Positions 1 through 64,000 of a DNA stretch of 64,000 nt are shown piece after piece. This stretch comes from Leucoraja erinacea. Its lineage: Eukaryota. The notes beneath the pieces are model-generated. The model did no database searches and had not been told where the DNA came from. It saw only the letters and a program-made list of their open reading frames with translations. The stretch's first letter is position 1; the number at the start of each line of letters is the position of its first letter. A program made the position numbers and the translations under genes. Where the stretch lies: NCBI RefSeq assembly GCF_028641065.1, contig NC_073402.1, positions 20,708,001 to 20,772,000 of the forward strand, given 5' to 3'.

Positions 1-13062: not shown

Positions 13063-14574
13063 GTAAGTGTTTTCTTTTCAGAATACTGAATGAGGTGTAC
13101 CAAAAAAGAGCAGAGAAATTTGTCTTGCAGAAGGGGTACAACTGTAAACCTATATTTCACTATACACAGCTGATAGAAGCCTAGTTACCTTACAAAAACT
13201 GGAAACTTAATGAAATTCGTTTTAATTATTCAGCACATTGTGTCACTAATTTTGCAGTGTTTCTAGTAACTATTAAACAGATGGGTCTGTTTTACCAGAA
13301 CAATATTAAGTAATTTCAGGTGTTCGGTATAAAATTGCGCATTTTTAAATTGCATTTTAAGAAGCTGCTCGGGGTTAATGGCAGCTTTGGTTATAAGTTG
13401 GTGACTTACCTGTTTTTCTGGATGAATCTCAATTCTTAAGTTACTGTGGTTTGTAATCATTGAGGAAAATGCATCAAATGTCTGGTCAGGCCCTCTGGGG
13501 GTGTTGGATGGTTCTGAATGATGGAATTATTTTCTGATGCCAGGAATGGCATCCAAAACTCTGGAAAAGAGCTAATTCCCCATCTTGCCTCGGTGACAGC
13601 TGTCAGGAAATAAATCCATTCAATACGTTATCCAAGTAAGTCATTTCCAGGCAGGAAACCTAACGTGCTGAGTCTCTTTGAGTTTGGTACTGAACTGGAA
13701 CAAATGGGGTTGGTCTTTTACAGTATCATTAAGAGGAGGACTTTTCCCGAGACTGACAGCTCCTGCTGCAACCTATTTTACCCTTTAGGGTTCTAATTAC
13801 TGACACCTCAAGGGCTGAGCAAGCTGTCAGGATATAAGGCAATATGATATACCGCAGAGTACCTCTAAAGTTTGAGTAATTGTCAGACGCTATTGGGTTC
13901 TACAGTGGGATACTATAGAATCCAGTCCCTATGTAACCCACTATGTAGTGAGATTGGTCATTATTTAAATATTAATATCTAAATACATCAAGAATATACT
14001 GTCTTTGTCATTATCAATTATCTGTTTCTAATTGGAAGCACAAATTAGGCTGGAAATTGTAGCTAAATTGGTTGCACTCTCAAATTGGGGTCAAAAGGTT
14101 GTGGGTGGAAGTTACATTGTCGAGACTTGAACATGAAATCTAGGCTGATGTTTCAGTTCATTAATGTAGGAGCGTTGCACAGTCAGTGTGATATCTTGTG
14201 GGGTAGGACATTAAGCCAATATCCTGACTGCCTCTCTGGATATTTCAAAAAGGATTATTTTGTTCTGCTTATTATTTATCCCCCAATGAACAGTGCAGAA
14301 AAAGTTGGACCAGATTCTGAATTTCTGCCATCTGCTGTTCATGAAGAAATGGCGGGACTTCATGACAAAATGTGTAAGTCAGTACTGACACCAGAAGGTA
14401 TTAAGTTGGGGGACCAGAAGCACTTTCAACAATGACTAGCTTCAACAAGTGCTTCATTGGCTGTGAAGTGTTTGTACGTGTTCTGAAGTGGACATGATAA
14501 TCAATGGGTAAATGCAAGACGTTTATGTTGTTTGGGTTGTAAACAGCAGTGTAAATTTTGAATTCCTTTTTCAG

Positions 14575-14740
14575 AATTGAGAAGCGTGCCAAGTATAGCA
14601 GACGACGGCGTTACAATGATGATGCTGATATTGACTATATTAATGAGAGAAATGCCAACTTCAACAAGAAGGCCGAACGCTTCTATGGAAAATATACTGC
14701 AGAGATCAAGCAGAATTTGGAGAGGGGGACAGCTGTTTAA
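14575..14740 (+). CDS. syf2: SYF2 exon 7 (terminal)
   Basis: [54 protein letters not shown], the conserved SYF2 C-terminus. Confidence 0.97.
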
Positions 14741-15689
14741 CATGCTTTCCCTACAGCTTCAAATGGTCAACAGTGCGGAAATCTGGACAAGTGTTATACC
14801 TTTGTACTACGTCAATGTGGTTTTCAGCTGGTGCTGCAGAATCTTTCATGCATTTATAATCAATAAGGGATCAATTTCTTATAGAAATACTGTCACATAA
14901 TGGTGCAATATGCTTTTCAATTGCTGATAAGGTTTATAAATTGCTATGTTTTATAAGATCCATCCAGGCTCCATGTAGATTTTTTGGGGGGAAGCAACTA
15001 CCAGCGATCGTGTAACTTCAGTTCATTTGATGCTAACACGTAGTCAAACGTTTCTCAAAGATTTAAGTTTCACTGCTCAGAGCTAACATTTTTATCATTA
15101 AATCTTTTTAATTCAAACATTCACAAACATAAACAAATACAAGATGTTCTTTGTTTATTTATTGTGCAGGTTGGTAATTTGCAGGTTGCTAATCTGATTA
15201 TGGTATCTGTGAAAGATTTTAATCAGCTAGTAAATTGATTATTTGGACTGCTAAAGCTGTTTTCTTTTCTTTGTATTTATTCACTGTAAACAGCTTGTGT
15301 AAGTTGTATAGCTAAAATGAGCTTCATGTTAAAATGTTCTATGTTTATAAGCTCTTTGCCATTAAAAGTAGTTGCAACAAATATACCAATTTGTAATTCT
15401 TTGAAACTGAATACGGACAATATAAGTTAATTTGTCAGTGACAATTTAATTTGTTCCTTGTAGAACTGCTATTCAACTCTGCAACCACATCATAAAGGTT
15501 CAATGCATATGGTGTTTGTTTCTCGTAACTTTGAAATTCAAATGCACCTGCCACGTAAAGTTGGATTATGGATGACAATCGGCGTACAATGAGACGAGAC
15601 CAGGAGTGTGCCCTTGAGGAGATTTGGGGTGGGGCTATGGTAGGACCAGCAGAATGCTCTCGAATAACTTTTAACAGGGCGTGGAGTTA

Positions 15690-15972
15690 TTAGTTTAGTG
15701 ATACAGCGCGGAAACTGGCCCTTCGGCTCACCGAGTCCACACCGACCAGCGATCCCGCACTTTAACACTATCCTACGCACACGATGCATAATTTAAAATT
15801 ATACCAAGCCAATTAACCTACACACCCATACATCTTTGGAGTGCGGGAGGAAGCCGAAGGTCTTGGAAAAAATGCACGTGGTGACGGGGAGGACATACAA
15901 ACTGTACAGACAGCACCTGTAGTCGTGATCAAACCTGGAGTGCTGTAAGGCAGCAACTCTATTGCTGTGCCG
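15690..15972 (-). mobile_element. tRNA-derived SINE (V-SINE/HE1-like), antisense copy
   Basis: Reverse-complement similarity to the SINE at 50796; similar copies at ~17860-18075 (-), ~22200-22410 (+) and ~42540-42800 (-). Confidence 0.7.
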
Positions 15973-18334
15973 TCCTGGAAATGGAATGGAACAGAGAACC
16001 AGGAGAATACTTTCAAGGATTGGGGAAGAATATGAGTTGTAACTTTCTCACACAAAGGGTGGTGTTTGTATGAAAGAAGCTACCAGAGGTAGTTGCGGCT
16101 GGGACCATCCCAACGTTTAAGAAACAGTTAGGTACATGGATAGGACAGGTTTGGAGGGATATGGACCAAACCCAGGCAGGTGGGACTAGTGTAGCTGGGA
16201 CATGTTGGCCGGTTTGGCTAAGTTGGGCTGAAGGGCCCGTTTCTACACTGTATGATGTAGATTGGGTAGATAGAAACGTTTCCCCATAGCAGAGGTGTCT
16301 AAGAGGGCTTGGGTTTAAGGTGAGTAGTAGTAAGTTTGGCGAAATCTAAGCAATAATTCATGTTGAGAGTGGTGGCAATCTGGAACGCAGAGCCCAAGAG
16401 TGTGGTAGAGACAAGTACTCTTACAATATTCAGCAAATGGATGAGCACTTGAGCTGCTGAGACATAGCAAGTTATGGACCAAGAGCTGTTAAGCAGCCTA
16501 TGATCGACATACAGTAAGACATGGTGGGCCAAAGGGCCTGTTTCTTAGCTTTATGACATTTTGACAATGTAATAAAGCACCATGAAATCATTTAAATTGT
16601 ACTTTCCATGAGTTGATTGGAGTCCATTAATTTTTTTAATCTGATTTCCAATGAATAGATTACATTTCAAAACCAAGTGGAACGATCCTTGCATCTTTGT
16701 AAACTGTTGCTGCCATCTGGTGGGAATGCAAGGTGCTCCTCCTTGGATAGTTGCAGACAAAGGAAGCTGTCTGCCAAAAGCAATGCTCAACTTTGTAACT
16801 AATGCTGAAGCAGCAAAATCATAATTTCAGAAAATAGAGCAGCACTGCTGGCCTCAATCACTCCCAGACACACAGTTAGAGATATATTTCAGAATTGTTA
16901 ATCCATTAATTAAATAGCATTGTCAAACCATGAGCTAAAATCGCTCTGCTAAAGTCATGTCAACAAATTTAGGGCAGCAGACAGCATTGTGGTAATAATG
17001 TAATAAGAAAGAACTGCAGATGCTGTTTATACCAATGATGGACACAATATGCTGCAGTAACTCCGCAGGCCAGGCAGCATCTCTGGAGAAAATAGATGAG
17101 TGACATTTTGGGTTGAGCCCTCATTTTCTCCAGAGGTGCTACCTGACCCACCGAGTTCCTCCAGTATGTTGTGTCTATCATTGTGGTAATTATACATTTA
17201 CCCAAACACCTACAATGAGAACAATCTGCATGGAGGCTGGATGTTAGTGGAATGCATGATACAGATGCCTTCATAAATCACCTGAACAGGGGAAAATAAA
17301 TGTGAGTAGCATTGGCCATTTCTTACTCAGGGATGCATAAGCATCTCTGGGACAAGGTAATAGACAGTGCCTTGGACTTTTCACAATGCTACCCCCATGA
17401 GACTGGAAATTTGTATTCCAAACTACACTCCCATAAAATGTTGGTGTATTTTTAATCAACATAGTGTTTTGATGATGGTAGCTGTTGGTGGTGGGGGAGG
17501 CAATGTTTGGTGGGATGATAAGGGCACAGCAGGGGCAAACAGTATGCCTGAAATTCACTAAGAAATGTCACCGGCAACTCAAACATCTGTGCTGCTGCTG
17601 CAGCAGCAGCAGCAGCAAGTGGCAGAGACAAGTATTATTTTGGGAAATTTGTTTATCTGGTTTCAATGTTAGGGGGTTTTGATGAAGCCAAATGAAAACT
17701 AGCTGTAACAGGACAAACCTCAAGTTTTTCCATGCATAAGTGGTCCAGGAACAAATCACTCATAGCATGGAAGCAGGATCTTCCAGCCAACTATCACATC
17801 CACTTACACCAATCGATTTTAATTCTGCCCGTAATCCCATCAACTCACGTCAGACTCCACCACCTTCACACAAGGAGCAATTATAGTCGCCAATTAACCA
17901 ATGCACATACCAGGGGCAATTACACTTATCGATCAACCAACCAATGTACATGTTCGGGTTGTGGTTTGAAACCAAAACACAGAGAGGAAACCTATGTTGT
18001 CAGGGAGAACAAGTGCAATCTCCACAGATAGCACCCGAGATTACCCCCTTCAGGTTGCTGGCACTGAGAGGCAGGATCCCAACTTGTAAAGGTACACTAT
18101 TCTAGAACTTAAGCAAGCCACATTGACCTGCCGTTTGTGCTGATCAAATGTCTTAATTGGTGAATGTGAAGATACTGTGGAGAAACCAGAATTATCCAGC
18201 TACTGATCCAAGTTCCACTTATGCAAGATGTGTTATGCTTGCATACGCACATCTCATTGAAGATTAATGCAAAATTTCCCTGTTATTGAATGGAATGCAT
18301 GCCAAGGCTTCTTTCTGGATTGTCTGACAAGAAA

Positions 18335-19070
18335 CATACTCAAAAGACTGCAAATGCTGGAACCTCGAGCAATAATGAGCTGGAGGAACTCAACGGGTCA
18401 AGTAGCATCTATGGATGGAAATAAATTGTTGCATTTCAGGTCAAAAACCTGCTTCCAGACAAGGCCTTGGACAAGAGCTCGAGGTGATTGACGGACCAGG
18501 GAGGGTGAAGGATGATAAAGCCAGAGAGGGGAGGGATGGAGCTGGGAGACCAAGGCAAGTAGATGATGGATGAAAGTAGATAGGAGAAACAAAAAAAGGG
18601 GGGGGGGTAAGAGAAATAAGCCAGAGGAGGGGAGGGTGAGTGTGGAGGGCAACGGTGAGGCCACTGGAAGCAGCAACAAAGGTGATTATGAGACGTATTA
18701 GGGGAGAGACAAATGGCAGATGGAACCACATCCAGATGGGGCAAGGGGAAACCTGCCAGTGAAGTGTGTGTGTGGGATGCAACAAGAGGTAGAGGTAGAG
18801 ACTGGAGGGAAGATTAGTAAGTTTAGTTTATTGTCATGTGTACCTTGACAATAAACTTCCCTCCAGTCTCAAGATGACCTAAAATTGGAAAGTTCAATAT
18901 TTGTACAGTTGGGTTGAAAACTGCCAAGACATAAATGAAGTGTTGTTCCTCTAATTTATATTGGTCTTCACTCCGGCAGTCAAGGCCCAGGATGGACAGA
19001 TTAACATAGTAATGCCAACGGGAATTGAAATGTCATGCAAGAGCTTGGAATGGTCAATGTGGACAGAATA
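18335..19070 (-). mobile_element. Decayed Penelope-like element fragment
   Basis: Antisense similarity to the GIY-YIG C-terminus at 44300 (KLEEQH-like) and to the Penelope terminal repeat. Confidence 0.55.
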
Positions 19071-19440
19071 TTGTGATTCATGTTAAAATAAACCATCAGC
19101 ATCCTTCAAATCAACCCCTTCAAACATCAGTTCCTGTATAGTTAAAACAATGTTTTGTAGTTTAAGAAGGAACTGCAGATGCTGGAAAATCAAAGGTACA
19201 CAAAAAAGCTGGAGAAACTCAGCGGGAGCAGCAGCATCTATGAAGCAAAGGAAATAGGCAACGTTTCGGGCCGAAACCCTTCTTGTTTTGTAGTTATTCA
19301 AATCACTTTCATTTCTACAAGGTTGACAGTTCAATACAATGGATTAGTGCGTTTATATCGTTAGAGACAGTGCATGGTGTATTGGGGGCAGGGAGGTGAT
19401 GGGGGTGGGGTGAAAAGAATGTTTTTCTGGCAACACTTTA

Positions 19441-19851
19441 ACCATATAACAATTACAGCACGGAAACAGGCCATCTCGGCCCTACATGTCCGTGCCAAAC
19501 AACTTTTTTCCCTTAGTCCCACCTGCCTGCACTCATACCATAACCCTCCATTCCCTTCTCATCCATATGCCTATCCAATTTATTTTTAAATGATACCAAT
19601 GAACCTGCCGACACCACTTCCACTGGAAGCTCATTCCACACCACTACCACTCTCTGAGTAAAGAAGTTCCCCCTCATGTTACCCCTAAACTTCTGTCCCT
19701 TAATTCTGAAGTCATGTCCTCTTGTTTGAATCTTCCCTATTCTCAAAGGGAAAAGCTTGTCCACATCAACTCTGTCTATCCCTCTCATCATTTTAAAGAC
19801 CTCTATCAAGTCCCCCCTTAATCTTCTGCGCTCCAGAGAATAAAGACCCAA
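19441..19851 (-). mobile_element. CR1 LINE 3' fragment
   Basis: ORF GLYSLERRRLRGDLIEVFKMMRG...TRGH...FFTQRVVVVWNELP, the CR1 ORF2 C-terminus. Confidence 0.9.
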
Positions 19852-20828
19852 CTTTTACAATGTTATTCTGAGATATTCCTGATCTTGCTTCAACACTTTT
19901 GGACAGACAAAGCTTTCAGGTACTGGAGAGCATATACAACTTTGCCATCACATAGAATACATGATTCTTTATTTAATGTCCTGTTCATTAAATTACAACA
20001 TTCACACTAAATTTCAAACTAATCAATATTATCCCAACAAATTCAGATCTCCAAACTAATCCTCGATCGTGTAATCCACATGTACTTCATCCTGTCCAAT
20101 TTTAACGGCAGATTTGTCAGCTTATTTTTTTTACTGCACTTTATTAGCATTTCCTCCGAATCAATATAAAATCTCAAACTCCATCCACAACCACCAAATA
20201 CAAATAGAAAATGCCATGATCTGCTCTTCTCTGCCTTGATGACTATTTGACAAAAAACCCAATATTTAAAGTTTGTTGAAATGACAACTATTCGTGATAA
20301 TGGTTTTCATATGGCCAGCTAGAGACTGCTATCATTTAAGACCTTTGTGTACCAGTTCTGTTTTAGGTTTCCTTTGAACAGTTCACAATATGCAAGTGAA
20401 ATTAAGCTTTTGGAAAAGCACTGAAAGACTTAAAACGTGACTGCAGAATTAATTCAGCCCACACCTAGGTGTAAGTAATTGGTGAGAATGGATTTCAACA
20501 GACAGAAATGTAGGATGGAATTTGTAGTGTCATCTACTTCATTTGAATATTGTCAGCCTTGGAGAAATTCAACAAAAGGCTCCATATTACAATGTGAATG
20601 TTCATGGACAGTTTAGAAATGTGTATGAAATCGATGCCATGAAATTGAGATAATTGCCCATCATAAATAAATGTGCAGTGATTTCACAATATGGGTAGCA
20701 GCAACCTTAAAGTTTATCATGTCATATCGGAAAAATCTTAAACCTGACATTCAAATACTACTTTGTAGATTGTAATTACCAAATTCATGGAAAAGAATTC
20801 AAGAAACACAAAATCATATTTACAAATC

Positions 20829-20834
20829 TTTATT
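20829..20834 (-). terminator. Likely rsrp1 polyadenylation signal
   Basis: AATAAA on the minus strand about 360 nt after the stop, followed by a GU/U-rich tract (GATTTTGTGTTTCTT). Confidence 0.6.
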
Positions 20835-21190
20835 GAATTCTGAAAAAACGACACAATTACAATATTTCTTCGCATAAACAAAGCCTAATCCAAAATTTTG
20901 GTAAATTACATCTACCTGCAAAACAGCATGGTTTTTTTAGAAGACTGACATTGGGCATAAATCTATCACAGCCTAAGCATTGCTCAACATCTCTGTTAAC
21001 ATGTGTTAGTCCAAATAAATCCTTAATAATTGTACAAAACTATAAATTCCTCCAAAGTCTCCAATTTATGATGAACATTTAACAAAGCGAGCCGAGACTT
21101 CTCATAAATTTCTGCCAAGCAATATAGTGCTGGCTTAAAGTAATTTATTACAAATACATTTGAAATTGTTTTGTATATCCTTCTAAGCCT

Positions 21191-21337
21191 TCACCGTGTT
21201 TGTGTTTTATCACCATTCTTGCGACCACTTTGTACCAGCACCCATTGTCCATATGGGCCTCCTTTCCGCTTATTCTCAGGTGATCCTTTAATCGGGCCAC
21301 TTGATGACTTGTGATTCAAAGGTTTTGCCACTGCATT
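21191..21337 (-). CDS. rsrp1: RSRP1 terminal coding exon
   Basis: cag|NAVAKPLNHK...KGGPYGQWVLV...TR*; matches RSRP1 NSVAKP...SPYGLWIP. Confidence 0.9.
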   Translation of the reverse strand, partial: NAVAKPLNHKSSSGPIKGSPENKRKGGPYGQWVLVQSGRKNGDKTQTR

Positions 21338-21537
21338 CTGTGAAATAATGAGGGGTTAAATGTGAGTAAATGTCAAAGGCCATTGTACCCGTCTGAATTT
21401 AATAGTTAATTATAATTTTTAAAAATAAAAACAAGTTTGCCAGCTTTACTCCAGAACCAAAGGTTAATTTTAGCTAGTTGTACTACAACAGACAGAAAGG
21501 TGAGAATTGCACAAGTATAAAATTACATCATAGTAGT

Positions 21538-21958
21538 TGTAGAAGCCATTTATGCTTAGGCTAACTACTGTTGGCATTTTATATTATTTTGTCTCGATAT
21601 ATCTTGCAGTATTATTCCAAGCCCAGGGGGGGGGCGGTCATTAGATGCACAGAGTGGCGTATACATATGGGCACAGTGGACAGTGAGTGATTCAGACGAG
21701 GCACAGGGGTGCAGAGTACACAGTTCTCACCAGATCGGGGGGGGGGGGGGGGGAAACAGCCTAACTACAACTTGTATGCAGAATAAGGAAAGCCTGGTAC
21801 GTTCATCTTTGTTTGTACAACTACTTCAATAAAGAACCAATTGAACTAGGAATAACAACTGGAAGATCTGTTCTTTATGGTCTGTGTAAGATCACTCCTA
21901 CTTGCCTGTGTAGTAATGGCAATGGAAGACACTGGAAAAGTTAGAAATTGCCATTACA
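21538..21958 (+). mobile_element. Solo LTR (421 bp) in the last rsrp1 intron
   Basis: TGTAGAAGCCATTTATGCTT...GAAATTGCCATTACA, internal AATAAA, 5-bp TSD GTAGT at 21533-21537 and 21959-21963. Confidence 0.85.
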
Positions 21959-22539
21959 GTAGTCTTCATCAGGGACGTCAGGGTTTTGTTCTATATTGTT
22001 TGTTATTTACTGCACTTGTTTGTATGTTATCTATTGACTACTGTTTTTACAACCCTGTTGTACTGCTGCAAATAAGAATTTAATTGTTTTGCTTCAAACA
22101 CTCTTGACCAGTTTACAGCCACTACAAATACACTATAGTCTAATACAAAAACATGGGCCAGAAATCAATCAATCAGATGAATTAAGGCAGATGCCGAGAA
22201 GCACATGGCACACCTGCTGCTTATTCTGCCAAAGACCCAGGTTTAATCCTAGGTGCTGTGTGGAGCTTGAACATTCTCCCAGCAACAATGCGAGTTTCTC
22301 CCAGGTGCTCCAGTTTCCTACCATATCCCAAAGATGTGCGAGATTGTTGGTTAATTGGCCTCCATAAATTGCCTCTAGGGGCCTGTTTCCATGTACTATC
22401 TTTGAATTTAATTCAAATATACTATTTGATGAGATGTTGCTATTCTTTCGGCACATTTTTGTTTGGAAAAATGCACGAGTTTCCATTTAAAATGAGTCAA
22501 GAGGAAAATATAATACTTCATTTAAAATTGTCTACTTAC

Positions 22540-22641
22540 TTTCACACTGAAAGCTATCCAATGATTTGTTTCCATTCTTGAAGGGGCATTTTGTAACTTC
22601 TGAAGTGGTTCATCTTCTTCAACTTCATTTGTGTGTTTCTC
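22540..22641 (-). CDS. rsrp1: RSRP1 coding exon 3
   Basis: 102 nt, EKHTNEVEEDE...NHWIAFSVK|gtaagt; IAFS is the conserved RSRP1 motif. Confidence 0.88.
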
Positions 22642-25600
22642 CTTCAGAAAAAAAAAAATGGCCAGACCAATGAAAATTGTGATCTACATTCAGACAATTC
22701 TGAAAACGTGCAACACTGGCAGGACAACCATTATATCAGCTGTTTTTAAATGGATACACTTTTTTTTCTACCTGTTGTGGTAGAATCTGCAGAGAAGTTG
22801 CTAATGTTTTTTGTGGCTTGGTACCTTCACTAGTTATGCAAATGTGCACCAATATGGCCAACAATTCAGAAAACATCAACCTCATTTTAACATGTTCAGC
22901 CAAGGAACAATTGTAATTTGAAGTGCCATGGTTCCAGTGATTAATGGGTACAAATTACTTCACAAAATGTACAACAATTTACATCAATGAGAATTCCATG
23001 AATGGTTCAAAGATATTTCCAATTCAAACAAAAAATGCTTCTGAGCATGTGGCAAGAGATACTAGAAGTGTACAACTGCGTGTAGCCATGTGAATAAGGT
23101 ATATTCTAGGCTATAAAACCCAGTGAACTTATCTTCAAAAAACGTTGGCCTCTTCTTCGGCAAAGATCTGATATTCAAAACCTCCTGGAACACAGTGAAT
23201 AAATTATGAGGACAAGAAAATCCTAGAACAAAGTTTATGCATGGACAATACCATATCCAACAGCAGCAGTCAGCCAAACCTCAGCCTCATATGCCTCAGA
23301 GCACTTAAAGGAATTAGGTGATATTTATTAATGGGTAAAAAGCCGTATAGCTAAGTTCAGGAACTGATCAGAGTTAAGCAGATTTTAGGCATTGTCACTT
23401 GAAATGTTTAATGGTTTAACTGTGTTCCAGACCAGACTGCAAAAGATATCCTATGTCACGGAATGATAATACAAAGCATGGAATGATAGTTTTGTTTTCC
23501 CTCTGCTTAGAGTAAGAAGTGAGCTTTCTCTCGCAATATCAGATCTAGCATTCCAAGGTCAAGTGCACCATTGACATGCAAAGTGAAGCTCCCTCCATAC
23601 TGCATCCAATAATACATCATACCTCAACTACATAATATCCTACTACTCACACTACCATTACGTAACAACTGAGAGGTAGTCAATCCAATGTCCATTGTGG
23701 GAGACACCTGCTCTAAACAAAGGCGAGGCTGAAACAAACATTCCAATTAAAGATTGGCTGCGAGTTCTGTTCAAACTCACCATCAAGCCAACAATTTAAG
23801 CACATACTTTAAATGCTACAGGGAAAAATAATTTCTGAAACACCATAGGTTTCTTTGACCAGTGGTTTTTAAAAGGAGGGGTTGCATCAAGTTAAAAAAA
23901 GTTGCCAAAGTTTAATTTATTCATGGCTTGGCACCCACATGAAAGAAACGGTAGCTTCCTGTTGCTGTTCTCTCAGCAAGCACGTCTTTGTGCAGTTGTA
24001 CCTTGATATTTCAAAATTAAATCACTGCTTGCTAGTAGTAATAAAGTAAATGGAAATAGTTCAAAGGTTGATTCAAGCCTACATAAAATGGTTTGATTTT
24101 ATCTATGTTAATAATTACCTAGTTATCAAATGATCTTCTGGTTAAACCATTTCATTAACATAGGTCACCTAAAAAAGTTTATAACTATTTAATGTGATTA
24201 AAAGCTACCTTTCCCACACACTGCCCAAATACTGCTGCAATCGCTGTAAATATCTTCTCATTAGACGAGTATTTATCAATACGTTTAAGGTAGTCTACTC
24301 GGGTTCCATTAAAGTAATTAAAAATCACAAATGGATTCTTTCCCATCCACAAAAATAATCAAAGTATGGTTGCTATGGTCGTATCAAAAATGCAAACTAA
24401 GAGGGACAACAATGGAAGGTATATTAGTAGGTATAATGCAGTTATTAAGATGTTAGAAAACAGTGTTTTACAAGGATCAATATTGAATAACACCTATTGA
24501 TAAGCAATAAAAGCTAATTCAGTTTACAGTAAATCAGTATTAAAATATCTTCGAAAATAAGAAACAAAGGGGTGCTGATGCAAAGAATCTCAGAATATAG
24601 CAACATGAAATTAAATGAGGTAATCTAAGGATCAAAAATGCTAACAACATAATTTGTTCCCAGAGAAACAGAATTGAATGTATACAAGACCCCAGCTCAT
24701 TCCTAATGCATAGAATTGGTCTCCATCCTAGAAAAAAGGATATTGATTCACCATTGAAGTGGAGCAAAAATGGTTTACAAAGACAATACTAGGACATATT
24801 ATAGTTTCTTGAAAAAAATATGCAGATTGAAGGTTGTGTTTTTGAGTATAGAGATGCTTAGGACTTAAAATTATGGATAAATTGGATAGAGGTGCAGAAA
24901 TTGTTTGTGTGGGAGATATCTAAATTAGAACAAATACTGGCAGCTAGCACTAACAAATTAGCTACAGAGGGAAAATATCATTGTTCAGTGGTTAAGGATT
25001 GAAATTTAGCACCCTAAAAAGTAGCTAAGTTATATAGCGTTAAAAGGAACATGAGAAAATGCACTAACAAGATATGAATGGAAAAAGGCTAGTGTGCAAT
25101 ATTATTTTTTGTTGGGCTGGATGGGCTACAGTTTCACTATATATTTGGTGTTACTAAAGCAGCCACATTTCCATCAAATATCCTGTGGACTGCCAGAACT
25201 TAGTCTAACATAAAATGGACATGGATAAATGGTTCACATGCCATCTATTTTCCCCATCAATATCTGAGGAAACTAAATATCATTCAGTGCACTGGAATTA
25301 AAATGCATCATGACAAGTCGAATTAGAAGACAATGCAGTATAATGAAGTACCAAATATAGCACTGCCTTGACTTTTGAGAGGGAAGAATTACACCATGCT
25401 TCTCCATTCTCCCCATAGTTCTAAGTAGATGGCTTGATAGAGGTCACATGCTCCCTGATCAAAAATACAAAATAGATAATGCTTCATCCCTCAAGCGCAG
25501 ATGCCAAATAGTAATTATGTTTTAACAGCGGTTAAAAAAGTTACCTCCATTTAAAGAATGTTTATTTACAGTGATAGACATTGCCATAATTCATTTATAT

Positions 25601-26735
25601 CACACCTTTTGAAAGCTTTTTTTTTATAATGTTACTATAATTGGTCAATTTGCCCCTAATCACTGCACACATGCAGATACAAAGATACCACCTCATATCT
25701 TCCAAGAAGTGCAGTCCATTTCAAGGCTTCTATAAAACAGAAATACATTAAGTAATACAAACCATATTTATAGCTTTCATATGGAATGTGTTTGAATGAC
25801 ATGTAGACCAAAACTATAAAGCTAACCGAATCATTACAGTACATTACAATCTCCAATATAAGGTGAGCAAATACACTTGAAAGTACTTAATTGAGAATTA
25901 AGCACTTTAAGGAATGTCCAGTTTACAACAAACTATACGTGGAAATTCCTTATTCCTCTTCTACTATGGCATATTAGGAACACCTATAGCCGCAGGTATC
26001 TTACATTTGCTCTCCATCGGAAATTAGAGTACTAAAAACTGAAACGGATCAAAGTAATTTGGATAACAAACCAATGCTATAACAGTTGAGGTAGAAAAGG
26101 TATACAACTCACAAAATTTATTCTACCCCACCGCTGGTACACCAGTCTGCAAGAGAGTCAAAATTTATTTAAATGGAAAACAGCAACTTAATAGCCAAAT
26201 TCACGCAACCAGTAGCGCAAACATTGGCCCATTCTTAGTCACGTGTGTGACCAAAAATATGAAAATTTGTGGAATACATCTCTTCTAATTCTGAAAGCAT
26301 TACAGGTATATTGTTTTGTACTGTATATATGATTCATGTTTTTTTTTCAAAAGTTTATCAAGTGAAATTGTTGTTATGCTGACATTTGTTTCGGGTCAGA
26401 GGTCAAATATGACTGGTCACGTGTGTGGCCTCACGGAAGCATTTTTTCATAACTCAGTTTTATCTTACAAACTGTTGTGAATTTTAAAAAGCTAGAATGT
26501 TCATATCTTTAGCAGACATGCATTATACTTCTGTAGGTAGGAAAATAGCAAGAATAAGATTTATCTCTTACAAGAAATGTTTAATGTATTGCTTTATGTG
26601 ATGCCATCTGGTCACGTGTGTGACATTTTAGTTCACTTTCCAAAGAATGGCCCTATTGGTGTTCAAATATTTGGATAGAAGTAACCATCCTCTCCAATCA
26701 GACATGCAAAAAGAGCATTTCAATATATTACTCAC

Positions 26736-26899
26736 CCTTCTGGTCACCTCTTTTGCTACTTCACTGTTATATTTTTCAAAATCAAAATTCTCATCTTTGA
26801 ATGGACTGGTAAGCCTCAGGTTAGGTGGCAAACGGATGATGTCCTTTCCAAATAACTTATCAGCATTTGCCTTTGCTATTTCTAGCAACGTCTTTTTAT
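26736..26899 (-). CDS. rsrp1: RSRP1 coding exon 2
   Basis: 164 nt, DKKTLLEIAKANADKLFGKDIIRLPPNLR; matches RSRP1 DRMELLEIAKTNAAKALG...LPASLR; ttttag/gtgagt boundaries. Confidence 0.93.
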
Positions 26900-27666
26900 C
26901 TAAAAGAAAACAATATTATTATGCTGCTGCTTTTCAAACTTGTATAAATTTATCTGAGCACCCAAGAGTTGATGGAGTTCTTTCAGGATGGCAGACTGAG
27001 ACCAGGGGGCAACCAAATGTTAGAAATAACCATCCTCTCCAATCAGACATGCAAAAAGAACATTTCAATATATTACCCACCCTTTAGTTTTAGACTCCCA
27101 TACCCTGGGGGAAAAAAACTGGCTATTAACCTCATCTGTGCCCCTCACAATTTCATGCTCTTTTCAAAGTCATCCCCCAACCTCCCATGCTCCAGGAAAA
27201 GTAAAGTCCTAGCATTTCCAGCCTCTCCTGACAACTCAAGGCACTCAGTCTTGGTAACATCTTTGTAATTCATTTTTGCACCCTTTCCAGTTCACATCCT
27301 GCACTCCTGCTCCAATTTATAATGTAAAAAAATACGCGCCACCCTCTGAAAAAATTACCCCTCAAGTCCCTTTAAAATCTTTCATTTCTCATCTTAAACC
27401 TAATCCTTTTAGTTTTAGACTCCCTTATCTTGGGGAAAAGACTGGCTATTCACCTCTTCTGAGCCCCCTCACAATTTTATAAATTTCTTTTAAGTCTTAA
27501 GACTTGCAGTTCATCCCTCAGCAGATGAAAACATGCTAGCTTTTCCATTCAATCCTGGTAGCATCTTTAACTCATTTTTGTACCCAACCCCATTTACTTC
27601 CCACATGCAAAAAAGCTCCCATTTATAATTTACCATAATCTTTATTCCAATTTAAAGACATCCTAC

Positions 27667-28435
27667 CTTTTTGTGTTAAATGGATAGACCTGCCCCTTGA
27701 TCTGCTTCGGCTTCTTGTGTGTGATGATTGGGTTTTGCTGATAACATTATGGCAAGTCCTCTGTAATCCAGATGAACATCTTGACCTTGATCCTGAGCGA
27801 GATCTTCTATATCTCAAGCTGGACCTTGATCTGGATCTGTACCTTATTGGAGACCGGCAAGACATTTGATGCCTCGATCTTCGGTAACAAGATCTTGACC
27901 AGCTTCGAGACCGGGACCTTGAATTGGCACGCCTTGATCTTCTGTACTTCTCTCGTGATATGTATTTGGTCCTTGAAACCAACGTGGTATATTTTGTACT
28001 TGACCTGTGCTTTTTTACTGAACCCAATCGGGAACTGCCTGAAGAAGACAGCGAACTGGATCTGGAACTGCCAGAAGATGATATTGAACCTAATCGAGAG
28101 CTACTGGAAGATGACAGTGAACCAGATTGAGAGCTGCTCGTAGACGACATTGAACTGGATCGAGAACTGCTGGAAGATAACACTGAACCCGATTGAGAGC
28201 TGGCAGAGGATGAAACCGAACTGGATCTAGAGCTGGGAGAAGACGATAGAGAGCTTCCTGAAGACGATATCGATCCCGACTTGGAAATCTGGGATTTTCG
28301 CAAACCAGGAGTTCGGGACTGCGATGCTTTCTTATTCTTTTGGGTCTTATCAGGAGAAGAAAGTCTCAATTCATCCACACCAACAGCAATTTTCTCAGCC
28401 TTCTTTGTACTGCATCCATCTGCTTTCTGCTTCAT
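27667..28435 (-). CDS. rsrp1: Arginine/serine-rich protein 1 (RSRP1/C1orf63), first coding exon (joined CDS 1182 nt, 393 aa)
   Basis: Acceptor ttttgaaatag| at 28443, ATG 28435, Ser-rich then RS-repeat domain ending RSRSRGRSIHLTQK g|gtagga (phase 1 joins exon 2). Confidence 0.9.
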
Positions 28436-30974
28436 TTCAATGCCTATTTCAAAAATGTGTTCATGTTTCAGATCTTTGCGCAATTTAATTATTTTATAAT
28501 CAATACTTATAACTTGCAGAACTCATGTAAGCCATGTTGAATCCAATAACTGAACCAAGAATGTGGAGGGATATAGCCAAATTTCAGCTGCTAGTATCTT
28601 TTCAGACTTGTAAAATCCAGTGATTAAACTAAATGCAGCTTAATATCTTTTAATCTTGAAGCACATGAACAAAGACTTATTTTGACTGTGCTGGTTCACT
28701 AAACTTTCCTACTCCTTCTCTATTCCCCTGCACAGGTTTTCTTTTCAAGTGATGGGTAGATTACATTCTCCCTCAAAAAGCAACCTCTATAAATGCTTCC
28801 ACAAGTGATAATCCTGCAGAATACCTTGCATAAAACTACCTTCATTATTCTCCTAGTTCTTGTGCCAATTAATTTTAATCATTGATCTAGAGTTAATGAC
28901 CATTTGTCAGTATAAATTCTTATTTTCTATTAATACAACTATGACTTTGAACACCTTCTGTATGCATCCTTAACCTTCTTTACACTCAGACGACAGCACT
29001 CAAACCCAAACTTACCAAAGCTGGATTTTTCTTTCATCAAGTCAGAGGATAAATCGGCTGAATTTGCCCTGTTAACAGAACAAATTTAAAGTAAATAAAC
29101 TGTGCGCATTTAGCACAGAATTGCATGCAATTCTATTTACTGTAATTAATGTTCCCACATAAAGGATGAAGAAAATTAATAGGCCAGGCTCTAGTGACTC
29201 CTAATTCTTATCCCAAGGTTTATTATCGACTCCTTGTGGAAAATGCACCCGATTACTATCCAACTAACAACTATTCCAATACCCTCATAACAGCCCTTGA
29301 AAGATTCTGCTTCTCCTGCCAAACAAAATGAAAGTTTGCTCACTTGTCCACATTGTCTTCTGGTATCTACGTGCATTACAGCTTCAAAACTAGATTCCTT
29401 ATCCTTGCATTTACAACCAGTCATGATCTTTTTTCTGAACTCATCTTACTTCAACCCATCAACTCATCAGATTTGACACTGCAATCAGAACGTAATGATC
29501 TTATAAAAACTAGACTCAGGATCTAGTGACCCTGTCCCCCTTTGCCATTGTTGTTTGCTGGGTAGATATTAGTTTGAAATGAATATCAGAGTTCCCAAAA
29601 TAATGTTATTAAATTGGATCAGTGGCCAATCATCTCGCACAGTAAAAGCAAAATCTACAGTTTTGTACATATTCCAATGTCTTGCTTTAAACATTTAAGA
29701 GATTAATGTGGAACCCAAATTATATATGCTTTAAAATTAAACTTAAAAGTATAGTGATTTGTCCTAGAGATTTACAACTCAATTATTTTTTTAGAAAGAG
29801 GCTAACCAGTTAGATTGCTAACCAGTAATAACATTTATGCATTGCATTAAAATAAATTAGAAGCAATTTGTAGAACTGCACATCCTAAGGCAAAATAAAT
29901 AATCTTTCAGATTTCTGTATTTAACTTTTCACGTGTACTCCAGAAGATGCTGCCAGTTTTGGTGAATCCAGGGCATTGCTCCAATTGACTTTACCACAAT
30001 GTATTTCTGTCTGAACCACCCCCAACTTTTTGTCCTCCTTTTAAAAACAAAGCTCAGCTCTTGTTCAATTCACCCGCTGTACCTTTTTAAGTGTTACGTT
30101 CATTTTTAAGATTAGGTTTGTAAAGAATATTTACGTTTTCAATATTAAATGGAATCAGAAATGCAAGTGATTATTCTGCTTTTTTTTTTTAATGATATTG
30201 TAATGTTGATAAGTAACTTTACAGTCTACAAGAACTTTCACAAGGCAGTGAGCATTGTATTGCCTCGCCACTGCCATCAAATGGCGCATTTGGACCGTAA
30301 ATTAACACGGTTGTCGGGTGGGGCAGTCAGAGCCGAGCCTCATTAGCGATAACACGAGCAAAATAAGATTATGATTCGTCCGCTGATCAATTGTTTGGAG
30401 ATCCACACTCTACTTCCTGATTCGAGGAAATTATTAGTCGCTGGTGTAATCACCTTGAACAAAGGTTCAATACAATTCTGCGCTGTTAAATTGCCAATTC
30501 CGTTGATGGTTTTGAAAAGGAAAACATTTCAACAACATATTCCCCGAGTTTCACCCACTTTCCAACTAGTTAAACCACCGACTTTGACCCCAACCCAATC
30601 TACCTTCAAAGAAACAAACCCATTGACATTGACCCTCGAACCTATCGCCTGACAACACGCCCCAAACAAGGTCTTAGATAGGACTAGAAATTACAGAAAT
30701 AAACGGGTTAGACAGTAACTGAAGGGACATTTCAACTTCAAGTGAAACGACGCCCGCCTGAAACGTTGACAAGTTCTCCATTTTTTTTGTATGGAAAACC
30801 ACCCAAATCTTCAACTTGACCCCATTCCACCTGACAACCTCCTTGTCCCCTCTTCACAAATAAAACTGCGTCATACGCAACATCACCCAAACCATGAAAC
30901 CCTTTTACAAGTCCATACTTTCTAACTATGCTGGAAGCCATTTCTACAAATAATACAGTCTGATTTATCCCAAA

Positions 30975-31250
30975 ACTTACAGCTTACAGTCCCGACCCGT
31001 GTTTCTTGGCGCATCCACATGAGCGTTGCTTCGCCCGTCATCAGTCACCACCATCTTGTCAACTGCGGCGGCCGTCGCAAGCAGCTCCCTTTATAACCCA
31101 CGGTCACGGAGTCCCGCCTCCATCTCACTCCGATTGGCTCCTTCCCGCAAGTCTTTCTTCCTATTGGCTGTCGTTTCAACCCACCGAGCGTCGAGCCCTT
31201 TCTCATTGGTCAGCCCAGCCTTCAATCAGAGCTTTGGTCGCAGCCAATTC
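30975..31250 (-). promoter_or_regulatory. rsrp1 promoter and non-coding exon 1
   Basis: Minus-strand TATAAA at 31095-31090, three CCAAT boxes (~31135, ~31165, ~31207), a GC box (~31115), a YY1-like CAAGATGG near the start, and donors GTAAGC (30987) and GTAAGT (30980). Confidence 0.75.
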
Positions 31251-33682
31251 GAAGCCCCAGTGGACAGAGCTGCTGTTAATCAATTGAAAGGCAAGAGGGG
31301 TAATGCAGGCAAGGATGCAGCAGCAGTTAAAATACTGTTCAAGAGAGTTTTTTATTGTCATATGTCCCAGATAAAACAAAGACATTCTTATTTGCAGCAG
31401 CATAACATATAACAACGATGGCGGGTTGTGCAGTCTCAGTTCTGGTGAGTTCTGAGAAGAGGGCTGCTCAAAAACCTGTGCATGAATGAGTTTGAGGTGG
31501 AGAAGCTGTTGCACTGTAACAACCTCACCCTCTCGGCCGCAGAAGTCAGAGTCCAGTGATATGAAAAATCATCACGCTGGAGACTTCTTGGCTGCAGTGG
31601 ATGGTCATGTCGTCTTTAGTGCTCGGACTAGCCCTTCGTATTCCGCAGAGCGTTGCAGCATCGCCTTTCCAGCCGTTGGTTCATAAAGATCTCTTCCACA
31701 TGGTCCCCAAAGCAGACTTTCCATGAAGAATGAGCATGTCCAACAGGTTGAACTGGACTACATGGTACAAATTGCAAGGCCTTGACCTGACAGTATAAAT
31801 ATATACATATATATATATAATCAGTCTGAAGAAGGGTCTCGACTGAAAACCCATTCCTTCTCTCCAGAGATGCTGCCTGTCCGCTGAGTTATTCCAGTAT
31901 TATATGTCTATCTTCGATTTAAACCAGCATCTGCAGTTCTTTCCCACACATACATGTATGAATAATGAATAAATAAAAATGAATTAATAAAAATGTTATT
32001 GCCCAAGTATGAATACATACAAGGAATTTGCCTTGGTGCTTTGCTCGCAAAAGGATAAAAACACGACATACAGCAGACAATTAAAAATAAAACATTATAA
32101 TAAAAAAATGTGAAAATAAAGTACCAGAGAAAAAAAAGGCTACAGACTTTTGGCACATGTTTATAAGGATATACACACACATGTACATAAACACACACAC
32201 TGAACTTGTTTTCTCATTTATTATATTATTTACTGTTTACATATTCTGTTTAGCTGTTCAAGTAAGAATGTATTTGTTCTATCTAAACAGAATATATATA
32301 TACACTTATGGGTGTGTATATCTATAAAAACAAAAACAATTATAGTGTGAAACAATAATCAGGACAAACGGATTATGCTGAAGCCGTCAGGCAGCACTTG
32401 TGGGCTAGAGAACATAAGTAATGTTTTGGATGAGGATCCTTCAGACCAAAACACCAGAGGTGGCACCAGTTTCTCTGTAGCCCTTTGCTTTGCTTTTGGT
32501 CAAGTGATATTTTTCAGAGGGAACACAGTGAAATTAATTTTTATTTCCTTGCTTTGAGAATTTCTGAAATCTTTATTTAGGATTGTTTCCTTATTTATCT
32601 TTTGCTCACTTGTTTATCAAAATACAAGAACGTCAGACAACCAACATGGAACTACCATCTCACATTAACTTCAGCAATTGGATTGATCCTTCAGTCCATT
32701 CAATCTTGCAAATTCCCCCTCAAGGGCCTGGGGTTGGTATCTAAATTAGAAAAACTGTCCCACAAACTAGTCCATCAGCTGCCCAATAGTTCAACTCAAA
32801 TAATCATATCATATAAACAACACGTCGGTTCTATCACACAAGAGGTGGTGCAATCGTATAGATACAGGGTAACATGATCAAATAAACCTTATCATTGACT
32901 ATCTATCTATACGTGGAAGTTCACAACCCATTGTCAGAGTAAAATGCAACTTGTAAGCCCCTGACATGAGCATACACCGACCTATACGCATAGTCTGTGT
33001 GTACATGCACAATAAATTCTTACAATAAAAAGGTTTACTAAAATCGTACATAAATAATACTTACTATTCTCTACCAGATGAGGAATTAGCATTCTTCTAT
33101 ATCGAACAACATCTGGAAGCAGAGAAAAGCAATATCTCTCAGGCCAAATCTTCGGTTGACTATGCTATAATACCCGCTTCCTTGCCTCTAGCCCCTTTCC
33201 TATTCGAGATGCAGAAACATCAAATGCTTTTTTGCTAACTCAAAAGAGAGGGAAGATAACCGGTGCAAAAGAAGTGGTGAAACAAGAATGATTCGAGGGA
33301 ACTAGGGAATGTGAAAGACTAATTTACCATTAGATAATAGATCATTATTCTGTTGTATCTCCAATGTAGTTATTTAGAATTGTTGCATCATTGGAATAGT
33401 TCTTCAGCCTGATAATTTGGATTGTTAGAAAACTCAACGTATTACTAGAGCCATGTAATAAACAATTTCAGCCATTCAAATAAAAGTAAAAGTAGTTTTC
33501 ACCCAAACAAAATGTTAAACAAAAATTCAAAGTACGTTTTTAAATTAACCGATAGACAGAAAGAAAAGCAATAGTTTTCAAATAACAAATTTCACTCGGA
33601 GAGAACCAACAATCATTCACAGAAAACGAGCGAATGGAACAGCAATTTTCCCCCACGTGGATGGAAATGAAGCAATTATCAG

Positions 33683-33704
33683 CAAAGATCCTCTAGGATG
33701 TTTG
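33683..33704. mobile_element. 22-bp TIR-only transposon scar with 8-bp TSD
   Basis: ATTATCAG|CAAAGATCCTCTAGGATGTTTG|ATTATCAG; the ends match the TIRs of the 51445-52508 element. Confidence 0.85.
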
Positions 33705-33992
33705 ATTATCAGGAGTAACAGGAGAAAGAGAGTGGGGGGTCCCAATTTTCATCAATACCCCCCGCCGAGAGGGAAATACGACATTTTATGTGTAGGAAGG
33801 GATGTGTAACAACAGGTAGAGAGGAGGGATGATCCAGACGGTGCGCAAGTAGGTGGGGCGCTGGGAAGTCGCTCCGCTGCAGAGGGAGGGGGCGCTGCTT
33901 CGAGGAGGAAGCCTAGGCCTGTGCCAGAGTCTGTGTCCAGCGCCGGCCTCAGCTTCCAGGCCACCCCCGCCCCACGCCTGCCCGCCGCCCCT

Positions 33993-34148
33993 ATGCAGTA
34001 CGTGTCGCAGCAGAGTGCCATCTCCCAGCCCACTCAGGCCGTCCCCCCTCAGTTCGGCTACGTGATCCTAGTGTTCATTTACAGCTGGGTCATGCTAGCT
34101 TACCTGGGGGTCAAAGTGGGCATAGCTAGGAAGAAATACAACGTCAAG
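33993..34148 (+). CDS. mgst3b: Microsomal glutathione S-transferase 3b-like (MAPEG), exon 1 of 4 (joined CDS 453 nt, 150 aa)
   Basis: MQYVSQQ...PPQFGYVILVFIYSWVMLAYLGVKVGIARKKYNVK|gtaagg; resembles fish Mgst3b (FGYV..YSWVML.YLGVKVG.ARKKY). Confidence 0.88.
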
Positions 34149-35479
34149 GTAAGGAAGAAATAAATACCTTCCCGGAACAGTGAGTGCTGATTGAATGGGG
34201 TGACATTATTGATTCCCAAGGGCAGATTTTTTTTGCAACTTCTTTATCAAAGGTTCAAAGGTTATTTTATTGGTCACATACACCTAGGTGCAGTGAAATG
34301 CTTCTTGCCAAATGCTAAGGGTTTTCAGCCAACTCTTTAAACCAGCATCTGCAGTTCCATTTTATTACATTGTTTTTGTTGTCTTTTGGTACTGTTGTTC
34401 TCCATCCACTGTTATTCCACCAGGTTAAAATGTAAAGATCCTGTGTATTTTTCCCCCTAGATCTTAATTTCTAAAATGAGGGGGAGGCTTCCAAGTGGGA
34501 CAGGGCCCCAAACTCCAATTCCTCTAAGAAGGGTATTTTTCACAAAGCTAAAAGTTCATAATTATGAACATTGTGGCTGAAATCTATGTCAAAATCTTTT
34601 GAGGAAAAAAAAGTGGTGTTTAAATCTATTTAGCTAAAATGAACACCGAGTAAAATGTTAGTAAGTCCAAAATCTGTGTATTCAAATTCATTTCAGACCC
34701 ATTTTGTGGACTTTGGTTTTGCTTTACTCTGCTCCTGCTATTTTGTGGCCTAATTACATTTATATTTTCAAAAATTGTTTGTGAATATTTCAACTTATTA
34801 TTTGATTCAACATATTTGTTTTATGCATTTATTCCGCCAGTTACATTACAGTTATCCTGAGTTTTGAATACTCAACAGCAATATTGGGTTGTGTACGAAA
34901 TTCATGTTGAAAATGTAACCAATGAAGGCAATTCTGTCATGTTTACTTTAAGCAATCCATACATGCAAACTATTCTACAGTTTCCTTGCTTCTCTCTACT
35001 TCACTCTAAAATTAAACTAATTTTGTTACTTTCTTTGCTCTGCTGTCATTTTAAACATACTACTTGTCGGTTCTGCTAAATTTTTTTTTCCTGTTATTTT
35101 TGTTTAGCTTTCAATGAGATAAATGTTATTGTCATTAGTTTGCAAAATCTGGTCATTTTGGTTATTATTAATAATCTTCAAGCAAATATAAATGCTCCTG
35201 ATACCCATAATAAATTGCATCTTGATTGAGAATTACAAAAATAATACTCGTCTCACAGCTCCAGCATAAAATAAATAGAAAATGTTGGAACTACTTAGCA
35301 CATCAGGCTGCAGCTGTGGGAGGAGAAACAGACCCTTCATTAAACTTTATCTCTCACCACATTTGCTAGGTATTGATGAGCTGAGTGTTTCTGAATTTCT
35401 TTTGTTTTAGATTTTGAGCATCTGTAGTATTTTTCCACTGTACCAGCTAATCTTTATTTAAGGTCTTTAATAATACACA

Positions 35480-36120
35480 TAATGAAACACTTTATTGTCA
35501 TTTCAAACACATACAACAAAATTTCAGGGCTCTGCCCGAGCGGAGCTCCAACGTATCAAATAAATAATAACGACAATGGAAACAACAAAAACGGCATCCA
35601 AATGTGCAATATTTCACAGTATATTGTTGTAGCAGTACAAAATATTGGCTATGGGAGGGGTGTGTGTGTTCAGTTCAGAGTGGTGATGGCCTTGTGGTAG
35701 AAACTGTTTGTTAATCTTGTGCTGTGTGATTTGATGGACCTGTAACGCTTTCCTGAGGGCAGAAGGGCAAACGGGTGATGTGTGGGAAGAGATGAGTCCT
35801 CTAGTATGCGTGATGCCTTCTGCAGACAACAAGAGCTATAGATCTCTTCCAGGGTAGGCAGATGTGTGTTGGTGATCTTCTGGGCTATATTGATGACTCT
35901 CTGCAGAGCCGCCTGGTCAGCCACAGAACTGTTGCCATATCACGGTAGACAAAAGTGCTGGAGACACTCAGCGGGTGCAGCAGCATCTATGGAGCGAAGG
36001 AAATAGGCAATGTTTCATGCCGAAACCCTTCTTCAGACTGATGGAGGGTGGGGCGGGGGGCAGGGAGAAGAAAGGAAAAAGGAAGAGCAGGAGCGAAATC
36101 ATGTTGCCATACCACACCAG
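35480..36120 (-). mobile_element. Rex1-like LINE 3' fragment interrupted by a Penelope-derived repeat
   Basis: ORF 35670-35924 (ALQRVINIAQKI...LLPSGKRYRS). The insert at 35944-36101 is flanked by TGTTGCCATAtCAC / TGTTGCCATAcCAC. Confidence 0.75.
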
Positions 36121-36699
36121 GATCTGTTAATCTGTCAATTGGACCTGTTAATTTGTCAATTGACCTGTTATTCTGTTAATTGGACAGAATAACCAAAGTT
36201 TATTTCTTTTTAAGGCATTTGCGCATTATTGGTCTTCAGGAAACAAATAAAAGCAACATTATTTCCCTAATATTGCTGCCATTATGTTTCATAGTTTACA
36301 CTTAAGGCTGTAGTATTGCCAGCTAGTTTTGATATTGGATGCTGCACAAACTTTAGTTTAGTTTATTTATTGTCACGTGTACAAAAAATACAGTGAAAAG
36401 CTCTATCTTCATAGGAATTTTATTTTGTATGCTTGTGGGAAAGAATGTTACAATCATCGGGGTAGAATTTAAGCCATTGACTTGAAGAAAGCCACCTCCT
36501 CTTCCCTAACAATAATTTCAATGTGCCCTCAGCCGACCCTGAGGACCTAAATCTGATGAGACATGACTGAACATGTATGATTCTAAAGAACAAAAATATG
36601 CATGAATTAGCAACAGGAGTAAACCATTTCCCCTTCTAGCTTTCTCTGCCATTCATCAAGATCATGGCTGATGTTCTACCTCAACATTATCCTCGTGTC

Positions 36700-38045
36700 C
36701 CTTGATGCAAACTCCATCATCAAGTTTGCCGACGATACCACTGTTGTTGGACGAATCACAGATGGGGATGAGTCAGAGTATAGAAGGGAGATCAAACGAC
36801 TGACCAAATAGAGCCAGCACAACAACCTGGCTCTCACCATCAGTAAGACCAAGGAACTGATTGTAGACTTTGGTAGGGAAAGGAGGAGGACCCACAATCC
36901 TGTTCACATCAATGGGACGATGGTGGAGAGGGTCAATAACTTCAAATTCCCGGGCATGCATATTTCCGAAGATCATTCCTGGACCCGGCACACCGATGCA
37001 ATTATAAAGAAGGCATATCAGCGACTCTACTTCCTGAGAAGAATACGCAGATTCGGCATGTCGAAGAGGATTCTCTTAATCTTCTGCAGGTGCACGGTAG
37101 AGTGCATTCTGACTGGTTGCATCATGGCCTTGTTCGGCAACTTGAACGTCCAGGAGCGAAAAAGACTACAAAAAGTTGTGACCATTGCCCAGTCCATCAC
37201 CAGCTTTGACCTCCCCACCTTCGAAGGAATCTATCGTAGTGGCTGCTTCAAGAAGGCAGCCAAAATTATCAAGGACCCACACCATCCTGGCCAAGTCAAA
37301 TTTATTTGTCACATACACATACGAGATGTGCAGTGAAATGAAAGTGGCAATGCTCGCGGACTTTTGTGCAAAAGACAAACAACCAAACAAACTATAAACA
37401 CAATCATAACACACATATTCTTTTACATAATAAATAATGGAAGGAAAAACGTTCAGTAGAGTTAGTCCCTGGTGAGATATGCATTTACAGTCCGAATGGC
37501 CTCTGGGAAGAAACTCCTTCTCAACCTCTCCGTTCTCACCGCATGGCAACGGAGGCATTTGCCTGACCTTAGCAGCTGGAACAGTCCGTTGCAGGGGTGG
37601 AAGGGGTCTCTCATGATATTGTTGGCTCTGGAGTTGCACCTCCTGATGTATAGTTCCTGCAGGGTGGCAAGTGAAGTTCCCATTGTGCGTTCGGCCGAAC
37701 GCACTACTCTTTGCAGAGCCTTCTTGTCCTTGGCAGAGCAATGGCCACACACTCATCTCACCATTGCCATCAGGAAGAAGGTACAGGAGCCTGAAAACTG
37801 TAACATCCAGGTTCAGGAACAGCTTCTTCCCTGCAGCCATCAGGCTATTAAACACAACAACGATCTCTGAACTGCAAAAGATTATATTATTGCACTATAT
37901 TTGTTATTTATTTAACTTTTTCTTTTTTTTCTCTTTCCCCGTTATGTACTTTGTTTACATATTCACATATTCTGTTGTGCTGCAGCAAGCAAGAATTTAA
38001 TTGTCCCATCTGGGACACATGACAATAAAACACTCTTGACTTGAC
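36700..38045 (+). mobile_element. Rex1/Babar-clade LINE fragment containing a nested antisense Rex1 3' end (37294-37741)
   Basis: KFADDTTVVGRITDGDESEYRREI, KAYQRLYFLRR and LPSGRRYRS motifs; nested insert flanked by TGGCCA TSDs (37288-37293, 37742-37747); AATAAA and CTTGA tail at ~38025-38045. Confidence 0.88.
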
Positions 38046-38660
38046 GTCTTGATCCACGTCATGGCCAGAAATATACTGATCCCTGTTTTGAATTAACTCA
38101 AAAAATGAACTACTTCATTCATCCAAGGTAGACGATTGCAAAGGTTTACTGCTGTAAATGAAGAAATCTCTCCTCGCCTCAATCCCAAACTGTACCACTG
38201 ATCCCCTATTGCTCGGTGAGGGGAAACATCCTCTTTGCTTCGCACCTGTTAAAACCCTCTCGACCTGAAACATCACCCATTCCTTCTCTCCAGAGATACT
38301 GCTTGTCCCACTGAATTACTCTAGCTTTTTATGTCTATCTTCGGTTTAAACCAGCATTTGCAGTTCCTTACACAAAATCGTTAACAGTTTTTTTTTTATT
38401 TCAAATGACGTATCTAATGATTTATTGATTAATTCATTGTTGCCATTACATCACCAAACCCAACACTCTACTTTTTTCTGTTATTCTGCAATGTAATCCG
38501 ACATTATTTAAAGGCTTGAATCTGTTAATTTGAAATTGAATTTTTGTGGATTCATTTTCTATTGGCTGATGTTGAAAATGTGATTTTTAAAGCTGAGACA
38601 TGCACAAAAGGAACAGATCTGTTGTTTGTTTTGTGATAATATTTTTTATTTTGTTTCCAG

Positions 38661-38783
38661 TACCCAGACATGTACAGTGATAAAGAACCACTTTTCAACT
38701 GTATCCAACGGGCACATCAAAACACATTGGAGATATACCCTCAATGGCTGATCTTCCAACTGATAGCTGGAATTGTCTACCCG
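38661..38783 (+). CDS. mgst3b: MGST3b-like exon 2
   Basis: YPDMYSDKEPLFNCIQRAHQNTLEIYPQWL; FNCIQRAHQNTLE is the MGST3 signature. Confidence 0.95.
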
Positions 38784-39954
38784 GTAAGGAATGTTGCTCA
38801 GGAAAATATTCTGCCTTAAATAATCTGTCCTGTTGCATCCTGTTCCCCAGTCAATCACGTGATTGGTTCCACAGTCATGAAAGTAGGTTAATTCCTTCAG
38901 GTTTTTATCTAAAAGTCTGCAAAATTTAAATGTTTTTCATATGCAGCCTTGTTTCGAAAACAGGAAATGACATTTTAAAAATGCATACCCATACAAGTGT
39001 TTGTTACAATCCAGTAAAGGTGGGGAGGGGTGCCTGAAAGTCAAGAATTAAGTATGTTTTCACATAACCAATGATGCTAAATGTTTTCTGCTGTACTTAC
39101 CAATGAGATGACAATTGGTATTACTCAGCAGGAAAGAGAAAATGTATGCAATGCATAGTTGTAAGAGACATCTATGTGCTCCCTCAGTGTTACTAATGTC
39201 GAACCAAGCACTTCCTCAGTATTGTTCCCATATTAATCCTGGTGCTTTTCCAGTGCTGCCTCCATGTCATCCCATTTGCTCCCTCAGTGTTGCACCTATT
39301 TGTTCCAGGTACTGCCACGGCACTGTCCCGATATTAGCCAGGGACCTTCCTTGGCAATGTTTCAGTTTTGCACCAGGTGCTCCCTCTGAAGTGCCGGTTA
39401 CTGGAAAGTGCCATCTGGTGAAGTGCTGGTCAACTGAGCTCTTGCTGTTATTAGAATTAGAGTGGATTGTGGTAGAGAGTTCTTATTATCCGGTTGACAT
39501 TTCAGCTTGCATTTTAGTGCATTGTTATACCTAACTGTCCATCTTTGATCCATAGAGGGGATATTCCTGCATTTGTAAGTATTTTCCTTTGTAAAGAGTA
39601 AATTTTTTTATTTTTTTTAAATCTTGACATAAGTGGTCATGTTTAATTGTAACTGCCCCTTCCTATAGTGCAGATGGCACGCCAGCTTTTATGTTAACTA
39701 TTCTTTGGATAAAGAAGTTTCTCTTGAAATTTCCTATTCTGACTGATATTTATGGAAAAAATAGATTTTAAAGAAATTCTACTATATGTGACCATTTTAA
39801 TTACTTGGAAAATTTCAAAGTGTTTTACATTTTAAAGCACAGTAATTTTTCCTAAAATCAGCCACTGTCAATACAAGAATAGTTGGGAACGGCTGTCTTT
39901 TTTACATTTTCCACAATGAACATGGGATAATCTAGTTTGTTTAACATTTCACAG

Positions 39955-40027
39955 GTCACTGCTTCTTTGTTTGGTATAATTTGGGTAACCAGTCGATTTT
40001 CTTACGCATGGGGATATTACACAGGAG
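39955..40027 (+). CDS. mgst3b: MGST3b-like exon 3
   Basis: 73 nt, VTASLFGIIWVTSRFSYAWGYYTG, cag/gtaggt boundaries. Confidence 0.95.
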
Positions 40028-41004
40028 GTAGGTATTCAGTTAAGTTTTATACAAATATCTTGCCAGAAAAAGTGTTTATGTTCAATAAAGTTAAAAGTAC
40101 ATTACCTTAATGCCACCAGAAAGGAACGACACGTTTTTGCATCACAGGACTTACTTATCAAAGTTATATTGTTAGAGTATTATTCAAATTCATCAGAGTT
40201 TCCACAAGCAGCAATGCACAACTTTGGCTAATAGCAGATTTAGATAATAGCAGAGGATTTTTATTACCTATCAAAACCAATGGAACATGTTAACCAAATC
40301 TCTATGTAATATCTTGTACAAAGGATAGCACCTCCAGTTTAAAAAAAAAAATTTAAAAAAAATAGAAACCAAGATCTTGAAGGGGTGTTGGAATCTTGTA
40401 TCAAAGACAGACATTATCAACTAGACAAAAACTGACATTAATATATAAAACATCACAAAAAATAACAAGGGTTTTCTATCCAAAGTAATTATATTCCTGA
40501 AATAAAACTAATTGCCGGTGTATTTAGGTGTCAGTTATAACAATAATGAATTTGTTCGAACTTAAATATCATAAGAGGCTCAAGTCAAGATTCAGAGGCA
40601 CTAACACAAGAAAACTACATTTAATATGGGCTTTATGATTTATAAAACTAATTATATTTATCTCTGTAATATTACTCATCTCTACAGACCTCAAATCACA
40701 ACTTCTGGAACACTCTTAATTAATTAATGTTTTATTATTTTTAATGTTTAGTGTTTTCTGAATCGTTCGTAACTGTCACTGTCATGTTGTTAGAGCACCA
40801 AGGCAAATTCCTTGTATGTGAATACTTGGCCAATAAACTTGCTAACTTACTAACTCTTCTAAGCTTTTTTTTTTTAAAAAGGGTATTTGACATGCTTGCC
40901 TTCATCAGTCAGAGTATTGAGAATAGGAGTTGTAATGCTAGATTTGGTAAGGCCAGATTTGGAGTATTGTGTACCAGGACTGGAATGTATGAGTTATAAA
41001 GAAT

Positions 41005-41218
41005 GTAGGAAAGAACTGCAGATGCTGGTTTAAACTGAAGATAGACACAAAAAGCTAGAGTAACTCAGTGGGACAGGCTGTATCTCAGGAGAGAAGGAAT
41101 GGGTGACATTTCGGGTCGAGACACTTCAGACTGGTGAAGAAGGGTCTCGACCTGAAACGTCAACCATTCCTTCTCTACAGAGATGCTGCTTGTCCCGCTG
41201 AGTAACTCCAGCTTTTTG
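41005..41218. repeat. Inverted pair of Penelope-derived terminal repeats
   Basis: An antisense copy directly followed by a sense copy, forming an ~85-bp-arm palindrome centred near 41133; the same layout occurs at ~46412-46710, ~49441-49685 and ~58810-59066. Confidence 0.8.
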
Positions 41219-41407
41219 GAATTTCTTTTAGTTGTAAAGAGAGGTTTGGAAAGGCCAGGACATTTTCCCAGGTGCATAGGAGGTGGAGGGGTATATAAAA
41301 TCATGAAGGGCATAGATAAGGTGAATATTCACTCTTTTGCCCAAGATCGGGGGACCAAATTTAAAAGGCATAGATTTAAGGTGAGAGGTGAAAGATTTGA
41401 ATGGGAC

Positions 41408-41560
41408 CTCTCTCCTGCCGCTCGCTGGCCTCACTCATGTCAGCCGCTTCCCGCAAATCCTTAAATTCCGACAGCGCAATTGAGGTTACTCAGCTGTGGG
41501 AATTTAAGGATTTGCGGGAAGCAGCTGACATGAGCGAAGTTGGCGAGAGGCAGTTGAGAG
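41408..41560. repeat. Long inverted repeat / hairpin
   Basis: CTCATGTCAGCCGCTTCCCGCAAATCCTTAAATTCCGACAGC pairs 40/42 with the downstream arm, with looser pairing extending outward. Confidence 0.85.
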
Positions 41561-43164
41561 TTGTTCAGACGAAGAGCACTGCCAGGTGAGCGGGCCGGCA
41601 GAAGGCGCTGAAGTGGCGGCCAGTTCTGCTGTCGGGTCCCGGAAGCCGCTCGCAGCTACCCGAGCTGCTTCTGTCCCCGGCTACAATGCAGCAGTGAGTG
41701 AGTTACTGGCATTATCCCCGACCCCCTCCTTCTCAACACTCCCCTCAATTGGTTCCTTGAACAAGTGTTGTCATTCAATAAGATGACAACTGATTCAACT
41801 TTTCCCTGTGCTCGTTTTTCCCACCATCTCTCCACCTGCCATCACCCACCCCCCCCCCCCCCCCCCCCCATTCAGTAATTCAGAATAATGGGGACTTGGA
41901 AGCCTTGGGCAAATTGAATTGTTACTGTCTTTATTTTTATTTATCTGTAGGGCGAGAACAATCTGCGCATGCGCGGTTTCAGTTTTTTTTAAAAAGCCGA
42001 CTGCCTACCCTGAGTAATCACTCATGGCACGTGCCTGAAGTGAATCGTATGTATGTGGCGTGTCCTCAACACTTAACTAACAAATTGCTGATTCTACTTG
42101 TCCAAAGTCAATATATTATGAAATGTTGTGCACAGAACCTGGGTCTAACCAAAGGTAGTTAATTACAACAGTGATACAATCCTGCGTTCTTCACTCTCCA
42201 CCATCACTACTAACATAAGGCAACAAGATGTTAATTCCACCATGTATTTTCAAGATTGATTTCAGATTTGATGCATTTGTATTCATTGTTTGCTTGTCTC
42301 ATTTTTGTTTGTGGGGTGTTCCCCCGTCTTTACATTTAGATAATCCCATCTTCATATCATGAAGTGAATAATTTGATATCAGACTCGGGTCACTTCAGTT
42401 TTTTATCTCCAGGAAATGTACCTTTCTGATTATTTCCCTTTTCCAGAATCCAAATGTCTTTTTTTTTGTGTCTTCTCTTCTAAAACTGTTTATAATTACA
42501 CTGCTTGTGTATTTTCAGCATTTTTACTTTTGTAGTTATTTCATTTAGTTCAGAGATACAGCACGGAAACAGGCCCTTTGGCCACCGAGTCCATACTGAC
42601 AAGCAATCCCTGCACACTAACGCTATCCTACTCGCACTAGGGACAATTTACAATTATACCAAGCCAATTAACATACAAACCTGTAGTGTGTGTGGGAGGA
42701 AACTGTAGAAAACCCACCCAAGGGGAGAACGTACAAACTCCATACAGACGAGCACTCTTGGTCAGGATCTAGCCCAGGTCTCTGCCGGTGTGCCACCTTG
42801 CCACCATATTTGATTAACCTAGTTATCATTGGTTCTCTTCTAGTCTTATTTACTTAATAGTTATCATTATCGTTCTAGCTTGCTTTGCTGTGTTTCCTAA
42901 ACATGTGTCAGACTTTTCTGTCATCTGATAAATTCCCCATGCATTGGTCAATATGTTGCTTCCAAACTGTAATCTAGGGAATTTGCTCATGCACAGGTTA
43001 CAAACACTGTCTATATAAATATATAAATAAATAAACAATATTTAAATAAATCGGATACTTTATAATAACTGAAATTTATGTTTTAAAAATATTAGCAGTA
43101 TCAAATAAAATTATATTGAGTGTGTTAAATGATTGTTCACCTGTGTTATTTGCTTTATCTTCAG

Positions 43165-43265
43165 TGCCAGAGAAAAGAAAGATTGGGTCCTATGGATACA
43201 TTGGATTTCTGGGAGTCATAGCCCTGTCTTTAATCGTTGCTTTTAAAACCATTTTCTCACCGTGA
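43165..43265 (+). CDS. mgst3b: MGST3b-like exon 4 (terminal)
   Basis: VPEKRKIGSYGYIGFLGVIALSLIVAFKTIFSP*; AATAAA candidates at ~43296, ~43492 and ~44131. Confidence 0.92.
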
Positions 43266-44299
43266 TAAGCTTTCTACCACTGAAAGTTGGGGAAAATAAA
43301 AATACCGGTTATCCAGTGGTATTTATCAGCTGTTATACATGGCCAGCCATTTTGAAATGAATGTCATCTTAGAAATCCTGCTACTTGTTTATCGATGCTC
43401 ATTTAAATATTACCAACCTGTGATCTTCTCCGATTTGTTAAGTGTTCCAGTTTGACTAGTTTTGTGGCATAAATCTATTTTTTCTATATTTAATAAAATG
43501 GTATCCTGGACTACAATGTTAATTTACAAATTTTATTTTTTATAATTAGGCAAATGACTGGCTTCTGCCTGAACTTGAATTGCTTTCTATTCTAGCTTGT
43601 GTATGTAATTGTTAGTTTAAAGTGAATATGTATTATTGAACTAGGTTTAACATTTTATTTTTCAGGATGCTTAGTAACTCAACTTACTTAAATTTTGATC
43701 CAAGGCCCTCTGTTTTGTATTACGGTTTAAACTTAAAATCAACCTAATCACACAGAGAATGGTGTATGTGTGCAGAACATGTGAAAGAAAACTAAGTGAT
43801 ATCAAAGCCAATAGAAACTTTAAAAGCTTGTTAAACAAGGCTGTAATTCTTTATCAATGGATGTTCTGACATTGAGAACTGAATGTTCACTGATTTGTAC
43901 ATTACCTGTTGGTTTTATTTTAAAGAAACATATTTTCTGCACCATTTAGTTATCCATTTTAATCTTTATTCAGCATACCAAATAATGAAATGGCTTGAAC
44001 TATAATTTTGTCTTAAATGTTATGTATTTTGTTGTAACCATTCATCAGGATCCAACTATAGTTGATGATTTCCTCAAATGCTTTTCTTTATGTACAAATC
44101 TTTATGGCTCTGTTTCACGCTTAATTTCTAAATAAAAAGATCAATTTTAAATATAGTTTATTTTTGTTGAAAGTGTTTTTGGTACAAAATAGCAAGAAAG
44201 TTGATTGTAAAATATTTAAATGGACAGAAACAATCCATCCAATTTGCATTGCAGAAGCAACAAACGGTATACACATCGGAGTGGAATGAGACATCAGAT

Positions 44300-44930
44300 A
44301 AAACCCCGACAGTCCTTTCAGGTTAGGCAGAGGTTCACTTGCACCTCATCCAACCTCATCTACTGTATCCGTTGTTCAAGATGTGGACTATTATACATCG
44401 GCGAGACCAAACGCAGACTCGGCAATCCTTTCGCGGAACACCTTCACTTGGCCTGCGTGAACCAACCTGATCTCCTGGTTGCTGGACACTTTAATTCTCC
44501 TTCTCATTCCTACACAGACCTTTCTGTCCTCAGTCTCCTCCATTGTCAGAGTGAGGCTAAACGCAAATTGGAGGAACAGCATCTCATATTTCGCTGGGCA
44601 ACTTACAGCCAAATATTGAAACCTCTCACTTCAGGTAGCCCCGGCATTCCCCCCCTCTCTTTCTACTACCCCCCCCCCCCCCCCCCCCCCCCCCTAGTCT
44701 CACTAGCTTCTCATTGTCACCCTAGAGTATACAATGGCCTGTTTCCTTTATCTTTCTTAATTTTTTGCAAGTTTTTCAATATTCTTTATCTCTCCACATC
44801 GCTGACTATATCTCTCGTTTTCCTTATCCCAGCCAGTCTGAAGAAGGGTCTTGACACGAAACATCACCCATTCCCTCTCTAGAGATGCTGCCTGTCCCGC
44901 TGAGTTACTCCATCTTTGTGTCTATCGTAG
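44300..44930 (+). mobile_element. Penelope-like element 3' fragment: GIY-YIG endonuclease plus hammerhead-bearing terminal repeat
   Basis: FTCTSSNLIYCIRCSRCGLLYIGETKRRL...EHL...HFNSPSH...KLEEQHLIFR, then CTGAAGA-stem-GAAACATC at 44838-44865. Confidence 0.9.
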
Positions 44931-47657
44931 GTAAAATTATTCACTGATTATACTGAATCAGTGTAACAAATGCCCTTTCTGATAGGTAAATAGCAATATG
45001 GTGGCTAGCAACACTGGTTTTAAAATGTGTAAAAGAACAGAAGTGCTGGAGTAACTTGGCAGGTCAGGTAGCATCTCTGGAGAACCAGGATTGGAGATGT
45101 TTTGGGGCTAGACCCTTCCTCAGATAGGTCTGAAATGCGTACTATCTTTAAATCATTTTTTAAAGTTATTTTCCACGATAGTACTGTTTCATACCCATGC
45201 CTCCATAAGTTCAGCCAGTTTATCTTCATAATGCAAGTCACAATCCCAATCTCCTATTGACAATATACAATAAAGTGATGGGAATGTTACAAATTTCCGA
45301 AAGTAGTTGAAAATAGAATCCCTTGCGTAACTGCTAACAACAATGGAAATATCTTTGCTGCAACAGACACGATCCATCTTAACACCACATAGCCAAATAG
45401 TCCAAGACAAAGTAAAGGATAGGTAGCCCAAAGTATAGAAAATGTACTTGCAAGTGATAACATTTAGAAAGAAATGAACATTTGAATAGAAAACATTTGT
45501 GCCTAGGATGGGTTTTAAAAAATTGCCACCAGCATAAAATGTTAAATCTCCCCTTCTCAATCACTGCCTCTGGTACTATTCCAATTCTTGCAGTCAGGAA
45601 ACAAGCAGCATTTTTTGCAATTACGTTATTTTTCTGTTGCAACAAAACATTTAGTTTATATACCTGCTCAACTTTTCATTCTGCTTTATTTGTGTATTGA
45701 TAGTAAACAATTGGTTAGTCATCAAACAATTGATTAAATGAAAGGGTATATTTAAGTCAATAGCACCAAGAGGAATCATTAGGGTTAGGCTTTGAGGGAA
45801 GAGTACATAATTTTGTGTAACTGAGCTTCATGACTTGATATTGTTAGATGATGCTACTGTTGAAGTGAACTATGTAAAATGAGAATAGTGTGCATTACAA
45901 TTCCCAAACAATGTTTGTACCTTGCTAACTATCTCAGTGAAGTGACACAGTACAGAATTTAATGACCGTTCACTATGGAAGTTCATTATGAATAGTTAAG
46001 GTGAATTGAAAAATATGTAGCTTAAGATTCATTACATTTAAATGATTCATGAAGACAACTTTTAAACATTTTTCATCTTGAGATGCTGACCACATTAATG
46101 CTTCACATAAACTGGAAATGCAACTTCAAACCATACTAAGGTTCCAGAAATAGTTGGTTATAGACTGGCAAACCAATATTCTGATTTCCTAAAACCGCTG
46201 CTCATTTTCTATTAAATATTAAAGTAACACAAACAAGTGACTAAGGATATTAATCTTAAAGCCTTCATTACACCAAAAAAACATTATTTGTGGCCTCCTG
46301 TACATCAGTGATACCAAGCATAGACTCAGCTCACTTGCGCTCAATCATCCAAGACCTACTGGATCTCCTGGTTGCTGACCATTTTAACTCTACTTCCCAT
46401 ACTGACCTGGGCTAGACACCAAAAGCTGGAGTAACTTAGCGGGACAGGCAGCATCTCTGGAGAGAAGGAATGGGCGATGTTTCGGGTCGAGAAATTCTTC
46501 AGAGAAACATCACTCATTTTGCGTCTGCCGCACTTTGTACTGCCTCTCATCTCGGCTTTCTCCCCGCACACCCCACAATTAGTCTGAAGAAGCGTCCCAA
46601 CCTAAAACGCGACCTGCCCATATTCTCAGAAGATGCTGCTTGACCCAATGAGTTACTCCAGCACTTTGTGCCCTTATGTGTATACCAGCTACTGCAGTTC
46701 CTGGTTTCTACTTTTAAATTGCTGGCTATGACTGACAAGCAAAGAATTACACTGTGCCTTGTTACATGTGACAATAAAGTATTCCACAACTCCATGTACA
46801 ACCATTGATAGTTGACCAAGAAGTGCTGGAGGATTATGATCCATCGTAAAAGCACTGATTATCATTCCCACAATCTCATCAGTTGTCATTAGGGACTGTA
46901 TTCAGAGCTGCTGTAGTAGGGGCAGAAATTTGCCGTGAGACGTTAACCAGAGTGCAAAATAGCTGCCAAAAGAAGACCAGGTCAACCAAAGTATGTTTAT
47001 TAAAAACTAAAAAATTCAATATTTCCGCTATTTAAAGATGGCAAAACAAAGTATAACTAATTATTGTGTTTTAATAACAGTGCACTTTCAAGTAAAGGTT
47101 TCCACCAGTTGATTTATCTGCTTAAAAGACAAATATAGAAGAACACAAGAACCGGATATACATGTTAAATCAGTATTTGGACAAACACCTTTAATCAAAT
47201 GGGTCAACCACTTTCTGTGGACTTTAGAGGTCTTCCATTTTGTTGATAAAAGTTAGACCTTCAAAAGAACAAGGATTTTCAACCATCCATCTTTATTTTC
47301 CGGCCAAAAAGTGTGGCATCGTAAGACCGAAAAATAATGGGCAATTAGAAACTATGTCTTTTGTCCGTCAAATATATTTGGGGAAGAAAAAAATAATAAT
47401 CGTACAACCAGAAAAATATCACGTAAGCCGTTTCTTGCAAAACCAAGTCCGGTGTGGTAAGTAAATCTGAATTGGGCATTACAATTCAGATTGGCAGCTG
47501 CGAAATCCGCTCACATTAACCTGGTTTAACAATGAAGGAGACAGGCATCGGGCAGCTGCAACTGGTAGAAAAACTGGTCTTGAAACGGCGGCGGTATCGG
47601 GCGGGGGGGTAGGAAACGTTGCTCCGGGTAATGTCCCTCTTGCAGCCCGCCCTCGCT

Positions 47658-48143
47658 TTATCTGGCCGCGCGTAGTAATCCAGGTCTGGAAGGCACCATC
47701 ATGGGCCGGTGAGGCCCCATCATCGGGCCCGGCATCATGGGCACCGGGCCACCCATGGGCGGTCTCATCCCCGGGCCCACCAACATCATACCGGGCGGAG
47801 CGTGGCCCATCATCGGCATCATGGGCGGCCCTCCCATCGGCGGCCCGGGTAGGATGGCGGGGCGAGGCGGCGGCACCCCCACGTTGCCGGGAGGCGGCGG
47901 GATGGCAGCTCCACCCGGGGGCGGCCCGGTCGGCGTGGAGAATGGCGCGGTGGGCGGGATCTTGCCCTGGCGGAAGGCGGCCGTCGTCTTATCGATCAGG
48001 CTCTGGGCCTGCTCCTCCATCCATTTCTGGTAGTAGTCCTTGACGTTCTCCTTGTGCTTGCGGCCCTCGCAGTGCGTCTTGCGGACGGACGGCGAGTCGT
48101 GGGTGAGGTAGGTGTCGCAGTAGTCGCAGTAATACTTGGGCAT
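47658..48143 (-). CDS. snrpc: U1 snRNP C protein (U1-C), intact single-exon retrogene, 161 aa
   Basis: [57 protein letters not shown] (U1-C zinc finger) plus a Pro/Met/Gly tail; no introns or disablements; minus-strand AATAAA at 47001-46996. Confidence 0.93.
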
Positions 48144-48324
48144 CTTGTCAGCTGCTGCTCCTCCGCCGCTGCCGCCGGGTCCCGCTGCTAATCTTTGTTG
48201 CTGTCGCTGCTGCTGCTGCTGCTGGCGTCCCTCAGACACCAGTCATGTGATCCCCGCACACGAGCATGCGCACAACCCGCACCCTCAGGCACACAATGGG
48301 CCAAAGATGGCTGCAGATGCTGTA

Positions 48325-49015
48325 ATTCAATTCAACTTTATTGTCATTGCACAAATACGAGTACAGGTACAAATTCAGATTCAATTTTAATTGTCATTGT
48401 CAGTGTACAGTACAGAGACAACGAAATGCAGTTTAGCGTCTGGTCATAGTGCAAGATAGTAGAAATAAAAATACAAATAAAAATAAAAATATGGTTAACA
48501 ATGTGTGGACTGTGGATGAATTAAACTGGTACATAGGCAATAAATGTACACAAATGTATACGGAGAGTCTAAAGATAGCTAGCGACGGGACTCTGAGTTC
48601 AGCAATGTAATTGTGTTATTGAAAAAGCTGTTCCTCAGCCTGCTTGTGCGATACCTGAGGCTCCTGTACCGCCTCCCTGATGGGAGGAGGGCAAATAGTC
48701 CATGGTTAGGGTGAGGGGTCCTTGATAATTTTCCCGGCCCGTCTCAGACACCGTTTTCGGTGGAGGGCATCCATGGCAGGGAGCGGGGCACCGATGATGT
48801 GCTGAGCGGTTTTCACCACCCGTTGCAGTGCCTTCCTGTCAGCTGTGGTGCAGCTGCTGTGCCATACCGTGAAGCAGGTGGTCAGGATGCTTTCGATGGT
48901 ACAGCAGTAGAAGTTGGACAGGATCTGGGGGGACAGGTGAGCTTTCTTAAGCCTCCTCAGAAAGTAAAGGCGCTGCTGCGCCTTTTTGATCAGTTTGGTG
49001 GTATTGAGGGACCAG
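48325..49015 (-). mobile_element. Rex1-like LINE 3' fragment
   Basis: Antisense KKAQQRLYF.RRLKK and LPSGRRYR-like segments, with a short-repeat tail at ~48325-48390. Confidence 0.7.
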
Positions 49016-49323
49016 TAAGTAAGTACGTTTTATTTATATAGCACGTTTTAAGTCAACTCGCATTGACACCAAAGTGCTTTACATAAAATAGATAATACGT
49101 TTCCATACAAACCATAGAAAAAGGTTAAAAAAAATGAAGAAAATGGACACAACACATTAAAGAGTTCAACACAAACATCCCCCCACAGCAGAATCAAAAG
49201 ATTCCACTGTGGGGAAAGGCACCAGAAAGTTAAGTCCTCTTCCTCTGTGAAACACCCGAGGTCGGGGCCCATTTGAGGCCTTGCAGCCAGTCCGATAATT
49301 TTCAGGGCCCTCTTGCTGTGGAC

Positions 49324-49347
49324 CAAAGATTCGCTCTATGATCTTTG
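49324..49347. mobile_element. 24-bp TIR-only transposon scar with 8-bp TSD
   Basis: CTGTGGAC|CAAAGAT+TCGCTCTATGATCTTTG|CTGTGGGC: 7 nt of the left TIR, 17 nt of the right TIR, TSD 7/8. Confidence 0.8.
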
Positions 49348-49493
49348 CTGTGGGCATTTCTGTTTCTGTTTCTGCTTGCTACCGCACAACCGCCAACAGC
49401 TGGACTTACCCCTCTGACAAATGAGATATCTCCCCACGATGGACACAAAAAGCTGGAGTAACTCAGCCGACCAGGCATCGTCTCTGGAGAAAA

Positions 49494-49540
49494 GGAATAG
49501 GTGACGTTTCGGGTCGAGACCCTTCTTCAGACCTATTTCC
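49494..49540 (-). ncRNA. Minimal type I hammerhead ribozyme (Penelope-type), complete core with helix I
   Basis: Minus strand AAUAGGU-CUGAAGA-A-GGGU(CUCG)ACCC-GAAA-C-GUC-ACCUAUU: conserved core, helix II, palindromic ACGU helix III and a 7-bp helix I. Confidence 0.7.
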
Positions 49541-50795
49541 CTTTCCCCGGACTCTTAATTTGAAGAAGGGCTCGACACGGAACGTCATCCAATCCTTCCC
49601 TCCAGAGATACCGCGTTTTCCCGTTGAGTTACTCCAGCTTTTTGTGTCTACGGTATAAACCAGCGTCCGCAGTTCTTTCCTACACAAATCGTAAGTGATA
49701 GGAGAGAATGAGGCCATTCGGCACATTAAGTTTACTCTGCCATTCAATCAATCATCTCTCTCCCTCTCTCTCTTAACCCCATAGCCTCTGACACCCATAC
49801 TGATCAAGAATCAATCTATCACTGCCTGAAAAATATCCACTGACTTGGCCTCCACAGCCTTCTGTGGCAATAAATTCCAGATTCACCACCTTCGGACTAA
49901 AGGTATGAAAAGGCACATCGAACAAGTGAATGAAAATAAGACAGATCCAAGCCAGCAACGATGATCAAGGAATGGTGGAGCCCACAATGGTCCATTGTTG
50001 GCTGTGGAAAAGATGATACCTCCTGACGAGTAATAACGAGAACCATTCCTTCTCTAGAGATGCTGCCTGTCCCAACTGAGTTACTCCAGCATTTTGTGTA
50101 TATTCTCAATGATGCTTTATAATGACATGTATCTAAGTACAGTGAAATTCTTTGTTTTTGCATACAATCCGGTAAATTCATACAGCAGACCTCACCTAAG
50201 AGTTACACAAGTTGCCACGTTTCTGGCACTGGCAAACCTCTTTGTACATTCATATGCTGGAATGACACAAAATACTGGAATAACTCAGCAGGACAGGCAG
50301 CATCTTTGGAGAGAAGGAATGGGTAACATTTCGAGTCAAGACCCTTCCCCTCCCGTTGAGTTACACCAGCATTTTGTGTCTATCTTCAGTGTAAACCAGC
50401 ATCTGTAGTTCTGCATCTGCAGACAAAAAAAATATTCAGAATTTTTTAAACTGCAAAACAAAAACTGCACAAAAACACTTCATACATTCTTAGTGGTATA
50501 CACTACTGTTGTGCTCAGCTGTGTTCACAGCTATCTTTACACAAAACAACTTTGCAACTTGTGGTAGTTTTTGTATCACTGGCTTACAGGGCGCAGTTTT
50601 TTGTCATTTCAAATATAAATGTTATTCAAAATAAAGAAATATATACAAAATTAAGCAGTGAAAAAACGTATGCCTATATATTCAATAGTGTAGCCATCAC
50701 AGCAGTTTACTTTACTTTTTTTACTTCTAAAAATTGATTTTATTTGGAATAAAAAATATTCACAAAAAAAATCATGCAAAAGATTATCATAGAAA

Positions 50796-51098
50796 GGGCA
50801 ACACAGTGGCACTGCAGTAGCGTTTTTGCCCAACAGTGCCAGACACCCGGGTTCGATCCTGACTACGGCTGCTGACTGTACGGAATTTGCACGTTCTCCC
50901 TGTGACCACGTGTGTTTTCAACAGGTGCTCTGGTTTCCTTCGACTCTCCACAGACAAACTGGTTTGCAGGTTAATTGGCTTTGGAAAGTTGTAAGAATTG
51001 TCCCTGTGTGTTGGATAGTGCAAGTGTACGGTGTAATCAGCAGTCCATGCGGACTTGATGGGCTGAAGGCCCTGGAATCCATGCTGTATGTATCTCTA
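50796..51098 (+). mobile_element. tRNA-derived SINE (V-SINE/HE1-like)
   Basis: A-box-like 5' end, B-box GGTTCGATCC at 50850-50859, core GGAATTTGCACGTTCTCCC, CR1-like 3' end. Confidence 0.8.
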
Positions 51099-51444
51099 AG
51101 AAGGCTCAGAAGGCTGTGGAGGCCAAGTCAGTGGATATACTTAAGGCAGAGATAGATAGGTTCTTGATTAGTACAGTTGTCAGAGGTTATGGGGGGGGGA
51201 AGGCAGGAGAATGGGGTTAGGATGGAGAGAGATTAGCCATGATTGAATTGCGATGCAGATTTGATGGGGCCGAATGGCTCCTACCACATGATCTTATGAA
51301 GTCTAAAGGTTCTTAGTATCTATACATTCAAAAGTGTCATATTCAGTAGTGTTCGTACCAATCTTTAAACAAAACATCTGGATCACTGGGACGATAACCC
51401 TCCCCTTTGAGGAAGTAGCACTTGGTGTTTCGCTCCCTGGTTAC

Positions 51445-52508
51445 CAAAGATCTTATAGCGGAGCAAGATAGGCTACTCCTGCTAAATGCAATGGACTGAC
51501 GTGTAGTACGCTATGGAGGGGGATCATGGGCATTTTCCACGCCCATTTTAGCAACCTGAGCCTACCTAACCCGACCCGACTCGCACTGTAATCAATGTTG
51601 CGGGGCAACAGTTTGTGTGGGTCAGATTCATAAATCTGTCAGTTCAAACTTCTTGTCAAGAATAAAATTTGATTCTGGTAATTGTCTTTTTTAATGTTTT
51701 TTAAATCATTTCTTTTTAAATGGCTCACAAGCAGTGTTTGAGTTGATTTTGTAGTAACCGGAACCGACCGACTCGCAGGGTGATTGACAGGGGGGACTTT
51801 TTGTGCGTGATTATAGGGTTAGATTCGTAATTCAATTAGTTCATAATTCTGTTGATTCTTGTTAAGGAATAAAATGTTTATAAACACACATACATGAAAA
51901 TTATATAAATGTATATAACACACACAATTATATTTCTTCTAAACCAATAATGAACTTTATTTCAGACTAGACAAGGGACATTAAATAAGAAACATTGTAA
52001 ATAAGAAACATTGTCTTGGGGCACTCTCTCTCCCCGCTGCCCCGGGCCCCGCACTCCTTCTCCCCGCTGCCCCGGGCCCCGCACTCCTTCTCCCCGCTGC
52101 CCCGGGCCCCGCACTCCTTCTCCCCGCTCTCTCTCCGCTGCCCCGGACCCCGCACTCCTTCTCCCCCGCTGCCCCGCACTCTCTCTCCCCGCTGCCCCGG
52201 GCCCCGCACTCTCTCTCCCCGCACTCCTTCTCCCCGCTGCCCCGGGCCCCGCACTCCTTCTCCCCGCTGCCCCGGGCCTTGCACTCCTTCTCCCCGCTGC
52301 CCCGGGCCTTGCACTCCTTCTCCACGCTGCGGATCCAATCTTTGGCCGGAAGCAAGAAGGCGGGAGCAAGAAAGCGGTGCAAGATGGCGGAACAAGATGG
52401 CGGAGTCTGCTTGCTAAAATGTGTCCTGTAATCACCCATGAAACCGCCCATGAGCGTACCTCACGTTTGCGTGAGAGTAACCTATCTTGCTTCGCTCTAA
52501 GATCTTTG
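51445..52508. mobile_element. Non-autonomous TIR DNA transposon, 1064 bp (probable P superfamily)
   Basis: 34-bp TIRs (51445-51478 and 52475-52508, 31/34 identical, CAAAG...CTTTG), perfect 8-bp TSD CTGGTTAC (51437-51444, 52509-52516), no transposase ORF. Confidence 0.9.
52019..52330. repeat. GC-rich ~30-bp minisatellite inside the TIR element
   Basis: About 10 units of GCACTCCTTCTCCCCGCTGCCCCGGGCCCC with partial units; source of the repetitive ORFs at 51962-52601. Confidence 0.95.
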
Positions 52509-52519
52509 CTGGTTACTGT

Positions 52520-52555
52520 CAAAGATCCTAGAGGAGCGCTCCTCTATAATCTTTG
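52520..52555. mobile_element. 36-bp TIR-only transposon scar with 8-bp TSD
   Basis: GTTACTGT|CAAAGATCCTAGAGGAGCGCTCCTCTATAATCTTTG|GTTACTGT; 18+18 palindrome (16/18). Confidence 0.88.
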
Positions 52556-52599
52556 GTTACTGTGTCCAGAGACAATAATCCCTCCCCCCTCCCCCCTTT

Positions 52600-52870
52600 A
52601 GAAAGGATGGCATCACGTGAGGAGGTGAAGTGAGGTGGGCGTGGTTAGACGCATGCGCACTGCCCCCCCCGGCGGTGGGGCGAACAATGACTGGCGTTTT
52701 AATGAAAGGATTACATCATCACGTACGCCGTCACTAATCACGTGACGTCCGGGCGGACTGGCATGCGCAAAGATCCTATAGCGAAGGATCTTTGGGCATG
52801 CGCAGTGGGTCTTTGCTGGGACAAAGATCGTCTATTGTTTGTGGTGGGGACTGTGCGCGGCCGAGTGAGT
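52600..52870 (+). promoter_or_regulatory. tmem50a CpG-island promoter and non-coding exon 1
   Basis: NRF1-like CGCATGCGCA (~52650) and GCATGCGCA (52761, 52796), E-box/CRE TCACGTGACGT (~52738), GC boxes, donor GA|GTGAGT at 52865. Confidence 0.7.
52768..52794. mobile_element. 27-bp TIR-only transposon scar with 8-bp TSD
   Basis: GGCATGCG|CAAAGATCCTATAGCGA+AGGATCTTTG|GGCATGCG: 17 nt of the left TIR plus 10 nt of the right TIR. Confidence 0.88.
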
Positions 52871-53410
52871 ACAGACTGCGCTTTCGTTAAACGCCTAGCA
52901 TCATTTGGTGCTTCGACTGTCCAGTTGTTGTTCTTCCTCTTTACAACACGGCGTGCATTTTCCTGACGGTCGTTGATGCGTCTCCGAACTGGGCTTCACT
53001 GCCTGGGCCAGAGCTCAATCGTTAAAGGTCCAAGGAAGTTTGGATGTGGGGTTGGGGTGTCCGACTCTGTCCGTTTGGGGGTAGTTGTGGTCCGTGAGAA
53101 CACCGACTTGTAGCTGGAGAGAGCGGAGTGGCAGATTCCCAGCAGTAGCCAGGCTGTTGCTCGGCCTAGACACCAATATTCATCAAGGAACATGTAGAAT
53201 AGATCATTGTTAGTTAGAAATGCACGCAGTGTTGTGACCAGTCTTACTGTCTTTTACTACATTTCATCTCTGTTTGCTTTGTTGTTGCCTTCTTCCAACT
53301 AACAATGATGTATTCTACATTTTCCTTCAGCTACATTCCCTTTGTCCTGTTTTTACACCTTACACTTCCTTATCTACACACCTCCTTATCTATGTAACGC
53401 CTACTCCGCT

Positions 53411-53548
53411 GACATCAGTCTGAAGAAGGGTCTCGACCTGAAACGTCACCCGTTCCTTCTCTCCAGAGATGCTGCCTGGCCCGCTGAGTTACTCCAGCAT
53501 TTTGTCTAACTTCAATTTAAACCAGCATCTGCAGTTCCTTCCTACACG
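53411..53548 (+). repeat. Penelope-derived short repeat with hammerhead core
   Basis: CTGAAGA-A-GGGTCTCGACCT-GAAA-C-GTC at 53420-53447, followed by the family tail AGAGATGCTGCC...GAGTTACTCCAGC...CCAGCATCTGCAGTTCC. Confidence 0.8.
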
Positions 53549-54120
53549 TATTGCTCGGCCTAGTCACGGATCTCTCTTCAAAAATCTTGTAGCTATGCTC
53601 TTCAATCTTTCCAAGTTGTGTGCATTTGAGTTCTGATGTGGAGGAGTGGTGAGAATGGAGAAATAGATTTCCCCCTGAAGAGCATATCGAGGATCAACAC
53701 CCGAGATCTGGAGCACCATGGATGGTTTGGCTGTATATGGAGGGGGGTGAAAGGTCAAGAAAACAAGAGATTCTCTACTTAGAAGAGCAAACGAGGAAGT
53801 CGAGGATCCAATTACATAAGTGATGAGCTAAGATGCAATTCCCTGAGTTTGATGATAAGTTTAGAGGAGATGGTGGTGTTGAAGGCAGAACTATAGTGCA
53901 TCAACAGCCTGACTTGCATATTCTTATCATCCAAGTGGTCCTGTGCAGAGCTGGTTATATCGCATCCTCTGCTGATTTTTTGTGATGGTGGGCAAATTGT
54001 AGTGAGCCCAGGTTCTTATTAAGGCCGGGGTTGATATGTGTCATAATCAACCTCTCAAAGCACTTCATCAACACAGATGTCTGTGCTGGTGATCAGTTGC
54101 CATTGAGGTCTGTCACCTTG

Positions 54121-54650
54121 CATAGAAACATAGAAACATAGAAATTAGGTGCAGGAGTAGGCCATTCGGCCCTTCGAGCCTGCACCGCCATTTAATATGA
54201 TCATGGCTGATCATCCAACTCATTATCCCGTACCTGCCTTTTCTCCATACCCTCTGATCCCCTTGGCCACAAGGGCCACATCTAACTCCCTCTTAAATAT
54301 AGCCAATGAACTGGCCTCAACTACCCTCTGTGGCAGAGAGTTCCAGAGATTCACCACTCTCTGTGTGAAAAAAGTTCTCCTCATATCGGTTTTAAAGGAT
54401 TTCCCCCTTATCCTTAAGCTGTGACCCCTTGTCCTGGACTTCCCCAACATCGGAAACAATCTTCCTGCATCTAGCCTGTCCAACCCTTTAAGAATTTTGT
54501 AAGTTTCTATAAGATCCCCTCTCAATCTCCTAAACTCTAGAGAGTATAAACCAAGTCTATCCAGTCTTTCTTCATAAGACAGTCCTGACATCCCAGGAAT
54601 CAGTCTGGTGAACCGCCTCTGCACTCCCTCTATGGCAATAATGTCCTTCC
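54121..54650 (-). mobile_element. Young CR1 LINE 3' fragment
   Basis: Intact ORF QRRFTRLIPGMSGLSYEERLDRLGLYSLEFRRLRGDLIETYKIL...WNSLP and an octamer (TTCTATGT)n tail at 54121-54143. Confidence 0.92.
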
Positions 54651-57349
54651 TTCTTGAGCAGTGGTATAATGGATGTATTTTTAAAGCAGATGGGGAACAC
54701 AGGCCTTGGCAATGAGAGGTTGAAAATGTCTAATAACACCAGCCGCATTTTAGGAAAGAAGTGAAGGCTTTGGAGAGGTGCTGTAAAGATTTGTCAACAT
54801 AGAATGAAGATTGGCAAAAGAACCAGAATGTGGTTGGTGTGTGGCATTGACTGCCAGGGTTTCGTACTGAAGGAATATTGAATTGTGGTGTTTTTAAAAA
54901 AAAATCTAAAATAATTTGCTGGGGAGGGTGGGGGAGTGAGACTGTCTAGATTTTTTGTAAATATTCATTTTTTAGGATCTGGATGTGACTGGCAAGTTTA
55001 ACATTTAGTGGTCAACACTATTTGTCTTTAGAAGATAGTGATGTGCCACCACCTTAAACAGCGGTGATCTTCCCATGCTGCTATTAGCAAGGAAGTTCCA
55101 GGGTTGAGAACTACGATGAGGAAGTACTGGTGATATACTTCTAAGTCAATGTGACGTGTGTGTTGGAAGAGAATCTGCAGGGGATGATCAAGCGTTTGAA
55201 AGATGTGGCCTATGCATATAACTTGACTGTGTCGACTATATAACTGTAGTGCTCTCTATCGATGTACCTGTATGCTAGTGATGGAGGGAATGAATATTTA
55301 AAGCGGTTGCTTTCGTTTCAGTCCAGTAGGTGAGTTTGAATTGTTGGGGCTGCTCTCATTCGTTCTTCATGCATGGAGTTGGTATGGTCTCAATGGATTA
55401 ACTGCCCTCTATCTCTATGACGAACATCCTATGATTAATGTATCTAATTGGAATAATCCATGTGAAGGACAAAAGGGTATATGTAGTAATATAAACAAAA
55501 TATGAGCATATTGTGTTGAATGTTTTGATGTGGGTAATTTGGTTAACAGGATTGTGAGTATTGTATGTTCATTAATATTTTAAAGTGGGAAATTATTGAT
55601 TTATATTGAGAACAATAAGTATTCTTTCAAAGTTTTATTGCCATGGCATAATTACGATTCCACCATCAATCAGATTAAACACTAATTCTTTCCCTTTTCA
55701 TGCGAGGAAAATCATTAATTAGAGAACAATAATTCACATCCCTGCACCCTGCCACAACATCATCCATGATCATTGTCTTTTGTTGAATGTAGTTGTGGTT
55801 ATATCCTATCCTCCTTGAACTGAGCTTCTCATGTTTCCCAGCTGGCTCCTTGAGCCCGCCATAGTTTTCATCATAAACCGGCTAATCTGCCTCAGCCCCA
55901 CCTTCAACAGTCAAACAGGACAGAACTAGGCCCTTCAGCACACAGAGTACATGCCAGAGTACTTGCCAGGTAGTTATTCCACATTGATGCCATTTTATTC
56001 TCCCCACATTCCTGTCAATTCTGTCACTCGTCTACAGACGGGCAATTTACAGCAGTCTATCCTTGTTCTCTTGAAATAGTGCCTGATCCACTGAGCTGCT
56101 CCAACTCTGTGTCTTTTGTAAACCAGCATCTACAGTTCCTCGTTTCTACTTCTCTCTCAACCCGAGTGGATCGTCTCTGACTTACCTCCAATGTTAATAT
56201 ATCTGCTTAAATTGTAGGCGACCAAAACAAGACGCAATATTCTAGATGAAGCCACACTGACATTCTGTACAATTTTAACAATACTTCTCTGTATATATGC
56301 GCTAACTTCCTTGCAGTAAAGGTAAATATGCCTTTTGCCTCCCTAACTACTTGCTATACCCTCATATTAACTTTGTGTTCTAGAAAAGTGCCGCACCATT
56401 CATTTGCACTCTCTGTATTTAGATAACTGTTTGTCTTTTGATTCCTAACATTGCAGTTTCCTACAGAGAAATACATTTGCCAAGGTTTTGCCTAATCATT
56501 CAACCTCTCTTATAGTCACGTAGGCATGTGCCTTCCTACCTTTTTTTTGTCATCAACAATCTTTAATACCTTGCCCTCTGGTTCCTCCTCCAATTCATTA
56601 AGGTAGATAGTATTAATGGAAGCCCTTACGTATATCTAGCTACATGTTTTATTACTACATGTTTTATTCTATCCTCGAAGAACCCAAGCAAATTTATCAA
56701 ATGTTTGTTTAAGTTATCATTTCACAGTTCAGTTCCATTCCATTTATGTATCCATTTTTTCCAATTTAAATTTGGCCACTTTCACCACTCCAACCTTGAT
56801 ACGATTTTTAGAAATGTACAAAATTACATTATGCACAGCAAGTTTTTGGCATTGACATGCTAAACTTTTTTTAATTTATTTCAGTCCCAGTTCCAGTACT
56901 CTGACTGATTCTGACCCGTTCTTTTAAATAGATAGTCAAATTTTGAAGAGATCTTGGAAGATATCTACCCAGGTAGATCAGGGGGAAAGGGTTTGTATTT
57001 ATTTGAATAGTCAAGCTAATTCTCCTTTGAGTAGAAAAGGCTGAGCAGATTTGACAAGGGATTAAAATCATGAGGTTTAATAGAATAAATGAGGACAAGT
57101 TGTGTCTGGTCATTTTTGAGGACACGGATTTAAAACCAAAGAACCAGATGTTATGACATGAAAAAAAAAACGAATTGAATAAAAGTGTGGATTATATAGG
57201 ATCTTGGCGTCAGATCCACTAGCAGACCTCAAAAGCATTGAATAAACGCTTGAAGGAACATAAAGCATTCAAGCGTATAAGAAAGAGCAGAACACTATTG
57301 TTTGGAAAAGTCAATGCAGACTTTAAGCTTCTGATTCCATAATTTGTGA

Positions 57350-57505
<156 letters not shown>

Positions 57506-59572
57506 TGAAAAATTGACCTTTTTTGATAAGATAATTATAGAAGTCATATCTTAAAAGATAATTATAAAAGTTATATATTTACTCTGGGTAAATTCTGTGT
57601 ATTTTCAAAAAGATTTATTAAAAAAATGATAATATCAACATAATAAATATGATAAATGTGTAGGGAGGAACTGCAGATGCTGGTTTAAACCGAAGACCGA
57701 AACAAAAAGCTGGAGTAACGCAGCATCTCTAGGGAAAAGGAATAGGTGACGTTTCTGGTCGAGACCATTCTTCAGACTGAGTAATGTAATAAAATATAAT
57801 ATAAAATATAAAGTTCCAGAGCATCTTGGATTTCAGAATTTACCTGATTAATCCAAATACCACTGATGCTATTAAAGGTCATCAACTTGAAATGATAACT
57901 GATTCTCTCTGCACAGATGTTGCCTGACTTGCTAAGTATTTGCAGTTCTTGCTTGATTTTCTAGCATATGCAGCCCCTTTGCTTCAAAACACAGTGGAGG
58001 AACAAGAAACTGCAGATGCTGAAATCTTGAGAAAAATCAAAGTGCTGGAGGGTCAGGCAGCATCTTGGCGGGAATGGATAGACAATATTTCTGTCGAGTT
58101 TGAAGAAGGGTTCCAACCTGAAACGTCTTCAGTCCATTCCCTCCACAGATGCTGCCTGATCCACTGTATTCCTCCAGCACTTTGTGTTTTGCTCAAAAAT
58201 AATCTGCTGCCCCAGAAATCGTACAGTGGATTGTTATTCTCATTTCAATGGGCACATGTCGACTTCGCTTTTTTAATTACAATAATTTACGTAACCCACT
58301 ATAATTTTTGGTCCATTTTTTTTCTCTGTGGGAGTACCTCTATCTGTCTGACAGCTGGGACTTACTTGTCTTCCTTTGCATAACAGCCCTTTTTTACATT
58401 TCCCCTGTAAATGGGTGTCATAAAGTGATTACTTTTACCGTGGGATCAGTTTTATTGTATTGATCCTGGTATACAAACATGCTATGTATATCTTTGCCCT
58501 ATCTTGCTTTGCTTAGCAATCTAAACACTTCCCTAATGTAATTATTGTCTCCTCTAACATGACCGTTAAATTACCTTCTATATGTTGACCTCCTTTTGCA
58601 TAATCCTTTTTCCTGTAAATCTCTTGGATTAACCATATTACAAACTCGCCAAATGTTATTATAATTTCCAGAAATTCCTAAACCACCTGAGTTCTCTGGT
58701 TTCCACATCCCAAAGATATGCTGTTAATTCGTAACTGTAAACTGCCCCTAGTATAGATGGATGGTAGGAGAATAGGCTGGGGAGGGCTGGAGAGAATAGA
58801 TTACAGGGGATAGACACAAAATGCTGGAGTAACACAGTGGGACGGGCAGCATCTCTGGATGGAATGAATGGGTTACATTTTAGGCCAAGTCCCTTCTTCA
58901 GACTGAAATTCACAAAAGTTCCACTGACTTTCAGTCTGAAGAAGGGTTTTGACCCGAAACATCACCCATTCCTTCTCTCCAGAGATGCTACCTGTCCCAC
59001 TGAGTTACTCCAGTATTTTTTGTCTATCTTCGGTTTAAACCAGCATCTCCAGTTCCTTCCTACACATAGATCACAGGGGAACGCAATTGCTCGGAGAGCC
59101 TGCTCTTGGTAGCCTTTATGATTCCTATGTTACGAGGAAAATATCTGGAAACACCACCCCCTTTATCCTTTTTCCCTTTCCCCCCACTTTGACTGAAGAC
59201 ATTAATCTTTTACAATTGGATTATAGTGACTTCATGTCTTTCATTGGAATTAATAACAGTTCGAATATGTGGTGCTAATAGCCAAACCTAATCCCAACCT
59301 GATTATCCCAACCTGAGGGATTGAGGCTAGCTAGTGTTACAACTGCTTGGCTTTCAACATCTAATGGCATTGATGAGAGACCGAATCACTTGCTGTTGCT
59401 TTCTCTTGCTGACTTACTTTCTTTGGGTGTTACAATTTGTTCTGCCATTGATTCTGATAATGTGTTTACTGACATTTTGTATATTTGACAATATGCCATT
59501 CACTAATGTGAATCAGAGGAAATTTACTTTACATTTACTTTCACAATATTTAAGGATTTGTTTATCTTTTAG

Positions 59573-59725
<153 letters not shown>

Positions 59726-60665
59726 TAGAAGTTGTTCAGCCAGGGCTGAACACTTCTCGGCATCTGCATACAATGGTGTCTTTCTTGTGCGTGGTGGTGG
59801 GAAGATTGATGAAAACAGGGTCGCGACGTGAACTCTCTTTCCTTGAGCCCTATGTAGAGGCGAATTTCAGCAATGAAATTTGGATTTGCTTTACCCTTTA
59901 TCCACAGCTCATTTGCACTGATCCAGACTGCTTGAAACCTCATTGACCAATTTTTAGATTAAAAAAAAAATATCATAAAAGATTTTTGTTCTGCTTTGAT
60001 GTTACTTTTTTATATCATTCTTGTTTAAATAAAAATAACATGGTTCATTCTGGTGGTTATGTTGGTGCTCAAATGTTTTACTTGCGGTATAGTTGGGCTC
60101 ATCTGATCCAAGAGCATGAAGCAGCATTTCACTAAATTTGTATTTCATTAAAGATGTCTTTTCTTTGAACGGAGCACAATTCAGTTTTTATACAAATATG
60201 TTATATTTGCCAAGCTCTTCATTTTGAAACTACAAAATCCATGTTTATTCTCTATTTAATTTTATATCGTGACTGACTTTTAAAAATTTTTTTTTTAATG
60301 AGCTGACTTAAGGTGTGACTTGACCAGATCACAATGCAGTTTAATAAGTACTGGATTGAGAAATAATTCATACTGATTTTTTTTTTTTTTAACAGCTCGG
60401 TTCGTGAGATTGCAGAAACCTTAAGCCATATGCTTTGTTCACACAGCATAGATGTAAAATTGTTTTCTTACCTGCTTAATCATATTAGTAGAAAATTGGA
60501 AATAAAAACAGAAAATAATGGAAGCATTCAGCAGGTCATGCAGCATCTGTTTAACTCGCCAAAGATGCTATCTGGACAGCTGAATGTTCCCAGTATTTTC
60601 AGCATTTCCTTTCATTTACAACAATAAATAGAGGGATTGTTTCAATGACATTCTGATATTGATGA

Positions 60666-60776
<111 letters not shown>

Positions 60777-61222
60777 TAGTGCAAACATTATTGGTTTGCT
60801 GCTTGGGGGTGTTTCTGGTTCAATCTAGTTCTTCTGGGTCTGTTGTCCATTTGTTTCTATTCTGATGATCCCTTAGATGGAGCATCTTGGTTAACATGAT
60901 TGAGTTGGGCCGAAGGGCCAGTTTCCGTTCTTTTGGACTCTGACTCTATAATCTGCATGTCTGGTTATTCACCCATTGGTTTACCTTTTGATGTAATAAG
61001 ATTCAAGTGTTATTACTCAAATAATTACTTTCAACATTACATCACATTTTCTCCTTGTAACTTCACTAAGAGAGAACAGCTAAGGTAATATCAAATTTGT
61101 GTACTGCTTGGAACGTTTCTGAAAATGGCGTATTTAAGAAGTTGTTGTCATTTATTTTAATCAAACGGTGACAAATTTGTTGTAAATATATTGCGTTGCC
61201 ATGCCCTCAAGTAGTAATTTGA

Positions 61223-61375
<153 letters not shown>

Positions 61376-62149
61376 TAATCCTGGGCAGACTAAAAGTGAA
61401 ACAAAAATAATTAGGATGATTAATTGCTTCTCTCTTTTTTAATCTAACGATTAAAAAGGAAATAACAAAGTTTGTACATTTGTGTTATTGCCAAGAAATG
61501 TGACTACCACATGTTATTGTTTCACTTTTGGATTACATTTTCAAGATTTTATTGGATTGTTTGTTTAATATAGTCATCACTGATCTTTTATCTTGGCACA
61601 TTTTGTACCAACACCCCTCCCCCCCCACTCTATTTCCATCAGAATTTATCAGTTTTGTATATTCTCAGTGTTTGTGCCTCCACAGACCCAAATACATTTA
61701 TTTATGCTGTTCAGCGAGTCACCTTATGCTGTTCAGCATTGTCACCTTTGCTGAAATTTAGCATTTGCTGTGGGAGATGGCCACTCTCTGCCATCCACAA
61801 TAGGTCAAAAATCTAATTTGTTTGTTCGCTGGTTTGTTTGAGCATGTACGTATGAAATTAATTCTTCCTCTGTTCCCGAGGAAGGCACTGAATTCAGGAT
61901 AATTTAAACATCAAAACTCAGACAGTGACCATTGTACCCTTAGGTTAATTGCACGTGACCAACAGCATTTAATTCTTAATGAAGAGATGTGAGATACCAT
62001 GACCATTTTCTTGACCAGTTTTCAAATGGATAGTTGTTACTTCTGGCTAACCAGAGATGAACTTCCTGGTCAGAATCCTGATCATAACAATACATCCCAT
62101 TTAATCCAGCCAATCCATCAGTCACATCTCTTCAAAAGTCATCCCCGCC

Positions 62150-62570
62150 CTGGAGTGGAAGAGACTACAAAAAGTAGTAATCACTGCCCAGTCCATCATC
62201 GGCTCTGACCTTCCTTTCCATCGAGGGGATTTATCGAAGTCGCTGCCTCAAAAAGGCTGGCAGTATCATCAAAGACTCGCATCATCCTGGCCACACACTC
62301 ATCTCCCTGCTACCTTCAAGTAGAAGGTACAGGAGCCTGAAGACTGTAATGACCAGGTTCAGGAATAGCTACTTCCCCACAGCCATCGGGCTATTAAATC
62401 TGGCTCGGACAAAACTCTGAACATTAATAACCCATTACCTGTTATTTGCACTTTATCAGTTTATTTATTCATGTGTTTTGTAGTCAATGCCTACTATGTT
62501 CTGTTGTGTTGAAGCAAAGCAAGAATTTAATTGTCCTATCAGGGACACATGACAATAAACTCGCTTGAAC
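62150..62570 (+). mobile_element. Rex1-like LINE 3' fragment
   Basis: RLQKVVITAQSIIGSDLP...HHPGHTLISLLPSSRRYRSLKT; same family as 36700-38045. Confidence 0.8.
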
Positions 62571-63100
62571 TATTAGTAGGCAAGTTGCTAATAGTGACCA
62601 GATGCTGCTAAAGCCATCACTTTTTCCTACATTCCTAGAGTTTAGAAGTTCCTTTGTTTTATAAAACATTCCATTTGTAATCTGCAGGTCAATTACATTT
62701 TGTATATCTTTTATTTGTTCTACAGTGTAATTACAGAAATAAGGTCTGACCTGTTTAATAAGATGATAAGTTATTACTTTATAATGTGTGTTTTACCAGT
62801 TGTTCCAATATCCCAAGTGCACAGAAAAATATCTTGTGTTTATTTTCGATTTTTAAACCAGCATCTGCAGTTCCTTCCTACAATAAAAAATATCCCAATG
62901 GTCTGAACCATCACCATCAAATCAAGTTTATTAAAGCATTTGCCTCAATAATATAATTCTAGTACTAATTTGTGTTGTAAAATCTTTTGAGAATATGAAA
63001 ATATTAAAGAACTGTAAACGTTTTATTATTTGTTGCCATTATCAATTGCAGTAGTGCCCAAACTAAAGTCTCCAATCTTTGGGATGAAAGCATGTTTGAG

Positions 63101-64000
63101 ATTATAATAATAATAATAATAAATTGAATTTATATAGCGCTTTTCAGGGACTCAAAGTCGCTTTACAAGGCAAGGCAAAAAACAAAAACTAAACAAAACA
63201 AACCAAAAAATGAGCAACAATTCAAGCACAGATGAAAAGGGAGGGAGACGTGGGGCTAAGGATAGGCAGAGGTGAACAGATGGGTCTTGAGGCGGGAGTG
63301 GAAGATGGTGAGGGACTCAGAATTGCGGATCAGTTGGGGGAGGGAGTTCCAGAGCCTGGGAGCTGCCCTAGAGAAGGCTCTGTCCCCAAAACTGCGGAGG
63401 TTGGATTTGTGGATGGAGAGGAGACCGGCTGATGTGGATCTGAGGGACCGTGAGGGTTGGTAGGGGGAGAGGAGGTCAGTGAGATATGGGGGGGCCAGAT
63501 GGTGGAGGGCTTTGTAGGTGAGGACCAGGATTTTGTAGGTGATCCGGTGGAAGATGGGAAGCCAGTGAAGTTGTTTGAGGACTGGAGTGATGTGATGCCA
63601 GGATTTGGTGTGGGTGATGAGTCGGGCGGCTGCGTTCTGGACCAGTTGGAGTCGGTTGATGTAGCTGGAGCTGATGCCAAGGAGAAGTGAGTTGCAGTAG
63701 TCCAGTCGGGAGGAGATGAAGGCATGGATGAGTCTTTCAGCAGCGGGGGGTGTGAGAGAGGGTCTGATTTTGGCGATGTTGCGGAGGTGAAAGAAGGTTT
63801 TAATGACATGGCGGATGTGAGGCTCGAGGGAGAGGGTGGAATCAAAGATCACGCCAAGGTTGCGGGCCTGGGGAGATGGAGAGACAGTGGTGCCGTCGAT
63901 GGTGAGAGTGGGATTATTGATTTTGCTGAGTGTGGATTTGGAGCCTATGAGGAGGAATTCTGTTTTATCGCTGTTGAGTTTGAGGAAGTTATGTTGCATC
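63101..64000 (-). mobile_element. L2-clade LINE 3' portion
   Basis: ORF 63256-63999 with LKLNSDKTEFL, RNLGVIFD, SRLDYCNSLL, RLQLVQNAAARL and APRLWNSLP; (TTA)n tail at ~63101-63120. Confidence 0.92.

What the first reader, a model, noticed from the sequence alone, without database searches (positions are those of the whole stretch)
33675..52849. P-element-like transposon family leaving excision footprints at gene promoters
Seen: one full 1064-bp element (51445-52508; 34-bp TIRs CAAAG...CTTTG; 8-bp TSD) and four tiny scars built only from its TIR tips, each between its own 8-bp direct repeat. These are 33683-33704 (~11+11 nt), 49324-49347 (7+17), 52520-52555 (18+18) and 52768-52794 (17+10). A more decayed fifth candidate lies at 52822-52841 (TSD 6/8). 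No scar keeps more than ~17-18 nt of either end, and their junctions all differ. Established: Drosophila P transposase makes 8-bp TSDs and cuts with a 17-nt stagger, so end-joining repair leaves up to ~17 bp of each TIR between both TSD copies. P elements also favour promoters. hAT elements have 8-bp TSDs too, but excise through flank hairpins and do not leave TIR tips. Inference: a P/THAP9-type transposase was active in the germline of this lineage, inserted near housekeeping promoters (mgst3b, snrpc retrogene, tmem50a) and left fixed footprints. Such a footprint record in a vertebrate genome would be unusual.
Basis: partly seen in the sequence, partly recalled or inferred. Interest (0 to 1): 0.92.

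Follow-up and report, generated by a model that had tools for sequence, protein, structure and literature searches.

The report
Transposon excision scars near gene promoters
One full copy and five tiny leftovers of a cut-and-paste transposon sit beside gene starts, and the leftovers have the shape that P-element-type cutting leaves behind, which I could not find described for any vertebrate.

Summary
The window has one 1064-bp non-coding element (51445-52508; 34-bp inverted ends, 31 of 34 matching; perfect 8-bp target duplication). It also has four 22-36 bp stubs made only of that element's end tips, each between its own 8-bp direct repeat, plus a decayed fifth. Decoy tips give 0.55 such structures against 5 found. 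A family-blind scan finds only this family.

Nothing lies between 37 and 1063 bp. Every stub parses with at most 17 end letters per side (7+17, 17+10, 17+2+17) and 0-2 letters of junction overlap. Published Drosophila P-element donor repair products have this form (PMC2895639). hAT footprints hold no end letters (PMC3499496).

A related organism's contig lacks the element, stub 3 and stub 4 at the same locus, so these are lineage-specific insertions.

Most likely (about 0.6) these are end-joined donor sites of a P-type transposon.

Promoter proximity is clear for the MAPEG and TMEM50 genes and weak for the U1-C retrogene.

First readers of this scan noted the same stubs in other windows of this genome; those notes are unchecked.

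The parts
51445..52508 (.). Full 1064-bp non-autonomous element
   Evidence: Inverted ends 51445-51478 and 52475-52508 match 31/34. No open frame of transposase type in six frames. The family is abundant in four organisms (tables 2 and 3).
51437..51444 (.). Left target-site duplication of the 1064-bp element (CTGGTTAC); right copy at 52509-52516
   Evidence: 8/8.
52021..52330 (.). 30-bp tandem array inside the element; a 13-bp subterminal array lies at 52351-52405
33683..33704 (.). Stub 1, 22 bp (8-10 + 12-14 end letters, 2-nt overlap); target copies 33675-33682 and 33705-33712 (ATTATCAG)
   Evidence: It ends 289 bp upstream of the predicted MAPEG start codon at 33993.
49324..49347 (.). Stub 2, 24 bp (7+17, 1-nt overlap); target copies 49316-49323 and 49348-49355 (7/8)
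   Evidence: It lies 1181 bp upstream of the U1-C ORF start at 48143, in repeated DNA.
52520..52555 (.). Stub 3, 36 bp (18+18 or 17+2+17); target copies 52512-52519 and 52556-52563 (GTTACTGT), overlapping the element's right target copy by 5 bp
   Evidence: Absent from organism B's contig (record 11).
52768..52794 (.). Stub 4, 27 bp (17+10, 2-nt overlap); target copies 52760-52767 and 52795-52802 (GGCATGCG)
   Evidence: Present in organisms A and C, absent in B (records 8, 22, 11).
52822..52841 (.). Stub 5, 20 bp, decayed; target copies 52814-52821 and 52842-52849 (6/8)
   Evidence: decoy mean 0.027. Present in organisms A and C.
52551..53150 (+). CpG-island-like stretch holding stubs 4 and 5 and abutting stub 3 and the element; presumed promoter of the UPF0220/TMEM50 gene
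   Evidence: GC 0.55, CpG o/e 0.85. Coding exons at 57350-57505 and 59573-59725. That this island is the gene's promoter is inference; the start codon is 4.6 kb downstream.

Best explanation
A DNA transposon family with 8-bp target duplications and roughly 31-34 bp inverted ends inserted repeatedly in this lineage, often beside CpG-rich gene starts. At five places the element was later cut out by a transposase that cleaves the non-transferred strand about 17 nt inside each end, as Drosophila P transposase does. Each flank therefore kept a 3' tail of up to 17 end letters. End joining trimmed the two tails by different amounts and joined them with 0-2 nt of overlap or a couple of filler letters. 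Both target copies stayed in place. The result is a 20-36 bp near-palindrome between 8-bp direct repeats.

Shown: the structures, their non-random nature, the gap in sizes, the at-most-17 parse, and lineage-specific presence.
Inferred: that excision (not deletion) made them, that the stagger is about 17 nt, and that the enzyme is P/THAP9-type.
For: 1. Five target-duplication-flanked structures against 0.55 expected. Only this family appears in a family-blind scan.
2. The scan covered 14-3000 bp and found sizes 22, 24, 27, 36 and 1064 only. All 8 arms of the four solid stubs are 19 nt or shorter, and three stubs have one arm of exactly 17 under the simplest parse.
3. Junctions all differ, with overlaps of 2, 1, 0 and 2 nt.
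4. Published Drosophila P donor junctions have the same form, with both 8-bp target copies kept and up to 17 end letters per side (PMC2895639, passages). The 17-nt stagger and promoter preference are stated in PMC7776569 (passages).
5. hAT footprints are small changes to the flank and hold no end letters (PMC3499496, passages).
6. The 34-bp ends are in the 27-32 bp range quoted for P elements (PMC3698922) and above the 10-25 bp quoted for hAT (PMC3942097).
7. Organism B's single-copy contig lacks the element, stub 3 and stub 4. Organism C has stubs 4 and 5.
8. Unchecked earlier notes of this scan report P-type THAP transposons and similar stubs elsewhere in this genome.
Against: - No transposase was linked to these ends.
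- The sample is 4-5 stubs. Under other parses, arms reach 18 (stubs 2 and 3) or 19 (stub 4), so the ceiling is 17-19, not a clean 17.
- Stub 3's arms depart from the 1064-bp copy's end after letter 14, so its parse assumes a variant source end or filler.
- T at position 2 and A at position 7 of the target copy (3 of 5; background 0.088) fit the Drosophila P consensus (PMC2577343). As I recall, they also fit Ac-type hAT elements, and the first five end letters fit the recalled hAT end consensus.
- No site was seen in both the filled and the scarred state, so excision itself is not witnessed.
- In organism B the element site holds 14 unexplained letters, and the stub 4 site is 4 bp shorter than a clean empty site.
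Confidence: 0.6

Rival explanations
1. The family belongs to another 8-bp-duplicating superfamily (hAT, Zisupton, Novosib or a MULE). The stubs arise either from an unknown long-stagger cleavage in that superfamily, or from gap repair copied from the sister chromatid that aborts very early on both sides and is then end-joined.
For: - The 8-bp target duplication is shared with hAT (PMC3942097).
- The first five end letters and T2/A7 in 3 of 5 target copies fit what I recall of hAT (for the count).
- Incomplete synthesis followed by end joining is a documented outcome of gap repair in flies (PMC2895639).
- No transposase was linked to the ends here.
Against: - hAT excision leaves no end letters (PMC3499496).
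- Aborted gap repair should give a broad spread of retained lengths, yet 0 of 6 structures lie between 37 and 1063 bp.
- 34-bp ends exceed the 10-25 bp quoted for hAT.
- T2/A7 is equally part of the Drosophila P target consensus.
Confidence: 0.2
2. The stubs are themselves mobile micro-elements (20-40 bp 'micro-MITEs') that a transposase moves as units. Each target duplication then marks the arrival of a stub, not of a full element.
For: - Each stub has both tips and its own 8-bp duplication.
- Two earlier first-reader notes read them as palindromic insertions or a micro-transposon (unchecked).
- They cluster at promoters.
Against: - Five of 5 stubs differ in length and junction. A mobile unit should recur.
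- The two arms are unequal in three stubs (7+17, 17+10, 8-10+12-14), which is expected of trimming and not of a replicated unit.
- The stubs lack the subterminal region that is conserved between the two ends of the long copy out to about 110-140 bp.
Confidence: 0.12
3. Full elements were inserted and later lost their interior by spontaneous deletion (hairpin or cruciform processing, or replication slippage between the inverted arms), with no transposase involved.
For: - The long inverted ends (34 bp, gapped to about 110-140 bp) could form hairpins.
- Junction overlaps of 0-2 nt are also seen in slippage or illegitimate recombination.
Against: - Deletion end points have no reason to fall within 19 nt of both tips in 8 of 8 arms. 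If end points were uniform over each 532-bp half, my own arithmetic gives a chance of about 4e-12.
- No intermediate-size derivative is present in the window.
Confidence: 0.08

Closest known systems
Drosophila melanogaster P element: end-joined donor sites after excision
   Same: 8-bp target duplication kept on both sides. Up to 17 letters of each inverted end retained. Short overlaps or a few filler letters at the joint (PMC2895639; PMC7776569). Ends of about 31 bp. Insertions favour promoters. Repeated hits at one site.
   Different: The end sequence is unrelated. The host is a vertebrate. These are fixed genomic features rather than laboratory products. The transposase is not identified. 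The ceiling may be 17-19 rather than exactly 17.
Zebrafish Pdre2 / zfTHAP9 (vertebrate P-type element)
   Same: A vertebrate host and an 8-bp target duplication. The excision-competent transposase cuts like a P enzyme (PMC10983969, passages).
   Different: Pdre2 has 13-bp ends plus 12-bp subterminal repeats and about 50 copies. In its excision assays the donor flanks suffered larger deletions. No genomic stubs are reported in the passages I read.
BuT5, the MITE of a divergent Drosophila P element
   Same: An element of about 1 kb with no coding capacity that is moved in trans by a P transposase, with similarity to the master only at the ends (PMC3698922).
   Different: BuT5 has 3-bp ends plus 16-17 bp sub-ends and 8-9 bp duplications. 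'Footprint' occurs 0 times in that paper's text.
hAT elements (Ac, Tol2, TcBuster)
   Same: 8-bp target duplication. The end's first letters and the T2/A7 target bias resemble hAT (recalled).
   Different: hAT ends are 10-25 bp. Excision goes through flank hairpins and leaves small flank changes with no end letters.

Membership tests
P superfamily (P element / THAP9 type) | 8-bp (7-9) target-site duplication | tested here: met
   Four of 6 structures are 8/8, one is 7/8 and one is 6/8.
P superfamily (P element / THAP9 type) | Inverted ends of roughly 27-32 bp in canonical members (variable in others) | tested here: met
   34 bp, 31/34 matching. The range is quoted in PMC3698922. Not exclusive to P.
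P superfamily (P element / THAP9 type) | Autonomous copies encode a THAP domain plus a split RNase H transposase with a GTP-binding insertion | not testable with these tools
Metagenome scans gave 0 hits and 2 chance hits.
P superfamily (P element / THAP9 type) | Cleavage staggered by about 17 nt, so donor sites keep up to 17 letters of each end | tested here: met
   All arms are 19 nt or shorter. The parses 7+17, 17+10 and 17+2+17 are possible. No sizes between 37 and 1063 bp occur. The sample is small (4-5), and this is indirect evidence for the cut.
P superfamily (P element / THAP9 type) | Palindromic 14-bp target motif as in Drosophila (PMC2577343) | tested here: inconclusive
   Matches of the five sites to the 14-letter consensus were 5, 4, 9, 4 and 5 (background mean 4.1). 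T2/A7 was present in 3 of 5. The motif of a distant family need not be the same.
hAT superfamily | 8-bp target duplication and short ends (10-25 bp) | tested here: inconclusive
   The duplication is met. The ends are longer, at 34 bp.
hAT superfamily | Excision through flank hairpins, leaving footprints without end letters | tested here: not met
   Every stub is built of end letters. The hAT footprint type comes from PMC3499496.
MITE / mobile micro-element | Many near-identical copies of one unit | tested here: not met
   Within the window, 5 of 5 stubs differ in length and junction. Genome-wide copy counts were not testable.

The most novel reading that the evidence does not exclude
Skates and their relatives carry an abundant P-type transposon family that was recently active. 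Its germline excisions were repaired by end joining and became fixed, so the genome holds a natural archive of donor-site scars. That archive would show that the unusual roughly 17-nt staggered cut of the fly P transposase is conserved in a vertebrate lineage. It would also show that each scar adds a duplicated 8-bp site plus a small palindrome to core promoters; at stub 4 the duplicated target copy lies in the presumed TMEM50 promoter.
Probability: 0.5. Interest if true: 0.8.

Novelty: new member of a known kind. Interest (0 to 1): 0.66.

Why it matters
P-type transposition chemistry (a 17-nt stagger and a GTP cofactor) is known almost only from the fly enzyme. In vertebrates, only the zebrafish and human THAP9 proteins have been tested, and only partly.

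A genome with many fixed donor-site scars would let the cleavage stagger, the repair pathway and the target preference of a vertebrate P-type family be read straight from sequence. It would also point to a candidate active or recently active transposase.

The scars change core promoters by 28-44 bp each, so they are also a source of regulatory variation between closely related species.

I found no paper describing such scars in a vertebrate. The little skate genome paper's main text has 0 mentions of P element, hAT, MITE or THAP. Its repeat library and supplements were not seen and may already hold the family under some name.

Tried and rejected
Chance was rejected by the decoy-tip and Markov controls.

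More copies in the window: blastn of the element against the window found only the stubs. A scan with a 20-letter end pattern found no solo ends.

THAP or transposase remnant in the 1064-bp copy: none in six frames. None stood out among the 104 open frames of 90 aa or more in the window, read by eye without a domain search.

Target-site letters as a test between P and hAT were dropped, because the Drosophila P consensus itself has T2/A7.

Copies in other collections: two metagenome pattern scans gave 0 hits and then 2 hits. The 2 hits show no further end similarity and match my own estimate of the number expected by chance for 20 fixed letters.

Earlier notes of the scan: eight look-ups gave parallel first-reader notes but no link between these ends and a THAP gene. 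The look-up by sequence was blank.

Rfam scan of 49000-53200 at E of 0.1 or less: only a weak lncRNA match, and no hammerhead.

They were searched exon by exon.

Supplements of papers were not asked for.
Full report
WHAT IS THERE. Reading the sequence and a scripted scan confirm one 1064-bp element at 51445-52508. Its ends are inverted (34 bp, 31 of 34 matching) and it sits between perfect copies of CTGGTTAC. Four short inserts are built only from the tips of those ends, each between its own 8-bp direct repeat:
- 33683-33704: 22 bp.
- 49324-49347: 24 bp, repeat 7/8.
- 52520-52555: 36 bp.
- 52768-52794: 27 bp.

195 decoy tips of the same composition averaged 0.55 hits, and 2 of the 195 reached 5.

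A scan that knows nothing of the family looked for any perfect 8-bp repeat around a 14-60 bp insert with inverted 7-nt tips. It found three inserts, all of this family. Twenty Markov-1 shuffles gave four hits in all.

Under the loose rule that admits it, 150 decoys averaged 0.027 hits.

No further copy or solo end is in the window.

The long copy carries a 30-bp tandem array and a 13-bp subterminal array. It has no transposase-like frame, so it is a non-autonomous copy.

ANATOMY OF THE STUBS. Junction overlap makes the arm lengths ambiguous by up to 2 nt:
- Stub 1: 8-10 + 12-14.
- Stub 2: 6-7 + 17-18.
- Stub 3: 18 + 18.
- Stub 4: 17-19 + 8-10.

Overlaps at the joints are 2, 1, 0 and 2 nt, and no two stubs are alike.

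Most arms carry C at end position 9 where the 1064-bp copy has T. Stub 3's two arms share a variant after position 14. The stubs therefore come from other members of the family, not from this copy.

No structure lies between 37 and 1063 bp. If deletion end points were uniform over each half of the element, eight arms of 19 nt or fewer would have a chance near 4e-12. That figure is my own arithmetic, not a tool result.

Twenty runs from eight studies and four coded organisms hold part of 49200-52900. I laid one run of each organism at 85% likeness. All four runs are contigs, and only a small part of the pieces is listed.
- Organism B (run X12): one 807-nt contig at single-copy depth (30.9) lies on 51241-51446, then has 10 letters that fit nothing. 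It then lies on 52554-52757 and runs straight on to 52797-52900. B therefore lacks the 1064-bp element, the 36-bp stub 3, and stub 4 with one target copy.
- Against a simple reading of B: 14 letters stand where a clean empty site would have none, and the skip at stub 4 is 39 bp, not 35.
- Organism C (run X15): a contig covers 52584-52900 with 7 differences and 1 gap, so C has stubs 4 and 5.
- Organism A (run X1): identical there.
- No listed contig bridges stub 2 or the element's ends in A, C or D. Stub 1 was outside the stretch.
- The element's body draws summed contig depths of 1e5-9e5 against about 15-45 for the unique last bin, and dozens of contigs per position in all four organisms.
- There are organism-specific majority letters. 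At 51552, for example, the variant takes all the depth in B but about 1% in A.

The family is therefore abundant, and it diversified after these organisms split.

SURROUNDINGS.
- MAPEG exons on the + strand at 38640-38816 (E 1.5e-7) and 39931-40107 (E 2.4e-4, below the curated cut-off). The first-exon frame had no hit. By reading it, I place a start codon at 33993, 289 bp after stub 1.
- UPF0220 (TMEM50 family) exons on the + strand at 57350-57505 (E 7.6e-4, below the cut-off) and 59573-59725 (E 1.1e-7).
- A U1 zinc-finger ORF on the - strand (E 6e-23).

Stubs 4 and 5 lie inside the CpG-island-like stretch 52551-53150, and stub 3 and the element lie just before it. That this stretch is the TMEM50 promoter is inference, since the start codon is 4.6 kb away.

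Stub 2 is 1181 bp upstream of the U1-C start codon, within DNA that is itself highly repeated (table 2). I would not call that a promoter hit.

With three independent loci, the promoter preference is suggestive only.

The element and stub 3 used target sites that overlap by 5 bp. Either order of events fits.

COMPARISON WITH WHAT IS KNOWN.
- P transposase cuts the 3' strand at the element's tip and the other strand 17 nt inside the 31-bp end. Insertions make 8-bp duplications and favour promoters (PMC7776569, passages; PMC10983969, passages).
- After excision the flanks carry 17-nt non-complementary 3' tails. Sequenced end-joining products read: target copy, up to 17 end letters, 0-15 inserted letters, up to 17 end letters, target copy (PMC2895639, passages including its junction table). 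That is the anatomy seen here.
- hAT excision goes through hairpins on the flanks and leaves small insertions or deletions without end letters (PMC3499496, passages). hAT ends are quoted as 10-25 bp (PMC3942097, passages).
- The first letters of the end, and T at position 2 with A at position 7 of the target copy (3 of 5 here; background 0.088), made me consider hAT, from recall. But the Drosophila P target consensus has the same two letters in its central 8 (PMC2577343, passages), so this does not separate the two.

WHAT IS NOT SHOWN. I could not tie these ends to any transposase. Earlier notes of this scan report the following for the same genome:
- P-type THAP transposons; one follow-up calls the genome little skate.
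- The same kind of stubs in other windows, with lengths given as 9-42, 17-36, 22-38 and 25-35 bp.

These notes are unchecked leads. None links these particular ends to a THAP gene. The identity of the organism rests on those notes alone.

LITERATURE. Five full-text searches listed no paper on P-type excision scars in a vertebrate genome. The little skate genome paper, found, mentions none of P element, hAT, MITE or THAP in its main text. Its repeat library and supplements were not seen.

VERDICT. The best reading is end-joined donor sites of a P-type family (confidence about 0.6). The main rival is another 8-bp-duplicating superfamily (0.2). Next come mobile micro-elements (0.12) and spontaneous internal deletion (0.08).

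It is a new member of a known kind: known chemistry, seen as fixed scars in a vertebrate, and apparently undescribed. The same thing has already been noted by this scan's first readers on other DNA of this genome.

Noticed in passing
An Rfam scan of 49000-53200 at E of 0.1 or less gave no hammerhead. The place lies in the most repeated bin of the stretch (summed depth about 1e7 in all four organisms, with many contigs ending at 49531-49532). It is therefore part of a very abundant repeat.
   Followed up: partly
window 49448-51307: Most of this stretch is made of highly repeated elements shared by four organisms. There are recurrent joints (for example 49532 to 50076, and 50098 to 50389) and A-rich or T-rich loose ends, which suggests nested SINE/LINE-type insertions.
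   Followed up: no
window 51569-51812: The 1064-bp element holds an internal duplication of about 190 bp. Some family copies in other contigs skip 51620-51811 (joint 51619 to 51812 in three of four runs).
   Followed up: no
window 52351-52405: A 13-bp unit is repeated about 4 times just inside the right end of the element. It is absent from the left end. It could be a protein-binding array of the element or a captured promoter piece.
   Followed up: no
window 47661-48143 (- strand): An intronless U1-C (zf-U1, E 6e-23) open frame of 161 aa lies inside a 900-bp CpG island. This agrees with the earlier retrogene note.
   Followed up: partly
window 601-2861, 36812-37333, 54226-54729, 63259-63999: Long open frames that look like reverse-transcriptase or LINE-type remnants, judged by eye from the translations. 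No domain search was run.
   Followed up: no
window 52760-52802: The target copy duplicated by stub 4 (GGCATGCG) overlaps a GC-rich palindromic motif that also occurs near 52650. I confirmed only the duplication.
   Followed up: partly

What the first reader, a model, noticed from the sequence alone, without database searches (positions are those of the whole stretch)
49494..49540. Structurally complete hammerhead ribozyme upstream of, and sense to, the snrpc retrogene
The minus strand reads GGAAAUAGGU CUGAAGA A GGGU CUCG ACCC GAAA C GUC^ACCUAUUCC. All core nucleotides are present, and helix I has 7 perfect bp that extend further past a bulge, whereas other copies here have only 2-3 bp. Helix III is the palindromic ACGU typical of minimal Penelope hammerheads, which are reported to cleave as dimers. 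Predicted cleavage is between 49503 and 49502. It lies ~1.3 kb upstream of the snrpc ATG on the same strand, so it could cut read-through or divergent transcripts from the tmem50a promoter.
Basis: partly seen in the sequence, partly recalled or inferred. Interest (0 to 1): 0.7.

Follow-up and report, generated by a model that had tools for sequence, protein, structure and literature searches.

The report
Transposon hammerhead locked in a hairpin
This self-cutting RNA motif is real but is one of over ten thousand identical cores in this genome, likely left by a Penelope-type jumping gene; its unusually long stem comes from the joint with a mirror-image copy next door, which is predicted to fold over and block it, so it likely does not control the nearby snrpc gene.

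Summary
The motif is there as described, but it is ordinary. Its 31-nt core has 10,833 exact copies in this genome. It is the minimal type I hammerhead at the 3' end (pLTR) of a Penelope-like element. The family's own helix I is 0-2 bp (40 of 40 copies). Here the 7+10 bp helix exists because this copy is one arm of a head-to-head pair: most of its 5' strand is the reverse complement of the partner arm's pyrimidine tract. That partner lies upstream on the minus strand and is predicted to pair with the catalytic core as it is made (P at least 0.96; hammerhead fold costs 18-24 kcal/mol). Helix III has one pair, so a dimer is needed; no intact same-strand partner lies nearby. In RNA of close relatives snrpc starts near 48190, 1.3 kb downstream, with no reads in unique DNA upstream of the site and no pile of ends (shallow, mostly poly(A)). 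Other junction-made copies have better, unblocked helices. The scan reported this family before on other shark/skate DNA. Verdict: new member of a known kind, low interest.

The parts
49503..49530 (-). Minimal type I hammerhead core: CUGAAGA, extra A, 4-bp helix II with CUCG loop, GAAA, palindromic ACGU in place of helix III, C17; predicted cut 49503/49502
   Evidence: Sequence; fold; identical 31-mer (49500-49530) occurs 10,833 times in G000
49438..49532 (-). Left arm: 5'-truncated 3' end (pLTR piece) of a Penelope-like element, beginning 2 nt before the hammerhead core
   Evidence: 91% identical to a natural copy from relative position -2 on; thousands of family contigs leave the alignment at 49532; same segment follows the endonuclease region in 8 of 17 EN-bearing loci at 215-255 nt
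49534..49687 (+). Right arm: a second, more decayed copy of the same pLTR end in opposite orientation, head to head with the left arm; its own core (49560-49586) is broken (C3 to U, GAAA to GGAA, helix II disrupted)
   Evidence: Self-BLAST and inverted-repeat arms; alignment to natural copies; 81% identity
49531..49548 (-). 5' strand of the long helix I: 2 nt native to the left arm, 3 junction nt (49533-49535), the rest the antisense of the right arm's native pyrimidine tract
   Evidence: Plus strand 49536-49560 aligns to the upstream tract of natural copies L089, L076, L064, L069
49486..49502 (-). 3' strand of helix I, the family's ordinary post-cleavage sequence
47658..48143 (-). Intronless snrpc (U1-C) ORF, 161 aa; its RNA starts near 48190 within its own CpG island (about 47400-48400)
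   Evidence: zf-U1 PF06220 E 6e-23; RNA contig 47200-48189 and fall of read depth above about 48300; CpG scan
51901..53200 (+). CpG island, inferred promoter of tmem50 (first coding exon near 57400, further exons near 59580 and 61229-61327, plus strand)
   Evidence: CpG scan and exon motifs; PF05255 hit; promoter role is inference
44220..44931 (+). Longer fragment of the parent element: GIY-YIG-type endonuclease region followed by the same hammerhead-bearing end (44838-44865)
   Evidence: ORF; 90,181 first-look candidates genome-wide; relatives give weak GIY-YIG hits below Pfam cut-off and an RT-type YIDD motif

Best explanation
The site is one of more than ten thousand identical hammerhead cores in this genome and sits in one arm of a head-to-head pair of repeat ends, likely left by a Penelope-like retrotransposon; its long helix I is built across the joint between the two arms, and the upstream arm is predicted to pair with the core and keep it from cutting, so it is likely an inert relic and not a regulator of snrpc. 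Steps: (1) shown: identity with the family, inverted pair, origin of the 5' helix strand from the partner arm's pyrimidine tract; (2) inferred from known PLE biology: the pair arose in one insertion event in which an inverted 5'-truncated copy was joined to the first; (3) inferred: the tracts before and after the core are both pyrimidine-rich, so inverting one makes it complementary to the other, and three junction bases (chance or locally templated) complete the helix; (4) predicted by folding: an RNA that starts more than about 50 nt upstream forms a long hairpin instead of the hammerhead; (5) from the literature: even unblocked, such motifs need a dimer and cut poorly.
For: 10,833 exact copies of the 31-mer, 0 for the reversed control; 152 family fragments in 400 kb sampled at round coordinates, about 830,000 extrapolated. 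Helix I in 40 of 40 exact-core copies taken in list order is 0-2 bp (28 with 2, 7 with 1, 5 with 0; two listed copies already fetched as L001 and L002, with 4 and 3 bp, were skipped). Inverted arms at the site; 36 head-to-head pairs among 180 fragments, 6 of them in this window. Junction alignment. Folding: cost of the hammerhead fold 1.2 kcal/mol with up to 40 nt upstream, 3.0 at 50 nt, 18-24 with the partner arm; higher than in 37 of 40 unselected copies (median 8.9); U4-A9 paired with P 0.96-1.0 at every stage of a growing transcript. Not unique: of 30 examined out of 43 copies with an ATRGGT leader, 16 have 7 or more contiguous pairs with G-U allowed and 5 with Watson-Crick pairs only, this site included; three have 24-32. 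No intact same-strand partner between 36 kb and 57.7 kb. RNA: snrpc contig begins at 48189; depth 0 at 50497-50810 and 51282-51438 in 3 of 3 raw-read runs; no place where many molecules begin or end. Literature: single min-HHR showed no cleavage, dimers low (PMC4209133); the anole PLE hammerhead cut only with its protein, and no RNA-seq ends were found at its site (PMC11167929); inverted 5'-truncated copies are typical of PLE insertions (PMC8557442).
Against: The left arm is well preserved (91% to a natural copy, core perfect with both CpGs intact) while its partner is 81%, and a 7-bp Watson-Crick helix I is rare among exact-core copies (5 of 30 even after selecting for the leader); selection is not excluded, since the orthologous site in relatives could not be read. 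The RNA test is weak: 3-6% of each raw run was read, libraries were oligo-dT, poly(A) or single-cell and would lose unstable upstream RNAs, the runs are from other samples or relatives, and organism C differs enough at 50383-50861 that its zero there says little. In the stranded run X21 minus-sense reads lie at depth 9-55 over 48456-49397 and 41 over the site; they carry family-type differences and 85% of laid reads run on unlike the locus, so I read them as other copies, but a low locus-specific signal cannot be excluded. Folding is an equilibrium model without proteins or helicases. The PLE assignment rests on sub-cut-off GIY-YIG hits, motifs read by eye and layout, not on a full-length element.
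Confidence: 0.88

Rival explanations
1. Cleavage-competent but neutral: the motif would cut as an intermolecular dimer (or with PLE protein) if an RNA began within about 40 nt upstream or if the hairpin were unwound, but with no consequence for the host gene.
For: Isolated 47-87-nt pieces form helices I and II at a cost of only 1.2 kcal/mol; all core bases and the palindromic ACGU are intact; family RNA is plentiful in all RNA runs laid, so partners exist in trans; dimers of such motifs show some cleavage (PMC4209133).
Against: No sign of a start site at 49533-49570 (no piled ends); with 50 nt or more upstream the fold is lost; the two-strand minimum-energy fold exchanges helices I and II and does not show the ACGU helix; family 5' ends are not enriched at the cut site (3 of 167 at +26..+30 against 55 of 167 at -3..0; junction at the cut site in 4 of 100 against 51 of 100 twelve bases further in).
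Confidence: 0.08
2. Co-opted insulator: the ribozyme cuts divergent or read-through minus-strand RNA from the tmem50 promoter before it reaches snrpc.
For: Orientation and place fit: 2.4-3.7 kb from the tmem50 CpG island, 1.3 kb before snrpc; best helix I of the seven core-box copies in the window; snrpc appears to be the only detected U1-C copy, so its control could matter.
Against: Such an RNA carries the blocking arm first; no cis dimer partner; zero depth in unique DNA between promoter and site; with about 24 family fragments per 64 kb on either strand, a sense copy within 1.5 kb of any gene is expected.
Confidence: 0.03
3. A chance match to hammerhead boxes in a repeat with no ribozyme ancestry.
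For: No Rfam hammerhead model matches; native helix I is only 2 bp.
Against: Every feature listed for PLE min-HHRs is present: extra base between positions 9 and 10.1, G10.1-C11.1 pair, palindromic 15.1-16.1 stretch, place in the repeat just after the endonuclease region (PMC4209133).
Confidence: 0.01

Closest known systems
Minimal type I hammerheads (min-HHR) in the pLTRs of metazoan Penelope-like elements (Cervera and De la Pena 2014, PMC4209133; parts 1-2 of 4 read, supplements not read)
   Same: Core boxes, extra base after A9, G10.1-C11.1 pair, palindromic stand-in for helix III, mostly solitary copies from truncated elements, and pairs close together on opposite strands, all described there.
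   Different: Helix II is 4 bp (7-8 bp in the Schistosoma families); native helix I is 2 bp (4-5 bp there); copy number is far higher (10,833 exact cores against thousands); at this site helix I is a junction product.
EN+ Penelope-like element insertions with an inverted 5'-truncated copy (Craig et al. 2021, PMC8557442; passages read); Neptune/Nematis type by the cysteine linker
   Same: Heavy 5' truncation, inverted copy joined at the 5' end, hammerhead near the 3' end, C-terminal GIY-YIG region with a cysteine-rich linker before it (read by eye).
   Different: Both arms here are ORF-less; no target-site duplication longer than 7 nt with one mismatch was found; clade not tested by a tree.
PAc (Poseidon of Anolis) hammerhead (Frangieh et al. 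2024, PMC11167929; parts 1-2 of 4 read)
   Same: Uncleaved RNA is what gets inserted; no RNA ends at the cut site, matching.
   Different: Different clade and species; protein assistance is untested for this family.
Non-LTR retrozymes (PMC7229834, passages; bioRxiv 10.64898/2026.07.22.740005, part 1 of 5 and passages)
   Same: Type I hammerhead, PLE-related, non-coding.
   Different: Retrozymes are head-to-tail tandem units with a hammerhead in each unit; this is a head-to-head pair with one broken core.

Membership tests
PLE minimal hammerhead (min-HHR) | Core boxes CUGANGA, GAAA and UH triplet | tested here: met
PLE minimal hammerhead (min-HHR) | Extra base between 9 and 10.1, G10.1-C11.1 pair, helix II | tested here: met
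   Sequence; helix II P 0.96 in isolation
PLE minimal hammerhead (min-HHR) | No monomeric helix III; palindromic 15.1-16.1 stretch | tested here: met
   ACGU
PLE minimal hammerhead (min-HHR) | Lies in the terminal repeat of a PLE, downstream of an RT-EN ORF | tested here: met
   Same-strand arm 215-255 nt after the EN match in 8 of 17 EN-bearing loci; GIY-YIG hits E 7e-4 to 0.09, below cut-off, in 3 of 5 frames scanned; YIDD motif
PLE minimal hammerhead (min-HHR) | Self-cleavage as a dimer | not testable with these tools
   Needs in vitro assay; no piled RNA ends seen
Canonical monomeric type I hammerhead (Rfam hammerhead families) | Stable helix III and match to a curated model | tested here: not met
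   One A-U pair only; no hammerhead model at E up to 5 (window) or 10 (101 nt)
Canonical monomeric type I hammerhead (Rfam hammerhead families) | Hammerhead fold is the favoured fold in its transcript context | tested here: not met
   Cost 18-24 kcal/mol, P(helix I) and P(helix II) 0.0
Canonical monomeric type I hammerhead (Rfam hammerhead families) | Loop 1 - loop 2 tertiary contact | not tested
   Helix I has only a one-base bulge at 7 bp; contact not modelled
Non-LTR retrozyme | Head-to-tail tandem units each with a complete hammerhead | tested here: not met
   Head-to-head pair, partner core broken
Co-opted, conserved host-gene hammerhead | Conserved at the orthologous site and inside a host transcript | tested here: inconclusive
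   Orthologous junction swamped by about 200,000 repeat contigs per run; outside the snrpc RNA as seen
Neptune-clade PLE | RT phylogeny and cysteine linker between RT and EN | tested here: inconclusive
   Cysteine-rich linker seen in P0001; no tree built

The most novel reading that the evidence does not exclude
Head-to-head joining of Penelope ends repeatedly builds new hammerheads with long, perfect helix I out of a family whose own helix I is only 2 bp: about 4 in 100 of 2,414 short junctions fall so that the partner arm stops at the cut site (roughly 100 copies by extrapolation from the first 100 listed), leaving the core free inside a 9-32-bp stem (fold cost 1.2 kcal/mol or less in 8 of the 30 leader-selected copies, e.g. 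L039, L045). These, more than the present site, could cut host RNAs as trans-dimers with the abundant family RNA, making PLE insertion a standing source of new cleavage sites; this site would be a member that is switched off by its own hairpin unless that is unwound.
Probability: 0.08. Interest if true: 0.55.

Novelty: new member of a known kind. Interest (0 to 1): 0.13.

Why it matters
As it stands it matters little: it is one more copy of a motif described in 2014, and it shows that a good-looking ribozyme helix in a repeat-rich genome can be an accident of an inverted joint and be cancelled by its context. If the junction-built, unblocked copies do cut, they would give natural test cases for the open question of whether PLE minimal hammerheads ever cleave in vivo.

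Tried and rejected
Rfam: no hammerhead model matched. Orthologous conservation: laying four DNA contig sets of relatives was swamped by repeat copies; no listed piece bridged the junction, so nothing can be said. The run search listed no holder on record as RNA; X5 is RNA by guess. Genomic trace of cleavage in the family (5' ends or junctions piled at the cut site): looked for, not found. Target-site duplication around the pair: best match 7 nt with one mismatch. A spliced exon supplying helix I at the pyrimidine-tract/AG just before the core: no recurring complementary leader in 40 copies, loose ends at 49532 in RNA are mixed (agreement 0.38-0.52); not supported. A parent snrpc gene with introns: only this locus matched; short exons could be missed. 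Rh genes as a synteny marker for tmem50a versus b: no PF00909 match on this contig. Pfam on the window's EN-like ORF and on one 425-aa frame: no hit; PDB: none; Atlas look-up unavailable. Lunse et al. (PMC5785218) is not held: seen only as a reference line and as summarised in PMC6765202 (passages). Literature searches for this family in cartilaginous fish found nothing relevant: 'hammerhead ribozyme'+'elasmobranch' 0 papers, Penelope+Neptune+skate+genome+repeat 0, one search returned only hammerhead-shark papers; supplements of PMC4209133 and the bioRxiv preprint, not read, may list such motifs. Earlier notes near this place or by sequence: none.

Full report
Observation. The core boxes, the extra A after A9, a 4-bp helix II and the GUC triplet are intact, and the predicted cut lies between 49503 and 49502. 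Folded alone, the 47-mer forms helix II (P 0.96) and helix I (mean P 0.82); forcing the 7-bp register costs 1.2 kcal/mol, and the helix runs on for 10 more pairs past a one-base bulge. Helix III is one A-U pair around two bases, so the motif is not complete as a monomer. No Rfam hammerhead model matches, in the window at E up to 5 or on 101 nt at E up to 10.

It is a repeat. The 31-nt core has 10,833 exact copies in the 2.19-Gb genome, the reversed control none. Forty 10-kb stretches (39 at round coordinates, one next to the window) hold 152 fragments of the family, 24 per 64 kb, about 830,000 by extrapolation; the window holds 28; 38 of all 180 keep the core boxes. The segment belongs to a Penelope-like element: a longer piece at window 44220-44931 carries an endonuclease-like frame followed by the same hammerhead; that frame has 90,181 first-look candidates in the genome; in 8 of 17 such loci the hammerhead arm follows on the same strand at 215-255 nt; 3 of 5 frames scanned give GIY-YIG hits below Pfam's cut-off, and one 425-aa frame shows a YIDD motif and a cysteine-rich linker (read by eye). 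That the host is a skate or ray is my inference from recall of this repeat and from the earlier notes; no call names it.

Where the long helix comes from. In 40 exact-core copies taken in list order the contiguous helix I is 0-2 bp (two listed copies fetched earlier, with 4 and 3 bp, were skipped); the six other core-box copies in the window have 1-2 bp. So the site is unusual. The reason is its layout: it is the left arm (49438-49532, minus) of an inverted pair whose right arm (49534-49687, plus) is a second copy of the same element end with a broken core. Plus-strand 49536-49560 aligns with the native pyrimidine tract that precedes the core in natural copies. Read on the minus strand this tract is purine-rich and pairs with the pyrimidine-rich sequence after the cut site. 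Of the 17 pairs, two come from the left arm's own bases, three from junction bases 49533-49535 and the rest from the partner's tract. Whether the three junction bases are chance or locally templated was not tested. Head-to-head pairs are common (36 among 180 fragments; an inverted arm within 400 nt upstream in 5 of 40 exact-core copies; 2,414 short junctions genome-wide) and are a described feature of PLE insertions (PMC8557442, passages). Long helices recur: of 43 copies with an ATRGGT leader, 30 were examined; 16 have 7 or more contiguous pairs with G-U allowed, 5 with Watson-Crick pairs only (this site included), and L035, L039 and L045 have 31, 32 and 24.

Context blocks the fold. On the minus strand the partner arm comes first. 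With up to 40 nt upstream of the core the hammerhead fold is near the optimum; with 50 nt it costs 3.0 kcal/mol, and with the partner arm 18-24 kcal/mol, helices I and II at P 0.0. In a transcript growing from 49800, U4-A9 are paired with P 0.96-1.0 from the moment they are made. The cost at this site (24.4) exceeds that of 37 of 40 unselected copies (median 8.9), while 8 of the 30 leader-selected copies have a 7-bp or longer helix at a cost of 1.2 or less. These are equilibrium predictions without protein.

Dimer partner and activity. Minimal PLE hammerheads did not cut as monomers and cut weakly as dimers (PMC4209133, parts 1-2 of 4 read); the anole element's hammerhead cut only with its protein, uncleaved RNA was the inserted substrate, and no RNA-seq ends were found at the site (PMC11167929, parts 1-2 of 4). 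The only other intact minus-strand core in the window is at 57748-57775, inside tmem50; the minus-strand copies at 46476 and 36009 have broken helix II and no palindrome. The family shows no genomic trace of cleavage: 55 of 167 copies begin at -3..0 of the core and 3 of 167 at the cut site (unrepresented subfamilies could inflate the first number); among the first 100 of 2,414 junctions 4 fall at the cut site and 51 twelve bases further into the core.

Genes and RNA. snrpc is an intronless 161-aa ORF at 48143-47658, the only match in the genome, inside its own CpG island. tmem50 exons lie on the plus strand from about 57400, with a CpG island at 51.9-53.2 kb as the inferred promoter. Three raw RNA runs and one contig set (RNA by guess) were laid on 47200-51900 at 96%. 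A contig with 3 differences in 991 nt covers snrpc from 48189 down; in run X24 depth falls from 133 (47985-48141) to about 1 (48456-48612); unique stretches 50497-50810 and 51282-51438 have depth 0 in all three raw runs; no place shows piled ends. Limits: 3-6% of each run read, oligo-dT, poly(A) or single-cell libraries, other samples or relatives. Against my reading, the stranded run X21 has minus-sense depth of 9-55 over 48456-49397 and 41 over the site; these bins are high-copy repeats, the reads carry family-type differences and 85% run on unlike the locus, so I take them as other copies, without being able to exclude a small local share. Conservation of the junction in relatives could not be read.

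Comparison and verdict. It works like, and by every feature I could test is, a PLE minimal hammerhead; it fails the tests for a canonical monomeric hammerhead and for a retrozyme. Earlier notes of this scan describe the same kind of family, inverted pairs and 5' ends just before the ribozyme on other shark or skate DNA; they agree with what I had measured but are not independent support. I found no paper on this family in cartilaginous fish in three searches; unread supplements may cover it. Best reading: an inert transposon relic whose striking helix is a junction by-product (0.88). The most novel reading left open concerns the roughly 100 unblocked junction-built copies elsewhere (0.08). Interest 0.13.

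Noticed in passing
L035, L039, L045, L034, L050 (G000 C2:116780564, C9:9275490, C14:40576713, C2:95889240, C20:8545645): Fold-back copies whose partner arm stops at the cut site, leaving an intact hammerhead core inside a 9-32-bp stem with fold cost 0.5-0.6 kcal/mol; better candidates for activity than the present site.
   Followed up: partly
window 47658-48143 (-): The intronless snrpc is the only U1-C match found in the genome and is expressed: possibly a retrogene that replaced its parent. Short exons of a parent could have been missed.
   Followed up: partly
family-wide; e.g. window 53400-53420, L089, L076: A pyrimidine tract ending in CAG sits right before the core and copies' 5' ends pile up there (55 of 167 at -3..0). 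It resembles a 3' splice site, as described for Drosophila Penelope in PMC4209133, or a transcription start; no spliced leader was seen.
   Followed up: partly
genome-wide: Short head-to-head junctions are strongly biased to one register (spacer 12 in 51 of the first 100, spacer 11 in 15), where the two arms share a few bases; points to microhomology-guided joining or deletion.
   Followed up: partly
window 41429-41539: A near-perfect 40-bp inverted repeat with a 31-nt loop, unrelated to the Penelope ends by the BLAST; weak Rfam microRNA hit far below cut-off; perhaps a MITE.
   Followed up: no
window about 52020-52330: GC-rich tandem array of roughly 29-nt units just upstream of the tmem50 CpG-island core.
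   Followed up: no
window 17004-17179, 41004-41218, 46413-46700, 50264-50412, 58809-59066: Five more head-to-head pairs of the same element end in this window.
   Followed up: partly
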